Source of the DNA: Lachnospiraceae bacterium
GTDB taxonomy: Bacteria > Bacillota > Clostridia > Lachnospirales > Lachnospiraceae
Length of the DNA stretch: 64,000 nt
NCBI GenBank assembly: GCA_024696615.1
Contig: JAILGS010000090.1
Location: forward strand, 26,069-90,068
Direction: 5' to 3'
Part shown: piece after piece, positions 1 through 64,000 of the stretch
Layout of the letters: the number at the start of each line of letters is the position of its first letter
Position numbering within the stretch: position 1 is the first letter of the stretch
Made by a program: the position numbers and the translations under genes
Notes under the pieces: model-generated
What the model saw: only the letters and a program-made list of their open reading frames with translations
What the model was told of the DNA's origin: nothing
The model's database searches: none

Positions 1-26
1 TATACATGTCGAAGGAGGGAACTACG

Positions 27-2519
27 ATGGGTAAGATGACAGCAATGACGAAGGCACTGGATTTTGACAAGGAAACTTTTAAGAAGGAAGTTTCAGACAA
101 TGTAAAGATGCTCTTTCGTAAGAATTTAAAAGAAGCAGATAAGCAGCAGATTTTCCAGGCAGTATCCTATGCCATTAAGGATATGATCATGGACCGTTGG
201 ATTGCAACACAGAAGGTTTATGAGCAGGAAGACGTGAAGACTGTATATTATATGTCCATGGAATTTTTAATGGGTCGTGCACTGGGTAATAATATTATCA
301 ACCTCACCTGTTATAAGGAAGTGGCTGAAGCTTTGGAGGAACTTGGTATAGATCTGAATGTAGTGGAAGATCAGGAGCCGGATGCAGCCCTTGGTAATGG
401 TGGCCTTGGACGTCTTGCCGCATGTTTCCTAGATTCCTTATCCACACTTGGATATCCAGCCTATGGCTGTGGCATCCGTTATAAATATGGCATGTTTAAG
501 CAGGAGATCCGTGATGGATATCAGGTGGAGGTTCCGGATAACTGGTTAGTGAATGGTAACCCATTTGAAATGAAGCGTCCGGAATATGCCGTAGAAGTAA
601 AGTTTGGTGGATATGTACGTTCTTATGTGGATAAAGAAGGCAGAACCCAGTTCTCCCATGAGGATTATCGTTCCGTCCTGGCAATCCCATATGATATGCC
701 GGTTCTTGGTTATGGTAACAATGTGGTGAATACCCTTCGAATCTGGGATGCGGAGCCGGTTCAGCATTTTAATCTGGATTCCTTTGATAAGGGTGATTAT
801 CACAAGGCAGTGGAAGAAGAGAATCTTGCCAAGACCATTGTAGAGGTTCTGTATCCTAACGATAATCATTATGCAGGTAAGGAACTTCGTTTAAAGCAGC
901 AGTATTTCTTTATTTCTGCCTCCGTACAGCGTGCTATTAGCAAATATAAAGAAAAGCACGGGGATGTTCGTAAATTATATGAGAAGGTAATCTTCCAGTT
1001 GAATGATACCCATCCAACGGTAACCGTAGCAGAATTGATGCGAATTCTTATGGATGAGGAAGGTCTTACCTGGGATGAGGCATGGGAGGTAACCACGAAG
1101 GCAACTGCCTATACCAATCATACCATTATGGCCGAAGCTTTGGAGAAGTGGCCGATTGAATTATTCTCCCGCTTGCTTCCTCGTGTATATCAGATTGTAG
1201 AAGAGATTAATCGTCGTTTTGTAGAAGAGATTAAGGCAAAATATCCTGGCAATCAGGATAAGATTAAGAAGATGGCTATTATTTATGATGGCCAGGTCAA
1301 GATGGCACATCTTGCCATTGTTGCCGGCTGCTCTGTGAATGGTGTAGCCCGTCTTCATACAGAGATTTTAAAGAAGCAGGAACTTCGTGATTTCTACGAG
1401 ATGTATCCGGAGAAATTTAATAATAAGACCAATGGTATTACCCAGAGACGTTTCCTTTTACATGCCAATCCTCTGTTAGCGGACTGGATTACGGAGAAGA
1501 TTGGGGACGAATGGATTACGGATTTAAGTCAGTTAAATAAGTTATCCGTCTATGTGGATGATCCAAAGTGTCAGCAGGAGTTTATGCAGATCAAGTATCA
1601 GAATAAGCTTCGTCTTGCACAATATATCAAGGAGCATAATGGAATTGAAGTGGATCCTCGCTCCATCTTTGATGTACAGGTAAAGCGATTACATGAATAT
1701 AAGAGACAGCTCCTGAATATTCTTCATGTGATGTATCTTTATAATGAATTAAAGAGAAATCCAGGAATGGAATTTACTCCAATTACCTTTATCTTTGGTG
1801 CCAAGGCAGCAGCAGGATATCGTAGAGCGAAGTTAACCATTAAGTTAATTAATAACGTGGCCAATGTGATTAATAACGATAAGTCCATCGAAGGAAAGAT
1901 CAAGGTGGTATTTATTGAGAATTATCGCGTATCCAATGCGGAAATCATTAATGCAGGTGCGGATGTATCCGAGCAGATTTCTACCGCATCCAAGGAGGCT
2001 TCCGGTACTGGTAACATGAAGTTCATGTTAAATGGTGCCATTACCTTAGGAACCATGGATGGTGCCAATGTGGAGATTGTTCAGGAAGTTGGGGAAGAGA
2101 ATGCAGTCATCTTCGGTTTAAGTTCCGATGAAGTAATTCAGTATGAGCAGAATGGTGGCTATGATCCAATGGAGATCTTCAATAACGATCAGGAGATCCG
2201 TGAAGTATTGATGCAGTTAATCAATGGCTTCTATTCTCCAGAAGATCCAGAACTCTTCCGTGAGATTTATAACAGCCTCTTAAATACCCTCTCCAGTGAC
2301 AGAGCGGATACATATTTTATCTTAAAGGATTTCCGTTCTTACATTCAGGCACATCGTGAAATTGAGAAGCGTTATCAGGATGAGAAGGGCTGGGCAAGAA
2401 GTGCTATGTTAAATACCGCCAAGTCCGGAAAGTTCTCTTCGGATCGAACCATTCAGGAATATGTGGATGATATCTGGCATCTGAAGAAGGTTACGGTAAC
2501 ATTAGATCCTGAAAATTAA
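27..2519 (+). CDS. glgP: alpha-glucan (glycogen/maltodextrin) phosphorylase, GT35 family
   Basis: ~830-aa ORF with phosphorylase hallmarks LGNGGLGRLAACFLDS and the PLP-lysine segment EASGTGNMKFMLNGA. GGAGGG at 14-19 favours ATG 27 over the track start at 6. Confidence 0.95.
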   Translation: MGKMTAMTKALDFDKETFKKEVSDNVKMLFRKNLKEADKQQIFQAVSYAIKDMIMDRWIATQKVYEQEDVKTVYYMSMEFLMGRALGNNIINLTCYKEVAEALEELGIDLNVVEDQEPDAALGNGGLGRLAACFLDSLSTLGYPAYGCGIRYKYGMFKQEIRDGYQVEVPDNWLVNGNPFEMKRPEYAVEVKFGGYVRSYVDKEGRTQFSHEDYRSVLAIPYDMPVLGYGNNVVNTLRIWDAEPVQHFNLDSFDKGDYHKAVEEENLAKTIVEVLYPNDNHYAGKELRLKQQYFFISASVQRAISKYKEKHGDVRKLYEKVIFQLNDTHPTVTVAELMRILMDEEGLTWDEAWEVTTKATAYTNHTIMAEALEKWPIELFSRLLPRVYQIVEEINRRFVEEIKAKYPGNQDKIKKMAIIYDGQVKMAHLAIVAGCSVNGVARLHTEILKKQELRDFYEMYPEKFNNKTNGITQRRFLLHANPLLADWITEKIGDEWITDLSQLNKLSVYVDDPKCQQEFMQIKYQNKLRLAQYIKEHNGIEVDPRSIFDVQVKRLHEYKRQLLNILHVMYLYNELKRNPGMEFTPITFIFGAKAAAGYRRAKLTIKLINNVANVINNDKSIEGKIKVVFIENYRVSNAEIINAGADVSEQISTASKEASGTGNMKFMLNGAITLGTMDGANVEIVQEVGEENAVIFGLSSDEVIQYEQNGGYDPMEIFNNDQEIREVLMQLINGFYSPEDPELFREIYNSLLNTLSSDRADTYFILKDFRSYIQAHREIEKRYQDEKGWARSAMLNTAKSGKFSSDRTIQEYVDDIWHLKKVTVTLDPEN

Positions 2520-2551
2520 ATCCTGAAATTAAATTCTGAAAATCAAATCTG

Positions 2552-2591
2552 TACCCTCTTTACTGGTTAGCCGGTAAGGAGGGTATTTTTT
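2552..2591 (+). terminator. rho-independent terminator after glgP
   Basis: TACCCTCTTTA...TAAGGAGGGTA stem (one mismatch) followed by a T6 run. Confidence 0.7.
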
Positions 2592-2599
2592 ATGGTAAA

Positions 2600-2631
2600 A
2601 TGCCGAAAACCCTTATCAAATATGGTATAAT
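2600..2631 (+). promoter_or_regulatory. candidate extended -10 promoter of the glycan operon
   Basis: TGgTATAAT at 2623-2631 with a weak -35. Lies between the glgP terminator and the first operon gene. A 7-bp hairpin GATTCAC/GTGAATC (2655-2679) follows in the 5' UTR. Confidence 0.35.
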
Positions 2632-2713
2632 GGACGATATATATATTGTATTATGATTCACTTTAGAGTGTTGTGAATCCATAGGATGTTCCAGGAAGGC
2701 AGATAGAAGGCAT

Positions 2714-3820
2714 ATGAGTAAGACGAATACCTATACAGAAATAATTGATACATTGGCACAGAATGTTATGGAAGACGTATTATCCAGAACCCAGTATCCG
2801 TATGAGAAGATTTCCTTTTTGATCACGGGGGCTTATGGAATGGTGGGCCGCGTGCTGGTGGATCTTTTGATGCGATTAAATGATCGTTACCAACTTCAAA
2901 ATCACATCTATGGTTTCGGAAGAAATGCGCAAAAGGCTGCTAATGCATTTTCTGCATATGAGAATCGAGAGGATTTTACATATATCAATGGGGATATCAC
3001 CCAAGGTCTTCCTGAATTAGGAAATATGACCTACATGATTCATGCGGCAAGTAATACCCATCCTTTGGAATATAGTAAGGATCCCATTGGGACGATTTGG
3101 ACCAATGTGAAGGGATTGGAAAATCTTTTAAACTATGGAATCAGCCATCAGGTAAGGAGATTGGCATTTATTTCCTCCGTAGAGATTTATGGGGAGAATA
3201 CTTCATCGAAGGATTCTTTTAGTGAGAAAGAGATGGGTTATATTGACTGTAATCAGTTAAGGGCCGGATATCCGGAAAGTAAACGGTTAGGGGAGGCTTT
3301 ATGCTGTGCCTATGGCAAGCAGTATCAGTTGGATTTTGTGATTCCAAGGTTGTGTCGTTCTTATGGACCAACGGTGGGAAAGGATGATTCCAAAGCCCTG
3401 TCCCAGTTTATGAACAATGCACTAAAGGGAGAAGATATTGTTTTAAAGAGCGAAGGAAAGCAGTTTTATTCCTATATGGATGTGTTCGATGCAGTGAAGG
3501 GGCTGTGTTATATCTTCTTTTTAGGAGAAGCGGGAGGGGCCTATAATATTGCTGATGAAAGTCAGGATATTACTCTGAAAGACTTAGCAAGTCTTTGCGC
3601 GGAGTATGCAGGAGGACACGTAATCTTTGATCTTCCTAAGGAGGATGAACGTCAGGGATTTTCCAAGGCTACGAAGGCTATTCTAGATAGTGGAAAATTG
3701 AAGAAGCTTGGCTGGAAGCCGGATTATGATATTCGTCAGGGCCTTAGGATTTCTTTGGATCTTCTTGCCAGAAAAGAGATGGAACAAAAAAGGGACGGAA
3801 AAGTGGGGGAACAGGCATGA
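2714..3820 (+). CDS. extended short-chain dehydrogenase/reductase (NAD-dependent epimerase/dehydratase family); possible ketose-phosphate or CDP-ketose reductase
   Basis: 368 aa with the N-terminal Rossmann motif ITGAYGMVGRVL and catalytic YPESK (YxxxK). Its stop overlaps the start of the cytidylyltransferase gene (ATGA at 3817). Confidence 0.75.
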   Translation: MSKTNTYTEIIDTLAQNVMEDVLSRTQYPYEKISFLITGAYGMVGRVLVDLLMRLNDRYQLQNHIYGFGRNAQKAANAFSAYENREDFTYINGDITQGLPELGNMTYMIHAASNTHPLEYSKDPIGTIWTNVKGLENLLNYGISHQVRRLAFISSVEIYGENTSSKDSFSEKEMGYIDCNQLRAGYPESKRLGEALCCAYGKQYQLDFVIPRLCRSYGPTVGKDDSKALSQFMNNALKGEDIVLKSEGKQFYSYMDVFDAVKGLCYIFFLGEAGGAYNIADESQDITLKDLASLCAEYAGGHVIFDLPKEDERQGFSKATKAILDSGKLKKLGWKPDYDIRQGLRISLDLLARKEMEQKRDGKVGEQA

Positions 3821-4533
3821 ATGTTGCTTTAATTATTGCAGGTGGTAGTGGAAAACGGACCAATCAGGATATTCCAAAACAGTTTTTAAATGTAATGGAT
3901 AAACCCATTGTGGTATATACCTTGGAGACCTTTCAGAAGCATCCGGAAATTCAGGGCATTGCAGTGGTCTGTCTCGAAGGCTGGGAACATGTACTGGAGG
4001 CCTATGCAAAACAGTTTGGAATTGCAAAATTGCAGTGGATTGTGAAGGGTGGTGCCAGTGGTCAGGAATCCATTCGCAACGGATTAGAAGCCTTAGAGAA
4101 AGAATTATCCCCGGAGGATGTGGTATTAATTCATGATGGAATTCGTCCCATGGTGGATCCTTCCATTATCACGGATTGTATTGCGAAATGTAAAGAATAT
4201 GGGAATGGAATTACTTCCCTTCCAATTACGGAGCAGATTTTTGAGAAGGATACGGAAGAAACTACCACGAAAGTAATTCCAAGAGAGAAGTTAAAGATTC
4301 TTCAGACTCCTCAGGCATATCGATATGAAACCATTCTTTCCCGATATCGTGAGGGATTTGAGAAGGAGATTGGTATTGGACCATCGGATTATGCGAATAC
4401 CTTGATGGTGAAATTAGGAGAAACCCTTTATTTTGCCAAAGGTTCCTCCAATAATATTAAGATTACCACCAAAGAGGATATTGAAACCTTTAAAGCGATG
4501 TTAACAGTGAATAAGGCTACCTGGTTAAAATAG
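3817..4533 (+). CDS. IspD/TarI-family cytidylyltransferase (CDP-alditol or CDP-alcohol synthase)
   Basis: 238 aa. The N-terminal IIAGGSGKRTNQDIPKQF P-loop-like motif is typical of IspD/TarI. Translationally coupled to the upstream SDR. Confidence 0.8.
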   Translation: MNVALIIAGGSGKRTNQDIPKQFLNVMDKPIVVYTLETFQKHPEIQGIAVVCLEGWEHVLEAYAKQFGIAKLQWIVKGGASGQESIRNGLEALEKELSPEDVVLIHDGIRPMVDPSIITDCIAKCKEYGNGITSLPITEQIFEKDTEETTTKVIPREKLKILQTPQAYRYETILSRYREGFEKEIGIGPSDYANTLMVKLGETLYFAKGSSNNIKITTKEDIETFKAMLTVNKATWLK

Positions 4534-4571
4534 AAAACCTGGGAAAGTTAGAATAGAGAAGAGGGACGAAG

Positions 4572-5453
4572 ATGGAGACGAAGGACGAGGAACTTCTGTT
4601 AGATGGAAAGACATTAAGACAGCTCCAGTTAAATGAATTGGAACTGGTGGTAGAAGTGGATCGAATCTGTAGAAAATATGGAATCCAATATTCCTTGGAT
4701 GGTGGAACCCTGTTGGGGGCGATTCGTCATAAAGGATTTATTCCCTGGGATGATGATGCGGATCTTATTTTTACACGACATGAATATGCGAAATTTTATC
4801 GTGCCTGTAAGAAGGAGTTACAGGGAAGTAAATTCTTCCTCCAGGAGTGGCGAACGGATCCCTATTATCGATGGGGCTATGCGAAATTAAGAAATCGCTC
4901 CACGGAATATATTCGTGCCGGACAGGAGCATATGAAATATCAGACCGGTGTGTGTGTGGATCTCTTCGTTGTGGATCATGTTCCCGATTCCAAGATTCTT
5001 CGTGGATTATTTTATTATTACAATCTGGGAATCCGAAAGATTTTATATTCGGAACTTGGTATGGTTCAGGCTAAGTCCATAGGTTTAAGACGGTGGTATG
5101 GATTATTATATAAAATCCCAAGAAATCTGGTATTTCGTGCAAGAAATGCAGTGGCAGGACTGGTAAATCTCCATTCTACAGAGCTTGTCAGCCACTTGGG
5201 ATATCAATATCCGAAAAGATGCCAATATGGTATGCCCGCCACTTGTTTTGAAGATTATATCGAAATTGAATTTGAAGGGATGAAGTTCATGGGATTTCGT
5301 CAATATGATCTCTATCTTCGCACCCATTATGGGGATTATATGACCCTGCCACCAAAGGAACAGCAGAGGGGCTTTAACAATGCTTCCACCATGGTGTTAT
5401 CCGACATTACGTTAGAAGCGATTCAGGCACAGTATGCTCACAATCATGGCTAA
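4572..5453 (+). CDS. LicD-family phosphotransferase (copy 1)
   Basis: 293 aa with the canonical LicD core LDGGTLLGAIRHKGFIPWDDDADL. Confidence 0.85.
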   Translation: METKDEELLLDGKTLRQLQLNELELVVEVDRICRKYGIQYSLDGGTLLGAIRHKGFIPWDDDADLIFTRHEYAKFYRACKKELQGSKFFLQEWRTDPYYRWGYAKLRNRSTEYIRAGQEHMKYQTGVCVDLFVVDHVPDSKILRGLFYYYNLGIRKILYSELGMVQAKSIGLRRWYGLLYKIPRNLVFRARNAVAGLVNLHSTELVSHLGYQYPKRCQYGMPATCFEDYIEIEFEGMKFMGFRQYDLYLRTHYGDYMTLPPKEQQRGFNNASTMVLSDITLEAIQAQYAHNHG

Positions 5454-5471
5454 GAAGGATGGTATGACATT

Positions 5472-6533
5472 ATGTATTATGTTAATCCAAATCTTGTAGA
5501 TTTACACAGAATTACCTATCAAAATCATCGCAAGGAATACCTTCGTCTGGATTTAAATGAGAATCCCGGAGGTCTTCCACAGGAGTTTATTGATGAGGTA
5601 TTACAGGATATTACTCCGGGATTTGTTTCCCAGTATCCGGAAACTCTGGATTTTGAAAATTGCCTGGCAAAGTTTCATGGAATTCATCGGGAGAACTTGT
5701 GTCTGGTGAATGGTTCCTCCGAAGGCGTTCGTTTTATCATTGAAGCATTTTCTTCTCCGGGAGGAAAGGTTGTGGGAGTTGTTCCTTCCTATGCCATGTA
5801 TCAGGTGTACTGCCTGATGTACGGACGGAATTTTGAGCAGATCCCTTATCGAGAGGATTTAACAATCAGGGCCCAGGATATCATCGACCATCTGAATCAA
5901 GAGGTGGATCTTTTAGTCCTGTTAAATCCTAATAATCCCGTGGGGGATGCCTATAGTAATGAGGACTTTGAGAAGATTTTAGAAGTAACCAGACAATATG
6001 AGATTAATGTACTGGTGGATGAGGCATATCAATATTTTTATAATAATTCCTTTATGAAGTATGCCTTAGACAATCCCCATGTATTTGTTACGAGAACCTT
6101 TAGTAAGCTCTTTTCTTTAGGAAGCCTTCGTCTTGGATATGTGGTGGGACAGCCCGAGGGAATTCATATGATTTCTAATCTATGCACCCCACATAATACC
6201 AATGCATTTGCAATGAAATTCGCTCAAGCGATTTTGGAGCGGGATGGAATGATTGACGAATTGGTGAACAAGCAGCTGACAGGGAAGGCTTATGTGATTG
6301 AAGAATTAAAAAAACATGGTTTTACCGTGAATGCGAAAGAGGGGAATTTTATCTTCGTGAAGCCACGCCACGTGGATGCGGATGAGATTGTGGAGCGGAT
6401 GAAGACGGAGAAGAAGATTTTAATCAAGTCCTATCAGGGAATCGGGTCCCTTGGCAAATGTCTTCGCGTTACTACGGGCGAGAAGATTTATATGGAGCAA
6501 TTTTTAGAGGCTCTTTATGCTATTGATTGTTAG
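5472..6533 (+). CDS. class I/II PLP-dependent enzyme, HisC/CobD-like (aminotransferase or phospho-amino-acid decarboxylase)
   Basis: 353 aa with LDLNENPGGLP near the N-terminus and the PLP-lysine context TRTFSKLFSLGSLRLGY, typical of histidinol-phosphate aminotransferase / threonine-phosphate decarboxylase relatives. Confidence 0.75.
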   Translation: MYYVNPNLVDLHRITYQNHRKEYLRLDLNENPGGLPQEFIDEVLQDITPGFVSQYPETLDFENCLAKFHGIHRENLCLVNGSSEGVRFIIEAFSSPGGKVVGVVPSYAMYQVYCLMYGRNFEQIPYREDLTIRAQDIIDHLNQEVDLLVLLNPNNPVGDAYSNEDFEKILEVTRQYEINVLVDEAYQYFYNNSFMKYALDNPHVFVTRTFSKLFSLGSLRLGYVVGQPEGIHMISNLCTPHNTNAFAMKFAQAILERDGMIDELVNKQLTGKAYVIEELKKHGFTVNAKEGNFIFVKPRHVDADEIVERMKTEKKILIKSYQGIGSLGKCLRVTTGEKIYMEQFLEALYAIDC

Positions 6534-6561
6534 GTGAAGTATATAGATTAGGGGGGATTAC

Positions 6562-7515
6562 ATGGATCACGAAGAATATGATGCATTAGTGGTGGTAACA
6601 CCCAAGGATTATCTTAGAGTGGAACGGACGATGGAGCAATTAGTAAGATATCTTCCCGTCCGAAAAATCATCTATATTGGAAGTGTGGAAGTGGGAGAGT
6701 ATGTATCAGAGTCTCCCTGGAAGGATAATCTTGGATTTATCAATGAGAATGATTTAATACCTTTCTCCCAAGTATACGACTGCATGACAAAGATTATGGA
6801 GCCATTGTTACAGGGGCGGGCATTGCCCCGAGGGATTGTTGGCTGGTATTATCAGCAGTTTCTAAAGATGGAATATGCAAGGGTTTCGGATCATCCATAT
6901 TATATGACCTGGGATGGGGATACCCTTCCTTGTGGTGCATTTTCCATGTTTTCTGCAGATGGACGCCCTTACTTTGATATGAAGCATGAATACTGTGAAG
7001 AGTATTTTGTGACCATGACGAAATTATTTCCGGATCTCCATAAATTACTGGACAAATCTTTTATTTCGGAACATATGCTCTTTTCCTGTGTGTATATGAA
7101 GGCATTAATGGAAGAGCTGGAGGAACGAAAGGACCTTGAGGGGGAACATTTCTGGGAAAAGATTCTTCATTCCATTCGTTTAGAACATATTCAGGAGAGT
7201 TCTTTTAGTGAATTTGAAACTTATGGAACTTATATGATGACGCGGCATCCGGAGGTTTATGAATACCGTAATTGGCATTCCTTCCGTTATGGGGGATATT
7301 TTTTCCGGCCGGAGGAGATGAAAGAACAGGACTATCAGTGGTTAGGAAAGGACTTTTTTGCAATCTCTTTTGAAAAGGGGCATGCAGTTCGGGAGGATTT
7401 TGATCATCTGTTTAATAATCCAGTTTACCAGCAGAAAATGTCTGCCAGACAAATGTTAGAAATTGCCCAGGAAGAGATGGAAGGATATAAGGAAGTCTGG
7501 GAAGAGGGAGAGTAG
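6562..7515 (+). CDS. hypothetical protein, possibly a GT-A-like nucleotide-sugar transferase
   Basis: 317 aa with no hydrophobic spans. The N-terminal beta-alpha start ALVVVTPKDY and a WDGDT acidic motif hint at a nucleotide-diphospho-sugar transferase fold. I recognise no family with confidence. Confidence 0.3.
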   Translation: MDHEEYDALVVVTPKDYLRVERTMEQLVRYLPVRKIIYIGSVEVGEYVSESPWKDNLGFINENDLIPFSQVYDCMTKIMEPLLQGRALPRGIVGWYYQQFLKMEYARVSDHPYYMTWDGDTLPCGAFSMFSADGRPYFDMKHEYCEEYFVTMTKLFPDLHKLLDKSFISEHMLFSCVYMKALMEELEERKDLEGEHFWEKILHSIRLEHIQESSFSEFETYGTYMMTRHPEVYEYRNWHSFRYGGYFFRPEEMKEQDYQWLGKDFFAISFEKGHAVREDFDHLFNNPVYQQKMSARQMLEIAQEEMEGYKEVWEEGE

Positions 7516-7516
7516 C

Positions 7517-9055
7517 ATGGTTAAGATTGAAAAAGAGCGCATTCAAAAGACTTTAGAAAGCGTCATGCGGTTGTTAACACTTCTGCCCCAGGAAGGGATG
7601 GAGGATAGGATTCAGATTTTAACCAAGTGTCAGGAAGCTGTGATCTCTGTTGGGGAGAAACTGGAAGGAATGACCAAAAAGGTGGATCAGGAAGCCATCA
7701 TGCAGTATGGGATCATTCATGAATTGGAAGAGTTTTGCGAAGGGGTATTTTTAGCCTCCCAGCCCGAATGTTTGGAGGAAGAAGAGGCTTTCGTACGTAA
7801 GCTGGTATCCATGAAGGCACTATTAACGAATGTGATCGTGGAACTGAATCAGATCCCACGAACTTATCGGGTGGTATTTTTGCCTTATAAAGCAGCCATG
7901 TGGGATAGTTTAGAAAGCGTGTGGAAGGCATTTGCCAAGGATGAATATTGTGAAACGGTGGTGCTTCCCGTACCTTATTTTGAGATGAATCGAAAGGACC
8001 AACAATGGGATACCCGCTATGATGGCAATGATTTTCCGAAGGATGTTCCTGTGGTTAGTTTTGAGGAGTATTTCTTAGAAGATATGAGACCGGATTTGGC
8101 ATTTACCCATAATCCATTTGATGAACATAATAATGTAACCATGATTCATCCAGCCTTTCATTCCCAGGAATTAAAAAAGCATTGTGGTAAGGTTGTTTAT
8201 ATTCCTTATTATTTTAATTCCGGCTATATTTCAGAAGATTATTTATATCTGCCTTTATTAGAACGGGTGGATTATATTATTGTACAATCCGATAAAGCGA
8301 AGGAAAGTACCAGGTCCATGCCTTATTATGAACGGTGTATTCCACTTGGCTCTCCAAAATGTGACAAGTTAGTGTCCATGATGAAAGAAGCAATCGAACC
8401 ACCGAAGGAGTGGGGAATGGATTTTCATGGAAAGAAGAGTTTACTTTTAAATACCACCATCACGGATTTTTTGGTTCATGGGGAGAAATTATTAAAGAAG
8501 TTACGATTGTTCTTTCAAAAGGTGGCATCCATGGAGGATATTGTTTTGGTATGGAGACCCCATCCTCTTTTAGAAGGAACGATTAAGGCCATGCGCCCAC
8601 AGTTATGGGATGGCTATCAGGAATTACTTGCTTTCTTTAAAGAAAATCAGGTGGGGGTGTTTGATACAACTCCGGATATTTCCAGAGCTGTGGTGGTGAC
8701 GGATGGATATGTGGGATCAGCGTACAGTTCCGTGGTGGATCTATATCAGGTAAGTGGAAAACCGGCCTTTTTATTCCGAAGTGATTGTATTTTTGATATT
8801 TCCCAAAAGCCGGATCGAACTGCGGATTCTGCGTTCCAGGCCTTTCGGTATTTGGAAACAATGCACTATTATGCCGCTTATGAAGATTGGAATTATCTCT
8901 TTGAAGACTTTGTAGAAGACTTAATCCATGATCGCTTGGGAGAAGTGAAAGCGCAGCAGATGATCTATGAAGAGGGGCATCTGAATAACATGGATGGAAC
9001 TGCAGGAGAAAAAATTTATGAGTTTCTTAAGAAGGAATTAGCGCAGGAAACTTAA
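7517..9055 (+). CDS. putative TagB/TagF-like CDP-alcohol (glycerol/ribitol) phosphotransferase
   Basis: 512 aa from ATG 7517, with GGGAG RBS at 7506-7510, 1 nt after the upstream stop. The C-terminal half (RPHPLL..., VTDGYVGSAYSSV...GKP) resembles teichoic-acid-type glycerophosphotransferases. The track start at 7463 overlaps the upstream gene and is rejected. Confidence 0.45.
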   Translation: MVKIEKERIQKTLESVMRLLTLLPQEGMEDRIQILTKCQEAVISVGEKLEGMTKKVDQEAIMQYGIIHELEEFCEGVFLASQPECLEEEEAFVRKLVSMKALLTNVIVELNQIPRTYRVVFLPYKAAMWDSLESVWKAFAKDEYCETVVLPVPYFEMNRKDQQWDTRYDGNDFPKDVPVVSFEEYFLEDMRPDLAFTHNPFDEHNNVTMIHPAFHSQELKKHCGKVVYIPYYFNSGYISEDYLYLPLLERVDYIIVQSDKAKESTRSMPYYERCIPLGSPKCDKLVSMMKEAIEPPKEWGMDFHGKKSLLLNTTITDFLVHGEKLLKKLRLFFQKVASMEDIVLVWRPHPLLEGTIKAMRPQLWDGYQELLAFFKENQVGVFDTTPDISRAVVVTDGYVGSAYSSVVDLYQVSGKPAFLFRSDCIFDISQKPDRTADSAFQAFRYLETMHYYAAYEDWNYLFEDFVEDLIHDRLGEVKAQQMIYEEGHLNNMDGTAGEKIYEFLKKELAQET

Positions 9056-9072
9056 CAAGTGGGGGAAGAACT

Positions 9073-9990
9073 ATGAATCTGGCTACTGCATTAAATCGAA
9101 AATATCTACCATATGCGGGAGTAATGCTTTATTCCTTCTGTGTGAATAATCCAGGGCATGTGGATGCCTATATTCTTCATCATGAACTGGAAGACTTGGA
9201 TTTACTGGCCTTGGATGATGCACTTTCCTGTTTTGATATTACCATTCATTCCATGCAAATCGACCCGGAGGGATTCTGTAATAAGATGTATACGGATAAG
9301 GTATGGACCGTAGAAGCCTATTATCGATTAATGCTCTTAGATATTCTTCCTGAGGATGTGGATCGACTGTTCTATTTTGATGTGGATCTGATCATTAATA
9401 AAAATCTACGTGGACTATACGAACTGGATTTTGAGGGAAAGGATCTGGTGGTATGTGAGGATGATTGTGGAAACTGTACTCCAGAGCGTTATGGACCAAT
9501 GCACCGGAAGATTTTTGGAGCTCCGGAATGGAAGGAATACCGCTATTTTAATTCCGGCGTGATGCTGATGAACATTGAAAAACTTCGAAAAGAATATAGT
9601 TATGAGTATTATATGGATGTAGCTCATAAGGTATGGAATTACCAGATGGAAGCACCGGATCAGGATTTATTAAATTATGTGCATGGAAAACAGGTGAAAT
9701 ATGTTCCTTATGAATTTTATAATTTATTCGGGCGTATTGCTCATTATAGTCAAATTCCTGTATCCATGGTGCGGGAGAAGGTATCCATTATTCACTATAC
9801 CTGGTTAAAGCCATGGGATGGTACAGCAACACACTATCCTTTAGAACAGATTTGGTGGGACTATGCAAGAATGATTAGTTTCTATCCTTCCATTGCACAA
9901 AAATTTATCGAAGATACCATTTCTAACAATGATGCGGATGAAAAGATACGACGGTTAGAGGAGTTATTTCGAACGGGGGATCCAAAATGA
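9073..9990 (+). CDS. family 8 glycosyltransferase (retaining GT-A)
   Basis: 305 aa with GT8-type motifs: YLPYAGVMLYS, YFDVDLII (DxD) and FNSGVMLMN. Confidence 0.8.
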   Translation: MNLATALNRKYLPYAGVMLYSFCVNNPGHVDAYILHHELEDLDLLALDDALSCFDITIHSMQIDPEGFCNKMYTDKVWTVEAYYRLMLLDILPEDVDRLFYFDVDLIINKNLRGLYELDFEGKDLVVCEDDCGNCTPERYGPMHRKIFGAPEWKEYRYFNSGVMLMNIEKLRKEYSYEYYMDVAHKVWNYQMEAPDQDLLNYVHGKQVKYVPYEFYNLFGRIAHYSQIPVSMVREKVSIIHYTWLKPWDGTATHYPLEQIWWDYARMISFYPSIAQKFIEDTISNNDADEKIRRLEELFRTGDPK

Positions 9991-11060
9991 AAATAGGAAT
10001 TATGTTACCACCGAAAGAAAAGAATAATGGTGGAATTAATCGGGTAGCCTATAATACTCTGCGCAACATGGAACAAATGTCCATGCCACATGAACTGGTC
10101 ATGTTGGGAGAGGGATATCCTAATTTATCCTATCCCCATATTGATTTATTACCTTCTTATATGCAGATGAATCATTTGTCCTTTACCTTATCTGCTCATC
10201 CCATGGATTTAGTTCATACCTATTATCATCCAATTGATTTTTCGGACAAGATTTCTTGTAAAAGGGTAATGACTATTTATGATCTATATACGATAGCCAA
10301 TCCCCAATGGTTTTCTAAGACTTATATCGATTTTCAAGATCGCATCATGCGTGAAAGTGCCCTAAAAGCGGATCGGATCATTGCAATTTCTGAAGCAACC
10401 AAGGGGGATATTGTCCATTACTATGGGATTCCGGAAGAAAAAATTAAAGTGGTATATTTAGGCGTTCCAGAGTTGTTTCAAAAGCAGGTGGAATCTAAGG
10501 ATTTTTCTTGCCCGGATCGCTATCTTCTATCGGTTTCTGCCATTGCTCAGAATAAAAACCAGGCAGGACTTGTGGAGGCATTTTTAGTTTATAAAGAACG
10601 TCATCCGGAGGATGATGTGAAATTAGTACTTGTGGGAGCCATGCGCCAGCCGGAGGAAATTGTGGCCTTATTAGAGAAGGCAGGATCTTGTAGGGAAGAT
10701 GTACTCTATACGGGATATGTATCCGATGAAGAGTTGTTACAGTGGTATGACCGAGCGACTGCATTTGCCTATCCATCCTTCTATGAAGGATTTGGACTTC
10801 CAATTCTTGAGGCCATGACAAGAAAGAAAGCAGTGATTTCCTCCAATACTACCTCCATGCCGGAGGTGGGAGGCGATGCCGTATGTTATTGTGATCCGGC
10901 AAGGATTGAATCCATTACGGATGCCATCACCAAAGTCCTGCAAGATGATGGATATCGGGCGGAATTGGAAAAGAAGGCCGAAGTTCAGGCCGGAAAATTT
11001 TCCTATGCAAGAGCGGCAAGGGAGACCCTTGCCATATATGATGAGTTGCTGTTAGGTTGA
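9987..11060 (+). CDS. family 4 (GT-B) glycosyltransferase
   Basis: 357 aa with the GT4 signature PSFYEGFGLPILEAM. ATGA overlap with the upstream gene. Confidence 0.85.
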   Translation: MKIGIMLPPKEKNNGGINRVAYNTLRNMEQMSMPHELVMLGEGYPNLSYPHIDLLPSYMQMNHLSFTLSAHPMDLVHTYYHPIDFSDKISCKRVMTIYDLYTIANPQWFSKTYIDFQDRIMRESALKADRIIAISEATKGDIVHYYGIPEEKIKVVYLGVPELFQKQVESKDFSCPDRYLLSVSAIAQNKNQAGLVEAFLVYKERHPEDDVKLVLVGAMRQPEEIVALLEKAGSCREDVLYTGYVSDEELLQWYDRATAFAYPSFYEGFGLPILEAMTRKKAVISSNTTSMPEVGGDAVCYCDPARIESITDAITKVLQDDGYRAELEKKAEVQAGKFSYARAARETLAIYDELLLG

Positions 11061-11620
11061 TGAATGACTATAAGGGAGCGTCTATGGACCAAAAAATGAT
11101 AAAATCTCTGTATGATGAACTTTTTTTAGAATTTCATGAGGGATGCAGAGTCTGCAATCATATGGATTTCCCGATGGATTGCGATGTGCTAATGATCGCT
11201 GTAGGAATGAAAGGACAGATTGAGTCCTTATTACGTTTTCTGCATGCGCAGGAGACAAAGCCAGGAAGGATCTATATTTTGGTGCAGAAGAATATGATCC
11301 CTGTATTGGAAGATCTTGTGACTCCACAGATTATCCTGCTTCCATGGCAGGGACCATATAATGAAACCTGTGTTCCATATCTTAAGGAAAAGGTGGATGT
11401 GGAGCGCCTGGGGGCTTTGTTCTATCAGGGACGACAGCCCTTGGATTATCGGGATATGAATTTATGGGATATTCTGGAGGCACTTCAAAAAGAAAAAAAG
11501 GAGCCGGGAATTCTTGCCATGCAGGATATTACGGATCATGTGGTGGAATATAAGAATTCTAAGAGGTTACGGGCCGGAATGGAATTATATCGTTGTATGA
11601 ATCAGTATTTGGAAACATAG
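11060..11620 (+). CDS. hypothetical protein
   Basis: ~186 aa, soluble, no motif I recognise. Contains a Cys/His cluster HEGCRVCNH...DCD near the N-terminus. Start is ambiguous (ATG 11060 or ATG 11084). Confidence 0.4.
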   Translation: MNDYKGASMDQKMIKSLYDELFLEFHEGCRVCNHMDFPMDCDVLMIAVGMKGQIESLLRFLHAQETKPGRIYILVQKNMIPVLEDLVTPQIILLPWQGPYNETCVPYLKEKVDVERLGALFYQGRQPLDYRDMNLWDILEALQKEKKEPGILAMQDITDHVVEYKNSKRLRAGMELYRCMNQYLET

Positions 11621-11652
11621 CTTGGCCAAAATGGAAGGAGAGGAAATCATCT

Positions 11653-12747
11653 ATGGAAATCATGCCCAATCGGATGGATCGATTGTACTATCGATATCAG
11701 GAGGAGTTGGAACAGAAAGCATTAGAAATTTTACGGAGTGGATGGTATATCCTTGGCAAGGAAGTATCTCTTTTTGAGGAAGAATTTGCAGCATATACAG
11801 GCAGTAAGTATTGTGTAGGACTTGCAAGTGGCTTGGATGCTTTATGGATTGCCTTTCGCTTACTGGGAATTGGTGCCGGGGATGAGGTAATTGTCCAGGG
11901 AAATACTTATATTGCCAGTGTGATGGGGATTAGTATGAATGGTGCAACTCCCGTGATTGTTGAACCGGATGAATATTATTCTATTAATGTGGAGGAAATT
12001 GAAAAGCATATTACCAAGAAGACCAAGGCTGTTTTGGTAGTTCATCTCTATGGGATGGTAGCACCCATGGACCAGATTGTGGAGTTGTGTAAAAAATATA
12101 ACCTTCGTTTAGTGGAGGATTGTGCGCAGTCCCATGGTGCATGTTATCAAGGAAAAATGACAGGAACCTTTGGAGATATTGGTTGTTTTTCCTTTTATCC
12201 ATCCAAGAACTTAGGAGCCTATGGTGATGGTGGTGCCATTGTGACGAATCATGAGGATTTGGCTCAGGAAGCGAAAGTACTTCGAAATTATGGTAGTGAG
12301 AAGAGATACTATAATAAAGTGGTGGGAACCAATTCTCGTTTGGATGAATTGCAGGCGGGACTTCTTCGAGTAAAATTAAAACATCTGGACGAATTAACCC
12401 TGGAGCGACAGCAAATTGCTCAAGGATATGAGAAGGGATTGAATAAGCTAGAATTTATTCTTCCCAAGGTGCGCCAAAATACGACCTGTGTGTGGCATCA
12501 ATATGTGATCCGTTGTGAGCGAAGGGATGAACTTATGTCCTATCTGAAATCTAAGGGAATTGGAACCATTATACATTATCCGATTCCTCCGCATCTTTCC
12601 GAAGCCTATGCATATTTGGGATTGACGAAAGGGGACTATCCAATCACGGAACACTTTGCGGATACCGTTCTTTCAATTCCAATGTACAATGGAATGACGA
12701 AAGAGGAACAGGATTATATTATAGAACAGTTACAGGGATTTAACTGA
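11653..12747 (+). CDS. DegT/DnrJ/EryC1-family PLP sugar aminotransferase (FdtB/QdtB-like)
   Basis: 364 aa from ATG 11653, with GGAGAGG RBS upstream. Typical motifs GDEVIVQGNTYIAS and FSFYPSKNLGAYGDGG (PLP lysine). Adjacent to an FdtA-type isomerase. Confidence 0.85.
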   Translation: MEIMPNRMDRLYYRYQEELEQKALEILRSGWYILGKEVSLFEEEFAAYTGSKYCVGLASGLDALWIAFRLLGIGAGDEVIVQGNTYIASVMGISMNGATPVIVEPDEYYSINVEEIEKHITKKTKAVLVVHLYGMVAPMDQIVELCKKYNLRLVEDCAQSHGACYQGKMTGTFGDIGCFSFYPSKNLGAYGDGGAIVTNHEDLAQEAKVLRNYGSEKRYYNKVVGTNSRLDELQAGLLRVKLKHLDELTLERQQIAQGYEKGLNKLEFILPKVRQNTTCVWHQYVIRCERRDELMSYLKSKGIGTIIHYPIPPHLSEAYAYLGLTKGDYPITEHFADTVLSIPMYNGMTKEEQDYIIEQLQGFN

Positions 12748-12761
12748 ATTGGGGGAATGGG

Positions 12762-13184
12762 ATGACATTACAGGAAAAATGTACAATTCTTGATTTTAAG
12801 GATTTGGGTGATGAACGAGGAAAATTAGTGGTGATTGAAGGGGGAATGACGATTCCTTTTGAGATTGCCAGAGTTTTTTATATCTATGGCTCGGATGATA
12901 CTGTGGTACGAGGACAACATGCGAATAAAAAATCAGAATTTGTCTTAATTAATGTTGCCGGAAGCAGTAAGGTTCGAATTACCGATGGGAAAGAAGAATT
13001 TATCGTGGAATTGAATCGGCCTATGATGGGGGTATATATTCCCAAAATGATCTGGAAGGACATGTATGATTTTTCTTCGGATTCGGTATTACTTGTACTG
13101 TCCAATACACATTATGATGGGGAAGAGTATTTACGTAATTTCGATGATTATATGGAATATAAAAAGAAATTAGAATCCGAATAA
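12762..13184 (+). CDS. FdtA/QdtA-type sugar 3,4-ketoisomerase (WxcM-like cupin)
   Basis: 140 aa. DERGKLVVIE...ARVFYIY...RGQHANKK matches the small cupin dTDP-4-keto-6-deoxyhexose 3,4-isomerases. Confidence 0.8.
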   Translation: MTLQEKCTILDFKDLGDERGKLVVIEGGMTIPFEIARVFYIYGSDDTVVRGQHANKKSEFVLINVAGSSKVRITDGKEEFIVELNRPMMGVYIPKMIWKDMYDFSSDSVLLVLSNTHYDGEEYLRNFDDYMEYKKKLESE

Positions 13185-13230
13185 GATCCGTAGGATCGAG
13201 GGAATTGAATGCAAAGAATGGAGATAGGAC

Positions 13231-14151
13231 ATGCTTAATTTTTCAGAAGAATTTTTTCAGACCCAGGTTCGGGAAGGATTTGAAGTAAAATCAATGATGA
13301 AAAAGGCCTGGGCGGGCCAATTAGAAGTATTGGAAGAGATTCGAAAAATCTGTGCACGTCATGATCTTACTTGGTTTGCAGATTATGGAACCATGTTAGG
13401 GGCAGTAAGACATAGAGGATTTATTCCCTGGGATGACGATATGGATATTGGAATGACCAGGGATCATTTGAATGCATTTGTACGATATGCCAAGGAAGAA
13501 CTTCCGCAGGGATATAAGATTTTGGCCATGGACTTGGAGCCGGAATATGATTCTCTGATCATTCGTGTGGTGAATGGAACGGAGGTTTCCATGAATTTAG
13601 AACGGTTGGAGAAATACCATGGTTGTCCCTATGTGTTAGGGGTGGATATTTTTCCATATGATTATCTTTCCAGAAATCAGGAAGAGCGGGAACTACATTT
13701 GCAATTAATGGAAATTATTCTCCGGGCGGTGGATACCATCACTGCACCGGAAATCTCCAAAGAAGAAGTGGAGGCGTATTTGTCCCAGGTGGAAGAACTG
13801 ACGGGCTGTACCATCGATCGAAACAAGCCCCTTACGGTGGCTATGATTGGTTTAGCGGAAAAATTGGGAAGTATTTATGGACCGGAAGATGGGGATGAAG
13901 TGACGGGAATTTGGCGGATTATTCTTCAGAAGAATTATTCCTTCCCCAAGGAATGGTTTGCCAAAGAAAATCTGGTGGAGATGCCTTTTGAGAATGTCAC
14001 GGTACCGGTATCAAAGTTTTTTGATCCGATTCTTACACTAAAATACGGTTCGAATTATATGACTCCGAAGATGGTGATGGATCATGATTATCCATTTTAT
14101 AAGGGGCAGGAAGAGATCTTTAAAAATATCTATGGTTATATTCCGGAATAA
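13231..14151 (+). CDS. LicD-family phosphotransferase (copy 2)
   Basis: 306 aa with DYGTMLGAVRHRGFIPWDDDMDI. Clear paralogue of the next gene: shared MMKKAWA near the N-terminus and DHDYPFYKGQEE near the C-terminus. Confidence 0.85.
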   Translation: MLNFSEEFFQTQVREGFEVKSMMKKAWAGQLEVLEEIRKICARHDLTWFADYGTMLGAVRHRGFIPWDDDMDIGMTRDHLNAFVRYAKEELPQGYKILAMDLEPEYDSLIIRVVNGTEVSMNLERLEKYHGCPYVLGVDIFPYDYLSRNQEERELHLQLMEIILRAVDTITAPEISKEEVEAYLSQVEELTGCTIDRNKPLTVAMIGLAEKLGSIYGPEDGDEVTGIWRIILQKNYSFPKEWFAKENLVEMPFENVTVPVSKFFDPILTLKYGSNYMTPKMVMDHDYPFYKGQEEIFKNIYGYIPE

Positions 14152-14168
14152 TTACGAAGAGGGAATGG

Positions 14169-15077
14169 ATGGTTAAGGAAGAATTTTTTCAAGAAGAAGA
14201 ACGAAATGGTTTTGTCATCGAGGGGATGATGAAGAAAGCCTGGGCGGTTGAGATGGAACTTGCGGATTATCTCATCCATCTTTGCCAGGCCTATCATCTT
14301 CGCCTGTATGCTTCCTGGGGAACGTTACTGGGTGCGGTAAGGCACGGAGGATTTATTCCCTGGGATGATGATATGGATTTTGTTATGCCAAGGCAGGACT
14401 ATGAACAATTGGTGCAATTGATTCGGGAAAAAAAAGAAAATGGGACCTTTCCCTATTATTTTAGCTGTCTGGAATTAAATCCGGAGCATACCCAGCCAAG
14501 TGCCACCCTTCTCAATTACCCATCCCTCCCGGTACCTAAGGAAATCCAAGAGCATTATCAGGGATTTCCTTATGTGGCAGGCGTGGATATTAGCGTAATG
14601 AATTATGTGTCCAGGAATCCTGAGGAACATGATCTATACCTGGCCCTTTATAATACCATCTATGATTTGGCGCAGAGATTTCAGGATTTTTGCCAAGAAG
14701 GAACGCTGGAAGAGTATCTACAGCAGGTGGAAAATTTTACTCACACTACTCTGGTGCGGGATGAAACCTTAAAGCATCAGCTATGGTGCCTGGCAGGACG
14801 AGTGGCCGGTCTTGTGCAGGAAGAAGAAGCGGATGCCTACGCTTTGTATGAGCGCTTAGTGCGAGTGGGACGAAAGGAATTCTATCCCAAAGAATGGTAC
14901 GAAAGTGTTCTATGGATGGACTTTGAAACCATGAAAGTCCCGGTCCCTATTGGATATCATGAGGTGTTAACCTGTTATTACGGGGTGGAATATATGACTC
15001 CCAAGCATCTTCCGCCAGGGCATGATTACCCATTTTATAAAGGACAGGAAGAATTTTTACGTACCATTCAAAAATAA
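14169..15077 (+). CDS. LicD-family phosphotransferase (copy 3)
   Basis: 302 aa with SWGTLLGAVRHGGFIPWDDDMDF. Tandem paralogue of 13231-14151. Confidence 0.85.
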   Translation: MVKEEFFQEEERNGFVIEGMMKKAWAVEMELADYLIHLCQAYHLRLYASWGTLLGAVRHGGFIPWDDDMDFVMPRQDYEQLVQLIREKKENGTFPYYFSCLELNPEHTQPSATLLNYPSLPVPKEIQEHYQGFPYVAGVDISVMNYVSRNPEEHDLYLALYNTIYDLAQRFQDFCQEGTLEEYLQQVENFTHTTLVRDETLKHQLWCLAGRVAGLVQEEEADAYALYERLVRVGRKEFYPKEWYESVLWMDFETMKVPVPIGYHEVLTCYYGVEYMTPKHLPPGHDYPFYKGQEEFLRTIQK

Positions 15078-15146
15078 TTGAGTGCTCCCATCCCAGGAGC
15101 GTTTCAAGCCAAGCAGTGATTGACTCACAGGAACGGGAGGATGCCT

Positions 15147-16283
15147 ATGAATAATATCTCGGTCTGTATTATTACGAAAAATGAGGCGGATAATTTAAGA
15201 AAATGCCTAAAATCCATTAAACCCTATGGTTTTGAGATCGTGGTAGTGGATACGGGTTCCACGGATGAAACTAAGGAAGTCATCGATACCTATGCGGATA
15301 TTTCAGGAAATTTTACCTGGTGCAATGATTTTTCTGCAGCCAGAAATTACAGTCTGGGACTTGCAAGCAACGATGCGATTTTAATCCTGGACTCCGATGA
15401 GTGGATCGAGTCCTGCGATGTGGATGGACTGCGGTATTTTATGCAAATTCATCCGGAGTGGGTAGGTCGTATCGAACGCATCAATGACTTGGCGGATGCC
15501 AATAGCAATAAGGCCCATGAACGCATCAGCCGTTTCTTTGATCGAAGATATTATGAATACTATGGACGAATTCATGAGCAGGTTACCCGAAAGACTTTAA
15601 CGGGGGACTATGTTCCCATGCGGGCTTTTGAGGTAAGACAGCGCATCGAAGAAGATCAGAAGCTCCCGGTGGTGGATATTGTCAATGATACCTATGAGAA
15701 TGTGGCAGTGGTGATTGGCCACAGTGGATTTGCAGGAACGAAGGAAAATCGTAGTACCAAAGCCCTGCGAAATATTTCCCTGTTAAAGTTAGATTTGGAC
15801 GAATATGGAGTGGACCCTTATGTGCTCTATCAGCTGGGAAAGAGCTATTATATGCTAAATGACTATGACAAGGCAGCAGAGTATTTCGAGCGGGGATTGG
15901 AATTTGACCTAAATCCTGCCCTGGAATATGTGCAGGATCTGATTGAAACCTACGGCTATGCCCTGTTAAATGGGGGCCGGGGACGGGATATGATCTTTTT
16001 AACGGATCCGGAGGTTTATAACGCATTTGCAGTGACGGCGGATTATGTCTTCCTATGCGGCCTGGCCTATATGAATAGCGAGCGATTTGAAGAAGCTATT
16101 AAGGAATTTGAGAAAGCCACCACCATGAAGATTACCAAGATTGAAGGGTGCAATTCCTATCAGGCCTACTATAATGCCGGGGTGGTGTGCGAATGCTTAG
16201 GGGATCGAAAGCGGGCCCTGCATTATTATGATCTGGCGGGAAGTTTTGCACCAGCTTTAGAAGGAAAGAAACGAATCCAGTAG
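15147..16283 (+). CDS. family 2 glycosyltransferase fused to C-terminal TPR repeats
   Basis: 378 aa from ATG 15147, with GGGAGG at 15135-15140. N-terminal GT2 motifs ISVCIITKNE and ILDSDE (DxD). C-terminal TPR-like repeats LYQLGKSYYMLNDYDKAAEYFERGLEFD, GLAYMNSERFEEAIKEFEKA and YNAGVVCECLGDRKRALHYYDLA. Confidence 0.8.
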   Translation: MNNISVCIITKNEADNLRKCLKSIKPYGFEIVVVDTGSTDETKEVIDTYADISGNFTWCNDFSAARNYSLGLASNDAILILDSDEWIESCDVDGLRYFMQIHPEWVGRIERINDLADANSNKAHERISRFFDRRYYEYYGRIHEQVTRKTLTGDYVPMRAFEVRQRIEEDQKLPVVDIVNDTYENVAVVIGHSGFAGTKENRSTKALRNISLLKLDLDEYGVDPYVLYQLGKSYYMLNDYDKAAEYFERGLEFDLNPALEYVQDLIETYGYALLNGGRGRDMIFLTDPEVYNAFAVTADYVFLCGLAYMNSERFEEAIKEFEKATTMKITKIEGCNSYQAYYNAGVVCECLGDRKRALHYYDLAGSFAPALEGKKRIQ

Positions 16284-16327
16284 GAAAGGGCTACCAGAGG
16301 ATAGCAGGAAACGGGGGAGGATCGACG

Positions 16328-17563
16328 ATGGAGAAGATGAATCAAAATCGCAAGGACAAGGGGCGATTGATCCTTTTTGTAGGGGTTTACGACACCTTGG
16401 ATATCTTCATGTATGAAATACAGAAGGAACTTGAGAGTTTAGGATACGAGACCATGCTCTTTGATTCTTCGCAAATGAATCAGAGTCTCGTAACCCTTTC
16501 GGAATATGTGAAGCGCCCGGTGAAGGCAGCGCTAACCTTTAATAATCTGGGATTTAATATGGAATTAGTGCCGGGGAAAAATCTCTGGGATGAGTTAGGA
16601 ATTGTGATGATCAACATCTTGATGGATCATCCATTTTGCTATAAGAAGGCGTTAGATGCGGCGCCCCGAAACGGAATTGTCCTTTGTCCGGATCGAAAGC
16701 ACATGGCTTATTTAAACCGCTTTTATCCGGGGCTTATGGCTACGGGATTTCTTCCACATGGAGGAAAGTATGAGCCGGGGCAGCCGGTAAAGCCATGGGA
16801 GGAGCGAAAGAAACAGGTGATGTATGCAGGAAATCTCTCCCGGAGTTTTGTGGCCAATATTATGCCGGATCTTTCGAAATTGCACTATTCGGTTGCATGG
16901 GATCTAAAGCAAATGTGTGACGAAGTGGTGGAAGATGTGATCGCGCATCCAAGGAAAACCACGGAGGAAGGCATGGAAGAATGGCTTCTTTCCCATGGAA
17001 TCCACTTAGAGGACGGGGAATTATGCCAGGTGATTGCGGATCTTCACTATATTGACCTTCTGATTGTGTCCCATTATCGGGAAAGGATTGTGCAGGCAGT
17101 GGCCGAAAGTGGACTGGAATTAGATCTATACGGGGCTGGCTGGGAGAATTGTAGTTGGATCCACGCATCCAATGTGCATTATCACGGAAAAGTATCCGCC
17201 TATCAGGTGGTGGAAGAGATGAAGGATAGTAAGGTGATCCTCAGCACCATGACCTGGTTTAAGGATGGAACCCATGACCGGGTATTTAATGGGATGTTGC
17301 AGGGGGCTCTTACGGTGTCGGATTGTTCTGACTATATGGTGGAAGAATTTCAGGGTGGCGCATCCTATGGAGAGGAACATCAGGAGATGATTCTTTTTTC
17401 TCTGGATGAGATGGATACCTTGGGGGAACGCATCCGGGAACTTTTACAGGATGAAAAAAGAGCCAAGGAAGTGGCAATGCGAGGACGGGAGCATGCGATT
17501 CGTGCGCACTCCCTACAAGAAAGAGCCAGGGAACTGGACCGGGATTTACTCAGTGTATTATAG
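16328..17563 (+). CDS. CgeB-like glycosyltransferase-family protein (GT-B C-terminal half)
   Basis: 411 aa. The C-terminal segment ...MTWFKDGTHDRVFNGMLQGALTVSD... is paralogous to the C-terminus of 55266-57092 (...MTWHKNGMTERIANSMANGAICITD...). Confidence 0.5.
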   Translation: MEKMNQNRKDKGRLILFVGVYDTLDIFMYEIQKELESLGYETMLFDSSQMNQSLVTLSEYVKRPVKAALTFNNLGFNMELVPGKNLWDELGIVMINILMDHPFCYKKALDAAPRNGIVLCPDRKHMAYLNRFYPGLMATGFLPHGGKYEPGQPVKPWEERKKQVMYAGNLSRSFVANIMPDLSKLHYSVAWDLKQMCDEVVEDVIAHPRKTTEEGMEEWLLSHGIHLEDGELCQVIADLHYIDLLIVSHYRERIVQAVAESGLELDLYGAGWENCSWIHASNVHYHGKVSAYQVVEEMKDSKVILSTMTWFKDGTHDRVFNGMLQGALTVSDCSDYMVEEFQGGASYGEEHQEMILFSLDEMDTLGERIRELLQDEKRAKEVAMRGREHAIRAHSLQERARELDRDLLSVL

Positions 17564-17610
17564 GAAGGAGTAAACCTTGGTTTTGGAAATTGATAAAGGT
17601 GGAAAAGAAT

Positions 17611-18693
17611 ATGAAATTACTTGTGATCACCCATCAGCTTTCGCGAACGGGGGCTCCCATCGTGTTACTGGATGTAATCCGATATTACCACGAGAAGGGA
17701 ATTGAAATTGATGTTTTGACCATGGAAGAGGGGCCGCTACGGGAAGAATTAGAAGCCATGGGCATTTATGTCCAGGTGCAGGATCGTTTTTTTGCCATTC
17801 GGGAAGTATTTCGGGAAGTGGCTAAGATGTATGATTTTGTGTGGGCCAATACCCTCATCACCTATGAAGCAATTCTTGCCCTACGGGGATGTGATGTACC
17901 GGTAATCTGGTGGCTTCACGAGGGGGAGCAATATTTTGAATATTTTAAAACTGTGATCCCGGATTTTAAAACCTTAGAGTCCAATATCCATCCCTATGCA
18001 GTAAGTCCCTATGTAAGAGAAGTGGTGGAGCGTCGTTATCATATGCAATTGCCGTTACTTCATATCGCTGTGAAAGCATTTGCCAAGGTGCCGGTGGACC
18101 TTAGGGAAAAGGGTTTTGTGGGAAATCCGGATAAAGTGAAGTTTTTAACGGTGGGAACCTATTCCAAGGTGAAGGCTCAGGATGTGCTTTGCAAGGCCAT
18201 TGATCTGCTTCCGGAGGATATTATGAAGCGCACGGAGTTTTATTTTATCGGCAATGAGTCCATGGTGGACGAGGAAATCTATGGTCCCGTCTGTCAGGCG
18301 GTGGAACGGCATTCCAATGTATATAATCTCCATTCCATGAATCGTAATGAGGTGGGGGCTCTTATGCAGGCCTGTGACTGTTTACTGGTTCCCTCCCGGG
18401 TGGATCCTCTGCCCACGGTGGCTGTGGAAATGATGATGGTTCGGGGGCTGGTGTTATGCACGGAGGTGTGTGGCATTGCAAGCTACATGAAGGATGAGGA
18501 AAACGGCCTCACCGTTCCTGTGGAAAGCGTGCTGGAACTCATTAAAAAGATTGAGAAGGTGGTGCATCTTAAACTTTCAAGTCCTCAGGTGATTGCGGAT
18601 ATGAAGCAGAAGGGGTATGAGGTGTATGCCACCTATTTTGCGGAAGATGTGGTGAAACATAAGCTGGAGGAAATCCTTGGGGAATGTATTTAA
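17611..18693 (+). CDS. GT-B (family 4/1-like) glycosyltransferase
   Basis: 360 aa from ATG 17611, with AAAGGTGGA RBS. N-terminal LLVITHQLSRTGAP and C-terminal VPSRVDPLPTVAVEMMMVRGLVLCT...ENGLTVP are typical of GT-B sugar transferases. Confidence 0.75.
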   Translation: MKLLVITHQLSRTGAPIVLLDVIRYYHEKGIEIDVLTMEEGPLREELEAMGIYVQVQDRFFAIREVFREVAKMYDFVWANTLITYEAILALRGCDVPVIWWLHEGEQYFEYFKTVIPDFKTLESNIHPYAVSPYVREVVERRYHMQLPLLHIAVKAFAKVPVDLREKGFVGNPDKVKFLTVGTYSKVKAQDVLCKAIDLLPEDIMKRTEFYFIGNESMVDEEIYGPVCQAVERHSNVYNLHSMNRNEVGALMQACDCLLVPSRVDPLPTVAVEMMMVRGLVLCTEVCGIASYMKDEENGLTVPVESVLELIKKIEKVVHLKLSSPQVIADMKQKGYEVYATYFAEDVVKHKLEEILGECI

Positions 18694-18712
18694 TTTAGTG
18701 CCTTGAAAATGC

Positions 18713-18741
18713 TTTTATGAAGGTACATTCTATGCTATACT
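18713..18741 (+). promoter_or_regulatory. candidate extended -10 promoter of eda
   Basis: TGcTATACT at 18733-18741 with a weak -35, located 70 nt upstream of the eda start. Confidence 0.35.
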
Positions 18742-18812
18742 TTCCCTATGCGAGCCCTAGGCTTGAACGTATAGAAATTCATATTTTATTTAATTTAGGA
18801 GGATTTTTCAAA

Positions 18813-19454
18813 ATGGCAGATCTTTATGAGAAGATGGAAGAATTGGGTGTTATCCCTGTAGTTGTTTTAAATGATGCTAAGGATGCAGTACCTCTTGCTA
18901 AGGCTTTAGTTGAGGGTGGTCTTCCATGTGCTGAGGTTACTTTCCGTACAGCAGCTGCTGAAGAGTCTATTCGTAAGATTCATGAAGCTTATCCAGAAAT
19001 GCTTCTGATCGCTGGTACCGTACTTACAACAGAGCAGGTTGATCGTGCTGTTGCTGCTGGTGCTTCTGCAATCGTTGCTCCTGGTTTTGATCCAGAAATC
19101 GTTGATTATTGCTTATCTAAGAATATTCCTGTATGCCCAGGTCTTGTTACTCCATCTGAGATGGCTCAGGCTGTTAAGCGTGGTCTTAAGTTCGTTAAGT
19201 TCTTCCCAGCAGAAGCTGCAGGTGGCTTAAAGATGATCAAGGCTATGTGTGCTGCTTATACTCAGGTTCGTGTAATGCCTACCGGTGGTATCTCTGCTAA
19301 GAACATTGGCGAATATCTTGCATGTGACAAGATCTTCTGCTGTGGTGGTTCCTGGATGGTTAAGGGCGACTTAATCAAGGAAGGTAAGTTCGATGAGATT
19401 AAGGCTCTTGTCGTAGAAGCTCGTGAAGTTGCTAAGGCTGCTAAGGCGAACTAA
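18813..19454 (+). CDS. eda: 2-dehydro-3-deoxyphosphogluconate / 4-hydroxy-2-oxoglutarate aldolase
   Basis: 213 aa from ATG 18813, with GGAGG at 18798-18802. Typical KDPG-aldolase sequence VIPVVVL...GGLPCAEVTFRT...VKFFPAEA...PTGG. Codon usage (GGT/CGT/GCT) looks like a highly expressed gene. The track start at 18717 is rejected. Confidence 0.9.
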   Translation: MADLYEKMEELGVIPVVVLNDAKDAVPLAKALVEGGLPCAEVTFRTAAAEESIRKIHEAYPEMLLIAGTVLTTEQVDRAVAAGASAIVAPGFDPEIVDYCLSKNIPVCPGLVTPSEMAQAVKRGLKFVKFFPAEAAGGLKMIKAMCAAYTQVRVMPTGGISAKNIGEYLACDKIFCCGGSWMVKGDLIKEGKFDEIKALVVEAREVAKAAKAN

Positions 19455-19526
19455 TTGCTACGAAAGTGCCATGAAAGCGCTATGAAGAATCAGGCGTTTG
19501 ATCGGTAACGAAAGATAGAATTATAA

Positions 19527-19568
19527 AGAAGCGAAAACTCTTAGATTAGAGTCTTCGCTTCTTTTTTT
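19527..19568 (+). terminator. rho-independent terminator after eda
   Basis: AGAAGCGAAAACTCT...AGAGTCTTCGCTTCT stem (one mismatch) followed by a T run. Confidence 0.8.
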
Positions 19569-19590
19569 ATGCTTTTTTCTATGCTATAAT
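19562..19590 (+). promoter_or_regulatory. candidate extended -10 promoter
   Basis: TGcTATAAT at 19582-19590, directly after the eda terminator and 54 nt before ATG 19644. Confidence 0.4.
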
Positions 19591-19643
19591 ATATATTTAG
19601 GGATTTTGTAATTTTTTTGTACAAATGTTTTATGGAGGTTCCA

Positions 19644-20333
19644 ATGAATTGGGAAAAAATATCGCGCCTAACGCGGTGGATTGGAGTTGCAGATGCAGTG
19701 GTATTTGCTGTGTCCATGACTGTTTTGATAAATTCAGATCGAATTGTAAAACAGTATGAGGAGCCGGTGAAGGAAAGTATTGCCGTGGTAGAGGAGCAAG
19801 ACTCCGTTACGGTGGATGAAGCAGTACGTATTGCCTATCAGGAAGGGAATTACGGCTATCTATACAATATACTCTTAGATTATCGGGAAGAGATTACGAT
19901 TCCTGCGGAAGAGTTAAGTGTATATAAGCAGATGGCAAGCCTCTATCATGATTATGAATATTATCAAAAATATAAATATCACCTTCTCGAAGCGGACGAT
20001 ATTCCTGAAATCACCGAGGATAGTGAGCGGGAGAAAATTATAGATAATCAACGGCGGTATCTTGCCAATGTTCTTCTTTACGGGAAGGATGTCATCGACG
20101 GCTCCGACTATTATCCTCTATCCTATATCTGCGAGGAGAATCAGGAGCAGTTTTTAGCATATTATCAGGATATCACCTATTTCTACCAGTATTATCTTGA
20201 ATTCTCCGAGACGGAGATGGATCAGTTGATCACGATGGATCTTTCTTATGGAAATCAGGAGGATCGCTGGGAAGAGACGCATTCCGCCTATGGCCTTGCC
20301 AATTATCTGCTAGAGAAGGGGGTTTTACAGTAA
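19644..20333 (+). CDS. hypothetical N-terminally anchored Tyr/Glu/Asp-rich protein
   Basis: 229 aa from ATG 19644, with GGAGG at 19634-19638. One hydrophobic span (WIGVADAVVFAVSMTVLI), then an acidic domain with about 27 Tyr by my count. No family recognised. Confidence 0.55.
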   Translation: MNWEKISRLTRWIGVADAVVFAVSMTVLINSDRIVKQYEEPVKESIAVVEEQDSVTVDEAVRIAYQEGNYGYLYNILLDYREEITIPAEELSVYKQMASLYHDYEYYQKYKYHLLEADDIPEITEDSEREKIIDNQRRYLANVLLYGKDVIDGSDYYPLSYICEENQEQFLAYYQDITYFYQYYLEFSETEMDQLITMDLSYGNQEDRWEETHSAYGLANYLLEKGVLQ

Positions 20334-20944
20334 TGGGAAAAAAGAAGAACTCCGAAAATCTTCAAGAGGAACCATTGGTGTTGACTCCCATGAAGAAAAC
20401 TGGCATCATGATGAAATTTATCTTTGCAATTCTTATGGCTCTTTTTTGTGAAATTGTGGCCTTGACTGCCATAGAGGAATTGCAGGAAGTGGATGGAATT
20501 CGTCATTACGCTACGGATGTGGTAGTGATGGACGTAAGCCAGAATGATGAGTATTCCTATGAGGCGGATGTGGAGAGAATTTTATCCAACGCGGACTATG
20601 ATGTGAAAAATGAATGGTATGGTGATTTCATCTATTCCATGGATGACAATGGTATTTCCAGGGAGGATGAACGATTTGCCCAATATTGGGATGTATATGA
20701 TTGTTATCTTGCCTACCAGCAATATACCTTATATTCCAGCTATCAGGCCCAGGGGGTGGATGTGGATCAGGAGCAGATGGAAGAATGGTATCAGACCTTA
20801 ACCACAATCTATGCCCGTCTCCAGCCAGGATCCATACACTATAATCATATTAAGGTATGGGCCAAAGAAGTGGAGGAACTTCATCTGAATCAGGAATTGA
20901 CAGATCTTCAGACACCGGAACAGCAACCACAGACCACTCCATAA
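20333..20944 (+). CDS. hypothetical N-terminally anchored Tyr/acid-rich protein
   Basis: 203 aa. Its start overlaps the upstream stop by 1 nt (TAATG). One hydrophobic span (IMMKFIFAILMALFCEIVALTAI), then an acidic Tyr-rich domain and a Q/P/T-rich tail. Confidence 0.55.
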   Translation: MGKKKNSENLQEEPLVLTPMKKTGIMMKFIFAILMALFCEIVALTAIEELQEVDGIRHYATDVVVMDVSQNDEYSYEADVERILSNADYDVKNEWYGDFIYSMDDNGISREDERFAQYWDVYDCYLAYQQYTLYSSYQAQGVDVDQEQMEEWYQTLTTIYARLQPGSIHYNHIKVWAKEVEELHLNQELTDLQTPEQQPQTTP

Positions 20945-20963
20945 GAAAGGGAGGGAGCGTAGG

Positions 20964-22127
20964 ATGGTAGAAGAAATCGAAAAGGAATTTTGTGAACATG
21001 TCATCCCCTTTTGGAAGGGACTTAGGGACCAGGAATATGGGGGGTATTACGGCCTTCTAACCATGGACCTAGAACTTCATAAGAAGGCGGTGAAGGGGTG
21101 TATTTTAAATAGTCGGATCCTATGGTTCTTTGCCAATGTATATGAAACCTTCCAGGATCCTACAGCACTTTCCTATGCGGCCCATGCCGCCGAGTTTTTA
21201 AAGAAATACTGTGTGGATCGGGAATATGGTGGTGTTTACTGGTCCGTGGGATACGATGGGACCCCGGAGGATACCACGAAACATACCTATAATCAAGCTT
21301 TTGCCATCTATGCATTATCCGCCTATTATGGCGTGTCCAAGGATGAAGAGAGCCTGGCGCTTGCGTATGATCTATTCCATCGAATCGAGTCCACCTGTCG
21401 GGATGACCAAGGATATTTAGAAGCCTTTGACCGCAGATGGAACCCTTCTGGGAATGATAAATTATCGGAAAATGGCGTGGAAGCCAAGCGTACCATGAAT
21501 ACCCTCCTCCATGTGATGGAGGCTTATACGGAATTATATCGGGTGGATCAAAGTCCAAAGGTTAAGAAGATTTTAGAAGAAATCCTATCCCTGATTGCCA
21601 CAAAGATTTATGAGCCAAAGAAGAAACGGTTGGGAGTGTTCTTTGATGAGAACTACCATTCCCTTATTGACCTTCATAGTTATGGACATGATATTGAAGC
21701 GGCGTGGTTATTAGATCGGACCACGGATCTGTTGAAAGAGGAAATATGGGAACAACGGATGACTCCCATTGCTAGAACCCTAGAAGAGACCATCTATCAG
21801 GTGGCTTTTGATGGACATAGTGTGGTGGCAGAATGCTGTGAGGGGGAAGTAAATCCCCTTCGCATCTGGTGGGTGCAGGTGGAGTCCATGGTGGGCTTTA
21901 CCAATGCCTATGAAAAGACGAAGAATCCCAAATACCGCCAATGTGTGGAAGCAATTTGGGACTATATTAAGACTTATCTCATCGATCCCCGTCCGGGTTC
22001 GGAATGGTTTTCAGAAGTGGATGCGCAAGGACATCCTTCCACCGGAAAGCCCATTGTGGAGCCTTGGAAATGCCCTTATCATACAGGACGTATGTGCTTT
22101 GAACTGATGAAGCGCAATGCCTTCTAA
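20964..22127 (+). CDS. AGE-family epimerase/isomerase (N-acylglucosamine 2-epimerase / cellobiose 2-epimerase-like)
   Basis: 387 aa with an (alpha/alpha)6-type sequence. Conserved-looking segments are HTYNQAFAIYALS, GHDIEAAWLL and the C-terminal PWKCPYHTGRMCFE. Confidence 0.75.
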   Translation: MVEEIEKEFCEHVIPFWKGLRDQEYGGYYGLLTMDLELHKKAVKGCILNSRILWFFANVYETFQDPTALSYAAHAAEFLKKYCVDREYGGVYWSVGYDGTPEDTTKHTYNQAFAIYALSAYYGVSKDEESLALAYDLFHRIESTCRDDQGYLEAFDRRWNPSGNDKLSENGVEAKRTMNTLLHVMEAYTELYRVDQSPKVKKILEEILSLIATKIYEPKKKRLGVFFDENYHSLIDLHSYGHDIEAAWLLDRTTDLLKEEIWEQRMTPIARTLEETIYQVAFDGHSVVAECCEGEVNPLRIWWVQVESMVGFTNAYEKTKNPKYRQCVEAIWDYIKTYLIDPRPGSEWFSEVDAQGHPSTGKPIVEPWKCPYHTGRMCFELMKRNAF

Positions 22128-22168
22128 GAAGCATGGATGTGGATGGAATAGAATGAACGGGAGAAATT

Positions 22169-24319
22169 ATGACAACTTGTATAGCAATATGCTTTATTCT
22201 TAGCTTTGTGGGAGCAATTCTTGGCATTATGTGGATGCCGGAAGGAAGTCTTGGATGGAAAAAGAAAACACCTTCCCTGGACACTGTTTCCCAAGCGGAC
22301 AATGCGCTGACTCGCTTCTTTGTCTCCATCATGATTTTATGGATTTATTGGACCATTGTGGTGGGATTATGGAATCGAGTAACAACAAAGCCATTCTTAG
22401 ATTTAATCTTTTTCCTGGGAATGAATCTTGCAGTAATGGTGGTAACGGGCCTCTGTATGTACCGAAAAGGCCGAAGAACCCTGGCTTTTCCCTGGAAGGA
22501 TGGAATCTTTTTTGGGATTCTATTGGTGGCAGCCGTTGCCCTCTCCTGGGGGAGATTTCAAGGCTATGAGCTTTTTGGATATGAGTCCGGCGATGCTGTA
22601 AAGCACTTTGGTGCCCTTGTGGAAATTACCAAAGAGGGAAGAATTGTGGAAGGGTGTTCCAGATACGCCCTGTATCTTATGGACTTTGCCTGGATGCAGA
22701 CCTATAGCGTACTTGCGTCGGATACCATCTATGGGGAAGTTACGGGAAGCCTTTCACAACTCCTGACAGGCAGTACGCTCCAGAATCTGGTGGGATTTCG
22801 GGCCTTCTTAGCAGTGGACACCATGCTTCTTGTGATGCAGGTGGGGATGTTTTACAGCCTCTTAAAGACTGCTTGCAAGGGACGGGGCGGCCTGTATCGA
22901 AACGCCCTGGTAGTTGGCTGTACCTTTTTCTATTGTCTAGGGTATCCACTCAATGTATTCTTGTATGGATTTGAATATCTTGGCATGGGAGTTTTGGTAC
23001 TTACCTTTTTATTGTGGTATTTTGTGAGCGGTCAAAAGTCCCTCCTGTTACTTGCAGCCACTAATTTTTCTTTGGTGGTTTCCTATGCGGAATTTGCTCC
23101 CGGGATTTTTGTGGGAGAGATGATTTACTTTATTGTCCAATATGGGGCTACGAAAAATCATGCGGGCTCCTATGGGAAAGCATTCTTACGGATGGTGGCT
23201 TGTGGCGTGATTGGCCTTCTACTTCCTGGACTGGTGGCCATTACCTATATTCGAAAAGGCTTTGCTGAGACTCTTATAAAGCCCCTTGGCATTGGGGTGA
23301 GTGGCTGCGCCCTGGTACTTTTCGTACTTTTCTTCCTTGGGAAGAAAACGGGACGTTCTCCAATGCATGCCCTAGAGCAAATGTTATTCTATTGGAATCG
23401 TACTCTATCCCCTCATATTCGCAGACTCTGCTATGGGGGAGTGCTGCTTGGAATGATTTATGTGGCTTATCGCTACCTCTTCCTTGGCATGATCGTGCGC
23501 TACATGGTGGAAGTTCCCATGACCTATGACGGGAATGTGTATCGAGGCGCGTATGCGGGATTTATTCTGCTATTGTTCCCAATGCTTGGCTATGTGGTGG
23601 AGGTTGCAAAGAAGCGCCGTGTGGATGTGGTATTAACCATCGCCCTGGTGACGGTGGGATATTGTGTGGTGCTGTTTTACTTAGTGCAAGTGGGACTGCT
23701 TGCCACTTACTATTTCTATAAGATGTATTTTATTCTGTGGCCACTTGCCTTTTTGATGGCATTTGCCTATATGGAGGGCCTGGCACCGGCGGCAAAGGAT
23801 GTGCATCGGGAAGCCAGACATATGATGGAAATCTATCTTGGCGGTGTGATCTTCCTCTTTGTAATCTTTGCATCCAACTTGGATGCCCAGTTAAAAGAGC
23901 GAAATTACTGGTCCTGGGATACGTTGGCAGATGAGAGTGTCTTTGGAATTTACCACTATAACCGTCAGTTATGGGATAATGAAACCAGAATCACGCTGTC
24001 AGAACAGGAAGCCTATGGCATGGTACATGCCTATGCCATTCTTGGGGGTGCTCCGGTACAGTATTTTGGATATAATGATTATCACATGAAGATGGAATTT
24101 TATAATATGACCTATCAGCAGATCTTTGATCATCAAAGTGATTTCTTCATGGATGATGTGGATTATCCGGACCCACTGGGAGTACTTCGTGGCCGGGGAA
24201 CCAAATACCTCTATGTGACGAATAGTTATGTGGAGGAAGGGAAATATATGTGGGCCATCGAGCCACTTCGCTGTGTCTACGAGGGAGATGCGGGACGAAT
24301 TTATTCCCTGGAGGACTAG
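22169..24319 (+). CDS. large polytopic membrane protein with C-terminal soluble domain (possible GT-C-like transferase/polymerase)
   Basis: 716 aa. More than a dozen hydrophobic segments over the first ~560 aa, then a ~150-aa hydrophilic C-terminal domain. No specific family recognised. Confidence 0.5.
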   Translation: MTTCIAICFILSFVGAILGIMWMPEGSLGWKKKTPSLDTVSQADNALTRFFVSIMILWIYWTIVVGLWNRVTTKPFLDLIFFLGMNLAVMVVTGLCMYRKGRRTLAFPWKDGIFFGILLVAAVALSWGRFQGYELFGYESGDAVKHFGALVEITKEGRIVEGCSRYALYLMDFAWMQTYSVLASDTIYGEVTGSLSQLLTGSTLQNLVGFRAFLAVDTMLLVMQVGMFYSLLKTACKGRGGLYRNALVVGCTFFYCLGYPLNVFLYGFEYLGMGVLVLTFLLWYFVSGQKSLLLLAATNFSLVVSYAEFAPGIFVGEMIYFIVQYGATKNHAGSYGKAFLRMVACGVIGLLLPGLVAITYIRKGFAETLIKPLGIGVSGCALVLFVLFFLGKKTGRSPMHALEQMLFYWNRTLSPHIRRLCYGGVLLGMIYVAYRYLFLGMIVRYMVEVPMTYDGNVYRGAYAGFILLLFPMLGYVVEVAKKRRVDVVLTIALVTVGYCVVLFYLVQVGLLATYYFYKMYFILWPLAFLMAFAYMEGLAPAAKDVHREARHMMEIYLGGVIFLFVIFASNLDAQLKERNYWSWDTLADESVFGIYHYNRQLWDNETRITLSEQEAYGMVHAYAILGGAPVQYFGYNDYHMKMEFYNMTYQQIFDHQSDFFMDDVDYPDPLGVLRGRGTKYLYVTNSYVEEGKYMWAIEPLRCVYEGDAGRIYSLED

Positions 24320-24407
24320 CAGTATATGAGGTGCAAAACTGTAAGGAAACAGGATTTTTTTACAGCGAATATAAATTGGTATTATTGAAGAAAAGAGGAT
24401 TAGAAAC

Positions 24408-25751
24408 ATGGGTAAGTATTTTGGAACGGACGGCTTTCGAGGGGAAGCGAATGTTGGCTTGACAGTGGAGCATGCTTACAAAGTAGGACGTTATATTGGC
24501 TGGTATTATGGTCAGCAGCATAAGTGCAAAGTGGTAATCGGTAAGGATACCAGACTTTCCAGTTACATGTTCGAATATTCATTAGTAGCAGGATTAACAG
24601 CATCCGGAGCAGATGCTTACCTCCTTCATGTAACCACCACTCCAAGTGTGGCATATGTTACAAGAACGGAGGATTTTGACTGTGGAATTATGATTTCTGC
24701 CAGCCACAACCCATTCCATGATAATGGGATTAAGTTAATTAATGACCGCGGCGAGAAGATGGATGAGGACTTCATTCTTAAGGTAGAAGAATATATCGAT
24801 GGAGTAAATGGCGAGATTCCATTTGCTACAGGAGAAAAGATTGGTCGTACCGTGGATTATATTGCGGGCCGAAATCGTTATATGGGATATCTGATTTCTC
24901 TTGGTATGTATTCCTTTAAAGGAAAGAGAATCGGCCTTGACTGTGCCAACGGTGCTTCCTGGTATCTTGCGAAAAGCGTCTTCGATGCCCTTGGCGCGAA
25001 GACCTATGTGATTAATAACGAGCCAAATGGTGTGAATATTAATACCAACTGTGGTTCCACCCATATCGAAGGACTTCAGAAATTAGTGAAGGAGAAGGAC
25101 TTGGATGTGGGATTTGCCTTTGATGGCGATGCGGACCGCTGTCTTTGTGTGGATGAAAAGGGCAATGTGGTTGATGGCGATTTGATCATGTATATCTATG
25201 CTGCTTACCTAAAGGAGCGTGGAGAATTGTTAAATAATACCGTGGTTACCACGGTAATGAGTAACTTTGGTCTGTATAAGGCCTTCGATGCTCTGGGAAT
25301 TTCCTATGAGAAGACCAAAGTGGGAGATAAGTATGTATATGAGAATATGGCTGCCAATGGTCATCGTATTGGTGGCGAGCAGTCCGGTCATATTATCTTT
25401 AGCAAATATGCTTCCACGGGAGACGGTTTGATCACCGCCATCAAAATGATGGAAGTAATGCTTGCCAAGGATAAGACCCTGTCCGAGCTTGCAGCACCGG
25501 TACAGATTTATCCACAGTTATTAAAGAATGTGAAGGTGAAGGACAAGGCGGCAGCACAGGCGGATCCTAAGGTGGTTGCTGTGGTACAGGAAGTAAGTGA
25601 TCTTCTTGGAAATGATGGTCGTATCTTAGTTCGTGAAAGTGGTACGGAGCCATTAATCCGTGTCATGGTGGAAGCAAGTAGTGATGAAATCTGCGAGCGT
25701 TATGTGAATAAGGTTGTGGATGTGATCATAGCTCAGGGACACGCAATATAA
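24408..25751 (+). CDS. glmM: phosphoglucosamine mutase
   Basis: 447 aa with [12 protein letters not shown], the active-site serine loop [14 protein letters not shown], and DGDADR. Confidence 0.95.
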
Positions 25752-25869
25752 AAGCAAATGTGCATGTAGCCCGAAAAAAAAGTGCAAATGCATATCAAGA
25801 AGCGAAAGGTGTATATGCCAAGGCATAGAATGGACTTGGCTTTGTAGAAAGAAAGCAGGAGGAAGAAAA

Positions 25870-26880
25870 ATGTCAATTTTAGTAACTGGTGGAGCAGGAT
25901 ATATCGGCTCCCATACCGTCGTAGAATTACAGAATGCTGGATATGATGTGGTTATCGTGGATAATCTGGTGAATGCCAGTGAGAAAGTGCTTGGAAGAAT
26001 TGAGGCGATTACTGGAACACGGCCAAAATTCTATCAGGTGGATATTAATGATCAGGAAGGATTGGAGAAGGTATTTTCTGAGAATGATTTCGAATCCTGT
26101 ATCCACTTTGCCGGACTGAAGGCGGTGGGCGAGTCCGTACAGAAGCCATTAGAATATTATATGAATAATATTTCCGGAACCCTAACCCTCTTGGATGTGA
26201 TGAGACATCACAATGTGAAGAATATTGTATTCTCCTCCTCTGCAACCGTATATGGCAATCCTGCCTTTATTCCAATTACAGAAGAGTGCCCTAAGGGACA
26301 GTGCACCAATCCATATGGTTGGACCAAGTCCATGTTGGAGCAGATTTTATCCGATCTTCAGAAGGCGGATCCAAGCTGGAATGTAATCCTCCTTCGTTAC
26401 TTCAATCCAATTGGAGCACATAAGAGCGGAACCATGGGAGAAAATCCGAACGGAATTCCGAATAATTTAATGCCATACATCACCCAGGTAGCAGTGGGCA
26501 AATTAAAAGAACTTGGTGTTTTTGGTAATGACTATGATACTCCGGATGGAACCGGTGTAAGAGACTATATCCACGTAGTGGATCTGGCTCTTGGACATGT
26601 AAAGGCCATCGAGAAGATTAAGGAAGACCCAGGCCTTAAGATCTATAACCTGGGAACTGGAAAGGGCTACTCTGTATTAGATATCGTTAAGAACTTCGAA
26701 GCAGCCACCGGTGTTAAGATCCCATACACCATCAAGCCTCGCCGTGCAGGTGACATCGCCACCTGTTACGCCGACGCAACCCTGGCCAAGAAAGAACTTG
26801 GCTGGGAAGCCCAGTACGACTTAAAAGATATGTGTGAAGACTCCTGGAGATGGCAGAAGAATAACCCACAGGGCTATTAA
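25870..26880 (+). CDS. galE: UDP-glucose 4-epimerase
   Basis: 336 aa with [20 protein letters not shown] (YxxxK) and full-length resemblance to GalE. Confidence 0.93.
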
Positions 26881-27022
26881 ACGCAACGTACGTAACGACG
26901 TAGCAGTAGTGTCCACCTCCCAAGGGGCAATTTGTGGCCGTCGGTACTTAGCGAGTGTCGCAGCCACGAGCTTAGTACCGTTACGAGACACAATTTAGCG
27001 AGAGCGTGCCCCAAGGGAGAGT

Positions 27023-27130
27023 GGGCACACTGCGAAGCAAGAACAAGAACGTAGAGTGTTCTGCGAGGGGCACACTGCGAAGCAAGAACGAGAACGTAGC
27101 GTGTTCTGTGAGGGGCACACTGCGAAGCAG
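27023..27130. repeat. 45-bp tandem repeat, about 2.4 copies, in the 5' region of the glmU-like gene
   Basis: GGGCACACTGCGAAGCAAGAAC(A/G)AGAACGTAG(A/C)GTGTTCTG(C/T)GAG starts at 27023 and 27068, with a partial copy at 27113. Each full unit contains an AGAAC-N7-GTTCT inverted repeat. Confidence 0.9.
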
Positions 27131-27152
27131 AAATGTAAGGAGCGAGAATAAC

Positions 27153-27902
27153 ATGTTAAAAACCGTCATCCTTGCCGCCGGCAAGGGCACCCGTATGAAA
27201 TCCGACCTACCTAAGGTCGTACATAAAGCCGCAGGCATTCCCATGGTGGAACATGTATTAAATGCCTGTGTGGAAGCAGGCGTTAAAGAAGCTTGCGTAG
27301 TCATCGGCTATGGTTCCGATGTGGTAAAAGAATGCGTTAGCCATACGAAGGCTGTAACCGAGGGAAGAGTATCGGTAACATTTGCAATGCAGGAAGAACA
27401 GTTAGGAACGGGCCATGCGGTAAAATGCGCCCGGGACTTTATTGGAAAAGAAGGAAGCACCCTGGTACTGTGTGGGGATACGCCACTGATCACGGGAAAG
27501 ACCCTGAAGAAATTAGCAGAGCACCATCAGGCCGCTGGTAATGATACCACAGTACTTTCTGCCATCTTAGAAGATCCAACAGGATATGGCCGAATCATTC
27601 GTGATGGCGAGGGCCGATTTGTAAAAAATGTGGAGCATAAGGATGCGACGGAAGAAGAGCGTGCATCCAGGGAAATTAATTCCGGCATGTATATCTTCCA
27701 GAGTGATAAGCTCTATGATGCCTTGGATCAGTTAAATAATAACAACGCCCAGGGAGAGTATTATCTTCCGGATACTCTGACCATTATTAAAAGCCAGGGG
27801 GGAGCAGTGGATGCCATGGTGATTGATGATGTGACGGAGATTGAGGGTGTGAATAGCCCAGAGCAGCTTGCGCATGCAGAAGAAGTGCTAAAGTTGCGCT
27901 AA
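27153..27902 (+). CDS. GlmU-like sugar-1-phosphate uridylyltransferase domain only (no LbH acetyltransferase domain)
   Basis: 249 aa from ATG 27153, with AAGGAG RBS at 27138-27143. N-terminal ILAAGKGTRMKSDLPKV and overall GlmU N-domain likeness. The stop at 27900-27902 is followed 61 nt later by pth. Confidence 0.8.
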   Translation: MLKTVILAAGKGTRMKSDLPKVVHKAAGIPMVEHVLNACVEAGVKEACVVIGYGSDVVKECVSHTKAVTEGRVSVTFAMQEEQLGTGHAVKCARDFIGKEGSTLVLCGDTPLITGKTLKKLAEHHQAAGNDTTVLSAILEDPTGYGRIIRDGEGRFVKNVEHKDATEEERASREINSGMYIFQSDKLYDALDQLNNNNAQGEYYLPDTLTIIKSQGGAVDAMVIDDVTEIEGVNSPEQLAHAEEVLKLR

Positions 27903-27963
27903 AACCCTTATTGTATCAATTAAGAGCAAATAGAAAGTTAATGAAAGAAGATTAATAGAGTAT

Positions 27964-28521
27964 ATGAAGATTATCGTTGGGCTTGGAAATCCGGAGAAAA
28001 AGTATGAAGGGACCAGGCATAATGTGGGATTTGCAACCTTGGACCGTCTGGCAGAGACCTATCAGATTGCAGTGGATACGAAAAAATTCCAGGGATTGAT
28101 TGGAAAAGGTGTGATTGGCGGGGAGAAAGTCATTCTCGTAAAGCCCCTGACTTATATGAACTTATCCGGTAATTGTGTGCGGGAAGTGGCAGAATATTTC
28201 CGTGTGGAGGCAGAGGATATTCTGGTAATCTTCGATGATATTAGTCTGGTACCGGGACAGATCCGGATTCGTCCTAAGGGAAGTGCCGGTGGACATAATG
28301 GAATTAAAAGTATTATTGCCAATCTTGGCAGTCAGGAATTTCCACGGATCAAATGCGGCGTGGGAGAAAAGCCCAAGGGAAGCGACCTTGCGGATTGGGT
28401 GTTAGGTCATTTTAATAACGAGGATAAACGTCTTGTGGACGAGGCCATGGACCGGGCGGTGAAGGCAGTAGAATGCATTCTCACCGAGGGCGTGGATGCT
28501 GCGATGAATCGTTATAATTAG
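27964..28521 (+). CDS. pth: peptidyl-tRNA hydrolase
   Basis: 185 aa with IVGLGNPEKKYEGTRHNVGF and GSAGGHNGIKS. Confidence 0.95.
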   Translation: MKIIVGLGNPEKKYEGTRHNVGFATLDRLAETYQIAVDTKKFQGLIGKGVIGGEKVILVKPLTYMNLSGNCVREVAEYFRVEAEDILVIFDDISLVPGQIRIRPKGSAGGHNGIKSIIANLGSQEFPRIKCGVGEKPKGSDLADWVLGHFNNEDKRLVDEAMDRAVKAVECILTEGVDAAMNRYN

Positions 28522-28551
28522 AAGAATTGATGTAGTAGGATGAAGTAAAGC

Positions 28552-31500
28552 ATGAACGTATTATCAGAAATCGTCAAAGAATTAAATATATATGAGCCAC
28601 TGAAAGAAGCCTTACAAGAAGAAGGTGGCGTGAAGGTATCTGGTTGCGTGAATGCGGATAAGGCCCATTTCATCAGTAGTATGGTGGAAGGGGAAGGATG
28701 CGTCTGTATTGTCACCAAGGATGAGATCAGTGCAGAACATCTTTTAGAAGAATATAGTTATTATCATAAGAAGATTGTCTACTATCCAGCCAAGGATTTT
28801 ATCTTCTACAGTGCGGATGTGCATAGTAATCTCATTGTAGAAAAGCGAATCAGCGCTTTGCGCCAGATGATGGAGGATGCGGATGGACTGGTGGTGGTAA
28901 CCACCACGGATGCATTTGCAGACAGTCTGATTTCCAAGGAAGAATTTGCAAGGTTCATCCTTCCTGTGCAGGAAGGGGACACCATGGATCTGGATGAGTT
29001 TAAGAGTCGCATGGTGAATCTTGGATATGAGAGGGTCCCTCAGGTGGAGACCTCCGGCCAATTTGCGGTGCGTGGTGGAATTATCGATATCTTCCCATTC
29101 ACGGAAAGTAGTCCGGTGCGAATCGAATTATGGGATGATGAGGTGGACTCCATTCGGTATTTTGATGTGGACAGCCAGCGCTCTATTGAGCGTATTACCG
29201 AGATTACCATCTATCCTGCTACGGATATGCCATTATCCGAAGAGGGACTGCGTCTTGGTGTGGAAAAGATTCTTGCAGAGATGGAAGAATGTGAAAAAAC
29301 TTTCAAGAAGGCCAAGAATCTGGAAGCGGCGGGAAGAATCCGCAAGGTGACCTTGGAGCAGGTGGAAACGATTCAGAATCGTTTTGACAGCCATGGAGCA
29401 GAAAAATTCATTCCCTATCTTTGTGAGAGACCAGTGACTTTACTGGATTACCTTCCTGCGAATACCTTAATGGTATTGGATGAGCCCCAGGAATTGGAAG
29501 TTGCCATGAAGGCGGTGGAAGAGGAATTCGTGGAAAGCATGGGACACCGCATGGAGCTTGGTTATGTGCTTCCCGGACAGGTGGCGAATTTCCATCCCCT
29601 GCGGGAAATTGCAGCGGATTTTGCCACCCATCGGTATGTGGCGATTTCCACCTTTGATGATCCGAAGGGATTTTTGCCCTATGAGAAGGAATTTACGCTG
29701 AATGTGAAAAGCATTGGCGCTTATCATAATAAATTCGAGATTTTAGTCAAGGATTTAGAAAAGTATTTAAAGAAGAAATACCGGGTAATCCTTGCCACCT
29801 CTTCCCGAACTCGTGCGGAGCGCTTAAGTCGGGATCTGCGGGATTATGATCTTCCGGCAGCCTATGTATCCGGAGAGTCGGGAGAATTCCCAGAGCTTCT
29901 TCCTGGACAAATGATGGTTATCCCGGCGGGGGTTGGCAGCGGATATGAATATCCGGAATTAAAATTTGTAGTGATTTCCGAGCGAGATATTTTCACCAGC
30001 CGGAAATTAAAGCGCCGCAAAAAGCATGGTTATGAAGGTAAGGTGATTGCCACCTTCAGCGAACTGGTACCTGGGGATTATGTGGTTCATGAAGAATATG
30101 GACTGGGAATCTACCGGGGCATTGAAAAGAAGAATGTGGGAGGCGTGGAAAAGGACTGGCTTGCCATCGAATATCGGGATGGCGGGGTTCTTTATGTTCT
30201 TGCCACCCAATTGGGACAGCTGCAAAAATATGCAGGACCGGAAGGTAAGGTTCCGAAGTTAAATAAAATCGGTGGAGCCGAGTGGGGCCATACCAAGGAA
30301 AAAGTAGAAAAAGCTGTGGAAACCGTGGCCAGGGATTTGGTGGAATTATATGCCACCCGTCAGATGGAAGAAGGATTCCAATTCAGTCCGGATAATGATT
30401 GGCAGATGGAATTTGAGGAAATGTTCCCTTATGAAGAGACCACGGATCAGATCACTGCCATTGAAGCTACGAAAAAGGATATGCAAAGCAGTAAGATTAT
30501 GGACCGACTCATCTGCGGTGATGTGGGCTTTGGTAAGACGGAAGTGGCGATTCGCGCAGCCTTTAAGGCGGTTCAGGATGGAAAGCAGGTGGTATACCTA
30601 TGTCCTACCACGATTCTTGCAGGACAGCACTTTGATACCTTCGCAAAGCGTATGAAGTCCTATCCGGTGAATGTGGCTTTGTTATCCCGTTTCCGTACGG
30701 GAAAGCAGATGAAAGAAACCCTTCGAGGATTGGAAGATGGTTCCGTGGATATTGTGATCGGAACCCATCGGGTGCTTTCGAAGGATGTGGTATTTAAAAA
30801 TCTGGGACTCTTGATCGTGGATGAGGAGCAGCGGTTTGGTGTGACCCATAAGGAGAAGATCAAGAAACTCCGTGAAAATGTGGATGTGCTGACTTTGTCA
30901 GCAACCCCAATTCCTCGTACCCTTCATATGAGTCTGGTGGGAATCCGTGACATGAGTGTACTGGAAGAGGCGCCACAGGATCGAAGACCGATTCAAACAT
31001 TTGTAACGGAACAGGATGATGAATTAGTACGGGAGGCGATCCGCCGAGAACTGGCCCGTGGGGGACAGGTGTACTATGTGTATAATCGTGTGCAGGATAT
31101 TGAAGATGTGGCAGAGCGCGTGCAGGCTTTGGTTCCGGATGCGAAGGTGGCTGTGGGACATGGACAGATGGATGAACATACCCTAGAGTCCGTGATGTAT
31201 GATTTTATCAATCATGAAGTGGATATTTTAGTGTCCACCACCATTATTGAGACAGGGTTAGATATCTCCAATGTGAATACCATGATCATTCAGGATGCGG
31301 ATAAATTCGGTCTTTCCCAGCTCTATCAGTTGCGTGGTCGAATCGGACGATCGAATCGTACCGCCTATTGCTTCTTATTATATCGAAGAAACAAGCTGAT
31401 TACGGAAGTGGCACAAAAGCGATTGGAGGCCATTAAGGAATTCTCGGATCTTGGCTCTGGCTTTAAGATTGCCATGAAGGATTTGGAAATCCGTGGCGCG

Positions 31501-32073
31501 GGTAATGTGCTGGGACAGAAGCAGCATGGACATATGGCTGCCGTGGGATATGATCTTTACTGCAAGATGTTAAATGAAGCAGTTCTTACCATGAAGGGGG
31601 AGAAGAAGGGCTTATCCGTGGAAACTCTGATTGATTTAGAGATGGATGCTTTAATTCCTTCCACCTATATTCGGAATGAGGTGCAGAAATTAGATATCTA
31701 CAAGCGTATTAATGCCATTGGAAGCCGGGAAGAACTTATGGATATGGAGGATGAGTTGGTGGACCGATTTGGAGATCTTCCTAAGGAAGCCAACAATCTG
31801 TTAAATATCGCATTATTAAAGTCCAAGGCTTCGGATGTATATATTACGGAAATCAAGGGTGGCATGAAGGGCGTTCGTATGAAGATGGATCCTCATGCAC
31901 CGATTGATACTAGTAAAATCCCACTGCTTGTGAAGGAATATCGGGGACAGTTAAAGGTTCATATGGAGGCAATTCCATACTTTACCTGGGTTCCGGAGAA
32001 GAAATATGTGGGAAATAAGGGAGAACTTCAGTTCTTAGAAGATCTCATGGATCTCGTGGATGGATTTCGTTAA
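28552..32073 (+). CDS. mfd: transcription-repair coupling factor
   Basis: 1173 aa with a UvrB-homology N-terminus, a CarD/RNAP-interaction region (GDYVVHEEYGLGIY) and superfamily-2 helicase motifs (GDVGFGKTEVA, DEEQRFG). Confidence 0.95.
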   Translation: MNVLSEIVKELNIYEPLKEALQEEGGVKVSGCVNADKAHFISSMVEGEGCVCIVTKDEISAEHLLEEYSYYHKKIVYYPAKDFIFYSADVHSNLIVEKRISALRQMMEDADGLVVVTTTDAFADSLISKEEFARFILPVQEGDTMDLDEFKSRMVNLGYERVPQVETSGQFAVRGGIIDIFPFTESSPVRIELWDDEVDSIRYFDVDSQRSIERITEITIYPATDMPLSEEGLRLGVEKILAEMEECEKTFKKAKNLEAAGRIRKVTLEQVETIQNRFDSHGAEKFIPYLCERPVTLLDYLPANTLMVLDEPQELEVAMKAVEEEFVESMGHRMELGYVLPGQVANFHPLREIAADFATHRYVAISTFDDPKGFLPYEKEFTLNVKSIGAYHNKFEILVKDLEKYLKKKYRVILATSSRTRAERLSRDLRDYDLPAAYVSGESGEFPELLPGQMMVIPAGVGSGYEYPELKFVVISERDIFTSRKLKRRKKHGYEGKVIATFSELVPGDYVVHEEYGLGIYRGIEKKNVGGVEKDWLAIEYRDGGVLYVLATQLGQLQKYAGPEGKVPKLNKIGGAEWGHTKEKVEKAVETVARDLVELYATRQMEEGFQFSPDNDWQMEFEEMFPYEETTDQITAIEATKKDMQSSKIMDRLICGDVGFGKTEVAIRAAFKAVQDGKQVVYLCPTTILAGQHFDTFAKRMKSYPVNVALLSRFRTGKQMKETLRGLEDGSVDIVIGTHRVLSKDVVFKNLGLLIVDEEQRFGVTHKEKIKKLRENVDVLTLSATPIPRTLHMSLVGIRDMSVLEEAPQDRRPIQTFVTEQDDELVREAIRRELARGGQVYYVYNRVQDIEDVAERVQALVPDAKVAVGHGQMDEHTLESVMYDFINHEVDILVSTTIIETGLDISNVNTMIIQDADKFGLSQLYQLRGRIGRSNRTAYCFLLYRRNKLITEVAQKRLEAIKEFSDLGSGFKIAMKDLEIRGAGNVLGQKQHGHMAAVGYDLYCKMLNEAVLTMKGEKKGLSVETLIDLEMDALIPSTYIRNEVQKLDIYKRINAIGSREELMDMEDELVDRFGDLPKEANNLLNIALLKSKASDVYITEIKGGMKGVRMKMDPHAPIDTSKIPLLVKEYRGQLKVHMEAIPYFTWVPEKKYVGNKGELQFLEDLMDLVDGFR

Positions 32074-32087
32074 GGGGGACGTTGCAG

Positions 32088-33587
32088 ATGACTCATAGTC
32101 TGAAGAAAAGTCTATTATTACGAACAATTATGCCCATTGTGCTCCTTGCTGTGGTGGCGGCAGTTTTTACCACCCATCGGGTTGCACACGAGCTAGAAAC
32201 CGTGGTAAGTCATGAACTTTCCAATACGGCTCATACGGTGGAGGATGCCCTGGACCTTCTTTATCCCGGGGAGTATGCCCAATATGGGGATAAGATTTTA
32301 AGTCTTGCCAAGGGCGAATATATTTTAAATGATCAATATGAATTAATTGATTCCATCAGTGAGGATTCCGGTTTAGAGATTAGTATCTTTTCTGGAAATA
32401 TTCGCTTCCTCACCACCCTTACGGATGAGGAAGGAAATCGTCTGGTGGGAACTTATGCTCACACCGTGGTGAATGCGGAAGTACTGTCCACAGGAACGTC
32501 CAAATTCTACAATTCCACCGTAGTAGGAAATAAGAAATATTATACCTATTATCTGGTGCTTCCCTATGAAGATGGAAGTTACGGGGTGATGATTGCAGTG
32601 GCTAAGGATGCCAGTGAAGTAACGAGAATGATTTATTCCGTCATCTGGCCAATTCTTGTAATCACCATTATTGTATCCGTACTTGGTGCTTTAAATTCCA
32701 TCGCCTATTCCAATCAAATGGTACGGGATATGGGATTATTGCAGAATTTTATGAAGGATGTTTCCCAGGGAAATCTAAAAGCAACCGTGGGATATGAATT
32801 AACGTCGAGAAAGGATGAATTATCCCAGATGGCGGATTTTGCCACCACCATGCAGAAGTCCTTACGGGAATTAATTGAACTGGATGCCCTAACGGGACTG
32901 GATAACCGACGAAGCGGCAATCGGATTATTGCAGAATGCCAGCGCCGGTTAGTGGAACACGAGGAGCCATATGTATTAGTGCTTGGAGATATTGATTTCT
33001 TTAAGAAGGTGAATGATACCTATGGACATGAAGCGGGGGATGAAATTCTTCGCATGGTTTCTGAAGTGTTAAAGAAGCGGATGAAGGGCCATGGAACAGC
33101 GGTGCGCTGGGGTGGCGAGGAATTTATTCTCATCTTCCCCAATGCAGAAAGTTATCAGGCCATGGAAGTAGTTTCTTCTATATTAGAAGAAATCCGTTCC
33201 AAGGTGACCTATGTGGAAAAGAAAGAAATTAGAATCACCATGTCCTTTGGAATTGCCAAGGCCTATGGAAGCAGGAGTATGGATGAGAATATTAAAGCGG
33301 CGGATGATCATCTATACTATGCCAAGGAGCATGGCCGTAATCAGATTGTGGATTATATTGAAGGAGAAGAACTTCCAATTCCGGAGGATATGCTTCCAGG
33401 GGGCGGTGGACGAATCAGTCCACAGGAGCACCATGCATTATATGGGGAGGGACCAAAGGAACCTGCAAAAGATGAGGTTATCATAAAAGAAAGTGGAACC
33501 CTGCCGGAAGAAAAGAAGGAATTATTAGAATATGTGGAAGAGCTTCGCAATGAGAAGCGTGAAAAGAACTCACAGGAAGGATCGTAA
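32088..33587 (+). CDS. membrane-bound diguanylate cyclase with Cache-like sensor domain
   Basis: ~499 aa with two hydrophobic spans flanking a periplasmic-type domain, a HAMP-like linker and a GGDEF domain with intact GGEEF. No RxxD I-site at the usual position. Glu/Lys-rich C-terminal tail. Confidence 0.85.
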   Translation: MTHSLKKSLLLRTIMPIVLLAVVAAVFTTHRVAHELETVVSHELSNTAHTVEDALDLLYPGEYAQYGDKILSLAKGEYILNDQYELIDSISEDSGLEISIFSGNIRFLTTLTDEEGNRLVGTYAHTVVNAEVLSTGTSKFYNSTVVGNKKYYTYYLVLPYEDGSYGVMIAVAKDASEVTRMIYSVIWPILVITIIVSVLGALNSIAYSNQMVRDMGLLQNFMKDVSQGNLKATVGYELTSRKDELSQMADFATTMQKSLRELIELDALTGLDNRRSGNRIIAECQRRLVEHEEPYVLVLGDIDFFKKVNDTYGHEAGDEILRMVSEVLKKRMKGHGTAVRWGGEEFILIFPNAESYQAMEVVSSILEEIRSKVTYVEKKEIRITMSFGIAKAYGSRSMDENIKAADDHLYYAKEHGRNQIVDYIEGEELPIPEDMLPGGGGRISPQEHHALYGEGPKEPAKDEVIIKESGTLPEEKKELLEYVEELRNEKREKNSQEGS

Positions 33588-33592
33588 GATAT

Positions 33593-34465
33593 ATGTGGAT
33601 TGCAGATGGATGGAAGGATTATGAAGTAATTGATACTTCGGATGGAGAAAAGTTAGAACGCTGGGGGAAGTATATTTTACTTCGTCCGGACCCACAGGTC
33701 ATATGGAAGACTCCAAGAAAAAACAGCGCCTATAAACATTTGAACGGACATTATCATCGTAGTAACAAAGGTGGCGGTGAGTGGGAATTCTTTGATCTTC
33801 CACAGCAGTGGTCCATCTCTTATAAGAGTTTGACCTTTCAATTAAAGCCATTTAGTTTTAAGCATACGGGTTTGTTCCCAGAACAGGCTGCCAATTGGGA
33901 TTGGTTTTCAGAAAAGATTCGAAAGGAAAGTAAAGTCAACAATCGGGAAATCAAAGTCTTAAATCTTTTTGCTTATACCGGTGGTGCCACCATTGCAGCG
34001 GCAGCAGCAGGTGCGAAGGTAACCCATGTGGATGCCAGCAAGGGTATGGTCAACTGGGCCAAGGAAAATGCTGTTTCTTCTAATATAAGTGATACTTCGA
34101 TTCGTTGGATCGTGGATGACTGTGTGAAATTCGTGGAGCGGGAAATCCGCCGGGGCAATCACTATGATGCCATCATCATGGATCCTCCATCCTACGGTCG
34201 TGGACCTAAGGGAGAAATCTGGAAGATTGAAGATGCCATCTTTCCTCTGATTGAATTATGTGAGCAGCTTCTTTCCGAAAAGCCTTTATTCTTTTTAGTC
34301 AATTCCTATACCACGGGACTTCAGCCTGCGGTATTAAACTATATGTTAAGTACTGTATTAAAAAAATACAATGGAGTAGTTACCGCGGATGAGATTGGAC
34401 TTCCGGTAAGTTCCAATGGTCTGGTGCTTCCATGTGGTGCATCCGGTCGGTGGGAGGCGATATGA
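33593..34465 (+). CDS. class I SAM-dependent methyltransferase (RlmI/YwbD-like catalytic domain)
   Basis: 290 aa with the SAM-binding stretch VLNLFAYTGGATIAAA and acidic DPPSYG (NPPY-like) motif. Confidence 0.7.
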   Translation: MWIADGWKDYEVIDTSDGEKLERWGKYILLRPDPQVIWKTPRKNSAYKHLNGHYHRSNKGGGEWEFFDLPQQWSISYKSLTFQLKPFSFKHTGLFPEQAANWDWFSEKIRKESKVNNREIKVLNLFAYTGGATIAAAAAGAKVTHVDASKGMVNWAKENAVSSNISDTSIRWIVDDCVKFVEREIRRGNHYDAIIMDPPSYGRGPKGEIWKIEDAIFPLIELCEQLLSEKPLFFLVNSYTTGLQPAVLNYMLSTVLKKYNGVVTADEIGLPVSSNGLVLPCGASGRWEAI

Positions 34466-34466
34466 T

Positions 34467-34814
34467 ATGGAGAAAGTGAAGAATGTATGTAAAGCCTGGA
34501 TCAGTCGACATCAAGTGAAACTTGTGGTAATCATTCAGATCCTTCTGTGCCTTGTCTATGCGAAGAAATCCATGGACAAGGAACTGGGGGAGCGTTTTAA
34601 GTTAGCGCAAAAATTCGCCAAAAAGGATCGGGCCCGGAAAGAGAAATTACAAAAGCAGGCTCTGTCCCATGCCAAGAAGGTTGCCAAAGCCAAGAATAAG
34701 ATTCGCATGAAGAAGCTTACAGGAAAATACCGCCAAGCTAAGATTCATGAAAAAGAAAAATTATTAAAGCAGAAGAATCATTTAAAGCAAATGAAGTTGA
34801 AGCTCAAGGGATAA
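34467..34814 (+). CDS. hypothetical small Lys-rich protein with one hydrophobic segment
   Basis: 115 aa from ATG 34467, directly after the methyltransferase stop. KLVVIIQILLCLVYA is followed by a long Lys-rich predicted helix. Confidence 0.45.
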   Translation: MEKVKNVCKAWISRHQVKLVVIIQILLCLVYAKKSMDKELGERFKLAQKFAKKDRARKEKLQKQALSHAKKVAKAKNKIRMKKLTGKYRQAKIHEKEKLLKQKNHLKQMKLKLKG

Positions 34815-34920
34815 TTTTTTTCATATGAGTAAGAAAAAATTGGCAGAGTATACAAAATTTGCTAAAAAAATTTGTGCATAAAAAAGTACAAGATTTTCTG
34901 AAAAAAATTAGAAATAGCAC

Positions 34921-34949
34921 TTGCAATGCATAAGAAATTACATTATATT
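34921..34949 (+). promoter_or_regulatory. sigma-A-type promoter of the S10 operon
   Basis: TTGCAA (34921-34926), 17 nt, TATATT (34944-34949), preceded by an A-rich UP-like tract (34880-34915). Confidence 0.6.
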
Positions 34950-35060
34950 AGTATTTGCTGTGACATTGATAGCGAAGAAGCGTGAGGTTGCTACATAATT
35001 TTATGTAGGTTTTCCGTGGAGCGAATGTCAGATAGCCCAGCTAATTGGGCTTAAGATGAT

Positions 35061-35174
35061 GACGACAGGTCACTGTACAGAATATTTCTGCGAAAGCAGA
35101 CGTGTGAGAGTCCTTGAAACTCCGAAAGGAAAGTCAGGAAACACACGGCAGCGTGTACAGTCACCGCTTGTCGT
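35061..35174 (+). promoter_or_regulatory. structured 5' leader RNA of the S10 operon (candidate r-protein autoregulatory element)
   Basis: A long-range helix 35062-35079 / 35154-35174 (17 bp with one bulge and one mismatch) encloses three elements: hairpin TCTGC-GAAA-GCAGA (35087-35100), helix CGTGTG/CACACG (35101-35106 / 35142-35147) and TCC-GAAA-GGA (35121-35130). Confidence 0.5.
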
Positions 35175-35213
35175 ACTAAGAACCTAAAGTACGAAAAGGA
35201 GGCGACTTTTTTT

Positions 35214-35531
35214 ATGGCAAGTCAAGTAATGAGAATCACATTGAAGGCGTACGATCACGAATTAGTTGATCAGTCTGCTAAGAAGATTATCGAGACTGTT
35301 AAGAAGACAGGATCTCAGGTGAGCGGACCAGTACCTCTTCCAACAAAGAAGGAGGTAGTAACTATCCTTAGAGCTGTACATAAGTACAAGGACTCTAGAG
35401 AGCAGTTCGAGCAGAGAACTCACAAGAGACTCATCGATATCATTACTCCATCCCAGAAGACTGTGGATGCATTATCTCGTTTAGAGATGCCAGCTGGTGT
35501 CTATATTGACATCAAGATGAAGAATAAGTAA
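35214..35531 (+). CDS. rpsJ: 30S ribosomal protein S10
   Basis: 105 aa, unmistakable S10 sequence (RITLKAYDH...), first gene of the S10 cluster. Confidence 0.98.
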
Positions 35532-35690
35532 TTCTTCAACAAGTAACATTTTAATTTAGGAAGATCCTGAAGGGTTTAATATAGAAGCAACATATATTCA
35601 TCAGACGGTGGTGTAGGTTCCACTTATATTGACTGTTCTAGGATGATTGGAGCAATCCAATCCGCTGTAGACAAAACAGGAGGAAAAAAC

Positions 35691-36326
35691 ATGAAGAAGG
35701 CTATTTTAGCTACGAAAGTCGGAATGACTCAAATCTTCAACGAAGACGGAGTATTAACTCCAGTCACTGTACTCGAGGCTGGTCCTTGCGTTGTTACTCA
35801 GGTTAAGACCGTAGAGAACGATGGTTATAGTGCAGTTCAGGTTGGTTATGCAGATCAGAAGGAAAAGCATACAACCAAGCCAGTAAAGGGACACTTTGAT
35901 AAGAACGGTGTTTCCTACAAGAAATTCCTTAAGGAGTTCCGTTTTGAGAACGCAAGCGAGTATTCAGTAAAGGATGAAATCAAGGCTGATATCTTCGCAG
36001 TAGGTGATCATGTTGATGCATCTGCAATCTCAAAGGGTAAGGGCTTCCAGGGCGCAATCAAGAGATTAGGACAGTCTCGTGGACCTATGGCTCATGGTTC
36101 TAAGTTCCACAGACATCAGGGTTCTAACGGTTCTGCTACTACCCCAGGTAGAGTATTCAAGGGCAAGGGAATGCCTGGTCAGATGGGCGGCAAGAAGATT
36201 ACAATCCAGAATCTTGAAATTGTACGCGTAGATGCTGACAAGAACTTAATCTTAGTTAAGGGCGCTGTTCCAGGAGCTAAGAAATCTTTAGTGACACTTA
36301 AGGAGACAACGAGAACTGATATCTAG
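35691..36326 (+). CDS. rplC: 50S ribosomal protein L3
   Basis: 211 aa from ATG 35691, with AGGAGG RBS. N-terminal [16 protein letters not shown] is typical of L3. Confidence 0.97.
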
Positions 36327-36352
36327 TTTCGTTGAGAAAGGAGGAAGCACAG

Positions 36353-36973
36353 ATGGCAAACGTATCTGTTTTAAATATGGAAGGTAAGGAAGTTGGTACC
36401 TTAGAGCTGAACGATGCAGTATTTGGTGTTGAAGTGAATGAACATCTTGTACACATGGCAGTTGTAAGCCAGCTTGCAAATAATCGTCAGGGAACTCAGA
36501 AGGCTAAGACTCGTTCTGAAGTTTCTGGTGGCGGAAGAAAGCCTTGGAGACAGAAGGGAACCGGTCATGCAAGACAGGGTTCAACCAGAGCTCCACAGTG
36601 GGCAGGTGGTGGAGTTGTATTTGCTCCAACCCCAAGAGATTATTCATTCAAGATGAATAAGAAGGAAAAGACTGCAGCTATTCTTTCTGCATTAACCTCT
36701 AAGGTTGCAGATAGCAAGATGGTAGTTGTAGATGAGCTTAAGCTTGATGAGATTAAGACAAAGAAGTTCGCTGAAGTACTCGGCAACTTAAAGGTAGAAA
36801 AGGCACTTGTTGTTTTAAGTGATCTTGACAACAACGTAATCCTTTCTGCTAAGAATATTCCAGGTGTTAAGACAGCACAGACCAACGAGATCAATGTATA
36901 TGATCTGTTAAAGTATGAGAACTTAGTAGTAACTAAGGATGCTGTTAAGAAAATCGAGGAGGTGTATGCATAA
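36353..36973 (+). CDS. rplD: 50S ribosomal protein L4
   Basis: 206 aa from ATG 36353, with GGAGGA RBS; [19 protein letters not shown]. Confidence 0.97.
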
Positions 36974-37272
36974 TGGCAAACGTACAGTACTATGACGTAA
37001 TTTTAAAGCCAGTTGTAACGGAAAAGTCCATGGCTGATATGGCTGATAAGAAGTATACCTTCCTGGTAAATCCAGAAGCTAATAAGACCCAGATCAAGGA
37101 AGCTGTAGAGAAGATGTTCGAAGGAACCAAGGTTCTTTCTGTAAACACATTGAACAACGATGGTAAGAATAAGAGAAGAGGTATGGTAGTTGGTAAGACT
37201 GCTAAGACCAAGAAGGCAATCGTTAAGTTAACAGCAGAGTCCAAGGATATCGAAATTTTCCAGGGTCTGTAA
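36973..37272 (+). CDS. rplW: 50S ribosomal protein L23
   Basis: 99 aa, conserved position and sequence ([13 protein letters not shown]). Confidence 0.97.
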
Positions 37273-37338
37273 GAAGAAAGAAGTTGATTGGCGTAGACAA
37301 CAACAAATTATTGCGCCAAGTATGAAAGGAGTACAACA

Positions 37339-38184
37339 ATGGGTATTAAGACATATAACCCTTATACACCTTCGAGAAGAAATATGACCGGTTCTGATTT
37401 CTCAGAAATCACCAAGTCTTCTCCAGAGAAGTCCTTATTGGTTTCTTCTGGTAAGACTGCAGGTCGTAACAATCAGGGTAAGATTACTGTAAGACATCAC
37501 GGTGGTGGTGCTAAGAGAAAGTATAGAATTATTGATTTCAAGAGAAATCGTAAAGATGGAATTCCAGGTAAGGTTGTTGGTATCGAGTATGATCCTAACA
37601 GAACAGCTAATATCGCTTTAATCGCATATGCTGATGGCGAGAAGGCTTATATCCTTGCTCCTCAGGGACTTACAGATGGTATGACCGTAGTAAGTGGTCC
37701 TGATGCAGAAGTTAGAATTGGTAACAGCTTACCACTTTCTGCAGTTCCAGTTGGTACTCAGGTACACAACATTGAATTAATGCCAGGTAAGGGTGGACAG
37801 TTAGTTCGTTCTGCTGGTAATGCAGCTCAGTTAATGGCTAAGGAAGGCAAGTATGCAACACTTCGTTTACCTTCCGGTGAAATGAGAATGGTTCCTATTG
37901 AGTGCCGTGCTACCATCGGTGTTGTTGGTAACGGCGATCATAACCTTGTTAATATTGGTAAGGCTGGACGTAAGCGTCACATGGGTATCCGTCCTACTGT
38001 TCGTGGTTCCGTAATGAACCCTAATGACCATCCACATGGTGGTGGTGAAGGTAAGACTTCCGTTGGTAGACCAAGCCCTGTAACTCCATGGGGTAAGCCA
38101 GCACTTGGTTTAAAGACCAGAAAGAAGAACAAGCAGTCTAACAAGTTAATTGTTCGTAGAAGAGACGGCAAGGGTATTAAGTAA
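37339..38184 (+). CDS. rplB: 50S ribosomal protein L2
   Basis: 281 aa; [23 protein letters not shown]. Confidence 0.98.
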
Positions 38185-38214
38185 ATTCGTTTGATAGAAT
38201 AAGGAGGAGAACCA

Positions 38215-38493
38215 ATGGCTCGTTCATTAAAGAAAGGACCTTTCGCAGATGCAAGTCTGTTAAAGAAGGTTGATGCTTTGAATGCATCTGGAGATAAGTC
38301 AGTAATTAAGACTTGGTCCAGACGTTCCACAATTTTCCCTTCTATGGTTGGACATACAATCGCTGTACATGATGGAAGAAAGCATGTTCCTGTATATGTA
38401 ACAGAAGATATGGTTGGCCACAAGTTAGGTGAATTCGTAGCAACAAGAACCTTTAGAGGTCATGGCGCTGACGCAAAGAAGAGTAAGAGATAA
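38215..38493 (+). CDS. rpsS: 30S ribosomal protein S19
   Basis: 92 aa; [21 protein letters not shown]. Confidence 0.98.
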
Positions 38494-38544
38494 TAAATAT
38501 ACCGATTCAGATAGAATCATACTTTGAAAGGAGGTTTCAGATCC

Positions 38545-38931
38545 ATGGCAAAAGGACATAGATCTCAAATCAAAAGAGAGAGAAATGCCAATAAGGACAC
38601 CAGACCATCAGCAACATTATCTTATGCTAGAGTCTCTGTTCAGAAGGCATGTTTCGTATTAGATGCTATTAGAGGCAAGGACTTAGAAACAGCACTTGGT
38701 ATTGTAACTTACAATCCAAGATATGCTTCTAGCTTAGTAAAGAAGCTTTTAATGTCTGCAGCAGCAAATGCAGAGAACAATAACGGTTTAGACCGTAGCA
38801 AGCTTTTCGTAGAAGAGTGTTATGCTAACGCAGCTCCAACAATGAAGAGAATTCATCCAAGAGCACAGGGTAGAGCATACAGAATCTTAAAGAGAAATAG
38901 TCATATCACTGTAGTTCTTAACGAAAAGTAA
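38545..38931 (+). CDS. rplV: 50S ribosomal protein L22
   Basis: 128 aa from ATG 38545, with AGGAGG RBS; position and sequence typical. Confidence 0.95.
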   Translation: MAKGHRSQIKRERNANKDTRPSATLSYARVSVQKACFVLDAIRGKDLETALGIVTYNPRYASSLVKKLLMSAAANAENNNGLDRSKLFVEECYANAAPTMKRIHPRAQGRAYRILKRNSHITVVLNEK

Positions 38932-38956
38932 GAACTGTAATTGAAAGGAGATTACA

Positions 38957-39625
38957 ATGGGACAGAAAGTTAACCCACATGGAATTAGAGTCGGTGTAAT
39001 CAAGGACTGGGATTCAAAGTGGTATGCAAGCACTAAGGATGATGAGTTTGCAAATAGCCTCGTTGAAGATTACAACATCAGAAAGTTCCTCAAGAAGAAG
39101 TTATATTCTGCAGGTATTTCAAAGATTGAAATTGAAAGAACTACAGATCGTTTAAAGGTTACCCTTTACACTGCTAAGCCAGGCGTTGTTATTGGTAAGG
39201 GCGGTGCTGATATCGAAGTAATCAAGAAGGAAGTTGAGAAGTTCACTTCTAAGAAGCTTACCCTTGATGTTAAGGAAGTTAAGAGACCTGACGTTGACGC
39301 TCAGCTCGTTGCTGAAAATATCGCTTCTCAGTTAGAGAATCGTGTATCTTTCCGTCGTGCTATGAAGTCTGCAATGTCTAGAACCATGAAGTCTAGAGAA
39401 GCTAAGGGTATTAAGACCGCAGTTTCCGGACGTCTTGGTGGTGCTGATATGGCTCGTTCCGAGTTCTATAGCGAAGGAACCATTCCACTTCAGACACTTC
39501 GTGCAAATATCGATTATGGTTTTGCAGAAGCAGATACAACATTTGGTAAGTTAGGTGTTAAGGTTTGGATCTACAAGGGTGAGGTCCTTCCTACCAAGAA
39601 GAATAAGGAAGGGAGCGAACAGTAA
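38957..39625 (+). CDS. rpsC: 30S ribosomal protein S3
   Basis: 222 aa; [13 protein letters not shown] and a KH domain. Confidence 0.98.
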
Positions 39626-40062
39626 TGTTATTACCTAAGAGAGTAAAGCATCGTAAGCAGTTCCGTGGTCGTATGTCTGGTAAGGCTATCAGAGGCGGAG
39701 TTGTTAACCAGGGTGAATACGGTTTAGTTGCACTTGAGCCAGCTTGGATCAAGGCTAATCAGATTGAAGCAGCCAGAGTTGCCATGACACGTTACATTAA
39801 GCGTGGTGGTCAGGTTTGGATTAAGATTTTCCCAGATAAGCCAGTATCTTTAAAGCCTATCGGAGTTCGAATGGGTAAAGGTAAAGGTTCATTAGATTGT
39901 TGGGTAGCAGTAGTTAAGACTGGTCGTGTAATGTTCGAGATTGCTGGCGTTCCAGAAGAGACCGCAAAAGAAGCATTACGTCTTGCAATGCACAAGCTTC
40001 CAGTTAAGTGTAAGATCGTTAGTCGTGCAGAATTAGAAGGCGGTGAAGTGAATGAAAACTAA
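39625..40062 (+). CDS. rplP: 50S ribosomal protein L16
   Basis: 145 aa; [15 protein letters not shown]. Confidence 0.98.
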
Positions 40063-40252
40063 TAAGTATGTAGAAGATTTACAGAGCAAATCAGCTACAG
40101 AATTAAATAGTGATTTAGTAGCTGCTAAGAAGGAACTTTTCAATTTAAGATTCCAGAATGCAACCAATCAGTTAGAAAACACAAGCAGAATTAAGGAAGT
40201 TCGTAAGAACATCGCGAGAATCCAGACCGTTTTAGCTTCTAAGGCTGAGTAA
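40052..40252 (+). CDS. rpmC: 50S ribosomal protein L29
   Basis: 66 aa; [16 protein letters not shown]; overlaps the rplP end. Confidence 0.95.
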
Positions 40253-40289
40253 TTGTGTTTGATTGGATTTGTGAGAAAGGAGAATCGTT

Positions 40290-40544
40290 GTGGAAAGAAA
40301 TTTAAGAAAGACACGTACAGGACGTGTTATTAGTAATAAGATGGATAAGACAATCGTTGTTGCTGTAGAAGGCCATGTAAAGCATCCTCTTTACAACAAG
40401 ATCGTTAAGAGAACATATAAGTTAAAGGCTCATGATGAGAACAATGAGTGCTTAATTGGTGATGTTGTTAAGGTTATGGAGACCAGACCATTATCTAAGG
40501 ATAAGAGATGGAGATTCGTACAACTTATCAGCAGAGCAGAATAA
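40290..40544 (+). CDS. rpsQ: 30S ribosomal protein S17
   Basis: 84 aa, GTG start; [14 protein letters not shown]...HPLY.K. Confidence 0.96.
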
Positions 40545-40568
40545 TGCAAGATTGAAAGGAGCAGTATT

Positions 40569-40937
40569 ATGATTCAGCAGGAATCCAGACTTAAGGTTGC
40601 CGATAATACCGGTGCTAAGGAACTCCTTTGCATTCGAGTATTAGGCGGATCAACCAGAAGATATGCCAATATCGGCGATGTTATCGTTGCTTCTGTTAAG
40701 GATGCAACACCAGGTGGCGTTGTTAAGAAGGGTGATGTAGTTAAGGCAGTTGTTGTTCGTACCGTAAAGACTACTCATCGTAAAGATGGTTCTTATATTA
40801 GATTTGACGAAAATGCAGCTGTTATCATCAAGGATGATAAGACCCCTAAGGGAACACGTATTTTTGGACCAGTAGCTAGAGAGTTAAGAGATAAGCAGTT
40901 CATGAAGATTGTATCTCTTGCTCCAGAAGTATTATAG
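40569..40937 (+). CDS. rplN: 50S ribosomal protein L14
   Basis: 122 aa; [18 protein letters not shown]. Confidence 0.98.
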
Positions 40938-40948
40938 GAGGAACCAAG

Positions 40949-41272
40949 ATGTCAGCTGTTAAGATTAAGAAGGGCGATTTAGTTAAGGTAATCGCTGGTA
41001 AGGATAAGGGTAAAGAAGGAAAGGTTGTTTCCGTAGACCCTAAGAACCATTCCGCAGTTGTTGAAGGGATTAACATGGTAACAAAGCATGCTAAGCCAAG
41101 CGCAGCGAATCAGCAGGGTGGTATCATTCACCAGGAAAGCTCAATTGACATTTCTAACATTCAGTTAATGTACAAGGGCAAGGCAACTAAGGTTGGTTAT
41201 AAGTTCGTTGAAGGTAAGAACGGACAGGAAAAAGTTCGCGTAGCTAAGGCTACTGGCGAAGTTATCGAGTAA
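40949..41272 (+). CDS. rplX: 50S ribosomal protein L24
   Basis: 107 aa; KIKKGDLVKVIAGKDKGKEGKV (KOW). Confidence 0.96.
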   Translation: MSAVKIKKGDLVKVIAGKDKGKEGKVVSVDPKNHSAVVEGINMVTKHAKPSAANQQGGIIHQESSIDISNIQLMYKGKATKVGYKFVEGKNGQEKVRVAKATGEVIE

Positions 41273-41294
41273 TTGAGGAAGGAGGCTAACAAAG

Positions 41295-41837
41295 TTGAGT
41301 AGCAGACTTAAAGATTTATACAATAATGAGATTGTAGACGCAATGACTAAGAAGTTTGGATACAAGAATGTAATGGAAGTACCTAAGCTTGATAAGATTG
41401 TTATTAATATGGGTGTCGGAGAAGCTAAGGAAAATTCCAAGGTTCTTGATGTTGCTGTTCGTGAGCTTGAGACAATCGCAGGCCAGAAGGCAGTATTAAC
41501 ACGTGCTAAGAACTCTATAGCTAACTTCAAGATTCGTGAAGGTATGGCAATCGGATGTAAGGTTACTTTACGTAGCGATAAGATGTATGAGTTCTTAGAT
41601 CGTCTTGTAAATCTTGCATTACCACGTGTACGTGACTTCCGTGGTGTTAGCGCAGATTCATTTGATGGAAGAGGAAATTATGCATTAGGTCTCAAGGAAC
41701 AGATTATTTTCCCTGAAATCGAATATGATAAGATTGATAAGGTTAGAGGTATGGACATTATTGTTGTTACTACCGCTAAGACAGATGAAGAAGCTCGTGA
41801 GTTATTGAGATTATTCAATATGCCATTTAAGAGATAA
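41295..41837 (+). CDS. rplE: 50S ribosomal protein L5
   Basis: 180 aa, TTG start after GGAGG; [10 protein letters not shown]..., NMGVGEA. Confidence 0.96.
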
Positions 41838-41855
41838 TTATAGGAGGGAAATTCG

Positions 41856-42041
41856 ATGGCTAAGACTTCAATGAAGGTAAAGCAGCAGCGTGCACCAAAG
41901 TTCTCTACTAGAGCTTATACTCGTTGTAGAATTTGTGGTCGTCCACATGCGTTTTTAAAGAAATACGGAATCTGCAGAATTTGCTTCCGTGAGTTAGCAT
42001 ATAAGGGCCAGATCCCAGGTGTTAAGAAGGCATCTTGGTAA
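41856..42041 (+). CDS. rpsN: 30S ribosomal protein S14 type Z (zinc form)
   Basis: 61 aa; [23 protein letters not shown] with two CxxC pairs. Confidence 0.96.
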
Positions 42042-42075
42042 GAGGCAATGTTAAGATAAGGAGGAAACAAATAAA

Positions 42076-42480
42076 ATGACAGATCCAATTGCAGATATGC
42101 TTACAAGAATCCGTAATGCAAATACCGCAAAGCACGATACAGTTGATGTTCCATCTTCTAAGATGAAGGTCTCTATCGCAGAGATCCTTCTCAAGGAAGG
42201 TTATATCAAGAGTTTTGAACTTGTTGATGATGAGAAGATTAAGAATGTGAAGAACATTCATATTACATTAAAGTACGGTAGCGATAAGAACGAGAAGATC
42301 ATCTCCGGTATTAAGAGAATCTCTAAGCCAGGTCTTCGTGTTTACGCTAACTGTGAAGATCTTCCTAAGGTACTTGGTGGCCTTGGAACTGCTGTAATTT
42401 CAACCAATCAGGGTGTTGTTACGGATAAGGAAGCAAGAAAGCTTCATGTTGGTGGCGAAGTTCTTCTCTTCGTTTGGTAA
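42076..42480 (+). CDS. rpsH: 30S ribosomal protein S8
   Basis: 134 aa; [15 protein letters not shown]. Confidence 0.98.
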
Positions 42481-42524
42481 TTAGTTATTAATCATAAATG
42501 TATTATTTATAGGAGGTACACGGC

Positions 42525-43064
42525 ATGTCACGTATAGGAAGAATGCCTATCGCTATTCCTGCAGGTGTTACTGTAGAAGTAGCAGAAAATAATAAAGTGA
42601 CTGTAAAGGGACCAAAGGGAACTCTCGAGAGAGTATTACCTATTGAGATGGAAATCAAGGTAGAAGGAGCAGAAGTAACTGTTTCTCGTCCTAACGATCT
42701 CAAGAGAATGAAGTCCTTACACGGTTTAACCAGAACCCTCATCAATAACATGGTTATTGGTGTAAATGATGGTTATCAGAAGGAACTTGAAATCAACGGT
42801 GTTGGTTACAGAGCTTCTAAGAAGGGAAAGACCTTAGTATTAGCCCTTGGTTATTCTCATCCAGTTGAGATGGAAGATCCAGAAGGAATCGAGTCTGTTG
42901 TAGCAGAAAACAAGATTACCATTAAGGGTATTGATAAAGAAAAAGTTGGACAGTACGCTGCTGAAATCCGCGCTAAGAGAGGACCTGAACCATATAAGGG
43001 TAAGGGTATTAAGTATGTGGATGAAACTATCAGACGTAAGGTCGGTAAGACTGGTAAGAAATAA
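42525..43064 (+). CDS. rplF: 50S ribosomal protein L6
   Basis: 179 aa; [15 protein letters not shown]. Confidence 0.98.
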
Positions 43065-43082
43065 TTAAAGGAGTGAAACAAG

Positions 43083-43451
43083 ATGGTTAGTAAGAAGTCT
43101 AGAACAGAAGTTCGTGAAAAGAAACATAAGAAGTTACGTAACCGTTTCAGCGGTACTGCTGAAAGACCACGTTTAGCTGTGTTCAGAAGTAATAATCATA
43201 TGTACGCTCAGATTATTGACGACACAGTTGGAAAGACATTGGTAGCAGCTTCTACATTAGAGAAGGATGCTAAGGCTGAACTTTCTAAGACCAATGATGT
43301 TGCAGCAGCTGCCTACGTAGGAACCTTAATTGCAAAGAAAGCTCTTGAGAAGGGTATCACTACAGTAGTTTATGATCGTGGTGGTATGATCTATCAGGGT
43401 AAAGTAAAGGCATTAGCAGACGCAGCTCGTGAAGCTGGTCTTGAGTTCTAG
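43083..43451 (+). CDS. rplR: 50S ribosomal protein L18
   Basis: 122 aa; [20 protein letters not shown]. Confidence 0.97.
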
Positions 43452-43469
43452 TAGGGAGGAGAAACATAA

Positions 43470-43979
43470 ATGAAACGTACAATCATTGATCCTAGTAATA
43501 TGGAAATCCAGGAGAAAGTTGTATCAATCAAGCGCGTTGTCAAGGTAGTAAAGGGTGGACGTAATATGCGTTTCTCCGCTTTAGTAGTAGTTGGCGATGG
43601 CAACGGTCACGTTGGCGCTGGTATTGGTAAGGCTGCAGAAGTTCCTGAAGCAATCCGTAAGGGTAAGGAAGATGCATTAAAGCATTTGGTTGAAGTTCCA
43701 GTTGATCAGAATAAGTCTATTCCTCATGATCTCTATGGAAGATTCGGTAGTGCTAATGTATTATTAAAGAGAGCTCCAGAAGGTACTGGTGTAATCGCAG
43801 GTGGTCCTGCTCGTTCCGTGATCGAGCTTGCAGGTATTAAGAATATTCGTACAAAGTCTCTTGGCTCTAACAACAAGCAGAACGTAGTATATGCTACAAT
43901 CGCTGGTTTAAGCCAGTTAAAGACTCCAGAAGAAGTTGCTAAGCTTCGTGGCAAGTCAGTAGAAGAGCTTTATAACTAA
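43470..43979 (+). CDS. rpsE: 30S ribosomal protein S5
   Basis: 169 aa; [18 protein letters not shown]. Confidence 0.98.
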
Positions 43980-43996
43980 GAAGGAGGGCGAGAAAA

Positions 43997-44176
43997 ATGG
44001 CAGAAACTTTAAAGATTACTTTAGTAAAATCTCCTATCGGCGCAATCCCTAAGCAGGTTAAGACTGTTGAAGCTCTTGGTCTTCGTAAGCTTCATCAGAC
44101 TGTTGAACTTCCTGATAATGCAGCAACTAGAGGTATGGTTCAGAAGGTTAGACACCTGGTTAAGGTTGAAGAGTAA
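43997..44176 (+). CDS. rpmD: 50S ribosomal protein L30
   Basis: Not in the supplied track (59 aa). ATG 43997 follows AAGGAGGG. Translation [59 protein letters not shown] is canonical L30, in the expected slot between rpsE and rplO. Confidence 0.93.
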
Positions 44177-44191
44177 TTAAGGAGGAAAATA

Positions 44192-44632
44192 ATGGACTTA
44201 TCTAATTTACAGCCTGCTGTAGGTTCTAAGCAGAGCGATAATTTCAGAAGAGGCCGTGGACACGGTTCAGGAAATGGTAAGACCGCAGGTAAGGGACATA
44301 AGGGACAGAAGGCTCGTTCAGGAGCTCCAAGACCTGGTTTCGAAGGTGGCCAGATGCCATTATACAGAAGAATTCCTAAGAGAGGATTCACTAATAGAAA
44401 TTACAAGGAAATCATCGGCATCAATGTTAGTGCTCTTGAGAAGTTTGAAAATGGAGCTGAGGTTACTGTTGATTCATTAATCGAAGCTGGTATTGTATCT
44501 AATCCAAGAGATGGCGTTAAGATCCTTGGAAACGGTGAGCTTACAAAGAAGCTTACTGTTAAGGTTAATGCATTTTCTGCAACTGCTAAGGCTAAGATCG
44601 AAGCTGCAGGCGGTTCTGTTGAGGTGATCTAA
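44192..44632 (+). CDS. rplO: 50S ribosomal protein L15
   Basis: 146 aa; [24 protein letters not shown]. Confidence 0.97.
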
Positions 44633-45945
44633 TGTTAAAAACACTCCGTGACGCATTTAAGGTAAAAGAACTTCGAAATAAGATCTTCTATACCTTCTTA
44701 ATGTTAGTTGTAATAAGAATCGGAAGCTTGCTTCCGATTCCTGGAGTTGACACCACATATTTTAATTCCCTGTTTGATCAGAGTAATGATGCATTCGAGG
44801 TATTAAATGCGTTTACTGGTGGTTCTTTCTTGCAGATGTCCGTATTTGCATTAAGTATTACACCATACATCACATCTTCCATTATCATGCAGCTCATGAC
44901 CATTGCAATTCCTAAATTAGAGGAAATGCAGAAGGAAGGTGAGGATGGACGTAAGAAGATTGCAGAAATCACAAGATATGTGACCGTTGCATTAGCTCTT
45001 TTTGAGAGTGTTGTAATGGCTATTGGCTTTGGTTCCTCAGGATTGATTAAAAATTATGCAGCAATGAGCACAGGTGCTCGTGTCTGGTCAGTAATTATTA
45101 TCATTTGCTGTTTAACTGCAGGCTCTGCATTGCTTATGTGGATCGGTGAGAATATCACTGAAAAGGGAGTAGGTAACGGAATTTCCATCGTATTGTTATT
45201 CAATATCGTATCAAGAATTCCAGAAGATATGTATACATTGTTTGCGAATTTCGTATTCAATCAGGAAGTAGCAAGGGGGGTACTTGCAGCACTTATTATT
45301 ATTGCAGTAATTGTAGTAATGGTAGTTCTTGTATGTATTCTTCAGGATGCTGTACGTAAGATCCCAGTTCAGTATTCTCAGAAGGTTGTAGGAAGAAAGA
45401 GTATGGGAGGAAACAGTTCCGTAATTCCTTTAAAGGTAAATACGGCAGGTGTTATCCCAGTAATCTTTGCCTCATCCTTACTGTCAACACCAATTATCAT
45501 TGCGCAGTTCTTAGGCTATACAGCTGAATGGACAAGATACTTGAGTTCCTCCTATTGGTGTAACCCACAGTATCCTAAGTATACAATCGGATTAGTAGTA
45601 TATATTGTATTAGTAGTATTCTTTGCATACTTCTATACATCCATTACCTTTAATCCATTAGAAGTTGCTAATAACTTAAAGAAGTCCGGTGGATTTATCC
45701 CAGGTATTCGTCCTGGTAAGCCAACTTCCGATAAGTTGAATGAACTTTTAAATTATATTGTATTTATTGGTGCCATTGGTCTGATTATTGTCTGTGTAAT
45801 TCCAATTGTGATTTCCGGCGTATTCAAGGCTAGTGTATCTTTCAGTGGAACATCCTTAATCATTATCGTAGGTGTTGTACTGGAAACTCTGAAGTCCATC
45901 GAATCCCAGATGGTAGTTCGTACCTATAAGGGATTCTTAAAGTAG
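44632..45945 (+). CDS. secY: preprotein translocase subunit SecY
   Basis: 437 aa, ten hydrophobic segments, conserved position after rplO. Confidence 0.97.
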   Translation: MLKTLRDAFKVKELRNKIFYTFLMLVVIRIGSLLPIPGVDTTYFNSLFDQSNDAFEVLNAFTGGSFLQMSVFALSITPYITSSIIMQLMTIAIPKLEEMQKEGEDGRKKIAEITRYVTVALALFESVVMAIGFGSSGLIKNYAAMSTGARVWSVIIIICCLTAGSALLMWIGENITEKGVGNGISIVLLFNIVSRIPEDMYTLFANFVFNQEVARGVLAALIIIAVIVVMVVLVCILQDAVRKIPVQYSQKVVGRKSMGGNSSVIPLKVNTAGVIPVIFASSLLSTPIIIAQFLGYTAEWTRYLSSSYWCNPQYPKYTIGLVVYIVLVVFFAYFYTSITFNPLEVANNLKKSGGFIPGIRPGKPTSDKLNELLNYIVFIGAIGLIIVCVIPIVISGVFKASVSFSGTSLIIIVGVVLETLKSIESQMVVRTYKGFLK

Positions 45946-45965
45946 AAGAGAGTAGTTGACTGATG

Positions 45966-46004
45966 ACTTGCCCGGGAATAATTTATGTTTCCGGGCAAGT
46001 TTTA
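45966..46004 (+). terminator. hairpin / partial terminator between secY and adk
   Basis: ACTTGCCCGGGAA...TTCCGGGCAAGT stem followed by TTTT. Confidence 0.55.
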
Positions 46005-46038
46005 GGTATTAATGAAAAAAAATTGGAGGTTGTACCCT

Positions 46039-46683
46039 ATGAAGATTATTATGTTAGGTGCTCCTGGTGCTGGTAAGGGCACACAGGCAAAAATGATTGC
46101 AAGCAAATATACCATTCCACACATTTCTACCGGTGATATTTTCCGTGCCAATATTAAGAACGGAACCGAACTTGGTAAGAAGGCAAAGACTTATATGGAT
46201 CAGGGCCTTTTAGTACCGGATGAACTTGTTGTAGATCTGATCATGGATCGTTTTAAGGAAGCAGATTGTGCTAATGGTTATGTCTTAGATGGTTTCCCAA
46301 GAACCATTCCTCAGGCAGAAGCTTTGGACAAGGCATTAGCAGAGGCTGGAACAAAGGTTGATGTTGCAATCAATGTAGAAGTACCTGATGAGAATATCGT
46401 TAATCGTATGGGCGGTCGTCGTGCATGCGTTGGCTGTGGTGCTACCTATCATATTGTATATAATCCAACCAAGGTGGACGGTGTATGTGATACCTGTGGT
46501 AAGGAATTAATCTTACGTGATGATGATAAGCCAGAGACTGTTCAGAAGAGATTAAATGTTTACCATGAGCAGACAGAACCACTGATTAAGTACTATACCA
46601 ATAAGGGTATTTTAAAAGAGGTTGATGGAACTGTGGATATGAATGATGTATTTGCAGCAATCGTCAATATCTTAGGAGAGTAA
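46039..46683 (+). CDS. adk: adenylate kinase (zinc-lid type)
   Basis: 214 aa from ATG 46039, after GGAGG; GAPGAGKGTQ P-loop; lid CVGCG...CDTCG. Confidence 0.97.
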   Translation: MKIIMLGAPGAGKGTQAKMIASKYTIPHISTGDIFRANIKNGTELGKKAKTYMDQGLLVPDELVVDLIMDRFKEADCANGYVLDGFPRTIPQAEALDKALAEAGTKVDVAINVEVPDENIVNRMGGRRACVGCGATYHIVYNPTKVDGVCDTCGKELILRDDDKPETVQKRLNVYHEQTEPLIKYYTNKGILKEVDGTVDMNDVFAAIVNILGE

Positions 46684-46685
46684 TC

Positions 46686-47447
46686 ATGGCAGTAGCAATT
46701 AGATCCCAGCGAGAAATCGAGTTATTAAGAGAAGCAGGAAAACGTCTCGCAGATCTTCATGATTATCTGGGTACGTTGATTCGACCAGGAATCTCTACCC
46801 TGGAATTAGATCATAAAGCATATGATTATATTAAGAAGTTAAAGGATTGTACTCCTTCCTTCTTAAATTATGATGGATTTCCTAATAGTTTATGTATTTC
46901 TATTAATGAAGAAATTGTTCATGGAATTCCTAAAAAGCATACCTTCTTAAAAGAAGGGGACATCGTAACCATCGATGCAGGAGTTACTTATAAGGCATAT
47001 TATTCCGATGCTGCAAGAACTTACATGGTGGGTGAAGTAAAGCCTGAGATTCGTGATTTGGTACAGCACACCGAAGAAAGCTTTTTCGAGGCGATTAAAT
47101 GTGCACAAGCTGGACATCATTTGCATGAAATCTGTGCAGCAGTGGATGATTATATTACACCATTCGGATATGGAATCATTCGTGAGTTATGTGGTCACGG
47201 CGTAGGAACGGATCTTCACGAAGATCCACAGATCCCAAACTTCCGTCAGGAAACCCGAGGCATTAAGTTAAAGCCCGGCATGGTACTTGCGGTGGAGCCA
47301 ATGATTGCTCTGAAAAATCCGGAAGTGGAATGGCAGGAGGATGGATGGGGTGTTATCACCAAGGATCATTCCCCAGTCAGCCATTATGAGAACACCATTC
47401 TCATTACTCCTGAGGGAGAGCCAGAGATTCTTACATTAAATCGATAA
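46686..47447 (+). CDS. map: type I methionine aminopeptidase
   Basis: 253 aa; metal ligands in the contexts DAGV, HGVG and EPMI. Confidence 0.95.
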   Translation: MAVAIRSQREIELLREAGKRLADLHDYLGTLIRPGISTLELDHKAYDYIKKLKDCTPSFLNYDGFPNSLCISINEEIVHGIPKKHTFLKEGDIVTIDAGVTYKAYYSDAARTYMVGEVKPEIRDLVQHTEESFFEAIKCAQAGHHLHEICAAVDDYITPFGYGIIRELCGHGVGTDLHEDPQIPNFRQETRGIKLKPGMVLAVEPMIALKNPEVEWQEDGWGVITKDHSPVSHYENTILITPEGEPEILTLNR

Positions 47448-47462
47448 TATAATATAGAAGGA

Positions 47463-47723
47463 ATGCAAGAATTTATGGAGATGAAGAGAGGATGTCTTGC
47501 GAAATCTTTGGCAGGACATGATAAAGATGAAATATATGTCATCCTATCCGTGGATGCCAATGTAGCATATGTGGCGGACGGTCGTTTAAAGACCATATCT
47601 GCGCCAAAGAAAAAAAAGTGTAAACATTTGCAAGGGATTGGAGTGTTTACCGAAGCATTGGATCGGGATGAAGAGATTAAGAGAGCAATTAAGGAATACA
47701 AGTTGTCGTTGGTGTCAAAGTAG
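47463..47723 (+). CDS. small KOW-domain RNA-binding-type protein
   Basis: ~82-86 aa; start ambiguous (ATG 47463/47475/47481). GCLAKSLAGHDKDEIYVI is KOW-like. Occupies the map-infA slot, as in many Clostridia. Confidence 0.6.
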   Translation: MQEFMEMKRGCLAKSLAGHDKDEIYVILSVDANVAYVADGRLKTISAPKKKKCKHLQGIGVFTEALDRDEEIKRAIKEYKLSLVSK

Positions 47724-47751
47724 GCACATGAATTAGGAGGAAATTTTTTAT

Positions 47752-47970
47752 ATGTCTAAGGCAGATGTAATTGAAATCGAAGGAACTGTGATTGAAAAGT
47801 TACCAAATGCAATGTTTCAGGTAGAGTTGGAAAATGGTCATCAGGTGCTTGCGCACATCAGCGGAAAATTAAGAATGAATTATATTCGTATCTTACCTGG
47901 TGATAAGGTTACCATTGAATTAAGTCCATATGACTTATCCAAGGGAAGAATTATCTGGAGAGATAAGTAA
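47752..47970 (+). CDS. infA: translation initiation factor IF-1
   Basis: 72 aa; [30 protein letters not shown]. Confidence 0.98.
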
Positions 47971-47999
47971 GAGTTCTTTTTAAGAAGAAAGATTGGAAC

Positions 48000-48028
48000 C
48001 AGGAAGGATTGGTAAAAAATCCTTCCTG
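48000..48028 (+). terminator. strong hairpin after infA (terminator-like, no U-tract)
   Basis: 11-bp perfect stem CAGGAAGGATT / AATCCTTCCTG with a 7-nt loop. Not followed by a T run, so it could be a processing or stability element instead. Confidence 0.4.
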
Positions 48029-48056
48029 TGTATCTAATAAAGTACAAGAAACAATC

Positions 48057-48085
48057 TTGTCATCCAAGAGGGTTTTTGTTACAAT
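48057..48085 (+). promoter_or_regulatory. candidate sigma-A promoter directly upstream of rpmJ
   Basis: TTGTCA (48057-48062), 17 nt, TACAAT (48080-48085), 36 nt before the rpmJ start. Confidence 0.5.
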
Positions 48086-48121
48086 GTTAAACGTATCTTT
48101 TTGGGAAAGGAGACTTATGCA

Positions 48122-48235
48122 ATGAAGGTTAGATCTTCTGTAAAGCCTATTTGCGAAAAATGCAAGGTTATTAAGAGAAAGGGATCCATCAGAATTATCT
48201 GTGAGAATCCAAAGCACAAGCAGAGACAGGGTTAA
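48122..48235 (+). CDS. rpmJ: 50S ribosomal protein L36 (zinc-ribbon form)
   Basis: Not in the supplied track (37 aa). [49 protein letters not shown] is canonical L36. Confidence 0.95.
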
Positions 48236-48256
48236 TTAATACGCTCTTTCCTAAAA

Positions 48257-48290
48257 AGAATCGCAATATACGCGATTCTTTGTTTGTGTT
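48257..48290 (+). terminator. rho-independent terminator after rpmJ
   Basis: AGAATCGC / GCGATTCT stem with a 7-nt loop, followed by the U-rich TTGTTTGTGTT. Confidence 0.6.
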
Positions 48291-48553
48291 AATGAATTTG
48301 CGGCTGCAGCAATGTCGGGATAGATCCGATATCATGCGAAACAATTTTCCTGGATATCGCGGCTGATATTCAGGCCCATGATGTTACACATATGTATATA
48401 CGGTCCGTCAACCGTTATGTGTCTATCTGAGTTGCTATGAAGTAATATATTTAGAATTTATCGAAGGATTGTGAGAGGAATGGCACACATTTCAGACGCT
48501 TTTGCGGGCTGCCAGGGGGCTTACAGATCCAATTGTATGGAGGTTTAGAACGC

Positions 48554-48925
48554 ATGGCTCGTATCGCTGGTGTAGATTTACCAAGAGAAAAAAGAGTTGA
48601 GATTGGTCTTACTTATATTTATGGTATCGGTAGAGTAACAGCATCCAGACTTTTATCTGAAGCTGGTGTTAATCCTGATGTCCGTTGTAAGGATTTGACT
48701 GATGATGAAGTAATTAAGATTCAGAAGGCTATGGAAAATGATGGCCTTTTAGTTGAAGGTGATTTAAGAAGAGAAGTATCTCTTAACATTAAGAGACTTC
48801 AGGAAATCGGAAGCTACAGAGGAATCCGCCATAGAAAGGGACTTCCTGTTCGTGGTCAGAAGTCTAAGACCAATGCTAGAACTCGTAAGGGTCCTAAGAA
48901 GACAGTAGCTAATAAGAAGAAGTAA
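48554..48925 (+). CDS. rpsM: 30S ribosomal protein S13
   Basis: 123 aa from ATG 48554, after GGAGG; [15 protein letters not shown]. Confidence 0.98.
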
Positions 48926-49016
48926 TTTAACGGAATATAATTCCATTTCTATAAGCTTTGTAAGCTTGGTTTTGATTAGAAACCATGAAGGTTTCATAAG
49001 GAGGTTTATTTAGAAA

Positions 49017-49412
49017 ATGGCACAGAAAGTTGCAAAAAAAGTAACAAAGAAGCGTGTTAAGAAGAATATTGAAAGAGGTCAGGCTCATATTCAGTCTTCT
49101 TTTAATAATACTATCGTAACCCTCACTGATACCGAAGGAAATGCTATTTCTTGGGCAAGTGCAGGTGGTTTAGGATTTAGAGGTTCAAGAAAGTCTACTC
49201 CTTACGCAGCTCAGGTTGCAGCAGAAACTGCAGCTAAGGCAGCTCTGGTACACGGCTTAAAGTCAGTTGATGTTATGGTTAAGGGACCAGGTTCTGGTAG
49301 AGAAGCTGCAATCCGTGCTCTTTCAGCATGCGGTATTGAAGTTGTAAGTATCAAGGATGTTACACCAGTTCCACATAACGGATGTCGTCCACCAAAGCGT
49401 AGAAGAGTTTAA
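49017..49412 (+). CDS. rpsK: 30S ribosomal protein S11
   Basis: 131 aa; [15 protein letters not shown]. Confidence 0.98.
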
Positions 49413-49430
49413 TTGGAGGTATAGAGTAAG

Positions 49431-50024
49431 ATGGCTATTAACAGAGTACCTGTTTTAAAGAGATGTAGATCACTTGATTTAGATCCATATTATTTAGGTG
49501 TTAGTAAGAAGTCTAACAGAAAGTCCAGAATTGCTGGAAAGAAGAGTAGTGAATACGGCTTACAGCTTCGTGAGAAGCAGAAGGCTAAGTTCATCTACGG
49601 TGTATTAGAGAAGCCTTTCCGTAACTATTATGCTAAGGCTGAGCAGATGAGCGGTCAGACCGGTGAGAACCTTATGGTTCTTCTTGAGAGAAGAATTGAT
49701 AATGTTATCTTCCGTCTTGGTTTTGCTCGTACCCGTAAGGAAGCAAGACAGATCGTTGATCATAAGCACGTATTAGTTAATGGTAAGACCGTTAACATTC
49801 CATCCTTATTAGTAAGTGTTGGAGATAAGATTGAAATCAGAGAGAAGTCTAAGAACTCTGTACGTTATAAGGAAATCCTTGAGGTTTCTTCTAGCCGTGT
49901 AGTTCCAGAGTGGTTAGAGGCTGATGCTGATAATTTAAAGGGTGAAGTTAAGTCTTTACCTGCAAGAGAAGCAATTGATGTTCCAGTTAACGAGATGCTT
50001 ATCGTCGAGTTGTATTCTAAGTAA
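49431..50024 (+). CDS. rpsD: 30S ribosomal protein S4
   Basis: 197 aa with an S4 RNA-binding domain ([21 protein letters not shown]). Confidence 0.97.
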
Positions 50025-50081
50025 GATTTACTAGAAATCACTATAAGTATTTCAACCATACCCAGAAGGAGGGTTTTACTC

Positions 50082-51041
50082 GTGTTCGATTTTCAAAAAC
50101 CAAAAATTGATATTCAGGAAATCTCTGAAGATAAGAAGTATGGAAAGTTTGTAGTAGAGCCATTGGAGAGAGGCTACGGAATTACACTTGGTAATTCCCT
50201 TCGCAGAATTATGCTTTCTTCTCTTCCTGGTACTGCAGTTAGCCAGATCAAGATTGACGGTGTTGTACACGAGTTCAGTTCTATTCCTGGTGTTAAGGAA
50301 GATGTAACTGAAATCATTATGAACATCAAGGGATTAGCTATTAAGAATAACAGCGAGTCTGACGAACCAAAGACTGCATATATTGAAGTTGTTGGTCGTG
50401 ACGGTGCAGTTACTGCAGCTGATATTCAGGTTGATTCTGATATTGAAATTATCAATAAAGATCATGTTATCGCACATCTTAATGGCGGTGACAGCAAGCT
50501 GGTTATGGAATTAACCATTACGAACGGCAGAGGTTATATTAGCTCTGATAAGAATAAGACAGAGAATATGCCTGTAGGCGTTATTGCAATTGATTCAATC
50601 TACACCCCTGTAGAGAGAGTAAATATGTCTGTGGAAAATACTCGTGTAGGACAGATCACTGATTATGACAAGCTTACACTGGATGTATGGACCAACGGTA
50701 CACTTAGTCCAGAAGATGCTGTAAGTATTGCAGCTAAGGTTTTAAGCGAACTTCTTGTTCTCTTTGTTGATCTTTCTGAGAAGGGTCAGCGTACCAATGT
50801 TGTGGTAGAGAAGGAAGAGAGCGGTGCTGAGCAGGCACTCACCATGAGCATTGATGAGCTTGAACTTTCTGTTCGTTCTCATAACTGCTTAAAGCGTGCA
50901 GGTATCAATACCGTAGAAGAGCTTACCAACAAGACTTCTGAAGACATGATGAAGGTTCGTAACTTAGGTAAGAAGTCCTTAGAGGAAGTATTACAGAAGT
51001 TGGATGAACTTGGTCTTTCATTACGTCAGAGTGAGGACTAA
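50082..51041 (+). CDS. rpoA: DNA-directed RNA polymerase subunit alpha
   Basis: 319 aa, GTG start after GGAGGG; [13 protein letters not shown]; C-terminal domain [15 protein letters not shown]. Confidence 0.98.
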
Positions 51042-51144
51042 TATATTTCTAATAAGACCGATGAGCATAGAAATGTGCTCCACAATGAGTGATTTGTAAA
51101 ACCGAAGTGTGAAATCACCGCGAATTTATGGAGGAAAAATTAAA

Positions 51145-51681
51145 ATGGCAAAGTACAGAAAGCTCGGCAGAACATCTGACCAGAGAAATGCATTATTAAG
51201 AAACCAGGTATCCGCTTTAATCGAGAATGGTAAGATCGTTACCACCGAAGCTAGAGCAAAGGAAGTTCGTAAGCAGGTTGAGAAGTTAATCACAATCGCT
51301 GCTAAGGAAAAGGATAACTTCGAAACAGTAACTGTTACCGCTAAGGTTGCTCGTAAGGATGCGAATGGCAAGCGCGTGAAGGAAGTTGTTGATGGTAAGA
51401 AGGTTACCGTATACGATAGCGTTGAGAAGACAATTAAGAAGGATGCTCCTTCTAGAATTCATGTTCGTCGTCAGATCGCAGCTTATCTTTACAACGTAAC
51501 AGAAGTACCAACTGAGAATGCTGGTAAGAAGAAGAACACCAAGAAGGTTGACCTTACTGCTAAGTTACTTGATGAAGTAGCTCCAAAGTATGCAGATCGT
51601 AACGGTGGTTACACAAGAATCACCAAGATTGGTCTTCGTAAGGGTGATGCTTCCATGATGGTATTACTTGAGTTAGTTTAA
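51145..51681 (+). CDS. rplQ: 50S ribosomal protein L17 (with internal insertion)
   Basis: 178 aa from ATG 51145; [20 protein letters not shown] ... [10 protein letters not shown]. It is about 50-60 aa longer than the ~120-aa Bacillus-type L17 because of a Lys-rich internal segment. Confidence 0.95.
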
Positions 51682-51721
51682 TTCTTGTATTTCATCGAAT
51701 TGATTGATAAACAAAGATTGG

Positions 51722-51752
51722 AAAGGGACTACGTAATGTAGTCCCTTTTTTT
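51722..51752 (+). terminator. rho-independent terminator after rplQ
   Basis: GGGACTAC / GTAGTCCC stem with a 5-nt loop and a T7 run. Confidence 0.85.
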
Positions 51753-51837
51753 ATCCATTGGATATCTATGGATAAATACGCTTGAATGTGGTAAACTAAT
51801 GACAATTGTGGGAAGAATCAAGGAATCAGGTAAACAT

Positions 51838-52701
51838 ATGAAGATTATTAAAACAGACAATTTATCCTTTGATTATATTCGACGGGACGAAGAGGGAAAT
51901 GTGGATGGCATTGTGAATGCGGTCCGTGATGTGAGTGTGGAAGTGGAACCGGGTAGCTTTGTGGCTGTTCTTGGACATAATGGTTCTGGAAAATCCACCT
52001 TTGCGAAGCACTTAAATTCTCTTCTCCTTCCAACGGAAGGTACCGTATGGGTGGATGGCATGGATACCACGGATGATGAGCATCTTTGGGATGTTCGAAA
52101 GACTGCAGGAATGGTATTCCAGAATCCGGATAACCAGATCATTGCCACGGTAGTGGAAGAAGATGTGGGATTTGGTCCGGAAAATATCGGTGTTCCTACG
52201 AAGGAAATCTGGGAACGTGTGGAGAAAGCCCTTAAGAGTGTGGGAATGTATGAATTTCGAAGTGCTTCTCCGAATAAATTATCCGGTGGTCAAAAGCAGC
52301 GTGTGGCTATTGCAGGTATTATGGCCATGAAGCCTAAGTGCATTGTATTAGATGAGCCAACCGCCATGTTAGATCCCAATGGTCGAAAAGAAGTAATTTC
52401 GGCTCTTCATGAGTTAAATGAACAGGAAGATGTGACTGTGATTCTCATCACCCATTACATGGATGAAGTGGTGGGAGCGGATCGTGTGATTGTGATGGAT
52501 GGCGGCAGTGTGGTAATGGATGGAACCCCAAGAGAAATCTTCTCAAGGGTGGAAGAGTTAAAAGAACTGCGCCTGGATGTACCGCAGGTAACGGAAGTTG
52601 CCTGGAATCTTAGAAACTTAGGGTATGATCTTCCCCTTGGCATTTTAACGCAGGAAGAATTCATCGCAGCAATCAAGGAGCAAATGGGACTATGTCATTA
52701 A
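51838..52701 (+). CDS. ecfA1: energy-coupling factor transporter ATPase
   Basis: 287 aa from ATG 51838; Walker A GHNGSGKST, signature LSGGQKQR, Walker B IVLDEP; conserved position after rplQ. Confidence 0.93.
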   Translation: MKIIKTDNLSFDYIRRDEEGNVDGIVNAVRDVSVEVEPGSFVAVLGHNGSGKSTFAKHLNSLLLPTEGTVWVDGMDTTDDEHLWDVRKTAGMVFQNPDNQIIATVVEEDVGFGPENIGVPTKEIWERVEKALKSVGMYEFRSASPNKLSGGQKQRVAIAGIMAMKPKCIVLDEPTAMLDPNGRKEVISALHELNEQEDVTVILITHYMDEVVGADRVIVMDGGSVVMDGTPREIFSRVEELKELRLDVPQVTEVAWNLRNLGYDLPLGILTQEEFIAAIKEQMGLCH

Positions 52702-53567
52702 TTGTAGATAATATTAGTTATTCCTATGAAATCGAATCCGGCATTTCCAAAAATGCTATTTCCAACGTGAGTTTTACGGTGGAGCAGGGAGAATTCATAG
52801 GACTTATTGGCCATACGGGATCGGGAAAATCCACCCTGATTCAACATTTGAACGGATTAATCCGTGCTACCAGTGGATCCATCTATTATGAAGGCCAGGA
52901 TATCTATGACGAGAAGTTCGATATGAAAAAGCTGCGAAGTCATGTAGGACTGGTGTTCCAATATCCGGAACATCAGTTATTTGAGACGGATATTTTTAAG
53001 GATGTGTGTTTTGGTCCATTAAACCAGGGCCTTTCTCAAAAAGATGCGGAGTATCGGGCATTTGAAGCACTGCGTCAGGTACATTTGCCAGAGAACTTAT
53101 ACTATCAGTCCCCCTTTGACTTATCCGGAGGACAGAAGCGCCGTGTGGCCATTGCAGGAGTACTTGCCATGAAGCCGGATGTGCTGATTTTGGATGAGCC
53201 CACTGCAGGACTGGATCCAAAGGGCCGGGACGAGATCCTTGATCACATTGCCTCTTTGCGGGAAGAACTGGGAATTACCATTATTTTAGTTTCCCATAGT
53301 ATGGAAGATGTGGCAGAATACGTTTCACGAATTATGGTGATGAATCACGGGCATCTTGTCTATGATGATGAACCCAAGAAAGTCTTTGCCGCTTATCAGG
53401 AGTTAGAGACTATGGGGCTTGCAGCGCCACAGGTGACCTATCTTATGCATGAATTAAATGCCCAGGGAATTTCGGTTCCTTCGGATGTGACCACGGTGAA
53501 GGAAGCAACGAAGGTACTGGCTGATCTTTTAACTCAGTCGGAGAAATCCTCCACCTCTAAGCGTTAG
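52692..53567 (+). CDS. ecfA2: energy-coupling factor transporter ATPase
   Basis: 291 aa; GHTGSGKST, LSGGQKRR, LILDEP; overlaps ecfA1 by 10 nt. Confidence 0.93.
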   Translation: MSLIVDNISYSYEIESGISKNAISNVSFTVEQGEFIGLIGHTGSGKSTLIQHLNGLIRATSGSIYYEGQDIYDEKFDMKKLRSHVGLVFQYPEHQLFETDIFKDVCFGPLNQGLSQKDAEYRAFEALRQVHLPENLYYQSPFDLSGGQKRRVAIAGVLAMKPDVLILDEPTAGLDPKGRDEILDHIASLREELGITIILVSHSMEDVAEYVSRIMVMNHGHLVYDDEPKKVFAAYQELETMGLAAPQVTYLMHELNAQGISVPSDVTTVKEATKVLADLLTQSEKSSTSKR

Positions 53568-53586
53568 CGTAGGTGGGGGTTATGAC
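53527..53586 (+). repeat. 60-nt hairpin-containing direct repeat, copy 1 (overlaps the ecfA2 3' end)
   Basis: 57/60 identical to 54414-54473. Contains the G+C-rich stem CCTCCACCT...AGGTGGGGG. Confidence 0.9.
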
Positions 53587-53621
53587 AAAAGGCATAAATT
53601 TATAGAATTTAGGACAAGAAA

Positions 53622-54419
53622 ATGATTCGAGATATCACATTAGGACAATATTATCAAACCAACTCGGTATTACATCGATTAGATCCCCGGGTAAAATTAG
53701 TGGGAACCATGGTCTACATCGTGTCCCTGTTTATGGGAACCACCATTCCCGTCTATCTGGGAGCGGCAATCTTTTTAGGAATTCTTATTGCAATCTCTAA
53801 AGTACCGGTAAAATTCATGATGCGAGGCCTAAAATCCATCCTATATATTCTGATTTTTAGTGTGGTCTTCCATCTGTTTTTAACTCCCGGAACCCCAGTG
53901 ATTACCATAGGAAAATTTGCCATTACCCAGGAAGGAGCCCAGCTTGCAGCTTTTATGATTGTTCGATTGATGCTGTTAATCATCGGCTCATCCCTCCTCA
54001 CCCTCACCACCACGCCCAATAGTCTGACGGATGGCTTGGAGAAGGGCTTGCATGTGTTAACCTATGTGAAGGTGCCGGTGCATTCCATCGCCATGATGAT
54101 GTCCATCGCCCTTCGTTTTATTCCGATCTTAATTGAGGAAACGGACAAGATTATGAAAGCGCAGATGGCCCGTGGTGCGGATTTCGACCATGGAAATCTC
54201 ATCAAGCGTGCCAAAGCCATGGTACCACTGTTGGTGCCACTATTCATCTCCGCCTTCCGTCGAGCCAATGATTTAGCCATGGCCATGGAAGCAAGATGTT
54301 ATCACGGAGCTAAGGGAAGAACTCGTATGAAGCCCCTTCGTTATAAGAAGAAGGACTTTCTTGCATACCTGGTGCTCATTGCGTATTTCGCATGTATTCT
54401 CTTCCTTCGTAGATTTTAA
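53622..54419 (+). CDS. ecfT: energy-coupling factor transporter transmembrane subunit
   Basis: 265 aa polytopic protein with the conserved ARG-containing coupling helices (QMARGADF, ...AMEARCY). Confidence 0.93.
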   Translation: MIRDITLGQYYQTNSVLHRLDPRVKLVGTMVYIVSLFMGTTIPVYLGAAIFLGILIAISKVPVKFMMRGLKSILYILIFSVVFHLFLTPGTPVITIGKFAITQEGAQLAAFMIVRLMLLIIGSSLLTLTTTPNSLTDGLEKGLHVLTYVKVPVHSIAMMMSIALRFIPILIEETDKIMKAQMARGADFDHGNLIKRAKAMVPLLVPLFISAFRRANDLAMAMEARCYHGAKGRTRMKPLRYKKKDFLAYLVLIAYFACILFLRRF

Positions 54420-54473
54420 TTCAGTCGGAGAAATCCCCCACCTCTAAGCGTTAGCGTAGGTGGGGGGTATGAC
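54414..54473 (+). repeat. 60-nt hairpin-containing direct repeat, copy 2 (begins at the ecfT stop codon)
   Basis: 57/60 identical to 53527-53586; stem CCCCCACCT...AGGTGGGGGG. Confidence 0.9.
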
Positions 54474-54494
54474 TACCCAAGGAGCAAATGTTGT

Positions 54495-55259
54495 ATGAAG
54501 CGTGTCAAACTCACAGTTGCATATGATGGAACCAACTACTGCGGCTGGCAGGTGCAGCCGGGAGTGGAGACGGTGGAAGGCGTATTAAATACCACCATCA
54601 GTAATTTCCTTCACCGGGAAGTGAAAGTAATTGGAGCCAGTCGTACGGATTCGGGAGTACACGCCTATGGCAATGTGGCAGTATTTGATGTGGAAGATCG
54701 GTATCGTGCGGAAATCTTTGCCAATGCATTGAATACTTTTTTGCCACCGGATATTGTGATCCAGTCCTCGGAAGAAGTGCCCCTGGATTGGCATCCAAGA
54801 CATTGCGACTGTCGAAAAACTTATGAATATCGGATTCTTAATCGAAGTCACCGGGATCCCTTACGAAAAGATCATACCATGTTCTATTATAAGAAGCTGG
54901 ATGTGGAGTCCATGAAAGAAGCGGCCGGGGCTTTGGTGGGAGAACATGATTTTAAAAGTTTTTGTTCCGTAAAGACCACGGTGGAAAGTACGATTCGCAC
55001 AATTTATGCCTGTGATGTAATCTGTGAAGAAAATCCCATGGATCCTTTGGGAGGAAGACTGATCACCATCCGCATTACGGGAAATGGATTTTTATATAAT
55101 ATGGTTCGGATTATTGCAGGAACCTTACTTCAGGTGGGAACGGGAAAGATTGCCAAAGAATCGATTCCATCCATGTTAGAAGCCAAGGACCGGGAAGCTT
55201 CAGGACCAACAGCCCCACCGGAGGGACTTACTTTAATGCAAATCATCTATGAAAGATAG
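54495..55259 (+). CDS. truA: tRNA pseudouridine(38-40) synthase
   Basis: 254 aa; YDGTNYCGWQVQ, GASRTDSGVHA (catalytic Asp). Confidence 0.95.
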   Translation: MKRVKLTVAYDGTNYCGWQVQPGVETVEGVLNTTISNFLHREVKVIGASRTDSGVHAYGNVAVFDVEDRYRAEIFANALNTFLPPDIVIQSSEEVPLDWHPRHCDCRKTYEYRILNRSHRDPLRKDHTMFYYKKLDVESMKEAAGALVGEHDFKSFCSVKTTVESTIRTIYACDVICEENPMDPLGGRLITIRITGNGFLYNMVRIIAGTLLQVGTGKIAKESIPSMLEAKDREASGPTAPPEGLTLMQIIYER

Positions 55260-55265
55260 GAATAT

Positions 55266-57092
55266 ATGAAAATCGTAGAACTTACTTCAAAGGAATGGCT
55301 GGACGGAAATCGATTAAATCAGGCAATCCGTGGACCGGAGGAGTACCTTGCCTATGCAAGAATTCCCCATGCTACGGGAAAAGAGATTCAGGAAGTGCTG
55401 GAAGCCAATCCTTTTTTAACAGAATATGATGCAGTAATCTTTGGGGCTTTCGAAGAGGAAACCATGGAAGGGGGAGAAATCACCCAGATGGATTTTCTTG
55501 CCATCCCACAGGTGGAACTGGTAGGTTTTTGTGTAGCCAAGTCCATTTTTCAGAAGGTCGGTCCCTTCCAGACAGGAATTGCGGGAGGGGGAACGGAATA
55601 TGAATTCCTGTGCCGTCTCTTAGGAGAGGGACGGGCTTTTTTGATTCCCTGTGCCTTGGACCAAAAGAAAGAACACCAAGAATCCATAGAATCATCCACG
55701 GAGCTACTAGAGGAAGGGACGAAACAGGTAGCAGCCCGCCAGGAAATTTCGAAGGAATATGCGGGATATCTATGGAAGATTTATTATGAAATCTATAAAG
55801 AATCCCCACATCTCTCCCTACTTTTAGAACAGTGGCTTCGAATCTGCCCACAGTTACTAGAACAGATGGAATATGTTACGGAACATGAGGATGAATTTCT
55901 TCGCCTGCGCAGACTTACGGCCCCATGGTTTATTATTATGGGGGATCAGACCTGCTATGGGGTATTACATACATTTGCAAAGAGGCTTGGGGAAGAACTG
56001 ATGGCCTATGGGGAATCCGTGGTTCTATCCGATAACTCCTTAGGAAATTACAGGGATTTGTCCCAATTGATGGAAAAGCCCTATAAAGCCATTGTGGGAT
56101 TTCAAAGTCCGGTACTGAGTAAGGACTTTTTTAAGCGGATGAATGTGGATCAATATCTGTTCTACTTTGATAATCCGCTGTTTTTCCATGATCTGTTTCA
56201 TGAATTGAGTCCTAAAATCCATATTTTACAACAGGATGGGGACTATGCCCGATATGGACGGGATTATTATGGAATTAAGGATAGTATCCATTTCTTCCCA
56301 GGGGGGGATGCATGGAAGGAACCGGGGAAAAGCGTTCCTAAGTCATCCCAGGGGGCTTTTGGGGAAGAAGAGGATCAGAAATTTTTAGAGCGTCCCCTCG
56401 ATTTAGTATTTATCGGTTCCTACCATCCGGTGAAAGAGCGGATGGCCTCGGACTTCGAGCAGGGATATTATGATTATATGATCGCGCACCCACAGGAAAC
56501 ATTTGAGGTGGGATGCGTGGGTTATACCAGTAAGGAGGGGGAGAAGATTTCCGCCTTCGACTTAACGCAATATTATCCGGTGTGCAAGGAAGTGGTGGCT
56601 TATTATCGCCATAAGGTGATGGAAACCCTGCTTGCAAGCGGCATCGAAGTGCATGTGTACGGGGATAGTTGGAAGGATTATCCGGACACGAAGGGGCGGA
56701 AGAATTTAGTGATTCATCCCGCCCTGTCCGTCGAAGAAAGCCTTCACACCCTGTCCCTATGCAAATGTTCCTTAAACGTGATGACTTGGCATAAGAATGG
56801 TATGACGGAGCGCATCGCCAATTCCATGGCCAATGGCGCCATCTGCATTACGGATGAAACCACGTATTTAAAGTTTCATTTTGATGAGGAGTGCATGCTG
56901 CAATTTTCCTTGGAGGATTTAGAAAGTCTTCCTGGACGGATTCGAAATCTTTTCGAGGATGCGCCTCGCATGGAAGCCATGTCTAAGAGGGCCAGGGAGA
57001 TTGCCATGAAGGAATATACCTGGGAGAAGCGCAGCCTCCTGCTGTTGGAGAAAGTGAATCAGGATGTGAAGTTTGGGGGAAGTGAAGGATGA
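55266..57092 (+). CDS. two-part protein: unknown ~380-aa N-terminal region plus CgeB-like GT-B C-terminal domain
   Basis: 608 aa. The C-terminal ~230 aa are paralogous to the C-terminus of 16328-17563. No family recognised for the N-terminal part. Confidence 0.45.
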   Translation: MKIVELTSKEWLDGNRLNQAIRGPEEYLAYARIPHATGKEIQEVLEANPFLTEYDAVIFGAFEEETMEGGEITQMDFLAIPQVELVGFCVAKSIFQKVGPFQTGIAGGGTEYEFLCRLLGEGRAFLIPCALDQKKEHQESIESSTELLEEGTKQVAARQEISKEYAGYLWKIYYEIYKESPHLSLLLEQWLRICPQLLEQMEYVTEHEDEFLRLRRLTAPWFIIMGDQTCYGVLHTFAKRLGEELMAYGESVVLSDNSLGNYRDLSQLMEKPYKAIVGFQSPVLSKDFFKRMNVDQYLFYFDNPLFFHDLFHELSPKIHILQQDGDYARYGRDYYGIKDSIHFFPGGDAWKEPGKSVPKSSQGAFGEEEDQKFLERPLDLVFIGSYHPVKERMASDFEQGYYDYMIAHPQETFEVGCVGYTSKEGEKISAFDLTQYYPVCKEVVAYYRHKVMETLLASGIEVHVYGDSWKDYPDTKGRKNLVIHPALSVEESLHTLSLCKCSLNVMTWHKNGMTERIANSMANGAICITDETTYLKFHFDEECMLQFSLEDLESLPGRIRNLFEDAPRMEAMSKRAREIAMKEYTWEKRSLLLLEKVNQDVKFGGSEG

Positions 57093-58228
57093 AATTATTA
57101 TTCTGGCAGTGGAACGCATTTATGCAAAAAGGCATGGAGCGTGGACTAAAGAATCTTTCGATTCCATATGAGGTATTGTCCTATATTCCGAAGGACTGGG
57201 AGTCGGATCCTTTCATGGAAGCCGCCTTACAAAGCGCCTGGGAGAAGGATAACTTTGATGGGATTCTTTCTGTGAATTTTTGTCCGATCGTGTCAGATTT
57301 TTGTGAGGCCAAAAAAGTTCCTTATTATAGCTGGATTTATGACTCACCCCTGCATCTTCGAAATCTAAGGAGCCTAGGAAATTTCTGGAATCGAGTCTAT
57401 GATTTTGACCGAGGACAAGTGGAAGAATTTCATCGTATGGGCTATGGGGGAGTTAAGTATCTCCCACTGGCAGCGGATCCGGAAGTGTTTTTACCAAATT
57501 CGGATGGTAGGGATCCTTCCTATGTAACAGACATTGCCTTTCTTGGCAAATTATATCAGTCGGAATATGCCTATCTTAGTGCACCCCTGGATCAGTGGCA
57601 CCGTGGAAAATTAGAAGGCATGGTGAGTGCCCAACAGGTGGTGCCTAGCGGATTTATCCTGGATCATCTTTTGACGGATGCCTGGATGGAGGAATGCAAT
57701 GCCTTCTATCAGGAAAAAAGTAATCAGACGGTGAAGGTATCCAAAGAAGAGATGCTTTATACCTGCGCCTGTGAAGCCACGGGAAGAAATCGTAAAATGG
57801 CACTGGCACTTTTATCCAACCGTTTTCGCGTGGATCTGTATTCCGCAGATGAGCCCCAGGGACTATCCGCAATAAATTCCCATGGATATGTGGATTATTA
57901 TGGCAAAATGCCCAAGGTCTTTGCCAATGCCAAGATTAATCTGAATATTTCCTTATGTAATATTCGAACGGGAATTCCTCTACGAGTGCTGGATATTATG
58001 GCCTGCGGTGGTTTTGTAATCACCAATATGCAGGAAGAAATCTGGGAGTATTTTACGCCTGGAGAAGATATCGTGGTATATGAAAATCTAGGGGATCTAG
58101 TGAATCTTTGCCAGTATTATCTGACCCACGAAGAGGAGCGGCGCCGTATTGCATATGCGGGGCAGCAGAAAATAAAGGAATGTTTTACATTTGAGCGGGG
58201 GCTACGAGAAATTCTTGGCCTAGTTTAG
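57089..58228 (+). CDS. CgeB-family (spore-maturation-protein-like) glycosyltransferase
   Basis: 379 aa with an ATGA overlap with the upstream gene. ...INLNISLCNIRTGIPLRVLDIMACGGFVITN... is shared with 58246-59412. Confidence 0.5.
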   Translation: MKLLFWQWNAFMQKGMERGLKNLSIPYEVLSYIPKDWESDPFMEAALQSAWEKDNFDGILSVNFCPIVSDFCEAKKVPYYSWIYDSPLHLRNLRSLGNFWNRVYDFDRGQVEEFHRMGYGGVKYLPLAADPEVFLPNSDGRDPSYVTDIAFLGKLYQSEYAYLSAPLDQWHRGKLEGMVSAQQVVPSGFILDHLLTDAWMEECNAFYQEKSNQTVKVSKEEMLYTCACEATGRNRKMALALLSNRFRVDLYSADEPQGLSAINSHGYVDYYGKMPKVFANAKINLNISLCNIRTGIPLRVLDIMACGGFVITNMQEEIWEYFTPGEDIVVYENLGDLVNLCQYYLTHEEERRRIAYAGQQKIKECFTFERGLREILGLV

Positions 58229-58245
58229 CGAAAGGGGACGGGAAG

Positions 58246-59412
58246 ATGAAGATTCTTGCCTGGGAACATAAGAATTTTGGAATTGAAGATATGAAGGAAG
58301 CCATGGCGAATCTGGGAAATGATTTTCGCGTTATTTCCACGGAGCTTTTGTTAGAACGAAGCAGTAAGGAATTTGATGCTCTTTTTGAAGAGGCGATGGC
58401 GGACCGCCCGGATGTGGTCTTTTCTTTTAATTACAGCGCGGTGATTTCCAATAACTGCAATCGCTACGGCATTCCTTATGTGGCTTGGGTGTACGATAGT
58501 CCGCTGTTAGTGCTCTATTCCTATACCATCACCAATCCCTGCAATTTCATCTTCCTTTTTGATAGTGCCCAGTATCTGGAGTTAAAAAACGGCGGCATCG
58601 ATACGGTATATTATATGCCACTGGCTGCCAATGTGGACCGACTGGCGCGAATGCGTGCCAAAATCGATGACAAGGTGCATGATGTGTGCGATAGCGCCAT
58701 CTCCTTTGTGGGCTCCATGTATAATGAGAAGGGAAATTTTTATGAGCGGCTCGAAGCCCTTCCCGACTATGTGAAGGGATATCTTGAGGGCATCATGGAA
58801 GCGCAGCTAGAAGTCTATGGTGCGAATTTTATCGAGGAATTATTAACTACCAATATTCTTGAGGAGATTCAGAGGGTGCTCCCTTATCGTCCGGCGCCGG
58901 GGGGCGTGGAACGTCCGGCAAGAGTCTATGCGGATTATTTCCTAGGACGCAAGATGGCCCAAATAGAGCGACAGCGAATCCTTCAGATGCTTTCTGAGAA
59001 GTATCCGGTGAAGCTTTTTACCCATCATGCCACCCCAAATCTACCGAAAGTAACGAATATGGGGGCCATCGATTATTATGATGTGATGCCATATGTGTTT
59101 ATGTGCAGTGATATTTCCCTTAATATTTCCCTGCGCAGCATTCGAAGCGGCATCCCTCTTCGCTGCATGGACATTATGGGAGCTGGAGGCTTCCTTTTAA
59201 CCAATTATCAGGCGGATTTTGGGAATCATTTTGTTGCCGGCGAAGATTATGTATATTACGATTCTGCGAATGATTGTTTAAGCAAATGTGATTATTATCT
59301 TTCCCATGCCTCAGAACGCAATCAGATGGCAGCCAATGCCTTAGGAAAGATGAAAGAATTTCATACCTATGAAGCGACTTGGAAGAGGATGATGGAATAT
59401 CTTCCATTGTAA
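58246..59412 (+). CDS. CgeB-family (spore-maturation-protein-like) glycosyltransferase
   Basis: 388 aa. ...ISLNISLRSIRSGIPLRCMDIMGAGGFLLTN... makes it a paralogue of 57089-58228. Confidence 0.5.
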   Translation: MKILAWEHKNFGIEDMKEAMANLGNDFRVISTELLLERSSKEFDALFEEAMADRPDVVFSFNYSAVISNNCNRYGIPYVAWVYDSPLLVLYSYTITNPCNFIFLFDSAQYLELKNGGIDTVYYMPLAANVDRLARMRAKIDDKVHDVCDSAISFVGSMYNEKGNFYERLEALPDYVKGYLEGIMEAQLEVYGANFIEELLTTNILEEIQRVLPYRPAPGGVERPARVYADYFLGRKMAQIERQRILQMLSEKYPVKLFTHHATPNLPKVTNMGAIDYYDVMPYVFMCSDISLNISLRSIRSGIPLRCMDIMGAGGFLLTNYQADFGNHFVAGEDYVYYDSANDCLSKCDYYLSHASERNQMAANALGKMKEFHTYEATWKRMMEYLPL

Positions 59413-59420
59413 TAAAGTGT

Positions 59421-59459
59421 AAAAAAATACGGGAACGATAGGAAATCGTTCCCGTTTTG
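59421..59459. terminator. bidirectional rho-independent terminator (CgeB-like island / aroD)
   Basis: A7 run, then the 11-bp stem ACGGGAACGAT / ATCGTTCCCGT, then TTTT. Sits between convergent genes. Confidence 0.85.
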
Positions 59460-59470
59460 ATTGTGGGGGC

Positions 59471-60265
59471 TTACTCCTTCACCCACAGGCTTAATGCGTC
59501 GTGGAGTCGATCGGCTTCCACCTGACCTGGTGCGGAGGCACGACCTACGCATCCGAAGGTGAGACAACTACCAAAGGTCTGACCGGATAAGCGGCTAACT
59601 AATCCTAAATTTCCCATGGACATGGTGATGACTGGCTTTGGTAAGGTTTCATGTGCCATGGTGGTGGCAGCAAGAAGGGTTAATACATCCTCCGCAGCCT
59701 GAGGCATCACAGCAACTTTGCAGATATCACTACCCATTCGATCCATGTAGGAGAGTCGATCAAAGAGCTCCTGCTTGGATGGGGTCTTATAAAAATCATG
59801 ATTGGAAGCAATTACCTTCATAAAGTGCGCATGTAAGGTGGAAATTAAATCGGAAACGCTACTTTCGTCTGCGATGTAGATTTCCACATCCATGGCATCA
59901 ATCAGTGCTCCCGGTTTGTTGTTAACATGCTCGCATCGATCAATGACTTCAAGAAGGATCTTACGATATTCCCCATAATTACATTCCATCTCGCCTCCTT
60001 CTCGCTTGGTGCGAAGGGTGAAAATCAGCGGAATTCCCCGAAGAATTTCGCGAAGTCCTACGAGAACATCTTCTGTGGAATCTAAAGAACCCTGCTGGTA
60101 CTCGCTAAACCAGTCAGCACGCCATTCTACAATATCAACAGGATGTTTAACGATCTCCCTTGCCTGGGAGAAGATTTCATTAACAGTCTTTCCGGTAATT
60201 GGAAGACAAATCTTAGGGCGGCCCTCCCCTAATATCAGGCCACGAATCTGAACAATCCCTGCCAT
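59471..60265 (-). CDS. aroD: type I 3-dehydroquinate dehydratase
   Basis: 264 aa; PKICLPITG..., DIVEWRADWF, and the Schiff-base lysine context CKVAVMP. Confidence 0.9.
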   Translation of the reverse strand: MAGIVQIRGLILGEGRPKICLPITGKTVNEIFSQAREIVKHPVDIVEWRADWFSEYQQGSLDSTEDVLVGLREILRGIPLIFTLRTKREGGEMECNYGEYRKILLEVIDRCEHVNNKPGALIDAMDVEIYIADESSVSDLISTLHAHFMKVIASNHDFYKTPSKQELFDRLSYMDRMGSDICKVAVMPQAAEDVLTLLAATTMAHETLPKPVITMSMGNLGLVSRLSGQTFGSCLTFGCVGRASAPGQVEADRLHDALSLWVKE

Positions 60266-60561
60266 ATGAATACCATCCTTTCAAGGTATTAATTTAATAC
60301 AATTTCTACTATATCATTTCCACAAAATAGAGTAAAGAACCTATGAGAAAAACACAAGATGTGCTCTCTTTTTTTTCTTGACAAAAAAGTACTAAAAAAG
60401 TGCGAAAAAGCCGTAGACAAGGGAAAGAAAAGGTGGTATGGTAAAAGAAAAGTGGGTCTTTCCATCCTTTTTTAGACCCTTTGTATACAGTGAGTTTTTC
60501 TCTAGAGGCGGAACGGATTCCGCACTGATCCCTAATCTAACAGACAAGGAGGTGACTGTTA

Positions 60562-61833
60562 ATGATTAGTAACGTATATTCTTATTACGCGGCCCAGTAC
60601 GCGAATAAGTCTAATTCTCGTAACGACTCCCATAAACCGGGCGATTTAAAGAAAATCTATAATCGTATGGTGGACATTAACAGAACCTCACCGCTTTATA
60701 AGGTGGATCTGTCCACGGATATGCAAAAACTGGCCATTGATATTAAGGAGAATGCGATGGAATTAAAGGATTTCTCCGATATTCTAGAGGATGCAGCCAG
60801 TGATAAGACTGTGATTAAGCAGAAGGCGGAAAGTTCCAATGAGAAGGAAGTGGCAGCTCGATTTATTGCTACGGAACCACAGGAGATGGAGCTTTATACC
60901 GTGGAAGTGGAACAGCTTGCGACCCCACAGCGAAATTTAGGATATTATCTGCATCCGGATGCACCAATCCTAGAACCCGGGGAGTATTCCTTCGATGTGA
61001 AGATTTCGGATGTAACCTATGAATTACAGTTTGGTGTGGCTGCCGATGATACTGCGCGGGATATTCAGGAACGAATTCACCGCCTGATGAATAAGTCGGA
61101 TATTGGACTGACTTCCACCATCCTAAAGGATTCCATGGGGAATCAAGCACTTGCAATCACTTCCGAAGCCACGGGAACGTATGGAAAACCAACCCTCTTT
61201 GAAGTGATGGATAATACGGACGTATATCGTAATCGTGTGGTGGATAAGTTGGGAATCGGACAGATTGCAGCATATCCGGAGAATGCTATATACCTATTGG
61301 ATGGTGAAGAAAAGACTTCCCCTACCAATCAAGTAACCATCGGAAAATCCGTGGAATTAAAGTTTCGAGTGGCCTCGGGAGAACCGGTGAATATTAGTAT
61401 CGTGGAAGATACGGATGCCTTAATGAAAGATATTGAGAATTTCATGGAAGGATATAATCGGATGATTGATTTTGCCATGGCCAGTGCGGAGAAATTCTCC
61501 GGCGGCGGAAGACTTCTTTCAGAATTCTCAAGAATGACTGCCTCCTACAGTGGTGAACTTGAAGAGAATGGATTTACCATTGCGGAGGATGGAAAGATTA
61601 GTATTGATGAGAGTCATCGAGAACTCTTTAAAGACCGGGAACATGTGACGAAGGTGCTGGAGCAGTTGGAAGATTTCAAAAAATCCGTGGCAAGAAAGAC
61701 GGATCGGTTGATCAGTAATCCGGTGGAATATCTGGATAAGAAAGTGGTGGCCTATAAGGATCCATCCAAGAGCTTTAACAGTCCATATAATGCAAGTACC
61801 TATGCGGGTATTATGTTTGATAGTTCATATTAA
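60562..61833 (+). CDS. divergent flagellar filament cap (FliD / hook-associated protein 2)-like protein
   Basis: 423 aa with AAGGAGGTG RBS. The central and C-terminal regions follow the FliD pattern: YTVEVEQLATPQ; DIQERIHRLMNKSDIGLTSTIL...ALAITSEATG; NAIYLLDGEEKTSPTNQV...; DIENFMEGYNRMIDF; and GFTIAEDGKISIDESHRELF. The N-terminus is atypical. Confidence 0.5.
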   Translation: MISNVYSYYAAQYANKSNSRNDSHKPGDLKKIYNRMVDINRTSPLYKVDLSTDMQKLAIDIKENAMELKDFSDILEDAASDKTVIKQKAESSNEKEVAARFIATEPQEMELYTVEVEQLATPQRNLGYYLHPDAPILEPGEYSFDVKISDVTYELQFGVAADDTARDIQERIHRLMNKSDIGLTSTILKDSMGNQALAITSEATGTYGKPTLFEVMDNTDVYRNRVVDKLGIGQIAAYPENAIYLLDGEEKTSPTNQVTIGKSVELKFRVASGEPVNISIVEDTDALMKDIENFMEGYNRMIDFAMASAEKFSGGGRLLSEFSRMTASYSGELEENGFTIAEDGKISIDESHRELFKDREHVTKVLEQLEDFKKSVARKTDRLISNPVEYLDKKVVAYKDPSKSFNSPYNASTYAGIMFDSSY

Positions 61834-61896
61834 AAAGCGATGTATCCAATTCTTTGGAAGAGTAGTTCGAAAAGAATGGATTCATCGCTTTTTTGT
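61834..61896 (+). terminator. long-stem terminator after the fliD-like gene
   Basis: AAAGCGAT (61834-61841) pairs with ATCGCTTT (61884-61891), with an inner ATCCAATTCTTT / AAAGAATGGAT helix, followed by a T run. Confidence 0.6.
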
Positions 61897-61951
61897 GTCA
61901 TCATCGAATGCCAGGCATGGAATGATATATGGATATTCGTAAAGAAGTTAC

Positions 61952-62767
61952 TTATAAAAGGTCCTGTAACATTAGTTCAATGGCATGAGCACAACCGTCC
62001 GAATCGTTATCGAAAGTTACATAGTCCGCTACTTCTTTTACTGCATCGGAGGCATTGGCCATGGCAACGCCAAGTCCACTTTGGGCAATCATGGTAATAT
62101 CATTGCCACCGTCTCCGAAGGCTGCTAATTCTTCGGTGGTACAACCCACATAGGAGCAAAGCTTGGCTAAGGATTCGAATTTATCAATTCCCTTTGGTAC
62201 AATCTCCATGAAGAATGGGGCGGAAGTAAAGACATTTAATCCCGGTACCATGGAACGAAGGACGGGCATCTCTGCCTCCACTGTTTCAGGATCTTCTGTA
62301 ATGAGAAGTTTTGGAATTGGATAGGTGATAAAGGTTCCTAAATTATAAATCTCTTTCATTGGAAGATGATTAATCCTTGCTTCAATTTCCACATAGCGAT
62401 TCACCTGATTGGTATAGAGGGTATGACCATCTTCGGAATAGGTAAGAATCGAATATCCCTTTTCATTGGCATAATCACAGATTGGTTTTACCACATCCCT
62501 TGGAAGGGAAGTTTCTAAGATGGTTTTCTTCTGCTTGCAATCATAAATCAAGCCACCATTACAGGCCAGGATAAATCCTCCCAAACGCTCTAATTCTAAA
62601 TCCCTCGCAATGGGTTCGATGCCATGTACGGGACGACCGGAGGCTAAGGCAATGGTCACTCCCTGACGGCGTGCCTCGTAGAGGATCTCTTTGGTTTTTG
62701 GGGTGACGATCTTTTGTGAATTGGTTAAAGTTCCGTCCAGATCGAAAGCGAGAAGACGATATTTCAT
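61952..62767 (-). CDS. Cof-type HAD-IIB family phosphatase
   Basis: 271 aa from MKYRLLAFDLDGTL (motif I). Also SGRP (motif II) and GDGGNDITM (motif IV). The longer track start (62815) lacks an RBS. Confidence 0.85.
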   Translation of the reverse strand: MKYRLLAFDLDGTLTNSQKIVTPKTKEILYEARRQGVTIALASGRPVHGIEPIARDLELERLGGFILACNGGLIYDCKQKKTILETSLPRDVVKPICDYANEKGYSILTYSEDGHTLYTNQVNRYVEIEARINHLPMKEIYNLGTFITYPIPKLLITEDPETVEAEMPVLRSMVPGLNVFTSAPFFMEIVPKGIDKFESLAKLCSYVGCTTEELAAFGDGGNDITMIAQSGLGVAMANASDAVKEVADYVTFDNDSDGCAHAIELMLQDLL

Positions 62768-62894
62768 ATGCTTTCCTTTCCATGGGTAAAAAATATAGGT
62801 AGCATTTGCTACCAATCTAATGTATTATAGGAAGGTAGCAAGCAAAAAAGCAAATAGTTCTTTTTTTGTATTATATAATGTACAAAAAATCTTA

Positions 62895-62924
62895 TTGACT
62901 TGATGTTTTATGCTATGCTATAGT
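62895..62924 (+). promoter_or_regulatory. sigma-A promoter of rpmG-secE-nusG
   Basis: TTGACT (62895-62900), 18 nt, TATAGT (62919-62924), with the extended -10 TGc. Confidence 0.55.
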
Positions 62925-63065
62925 TGAAAGGCTTGGTAATAGGTCTTTTTTTTATGCCCAAAATCACCTGACGAGGTGCCCATACATTTAGCATTAAAAA
63001 AAGAAATAGAAGACTAAGGATATGGCCGTTTGGCTTTTTTATAGTATTTTACGGAGGTGGATATT

Positions 63066-63215
63066 GTGCGAGTAAAGATTACATTAGCATGTACAGAGTG
63101 TCAGCAGAGAAATTACGATCTGACTAAGGAAAAGAAGACCCATCCAGATAGAATGGAAACCAAGAAGTACTGCAAGTTCTGTAAGAAGCATACCAATCAT
63201 AAGGAAACAAAGTAA
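63066..63215 (+). CDS. rpmG: 50S ribosomal protein L33 (zinc form)
   Basis: Not in the supplied track (49 aa). GTG start after [54 protein letters not shown] is canonical L33. Confidence 0.9.
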
Positions 63216-63245
63216 TCCATTCCTTTTTACATGAGGTGACATAAT

Positions 63246-63449
63246 ATGAGTGAAGAAACAAAAAAGAGTAGCTGGTTTGGCACCTGGGCAAAGGGAGTTA
63301 AGGCTGAGTATAAGAAGATTTCATGGCCTACCAAGGATGATTTGACGAAAGAGACGATTTCCGTTGTCTGTGTTACCGTTGTACTTGGTATTCTGATTAC
63401 CGTAATTGATATTGTAGTTCGTTCCGGAATCAGTTTTATCATTGGATAA
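63246..63449 (+). CDS. secE: preprotein translocase subunit SecE
   Basis: 67 aa; KAEYKKISWPTKDDL followed by one TM helix; between rpmG and nusG. Confidence 0.9.
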   Translation: MSEETKKSSWFGTWAKGVKAEYKKISWPTKDDLTKETISVVCVTVVLGILITVIDIVVRSGISFIIG

Positions 63450-63463
63450 GAAAGGGTGAACGT

Positions 63464-64000
63464 ATGTCAGAAGCAGCTGAGACAGAAGCAAAGTGGTATG
63501 TTGTTCATACATACTCAGGCTATGAGAATAAAGTCCGCAACACTATTATGCAGACCGTGCAGAATAGAGGGATTGAAGATTTAATCCTTGAAGTAGCAGT
63601 TCCTTTGGAAATTGATACGGAATATAAGGATGGTCAGACCAAAGCGGTAGAAAGAAAGATGCTTCCAGGTTATGTGCTCGTTCATATGGTAATGAATGAT
63701 GACACATGGTATGTCGTAAGAAATACCCGAGGCGTGACTGGATTTGTTGGTCCAGGATCAAAGCCAGTTCCTCTTACGGAAGCTGAGATGAAGAACCTTG
63801 GAATTAAGGAGACTAAGAAGTCCGACACCATCGTTTCTGAATTCGAGGTTGGCGATACAGTTCAGGTTATCGCAGGTGCTTGGAAGGGCACTGTTGGTAT
63901 CGTGAAGGCAGTGAATGCTCCAAAAGAATCTGCTACGATTACCGTTGATATGTTCGGCCGTGAAACACCGGTTGAAATTAGTTTTTCTGAAATTCAACAT
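63464..64000 (+). CDS. nusG: transcription termination/antitermination factor NusG (3'-truncated by the window end)
   Basis: Open frame from ATG 63464 to the window edge, not in the track. KWYVVHTYSGYENKV (NGN domain) and FEVGDTVQVIAGAWKGTVGIV (KOW). Confidence 0.93.
   Translation, partial: MSEAAETEAKWYVVHTYSGYENKVRNTIMQTVQNRGIEDLILEVAVPLEIDTEYKDGQTKAVERKMLPGYVLVHMVMNDDTWYVVRNTRGVTGFVGPGSKPVPLTEAEMKNLGIKETKKSDTIVSEFEVGDTVQVIAGAWKGTVGIVKAVNAPKESATITVDMFGRETPVEISFSEIQH

Follow-up and report, generated by a model that had tools for sequence, protein, structure and literature searches.

Organization of the operon

The window analysed here is a whole stretch of 64,000 nucleotides of DNA from a Lachnospiraceae bacterium of gut or rumen. 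Sixteen plus-strand ORFs lie back to back over positions 2714-18693 (Table 1). Intergenic gaps are at most 63 nt throughout when the most plausible starts are taken, and stop and start codons overlap by 4 nt at 3817-3820 and 9987-9990. A third overlap reported in the first-pass annotation, at 11057-11060, requires a TTG start for g09, and the ATG at 11084 is equally possible. The same annotation had bounded the block by the glgP terminator and an independently promoted eda gene. The former is clearly present, whereas independent promotion of eda was not confirmed: the interval between g16 and eda contains no terminator, and scanning it gave no plus-strand promoter.

Upstream of the operon, the two-hexamer promoter scan gave no call at the candidate extended -10 element. 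Inspection by eye revealed neither a sigma-28 -35/-10 pair of good quality nor a sigma-E or sigma-K type element. On a consensus reading, the region resembles a housekeeping promoter of the extended -10 type more than a sigma-28 promoter.

Table 1. Coordinates of the operon genes and of other features of the window.
Feature	Coordinates	Strand	Length (aa)	Evidence or remark
glgP intrinsic terminator (upstream boundary of the operon)	2551..2586	+		strong; 16-pair stem, then T run
Candidate extended -10 promoter element TGGTATAAT	2623..2631	+		consensus match only; ~85 nt 5' of gene 1
g01, extended SDR (epimerase/dehydratase family)	2714..3820	+	368	PF01370 at 3.8e-37
g02, IspD/TarI-type cytidylyltransferase	3817..4533	+	238	PF01128 at 8.6e-39
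g03, LicD-family phosphotransferase 1	4572..5453	+	293	PF04991 at 1.9e-37
g04, HisC/CobD-like PLP enzyme (class I/II aminotransferase)	5472..6533	+	353	PF00155 at 2.5e-44
g05, DUF6492 protein	6562..7515	+	317	PF20102 at 1.1e-6
g06, GT-B-fold protein with N-terminal helical domain	7517..9055	+	512	
g07, GT8 glycosyltransferase	9073..9990	+	305	PF01501 at 4.5e-35
g08, GT4 (GT-B) glycosyltransferase	9987..11060	+	357	PF00534 at 5.7e-28; PF13439
g09, small protein of rare family	11084..11620	+	178 (from ATG)	alternative TTG start at 11057
g10, DegT/DnrJ/EryC1-type sugar aminotransferase	11653..12747	+	364	PF01041 at 3.7e-114
g11, FdtA/WxcM-like 3,4-ketoisomerase	12762..13184	+	140	PF05523 at 4.8e-44
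g12, LicD-family phosphotransferase 2	13231..14151	+	306	PF04991 at 1.2e-30
g13, LicD-family phosphotransferase 3	14169..15077	+	302	PF04991 at 2.9e-32
g14, GT2 catalytic domain with C-terminal TPR repeats	15147..16283	+	378	PF00535 at 2e-18; TPR families
g15, Glyco_trans_1_2 (CgeB-like) glycosyltransferase	16328..17563	+	411	PF13524 at 2.4e-17
g16, GT4 (GT-B) glycosyltransferase	17611..18693	+	360	PF00534 at 7.4e-22; PF16994
716-aa protein	22169-24319		716	~14 hydrophobic segments
Second block, outside the operon: three CgeB-like/DUF3880 glycosyltransferase genes	55266..59412	+	608, 379, 388	PF13524, PF12996
Short FliD-like protein	60562..61833	+	423	FliD_C 2.1e-8 (above cut-off); FliD_N 8e-4 (below)

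Domain content and absence of membrane segments

Pfam and NCBIfam searches bore out most of the enzymes listed before: the SDR, the cytidylyltransferase, three LicD proteins, the HisC/CobD-like, DegT and FdtA enzymes, and the GT8, two GT4, GT2-TPR and CgeB-like glycosyltransferases. The label 'TagF-like' for 7517-9055 has no direct family match behind it and is carried by the fold and by the PF04464 domain of homologues. One of two supposed orphans (6562-7515) is a DUF6492 protein; the other, g09, belongs to a rare family. All NCBIfam matches of the operon products fall below the cut-offs of specific equivalog models, and the functions proposed here are drawn from family or fold. The translations retain the catalytic motifs DSDE in the GT2, DVD in the GT8, WDDD in the three LicD proteins and WDGDT in the DUF6492 protein.

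None of the 16 products contains a 19-residue window reaching a Kyte-Doolittle value of 1.6. The same test detected its positive controls: it counted about 14 segments in the 716-aa protein and a single segment in each of two small neighbours. Concomitantly, TagO/WecA/WbaP-type, Wzx, Wzy, TagGH and LCP domains were all missing from the Pfam results for the operon. The earlier claim that the operon encodes no membrane export, polymerase or priming component thus holds.

Candidate genes for activated donors

For g01, which may reduce a CDP- or NDP-linked keto intermediate, every NCBIfam match was far under its cut-off; homologues (46-50% identity) adjoin GT2-TPR genes in loci L066, L069 and L071. 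The CDP-activated donor would come from g02, which scored under the cut-off of the ispD model and also of the ribitol-5-P cytidylyltransferase model. The g04 product, a candidate maker of an amino-alcohol phosphate, was likewise below the cut-offs of the hisC (237 bits versus 277) and CobD (146 versus 291) models, and its 76% identical homologue in flagellin island L005 is flanked by two LicD genes. The aminotransferase g10 was under the cut-off in every specific NCBIfam model, and neither RmlA nor RmlB for a dTDP-sugar precursor is encoded in the operon. The small protein g09, which matched nothing in the Pfam and NCBIfam searches, belongs to a family of 19 representative clusters in 1.84 billion proteins, all of about 170-185 aa. 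The operon differs from the related flagellin islands in this gene and in FdtA (g11), as neither has a homologue in the 79 related loci described below.

Candidate phosphotransferases

Each of the three LicD genes has homologues in flagellin islands: g03 at 34-47% identity (L008, L009, L014 and L037), g12 at 61% (L009/L023 and L084) and g13 at 42-47% (L001, L005 and L006). The AF2 model of g05 (pLDDT 81) adopts a GT-A-like fold, and its WDGDT motif is invariant. The best Foldseek match of the model was CpsY phosphotransferase (8j2n, E 1.6e-6); glycogenin and GlcNAc-1-phosphotransferase came next. The protein resembles Stealth-type sugar-phosphate transferases and may be a sugar-1-phosphate transferase. 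A 55% identical homologue lies in the flagellin/Maf island L086, and one of 70% identity adjoins the g06 homologue in L084.

The g06 protein itself gave no match in Pfam, NCBIfam or PDB sequence searches. Its homologues of 50-55% identity contain PF04464, and in Foldseek its AF2 model (pLDDT 91) matched UDP-GlcNAc 2-epimerases at 2e-9 and TagF (3l7m) at 1.8e-8. FtaD of C. difficile (CD0244) likewise resembles both TagF and UDP-GlcNAc 2-epimerases (PMC10714395). From this fold and the domain of its homologues, g06 is a candidate TagF/FtaD-like phosphotransferase using a CDP donor. Nine GT2-TPR loci contain g06 homologues, eight of them with LicD and six with flagellar genes. With the Stealth-like g05, the TagF-like g06 and its three LicD proteins, the operon has up to five candidate phosphodiester-forming enzymes.

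A GmaR homologue among the glycosyltransferases

The best natural PDB match of g14 was GmaR (22ao), with E values of 1.6e-20 for the single sequence and 2.3e-42 for the family profile; the peptide S-glycosyltransferase SunS came second. GmaR is the flagellin O-GlcNAc transferase of Listeria. A GT2 domain with TPR repeats was also the criterion used for flagellin glycosyltransferases of Clostridium (PMC13317340). These data make g14 a candidate flagellin-initiating O-glycosyltransferase.

The other glycosyltransferases also have relatives in such islands. A GT8 43% identical to g07 was found in flagellin island L003. Homologues of g15 occur in 23 of the 79 loci; those in L084 are 41-46% identical, and one is fused to a GT4 domain that shares 28% identity with g16.

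Linkage of homologues to flagellin genes

The closest homologues of g14 in a set of 5.8 billion proteins are 56-59% identical. Their loci read flagellin, FliW, CsrA, FlaG, FliD, FliS, FlgN, flagellin, glycosyltransferases, CgeB-like and GT2-TPR, with LicD, cytidylyltransferase and aminotransferase genes further along. In Lachnospira-like genomes, orthologues of 51-59% identity stand directly downstream of flagellin genes. Flagellin is directly upstream in five of the six most similar loci, and the sixth locus ends 1.2 kb upstream.

The linkage was further evaluated in 79 genome loci with GT2-TPR homologues, in which flagellar genes were scored within 10 kb. Core filament genes were present in 30 of them; on a rough, uncomputed estimate, a random gene would have them nearby in a few per cent of cases. 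Either core filament genes or a short FliD-like gene were found in 50 loci, 20 of which had the short FliD-like gene only and no flagellin in that range. The remaining 29, many of them truncated, contained no flagellar marker within 10 kb.

At least six operon genes besides g14 have homologues in loci with flagellin, FliD, FliS or FlaG of related Lachnospiraceae. L084, which extends the flagellin island of a contig shared with L001, holds homologues of g05 (70% identity), g06 (55%), g12 (61%), g15 (46%) and g16 (28%). In one relative, homologues of the second LicD (g12), g05, g06, the CgeB-like g15 and a GT4 are gathered in a single island of about 46 kb adjoining flagellin, whereas the window carries such content in two separate blocks, of which the second spans 55266-61833. 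The CgeB-like genes of this second block have homologues in 47 of the 79 loci and are 32-51% identical to those adjoining GT2-TPR or flagellin genes in L001-L006 and L084.

The second block also contains the FliD-like gene that the first-pass annotation had placed in the window (FliD_C, E 2e-8). The 716-aa protein was ruled out as this gene, the FliD_C match being at 60562-61833 instead. The short FliD-like protein scored 44 bits against PRK07737 (cut-off 444), and homologues of it occur in 31 of the 79 loci. The 64-kb window encodes no flagellin, FliS, FlaG or canonical FliD. Judging from the short FliD-like gene and the relatives, the source organism may be flagellated.

Discussion

We consider it probable, at about three chances in four, that the operon forms the principal part of a flagellar glycosylation island which here lies away from the flagellin genes. 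The domain content, the lack of membrane segments, the homology to GmaR and the linkage of homologues to flagellin genes are directly established; flagellin as the substrate in the source organism, the order of steps, the donor chemistry and the glycan structure are what we infer. An earlier proposal of cytoplasmic flagellin glycosylation is supported by the g14-GmaR homology and by the homologues in flagellin loci. Counting against this reading are the lack of flagellin genes in the window, the 29 GT2-TPR loci with no flagellar marker, the housekeeping-like promoter element, the absence of RmlA and RmlB from the operon, and the two genes, g09 and FdtA, that the related islands lack.

With 16 soluble products, assembly of the glycan would take place in the cytoplasm and directly on the protein. 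The TPR domain of g14 would bind flagellin and, as in the related GmaR, the enzyme would put the first sugar on Ser/Thr. The chain would then be lengthened by the GT8, the two GT4 and the CgeB-like enzymes, with a possible contribution from the three CgeB-like enzymes encoded at 55-59 kb. FdtA and DegT could provide a dTDP-3-amino-3,6-dideoxyhexose from dTDP-4-keto-6-deoxyglucose made elsewhere, and the SDR, the IspD-type cytidylyltransferase and the HisC-like PLP enzyme at least one CDP-activated polyol or amino-alcohol phosphate. The three LicD enzymes and g06 would transfer the CDP-activated groups as phosphodiester-linked substituents, and g05 may add a sugar-1-phosphate, so that the filament protein would carry a phosphate-rich glycan. 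The idea of such substituents, raised in the first-pass annotation, is strengthened by C. difficile, in which the TagF-like FtaD uses a CDP donor to form the phospho-substituent on flagellin O-GlcNAc (bioRxiv 10.64898/2026.02.12.704994). The glycosylated flagellin would be exported via the flagellar type III system, with no need for a lipid carrier, flippase, polymerase or ABC exporter.

It is unlikely that the same cytoplasmic machinery acts here not on flagellin but on another protein, be it the short FliD-like protein, a secreted or surface protein, or a spore-coat protein in the mother cell as in the crust glycosylation of B. subtilis. The separation from flagellin genes and the loci with a short FliD-like gene only would fit such a substrate, but the closest g14 orthologues immediately adjoin flagellin genes. 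The Glyco_trans_1_2 family takes its name from the spore-maturation protein CgeB, and the spore crust glycan genes of B. subtilis (sps, cge) resemble the operon in including a TagF-like (SpsB) and a DegT-type (SpsC) protein and no known export genes. Against a spore-coat substrate, the CgeB-like homologues, where found, are in flagellar and not sporulation contexts, and near the operon there are no sporulation genes and no sigma-E/sigma-K element was noted by eye.

A cell-wall glycopolymer (teichoic-acid-like, secondary wall or capsular polysaccharide) assembled on undecaprenyl phosphate, with priming transferase, flippase or ABC exporter and ligase encoded elsewhere in the genome, appears quite improbable. 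LicD, TagF-like, IspD with a reductase, GT4, GT8 and FdtA/DegT are classic wall-polymer and O-antigen enzymes, flagellin genes do not adjoin the operon, and the multi-segment 716-aa protein is encoded 3.5 kb downstream near glmM, galE and a GlmU-like gene. However, eda and three other genes separate that protein from the operon, and none of the 79 loci encodes a homologue of it. The lack of membrane segments and of export or priming domains, the seven operon genes with homologues inside flagellin loci and the protein-binding TPR domain of the GmaR homologue also argue against a wall polymer. Finally, the operon is very unlikely to be what is left, decaying or silent, of a flagellar glycosylation island whose lineage has lost motility. 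This could be suspected from the lack of a flagellin gene in the window and from the two blocks set among housekeeping genes (glgP and eda on one side; on the other, truA, aroD and secE). Against it, every one of the 16 ORFs is intact and as long as its homologues, the catalytic motifs are conserved, and the tight spacing with stop/start overlaps is that of a working operon.

As a probable displaced flagellin glycosylation operon, the locus has a combination of genes that matches no described flagellin island in the literature searched, as had been claimed. It is not a one-off, since the same modules recur widely in Lachnospiraceae islands that have yet to be studied. Unlinked from flagellin genes and rich in LicD, TagF-like and Stealth-like enzymes, it would add enzyme types unreported for flagellin.

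Organization of the operon and its products

The window is part of a Lachnospiraceae metagenome-assembled genome. The layout of the open reading frames bore out the sixteen consecutive plus-strand genes of the operon (g01 to g16), with no gap longer than 63 nt if the most plausible starts are used. Two of the three start/stop overlaps proposed by the first-pass annotation are present, while the third exists only with a TTG start, and the alternative ATG is as likely. The glgP terminator, taken as the upstream bound, is strong, and an extended -10 element was read upstream of the operon. The claim that eda is independently promoted was not upheld: scanning the gap between g16 and eda revealed neither a terminator nor a plus-strand promoter. 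A sigma-28 promoter 5′ of g01 was considered and rejected, the -10 match having been found by eye and the TAAA element being absent at the right spacing. The operon sits between glgP and eda, and no gene for flagellin, FliS, FlaG or canonical FliD was found in the 64-kb window.

Coordinates of features in the window and in related loci
Feature	Position	Description
glgP terminator	2551-2586	16-pair stem followed by a T run
Extended -10 element	2623-2631	TGnTATAAT-type
Rejected sigma-28 -10 match	2633-2640	GACGATAT, 7/8 positions
Operon	2714-18693	g01 to g16
LicD module, window	2714-6533	IspD, SDR and class I/II aminotransferase partners
Overlap	3817-3820	4 nt
Overlap	9987-9990	4 nt
Overlap	11057-11060	TTG start only
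Alternative ATG	11084	
eda	18813-19454	
Two adjacent genes	19644-20944	229 and 203 aa, each with one hydrophobic segment and many acidic and tyrosine residues
716-aa protein	22169-24319	~14 hydrophobic segments, soluble C-terminal region; directly after an AGE-family (cellobiose 2-epimerase-like) gene, before glmM and galE
GlmU-like protein	27006-27902	match confined to the uridylyltransferase (N-terminal) half of GlmU (profile positions 2-239 of 447); pth and mfd follow directly
GGDEF diguanylate cyclase	32082-33587	501 aa, directly after mfd
Second block	55266-61833	three CgeB-like/DUF3880 glycosyltransferase genes (608, 379, 388 aa), then aroD (minus strand), then a FliD-like gene
Short FliD-like gene	60562-61833	423 aa
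IS66-family element	L084 2425-5089	within the relative's glycosylation island
GT4-CgeB fusion	L084 19106-21487	793 aa
LicD module, relatives	L001 14998-18582; L003 16862-20234	TagD-like cytidylyltransferase fused to a GFO/IDH/MocA domain, and class V aminotransferase partners

Products were assigned from Pfam and NCBIfam, and functions are given at the level of family or fold. Because the NCBIfam hits all fell below the family cut-off, none of these products is a recognised equivalog. The WDDD motif, read from the translations, is kept in all three LicD proteins. The RmlA and RmlB steps are not encoded within the operon. The possibility that g01 is the missing dTDP-glucose 4,6-dehydratase was discarded: the RmlB model scored 86 bits against a cut-off of 365, and the translation has Val-Glu where the catalytic Asp-Glu is expected. 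As for the two genes first described as orphans, g05 turned out to be a DUF6492 protein, while g09 is a member of a genuine family that is seldom seen, with 19 representative clusters in a set of 1.84 billion proteins and lengths of about 170-185 aa throughout; the metagenome scan revealed no relative.

Assignment of the operon products
Gene	Assignment	Source
g01	extended SDR	Pfam/NCBIfam
g02	IspD/TarI-type cytidylyltransferase	Pfam/NCBIfam
g03, g12, g13	LicD	Pfam/NCBIfam
g04	HisC/CobD-like class I/II PLP enzyme	Pfam/NCBIfam
g07	GT8	Pfam/NCBIfam
g08, g16	GT4	Pfam/NCBIfam
g10	DegT	Pfam/NCBIfam
g11	FdtA	Pfam/NCBIfam
g14	GT2 with TPR repeats	Pfam/NCBIfam
g15	Glyco_trans_1_2 (CgeB-like), PF13524	Pfam/NCBIfam

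The predicted lack of membrane proteins was confirmed for all 16 products, none of which has a 19-residue window with a Kyte-Doolittle mean reaching 1.6. The same scan detected its positive controls: the 716-aa protein gave ~14 segments, and the small proteins at 19644 and 20333 gave one apiece. Pfam domains typical of a priming transferase, flippase, polymerase, ABC permease or LCP ligase were absent from the 16 products, as were HAD/PSP and methyltransferase domains.

Homologues of g14 lie next to flagellin genes

The DSDE motif is intact in the GT2 domain of g14, which is followed by the TPR repeats. Its best natural PDB match is GmaR (22ao), the Listeria flagellin O-GlcNAc transferase, with E values of 1.6e-20 for the single sequence and 2.3e-42 for a 30-sequence profile, the comparison covering only the N-terminal ~190 residues. 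The peptide S-glycosyltransferase SunS ranked behind GmaR. In a collection of 5.8 billion proteins the closest homologues of g14, which could be placed on their contigs, share 56-59% identity with it, and the protein search found no relative closer than about 60%. Both contigs begin with flagellin, FliW, CsrA, FlaG, FliD, FliS, FlgN and a further flagellin, and continue with one or more glycosyltransferases, a CgeB-like protein, the GT2-TPR enzyme, more glycosyltransferases, LicD, a cytidylyltransferase-oxidoreductase and an aminotransferase.

Scanning one genome per species gave 79 loci with a GT2-TPR homologue, nearly all from Lachnospiraceae (Lachnospira, Roseburia, Eubacterium, Butyrivibrio, Anaerocolumna). 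Counted by tblastn with queries from one relative, and with many loci truncated, core filament genes lie within 10 kb of the GT2-TPR gene in 30 of the 79, core filament genes or the short FliD-like gene in 50, and CgeB/DUF3880-type genes in 47. By our own rough estimate, chance would place a flagellin locus within 10 kb of a random gene in only a few per cent of cases. Among the six most similar loci, flagellin is directly upstream in five, and the sixth is cut 1.2 kb upstream. On its family and the neighbourhoods of its homologues, g14 is a candidate flagellin-directed glycosyltransferase. Synteny of the GT2-TPR loci with glgP and eda was judged uninformative, a 40% identical GlgP being encoded near only two of them.

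Many Lachnospiraceae islands (L026, L039, L041, L043, L062, L080 and others) carry three to six GT2-TPR paralogues in tandem, 33-44% identical to g14. The array is reminiscent of other bacteria, whose several Maf paralogues differ in the sites or donors for which they are specific.

Homologues of other operon genes occur in flagellin islands

The homologues of other operon genes point to flagellin loci independently of g14. In the relative GCA_051877855.1, locus L084 continues the flagellin island L001 on the same contig. It encodes homologues of g12 (61% identity), g05 (70%) and g06 (55%), another LicD, two homologues of g15 (41% and 46%), and a homologue of g16 (28%) fused to the 46% CgeB copy. 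Two genes of the second block of the window are also represented, CgeB608 at 34% and CgeB379 at 51% identity. This content, together with the continuity with L001, indicates that the relative has a single ~46-kb island beside its flagellin genes; the equivalent content of the window is divided between the operon and the second block. Elsewhere, a g04 homologue of 76% identity lies between two LicD genes in flagellin island L005, and a g05 homologue (55%) is found 9 kb from a flagellin gene, amid CgeB-like and Maf (MptE-like) genes (L086). The L084 island also contains an IS66-family element, and its GT4-CgeB fusion corresponds to the separate g16 and g15 of the window with their order swapped.

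The arrangement of LicD beside a cytidylyltransferase, an oxidoreductase and an aminotransferase recurs in flagellin islands, among them L001 and L003, and is seen in the window. The enzymes that accompany LicD belong to different families in the relatives and in the window, which suggests convergent routes to a similar CDP-activated donor.

g06 and g05 are candidate phosphotransferases

The description of the 512-aa protein g06, encoded at 7517-9055, as TagF-like held for its fold and through its homologues, and failed as a sequence match of g06 itself. Neither single-sequence nor profile searches matched g06 in Pfam (even at E ≤5), NCBIfam or PDB sequences, and the TagF/CDP-glycerol glycerophosphotransferase profile PF04464 gave no hit even at E ≤5. 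PF04464 is present in 50-55% identical g06 homologues, only weakly in the 55% one, and one g06 homologue is named CDP-glycerol glycerophosphotransferase family protein. The AlphaFold model of g06 (pLDDT 91) matches GT-B folds, with UDP-GlcNAc 2-epimerases at E 2e-9 and TagF (3l7m) at E 1.8e-8, the latter with the highest query TM-score. Homologues of g06 occur in nine GT2-TPR loci, eight of which contain LicD and six flagellar genes.

An invariant WDGDT motif characterizes g05. The top Foldseek match of its model (pLDDT 81) is CpsY (8j2n; E 1.6e-6, TM 0.51/0.60), the exopolysaccharide phosphotransferase of Mycobacterium tuberculosis, followed by glycogenin-type GT8 enzymes and the human GlcNAc-1-phosphotransferase (E 2e-3), the glycogenins scoring similarly. 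No sequence-level PDB match was found for g05, and only the fold search was informative for g05 and g06. These fold matches indicate that g05 is a GT-A-like enzyme, and the model suggests that it may be a Stealth-like sugar-1-phosphate transferase.

Neighbouring genes in the window

Homologues of the short FliD-like protein of the second block occur in 31 of the 79 GT2-TPR loci, and a canonical FliD (~757 aa) is also present in some such islands (L039, L041, L083). From this recurrence alongside canonical FliD, the short protein looks like a conserved FliD paralogue tied to glycosylation islands. The 716-aa protein was considered as FliD and rejected, as it spans the membrane many times and a FliD domain is missing from it. 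It could be placed in none of the Pfam and NCBIfam families, is without homologues in the 79 related glycosylation loci, and could be an uncharacterised membrane glycosyltransferase or polymerase. The adjacent 229-aa and 203-aa proteins showed no family match and no significant similarity to each other. The position of the GlmU-like gene leaves no room for an acetyltransferase domain. The GGDEF gene may be relevant to motility control, and nothing within the window links it to the operon.

Proposed pathway and comparison with known systems

The operon most likely encodes a system that glycosylates flagellin in the cytoplasm. In this pathway g14 would initiate the glycan on Ser/Thr, its TPR domain recognising the substrate, as TPR domains do in FlmG and Maf-1 (PMC7591256; PMC13317340). 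The glycan would then be extended by the GT8, the two GT4 enzymes and the CgeB-like enzyme, and FdtA and DegT would supply a dTDP-3-amino-3,6-dideoxyhexose. The g01-g02-g03-g04 module (SDR, cytidylyltransferase, LicD, HisC-like PLP enzyme), which recurs in the relatives' islands with other families, suggests a CDP-activated aminated polyol or amino-alcohol phosphate; there is a precedent in Cj1437, a HisC-like enzyme that forms serinol phosphate from DHAP by transamination (PMC12096443). Phosphodiester transfer of such units would fall to the three LicD proteins and g06, and the FtaD enzyme of Clostridioides difficile shows that a CDP-donor 'post-glycosylation modification' of flagellin exists (bioRxiv 10.64898/2026.02.12.704994).

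In C. difficile type A, flagellin is O-glycosylated in the cytoplasm by the CD0240 glycosyltransferase and FtaABCD/CD0241-0244; a nucleotidyltransferase makes a CDP-activated small molecule, and FtaD, a TagF-like GT-B enzyme, performs phosphodiester transfer onto the flagellin sugar (PMC10714395; bioRxiv 10.64898/2026.02.12.704994). In its fold matches, g06 has the dual resemblance reported for CD0244/FtaD, to TagF and to UDP-GlcNAc 2-epimerases (PMC10714395). The operon, however, lacks counterparts of the phosphoserine-phosphatase-like FtaA and the methyltransferase FtaC, its cytidylyltransferase is IspD-type, and it is not beside fliC. It adds three LicD proteins, a Stealth-like candidate, four or five extension glycosyltransferases and the 3-amino-sugar pair, so that its glycan should be much larger than GlcNAc-P-N-methyl-Thr.

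The islands of C. butyricum, C. sporogenes and other Clostridium contain hypervariable soluble glycosyltransferases and nucleotide-sugar enzymes; their GT2-plus-TPR proteins are taken as flagellin glycosyltransferases, and dideoxy or amino sugars are predicted (PMC13317340). Such islands are sited between flagellin genes, and Maf and nonulosonic-acid pathways predominate in them (PMC13317340), whereas the operon has no Maf or Pse/Leg genes, is unlinked from flagellin and is dominated by putative phosphodiester-forming enzymes. The Lachnospiraceae islands (GCA_051877855.1, contig JBJEJH010000061.1; Lachnospira rogosae CLA-AA-H255) carry orthologues of the operon's GT2-TPR, LicD, DUF6492, g06, CgeB-like, GT8 and HisC-like genes at 41-76% identity. 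They differ in being contiguous with flagellin, FliD and FliS, in lacking FdtA and g09, and in using other cytidylyltransferase, oxidoreductase and aminotransferase families. Cultured relatives that carry these modules include L. rogosae CLA-AA-H255 (L023) and Anaerocolumna xylanovorans DSM 12503 (L037). No experimental characterisation of these islands was found in the literature.

The GT2 catalytic domain of Listeria monocytogenes GmaR is clearly homologous to that of g14. GmaR acts on flagellin in the cytoplasm, and its C-terminal region too contains helical repeats; it adds a single GlcNAc and is also an anti-repressor of MogR, whereas g14 belongs to a 16-gene pathway operon. The mammalian alpha-dystroglycan ribitol-phosphate pathway (ISPD, FKTN, FKRP) operates in the Golgi lumen of eukaryotes; its CDP-polyol comes from a cytidylyltransferase of the IspD family, and its LicD-family members extend a protein O-glycan with units in phosphodiester linkage. 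Its enzymes are only distantly related to those of the operon.

We propose, as a tentative reading with a probability of roughly 0.3, that Lachnospiraceae flagellins carry a teichoic-acid-like, phosphodiester-rich decoration. Its units would be polyol phosphate and amino-alcohol phosphate, perhaps with sugar-1-phosphate as well. Transferases of the LicD-family, TagF/FtaD-like and Stealth-like types would attach them in the cytoplasm, using CDP or UDP donors, and in this genome the operon encoding them would have become separated from the flagellar locus. As part of the same reading, and equally tentative, this decoration would be, by analogy, a parallel in bacteria to the ISPD-fukutin-FKRP pathway that places ribitol phosphate on dystroglycan.

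Discussion

The operon could instead contribute to a lipid-linked wall polymer whose export genes are unlinked and lie elsewhere. It has in common with wall teichoic acid synthesis (TagO, TagA, TagB, TagF, TagGH; TarIJ; pneumococcal LicD) an IspD-type cytidylyltransferase with a reductase, LicD and a TagF-like fold, but priming transferase, ABC exporter, LCP ligase and indeed any membrane protein are missing from the operon, and the context of the homologues is flagellar. Lipid-linked polysaccharide pathways likewise differ by their polyprenyl-phosphate priming transferase and TagGH, Wzx or Wzy, none of which is encoded within the operon, and of the pneumococcal lic pathway (LicA, LicB, LicC, LicD) only LicD is present, with an IspD-type cytidylyltransferase and no kinase or transporter. 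We disfavour a wall polymer, given the seven genes with homologues in flagellar context, the GmaR-like TPR enzyme g14 and the lack of any membrane protein in the operon; the 716-aa membrane protein, with four genes between it and the operon, never co-occurs with related islands.

Less probably, the substrate may be some other protein, for example the short FliD-like protein or a spore-coat protein, since no flagellin gene accompanies the operon and in 20 loci the FliD-like gene is the sole flagellar marker. A PF13524 CgeB-type domain is present, as Bacillus subtilis spore-crust glycosylation (cge/sps) would require; homologues, where found, are in flagellar context. It is unlikely that the operon is a decaying remnant, since its sixteen ORFs are intact and keep conserved catalytic motifs. 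Cytoplasmic glycosylation of flagellin is the reading that we prefer.

That this combination had not been described held for the literature searched. GT2-TPR islands are of a known kind (PMC13317340), and C. difficile provides a known case of a TagF-like transferase that acts on a flagellin glycan. Neither a role of LicD enzymes in flagellin glycosylation nor the glycans of Lachnospiraceae flagellins were the subject of any paper found by full-text searching, and the C. difficile preprint goes no further than to mention that some Lachnospiraceae have larger fta-like clusters (bioRxiv 10.64898/2026.02.12.704994). A survey annotates Lachnospiraceae motility loci without mention of glycosylation (PMC3720852). 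What is new here is the detachment of the island from the flagellar locus, its concentration of as many as five enzymes that are candidates for forming phosphodiesters (three LicD, one TagF-like, one Stealth-like), and the 3-amino-sugar pair, which is absent from related islands.

Lachnospiraceae flagellins are major antigens and TLR5 ligands of the gut microbiota. If the proposal is true, many commensal flagellins would bear large, charged, phosphodiester-linked glycans, altering how they are viewed by antibodies, lectins, phages and possibly TLR5. For LicD-family and Stealth-like enzymes, the cytoplasmic protein-bound glycan would be an acceptor of a new class, and the CDP-donor logic of C. 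difficile FtaD would be extended. Flagellar glycosylation genes can lie far from flagellin, and surveys limited to the regions between flagellin genes miss them.

Follow-up and report, generated by a model that had tools for sequence, protein, structure and literature searches.

We have found that in one Lachnospiraceae species three genes for CgeB-type glycosyltransferases lie directly behind truA, at the end of a string of ribosomal protein genes, and we think it probable that they encode soluble transferases from an old flagellin-glycosylation island, fused behind truA by rearrangement, that add sugars to the O-glycan of flagellin. This is an ordinary rearrangement in one species of the family and not a new system. 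The window, by which we mean the whole stretch of DNA analysed, comprises 64,000 nt of MAG contig JAILGS010000090.1 (assembly GCA_024696615.1; positions 26,069-90,068, forward strand). We call the proteins encoded by the first, second and third transferase genes 3' of truA GT-A, GT-B and GT-C, names that are distinct from those of the GT-A and GT-B folds. The features of the window are as follows.

2714-18693, + strand: other half of the glycan island (Pfam: SDR, IspD-like, three LicD, DegT, FdtA, GT8, GT4s, GT2-TPR, CgeB-like 411-aa protein)
18717-55259, + strand: 36.5-kb housekeeping stretch between the island halves (Pfam: eda, glmM, pth, mfd, GGDEF, S10-spc-alpha, ecf, truA)
54495-55259, + strand: truA, tRNA pseudouridine 38-40 synthase (TIGR00071, 196.7 bits against a cut-off of 142.85)
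55260-55265, + strand: rearrangement junction, the 6-nt spacer from the truA stop to the ATG of GT-A, read directly from the sequence
55266-57092, + strand: GT-A gene, 608 aa, CgeB-type (PF13524, 46.4 bits)
57089-58228, + strand: GT-B gene, 379 aa, DUF3880 and CgeB-type (PF13524, 86.8 bits; PF12996, 51.3 bits)
58246-59412, + strand: GT-C gene, 388 aa, DUF3880 and CgeB-type (PF12996, 74 bits; PF13524, 68.2 bits)
59429-59455, both strands: bidirectional intrinsic terminator with an 11-pair stem, common to the transferase block and convergent aroD
59471-60265, - strand: aroD, type I 3-dehydroquinase (PF01487, 231 bits), conserved neighbour of the island
60562-61833, + strand: FliD-like 423-aa protein, a divergent cap-protein paralogue (FliD_C, 34.4 bits; FliD_N, 20.4 bits)

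The three transferases behind truA

The truA gene is the last of an S10-spc-alpha-ecfA-ecfA'-ecfT-truA block that is syntenic with that of congeners, and it shares 56-62% identity with their ecfT-adjoining truA. Behind it, an AGGA lies 4 nt 5' of the GT-A start codon (55266); the GT-B start overlaps the GT-A stop (ATGA, 57089-57092), and 17 nt (58229-58245) separate GT-B from GT-C. These coordinates, the overlap and the gap agree with an earlier annotation made from the letters alone (the sequence-only reading), as does the strong bidirectional terminator that it placed after the block. The hairpin of this terminator, at 59429-59455, folds at -17.4 kcal/mol on the + strand (z -3.9) and -18.3 kcal/mol on the - strand (z -5.9), with none of 200 shuffles folding as well on either strand, and has its better U-tract on the aroD side. 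The FliD-like gene that had been noticed near the block is also borne out, its FliD_C match being weak yet over threshold (34.4 against 25.4 bits); a true FliD (719 aa) is encoded upstream on the same contig.

All three proteins pass the gathering cut-off of PF13524 (Glyco_trans_1_2, CgeB-type; 25 bits), and GT-B and GT-C also pass that of PF12996 (DUF3880; 25.2 bits). The HMM search found no DUF3880 match in GT-A, which therefore falls in a different subfamily from the other two and is nearest to the 411-aa CgeB-like paralogue at 16328. GT-B and GT-C are 32% identical to one another. GT-B shares 50-52% identity with congener island genes, while GT-C, the most conserved of the three, shares 61-65% with the aroD-adjoining gene of congeners and 56-61% with proteins of Lachnospira, [Lactobacillus] rogosae and Eubacterium CAG:248/252.

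The AF2 model of GT-A (pLDDT 86.7) comprises a degenerate GT-A-like domain (residues 1-130), a helical linker (147-216) and a CgeB-type GT-B glycosyltransferase (about 220-600). Pfam matches residues 452-591 only, and the modelled GT-B fold is complete from about residue 220; the unassigned N-terminal region, previously put at some 380 aa, thus shrinks to about 215 aa. Foldseek matches of the model are BshA, sucrose-phosphate synthase, PimA, PimB' and TreT (E ~1e-8 to 1e-7). The best of them, the solved GT4-type retaining GT-B enzymes BshA (3mbo/5d00), PimA (2gej), PimB' (3oka) and sucrose-phosphate synthase (6kih), align over about 440-480 columns (E ~1e-8, TM up to 0.62 on target), although their identity to GT-A is merely 8-14% and their substrates are unrelated; a sequence search of the PDB gave no matches. 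The N-terminal part of the model resembles the GT-A-fold enzymes CgT, WrtF and TarS (E 2.5e-4 to 1e-2). GT-A is thus predicted by its model to have a GT-B fold close to that of GT4 enzymes, and family membership suggests a GT-B fold for GT-B and GT-C; the CgeB-like GT-B assignment made at the outset therefore withstands both the HMM test (PF13524, all three) and the fold test (GT-A model). No TM segments were predicted in GT-A, GT-B, GT-C or the six other island-associated proteins tested, and the three transferases are predicted to be soluble.

A break between truA and rplM and a divided island

In Bacillus-type Firmicutes the gene order is rplQ-ecfA-ecfA'-ecfT-truA-rplM-rpsI. The string from rpoA onwards is complete in all seven congeners, whereas in this species it is intact as far as truA and rplM-rpsI is detached. 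The sequence-only reading had rightly seen that this pair was missing 3' of truA, and our synteny comparison shows that the arrangement is not common to relatives: ecfT-truA-rplM-rpsI is kept in 7/7 congeners and the truA-transferase order occurs in 0/7, and in 17 of the 20 relatives examined rplM-rpsI comes after truA, either directly or with one or two inserted genes between. The sole rplM-rpsI copy of the genome lies on another contig (C77:11338-12197), after a UDP-glucose dehydrogenase gene (ugd), and retains a promoter-like TTGACT-17-TAGAAT that matches the TTGACA-17-TATAAT promoter conserved upstream of rplM in relatives. The pair was not replaced, as first proposed; it is an autonomous unit that carries its promoter with it and now lies elsewhere. 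Elsewhere in the family the truA-rplM spacer holds one or two foreign genes (G008, G009, G012 and G030), and rplM is not near truA in G013 and G017. Within the family the spacer is thus a site of repeated breakage and insertion, which makes the arrangement described here less surprising.

Since this MAG consists of 105 contigs and is 81% complete, and neither a second assembly of the species nor a near-identical protein was found in the collections searched, one might suspect that the truA/GT-A adjacency is an artefact of assembly or binning and that the true order is truA-rplM-rpsI. We regard this as very unlikely. The junction, at 81 kb on a contig of 95.6 kb, contains no N and occupies just 6 nt; the ORFs on either side are full-length and align at their ends with their orthologues. 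To its left the sequence is syntenic with congener truA contigs and to its right with congener glycan-island contigs. A second contig independently has ugd, not truA, before rplM, and the two junctions have no 10-mer or longer in common that could mislead an assembler. GC and GC3 show no shift at the junction, truA (of the ecfT-linked type), rplM and the transferase genes are single-copy, and contamination is 0.38%.

Orthologues of GT-A, GT-B and GT-C occur in every congener and in Lachnospira, and in congeners they lie within a large, variable glycan island and never on the truA contig. They adjoin aroD, the FliD-like gene and nusG in Lachnospira and in every congener whose contig reaches far enough. 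The right flank in congeners (aroD, FliD-like, HAD, nusG, rplK, rplA, rplJ, rplL, rpoB) is the same as in the window; aroD adjoins the GT-C orthologues in G001 and G005, and the FliD-like gene, a conserved anchor at the island edge, is within 10 kb of them in 9 of 14 loci. In G001:C61 and G006:C7, genes of the 2.7-18.7-kb operon (DUF6492, 530-aa, GT8, LicD and CgeB-like) form one contiguous run with the GT-A/B/C orthologues. The 36.5-kb stretch lies between island halves in this genome only. Its part at 33593-55259, which has an S10-Clostridia leader at 34967-35065, is syntenic with the truA contigs of G002, G004, G006 and G007, and its part at 18717-33587, in which a 14-TM protein and an AGE-family epimerase are encoded (20964-24319), is not. 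Because the orthologues adjoin aroD, the FliD-like gene and nusG in congeners and Lachnospira, we take the island to be old and its place here to be the original one, to which the S10...truA block was brought, separating the three-gene part from the other half at 2.7-18.7 kb. This reverses the direction of the earlier suggestion that an accessory module was grafted onto the ribosomal string.

We propose that the three genes, encoding cytoplasmic, soluble CgeB-type GT-B enzymes, would be the distal part of an old and highly variable flagellin-glycosylation island, whose place in the genus and in Lachnospira would be between flagellar late genes and aroD, the FliD-like gene and nusG-rplKAJL. Rearrangements in this one species would have broken up the island, with one break in the spacer, short and without a terminator, that separates truA from the rplM promoter. 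Through that break the first transferase gene would have come to follow the S10-spc-alpha-ecf-truA block directly, and rplM-rpsI, with its own promoter and leader, would have landed behind the UDP-glucose dehydrogenase gene. With the junction at this spacer, the transferases probably lost their own promoter. Between 53697 and 57301 no promoter-like sites were found on the + strand, and the first strong terminator 3' of truA is that at 59429; read-through from truA is plausible, and we infer that the transferases are co-transcribed with truA, most likely from the ecf-truA unit to the hairpin common with aroD. A terminator-like hairpin inside the GT-A gene (55613-55634; folding z-score only -1.6) would, if functional, cut read-through. 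The truA-rplM spacer may be a small, clean example of a terminator-less spacer before a promoter-bearing gene pair serving as a recurrent break and landing site, by which incoming genes become fused into a housekeeping operon.

Association with flagellin and the likely acceptor

The contig that carries the block also carries mbl-flgF-flgG, flgK, flgL, fliD and a flagellin gene, the nearest flagellin being about 60 kb upstream of the block. In G002 the island starts with flagellin, which is followed by Maf (PF01973), PseB-like and CMP-sugar synthetase genes and then by GT-A and GT-C orthologues, with the FliD-like gene at the end. One Lachnospiraceae MAG, one Roseburia and one Jutongia have flagellin no more than 10 kb from a GT-C orthologue, orthologues are equally close to flagellin in congeners G002 and G003 and at other loci, and CgeB-like genes adjoin flagellin in G003:C165 and G038:C124. 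A CgeB-like match occurs in 14 relatives, every one of them flagellin-positive, and in none of 10 flagellin-negative genomes (at genus level within the family, 7/3 versus 0/8), counts that are not phylogenetically independent. Taken with the content of the G002 island and the predicted solubility of the enzymes, this distribution makes the building of a flagellin glycan the best reading, with flagellin the presumed acceptor and the donor sugars likewise presumed. The flagellar role and the tie to the 2.7-18.7-kb operon suggested by the sequence-only reading are accordingly what the congener islands, the co-occurrence and the contiguous orthologues best support, if by inference. Drawing on nucleotide sugars, the transferases and the enzymes of that operon would jointly attach sugars to the O-linked glycan of flagellin, or lengthen it, before the protein is exported. 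We found no Maf gene in this 81%-complete genome, and the initiating enzyme would therefore have to be the GT2-TPR protein (15120-16283).

The LicD and CDP-alditol genes of the sister operon fit wall polymers too, and the transferases might instead build or decorate another surface glycan, such as a wall teichoic-acid-like polymer, a capsule or an S-layer glycoprotein. The three LicD genes, the IspD-like cytidylyltransferase with SDR and the amino-sugar genes are typical of wall polymers, PF13524/DUF3880 proteins are also annotated in lipooligosaccharide outer-core loci of Acinetobacter, and the 14-TM protein and epimerase are nearby. In addition, the flagellin-type sigma-28 motif (TAAG-N14-17-CCGATA), present at 3/3 flagellin genes, occurs nowhere in the window. 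We nevertheless consider this explanation unlikely: neither at 2.7-18.7 kb nor at 55.3-59.4 kb does Pfam detect a priming transferase, flippase or polymerase domain, the island proteins tested have no predicted TM segments, the congener orthologues are embedded between flagellin/Maf and the FliD-like gene, and none of the 10 flagellin-negative relatives has a CgeB-like match.

Membership of the CgeB family (PF13524, with DUF3880) also raises the question of a spore-surface acceptor, for the crust protein CgeA is the proposed glycosylation target of CgeB in Bacillus (PMC13577073), and SpoIVA is encoded in 6/7 congeners, so that the genus probably sporulates. This we hold to be highly improbable for the genes described here, since their neighbours are flagellar or housekeeping rather than spore-coat genes, and SpoIVA was not found in this genome (81% complete). 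Moreover, G010, G014 and G025 are SpoIVA-positive, flagellin-negative and without a CgeB-like match, whereas G012 is flagellin-positive and SpoIVA-negative and has six.

Relation to known systems

The flagellin glycosylation islands of Clostridium difficile (cd0240-0244), C. botulinum, C. acetobutylicum (CA_C2186-2199) and Campylobacter jejuni (Maf/Pse/Leg) are likewise variable blocks of soluble-transferase and sugar-nucleotide genes tied to flagellin and flagellar late genes, as is the G002 island with its Maf, PseB-like and CMP-sugar synthetase genes right after flagellin, and the C. acetobutylicum cluster lists a DUF3880+GT gene together with Maf and NeuB-type genes (PMC4000134). The island described here differs in being broken up, with its three-gene piece fused to the ecf-truA operon far from flagellin, and in having neither a sigma-28-type promoter motif in the window nor a Maf gene found in the genome.

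B. subtilis CgeB, encoded in the spore-crust cgeAB operon, belongs to the same Pfam family (two of the three proteins here have DUF3880 in addition) and is, like them, a predicted UDP-sugar-dependent two-lobed transferase. It is shorter, however (317 aa against 379-608 aa), and GT-A has an additional degenerate GT-A-like domain; the context here is flagellar and not spore coat, and distribution among relatives tracks flagellin, not SpoIVA. We note that CgeB has been proposed to O-glycosylate protein directly, at Thr112 of CgeA (PMC13577073), and that the literature we searched holds no experimental proof of a CgeB-type enzyme acting on flagellin. A bolder idea, which we think quite improbable, is that CgeB-type enzymes are an undescribed class of direct flagellar-protein O-glycosyltransferases beside Maf, GT2-TPR (FgtA/GmaR) and FlmG. 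The degenerate GT-A-like domain of the 608-aa form might then be an acceptor-recognition module, and the enzymes might act as a unit with the FliD-like protein, rewired here from flagellar control to the growth-linked ecf-truA unit.

Neither the flagellin-enzyme point nor the gene-order point alters current understanding. In the human gut the flagellins of Lachnospiraceae are major targets of the immune system and, to our knowledge, hardly any work exists on their sugar coats. CgeB-type transferases are found repeatedly next to flagellin and the FliD-like gene in Lachnospira, Roseburia and related genera, and this recurrence provides a concrete, testable candidate enzyme family for those coats. 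An orthologous cluster is present in a strain-designated genome, that of [Lactobacillus] rogosae CLA-AA-H255 (locus L077).

The transferase genes behind truA

Three open reading frames directly behind truA form a compact block, and its coordinates are identical to those of the sequence-only reading. The products, which we call GT-A, GT-B and GT-C (names distinct from the GT-A-fold and GT-B-fold classes), all score above the gathering cut-off for the CgeB-type domain PF13524, so the earlier assignment to the CgeB-like proteins holds under an HMM test. No NCBIfam model matches any of the three transferases, and the block has no match in PHROGs and thus no phage link.

Features of the truA-transferase block
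54495-55259, + strand: truA, equivalog-level match to TIGR00071 (196.7 bits)
55266-57092, + strand: GT-A, 608 aa, starting 6 nt past the truA stop; PF13524
57089-58228, + strand: GT-B, 379 aa, ATGA overlap with GT-A; PF13524 and DUF3880
58246-59412, + strand: GT-C, 388 aa, 17 nt past GT-B; PF13524 and DUF3880
59429-59455: terminator hairpin of 11 pairs, closing the transferase block and also serving the convergent aroD

The genome is a metagenome-assembled one (2.0 Mb, 105 contigs, 81% complete), and the organisms in which homologues occur point to a member of the Lachnospiraceae near Lachnospira. An assembly artefact could in principle have joined truA to GT-A. Although the species has no second assembly in the collections, with neither an exact-protein record nor a 42-nt junction match in metagenome contigs, we regard such an artefact as very improbable. 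The junction lies 81 kb into a 95.6-kb contig that contains no N. The ORFs on its two sides are 6 nt apart, and the ends of both line up with those of their orthologues; the two junction regions have no 10-mer or longer in common, GC and GC3 are uniform across it, the genes involved are single-copy and bin contamination is 0.38%. The counterpart is seen on an independent contig, where rplM is not preceded by truA.

A promoter would not fit into the 6-nt spacer, a consensus scan of the + strand from 53697 to 57301 returned no promoter-like site, and the first convincing terminator past truA is the hairpin at 59429-59455, which none of 200 shuffles matched in folding on either strand. The transferase transcripts therefore likely come, as far as the sequence indicates, via read-through from the ecf-truA unit. 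A terminator-like hairpin inside the GT-A gene (55613-55634) was rejected because it folds no better than shuffles, and the strong hairpin between ecfT and truA (54433-54468, -23.5 kcal/mol) has no U-tract. We note that the latter belongs to a near-identical 60-nt element that brackets ecfT (53527-53586 and 54414-54473; a G+C-rich hairpin, z -3.4), which may, as an RNA element, affect how the ecf-truA transcript is processed or how stable it is.

A ribosomal block next to an old glycan island

We have found that the ribosomal block moved next to an old glycan island, and that the island was not inserted behind truA; the sequence-only reading, in which the island had been grafted there, is thus reversed. 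Orthologues of GT-A (32-35% identity), GT-B (50-52%) and GT-C (61-65%) occur in every one of the seven congeners, always on a contig other than that of truA. Whole-contig mapping gives a clean synteny switch at 55260-55265: from 33593 to 55259 the gene order follows that of the truA contigs in four congeners (G002, G004, G006 and G007), and from 55266 onward, through the transferase genes, aroD, a FliD-like gene, a HAD phosphatase gene, nusG, rplK, rplA, rplJ, rplL and rpoB, it follows that of the glycan-island contigs in G001, G002, G005 and G006. Lachnospira spp., [Lactobacillus] rogosae and Eubacterium CAG:248/252 likewise have nusG, the FliD-like gene and multiple CgeB-like genes in one neighbourhood, from which we conclude that the island is old at this position. 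Homologues of genes from the glycan-gene operon at 2.7-18.7 kb of the window (DUF6492, 530-aa, GT8, LicD and CgeB-like 411-aa genes) are contiguous with the GT-A, GT-B and GT-C orthologues in G001 and G006, which supports the tie proposed earlier between that operon and the three genes and indicates one island, split in this species by 36.5 kb of housekeeping genes.

Several rearrangement events are needed to reach this arrangement. Neither a single excision nor a simple reciprocal exchange fits, as shown by the congener ugd (UDP-glucose dehydrogenase) orthologues, which are near neither truA nor the glycan island, by the 18.7-33.6 kb part of the window, which is not upstream of S10 in congeners, and by another island paralogue that is isolated on contig C26. 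GT-C is also inverted relative to aroD when compared with G001 and G005. Horizontal acquisition is ruled out by neighbour-like GC and GC3 and by the orthologues in all congeners. The junction between truA and the transferases is a real, lineage-specific change of gene order with an ordinary explanation, and the three transferase genes join a known kind of locus.

Comparison of the DNA downstream of ecfT-linked truA in 20 relatives shows that the window's arrangement is unique among the genomes sampled. All seven congeners keep the order ecfT-truA-rplM-rpsI; rplM lies directly behind truA in 13 of the 20 relatives, one or two unrelated genes occupy the spacer in four (G008, G009, G012 and G030), abutting or overlapping truA in G008 and G030, and rplM was not found in the stretch seen past truA in three (G013, G017 and G040). 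The spacer is thus a recurrent point of break and insertion, which we attribute to the fact that rplM in these relatives has its own strongly conserved TTGACA-17-TATAAT promoter, with a conserved leader hairpin, and that no terminator-like hairpin is visible past truA in the spacers read. The inserts of G008 (L019, 1494-2696), G030 (L028, 1511-2677) and G009 (L020, 1794-4472) are single genes with secreted or lipoprotein-like products, and the spacer looks like a general landing site with read-through transcription on offer.

The only rplM-rpsI copy, which the earlier reading had found missing behind truA, is on contig C77, 22 nt past the ugd stop, where rplM keeps a promoter-like site (TTGACT-17-TAGAAT) and the start of the leader. 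In the congeners and other relatives (L013:1449-1610 and the equivalent spacers L012, L014-L018 and L021-L023) a conserved leader comes after the conserved promoter and contains a small hairpin, AAUGU...ACAUU, as well as a strongly conserved loop centred on an invariant GCCCCGG (AAAGCCCCGGAAG in most congeners); RNAalifold gives 10 pairs, two with compensatory changes. The copy in this genome (C77:11086-11337, L063) is expanded and diverged. Rfam detects no L13 leader before the relocated rplM or in congeners, and no family even at E up to 10; the conserved leader is a candidate for an undescribed L13 (rplM) leader of Lachnospiraceae.

Structure and kinship of the three proteins

A PDB sequence search with GT-A and GT-B found nothing. 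An AlphaFold model of GT-A, built from 18 homologues (pLDDT 86.7), has a complete two-lobed GT-B fold from about residue 220 on, with the GT4-type BshA, sucrose-phosphate synthase, PimA and PimB' as best structural matches (E about 1e-8), so the unassigned N-terminus comprises about 215 aa and not the roughly 380 aa supposed before. This N-terminus has no credible Pfam match at E up to 10. Modelled alone, residues 1-130 form an alpha/beta domain that has only GT-A-fold transferases among its best matches (CgT 5hea, WrtF, TarS, TarP and K4CP; weak, E 2.5e-4 to 1e-2); a 'G.F....YE...R' motif is kept, and there is no conserved DxD. From the model we read it as a putative degenerate GT2-like domain of uncertain activity.

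GT-B is a paralogue of GT-C (32% identity), and GT-A groups with the 411-aa CgeB-like protein encoded at 16328-17563 (24% identity). The closest GT-A homologue among 5.8 billion proteins is 41% identical, and no membrane segments are predicted in any of the three. With ten PF13524 matches in the genome, further ones of which are on C26, C35, C37 and C92, the CgeB-type family is both expanded and scattered in this organism. A second small block of transferase genes (C95:708-3879, L061), with a GT2 gene on either side of a 389-aa DUF3880+PF13524 gene, lies directly upstream of mbl-flgF-flgG.

A possible role in flagellin glycosylation

The same contig carries, upstream of the window, mbl-flgF-flgG, two flgK-like genes, flgL, fliD and a gene for a 270-aa flagellin, matching motility loci known for Lachnospiraceae (preprint 10.1101/2025.07.18.665615). 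In G002 the island begins right past a flagellin 86% identical to that of this genome, continues with Maf-type (PF01973), PseB-like dehydratase and CMP-sugar synthetase genes, and reaches the orthologues of GT-A and GT-C and the FliD-like gene; it is a canonical flagellin glycosylation island. In three further genera, too, flagellin is no more than 10 kb away from GT-C orthologues, and at 9 of 14 loci a FliD-like gene is equally close to them. Among 40 relatives, flagellin is present in all 14 genomes with a CgeB-like match, and none of the 10 flagellin-negative relatives has such a match; the genus-level table within the family (7/3 versus 0/8) gives a one-sided Fisher p of 0.004, which overstates the case because the genera are related. 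A distribution that follows sporulation is ruled out, as SpoIVA-positive, flagellin-negative genomes lack the family and G012 is SpoIVA-negative yet has it.

B. subtilis CgeB has been proposed to O-glycosylate a protein threonine (PMC13577073), and a C. acetobutylicum cluster holds a DUF3880+GT gene together with Maf (PMC4000134). Given these precedents, the G002 island and the co-occurrence, we lean towards the reading that all three enzymes build the flagellin glycan in the cytoplasm. Several observations count against this. Maf was not found in this 81% complete genome, the transferase block is about 60 kb from flagellin, and the chemistry of the operon at 2.7-18.7 kb also suits wall polymers. 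In addition, a sigma-28-type motif, TTAAG-N15-16-CCGATAT, precedes all three flagellin genes (C95:21200-21430, C86:12920-13140 and C100:5450-5700) but is absent from the whole 64-kb window, which also rules out sigma-28 control of the block.

The FliD-like protein (423 aa) matches FliD_N and FliD_C weakly and falls far short of the NCBIfam FliD cut-offs, and a normal 719-aa FliD is encoded elsewhere on the contig. In this genus and in Lachnospira its gene is conserved on the border of the CgeB-rich island, with 38-53% identity (window 60562-61833, L032, L033, L035, L038, L067-L071, L077 and L078), and on this sequence evidence it may encode a second cap-like protein that has a tie to the glycosylation island. 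After it, an 85-aa ORF (61840-62097) shares 146 nt with the convergent ORF of a Cof-type HAD phosphatase (61952-62815), in the 5' part of the latter; either the small ORF is spurious or the phosphatase starts further inside. In G001 the divergent spacer that separates the FliD-like gene from aroD-GT-C contains a motif similar to that of the flagellin genes, TAAG-N15-CCGATAA (L032:4922-4947), and the Lachnospira loci have a conserved sigma-28-like motif between the FliD-like gene and the transferase cluster, ahead of a 125-aa ORF.
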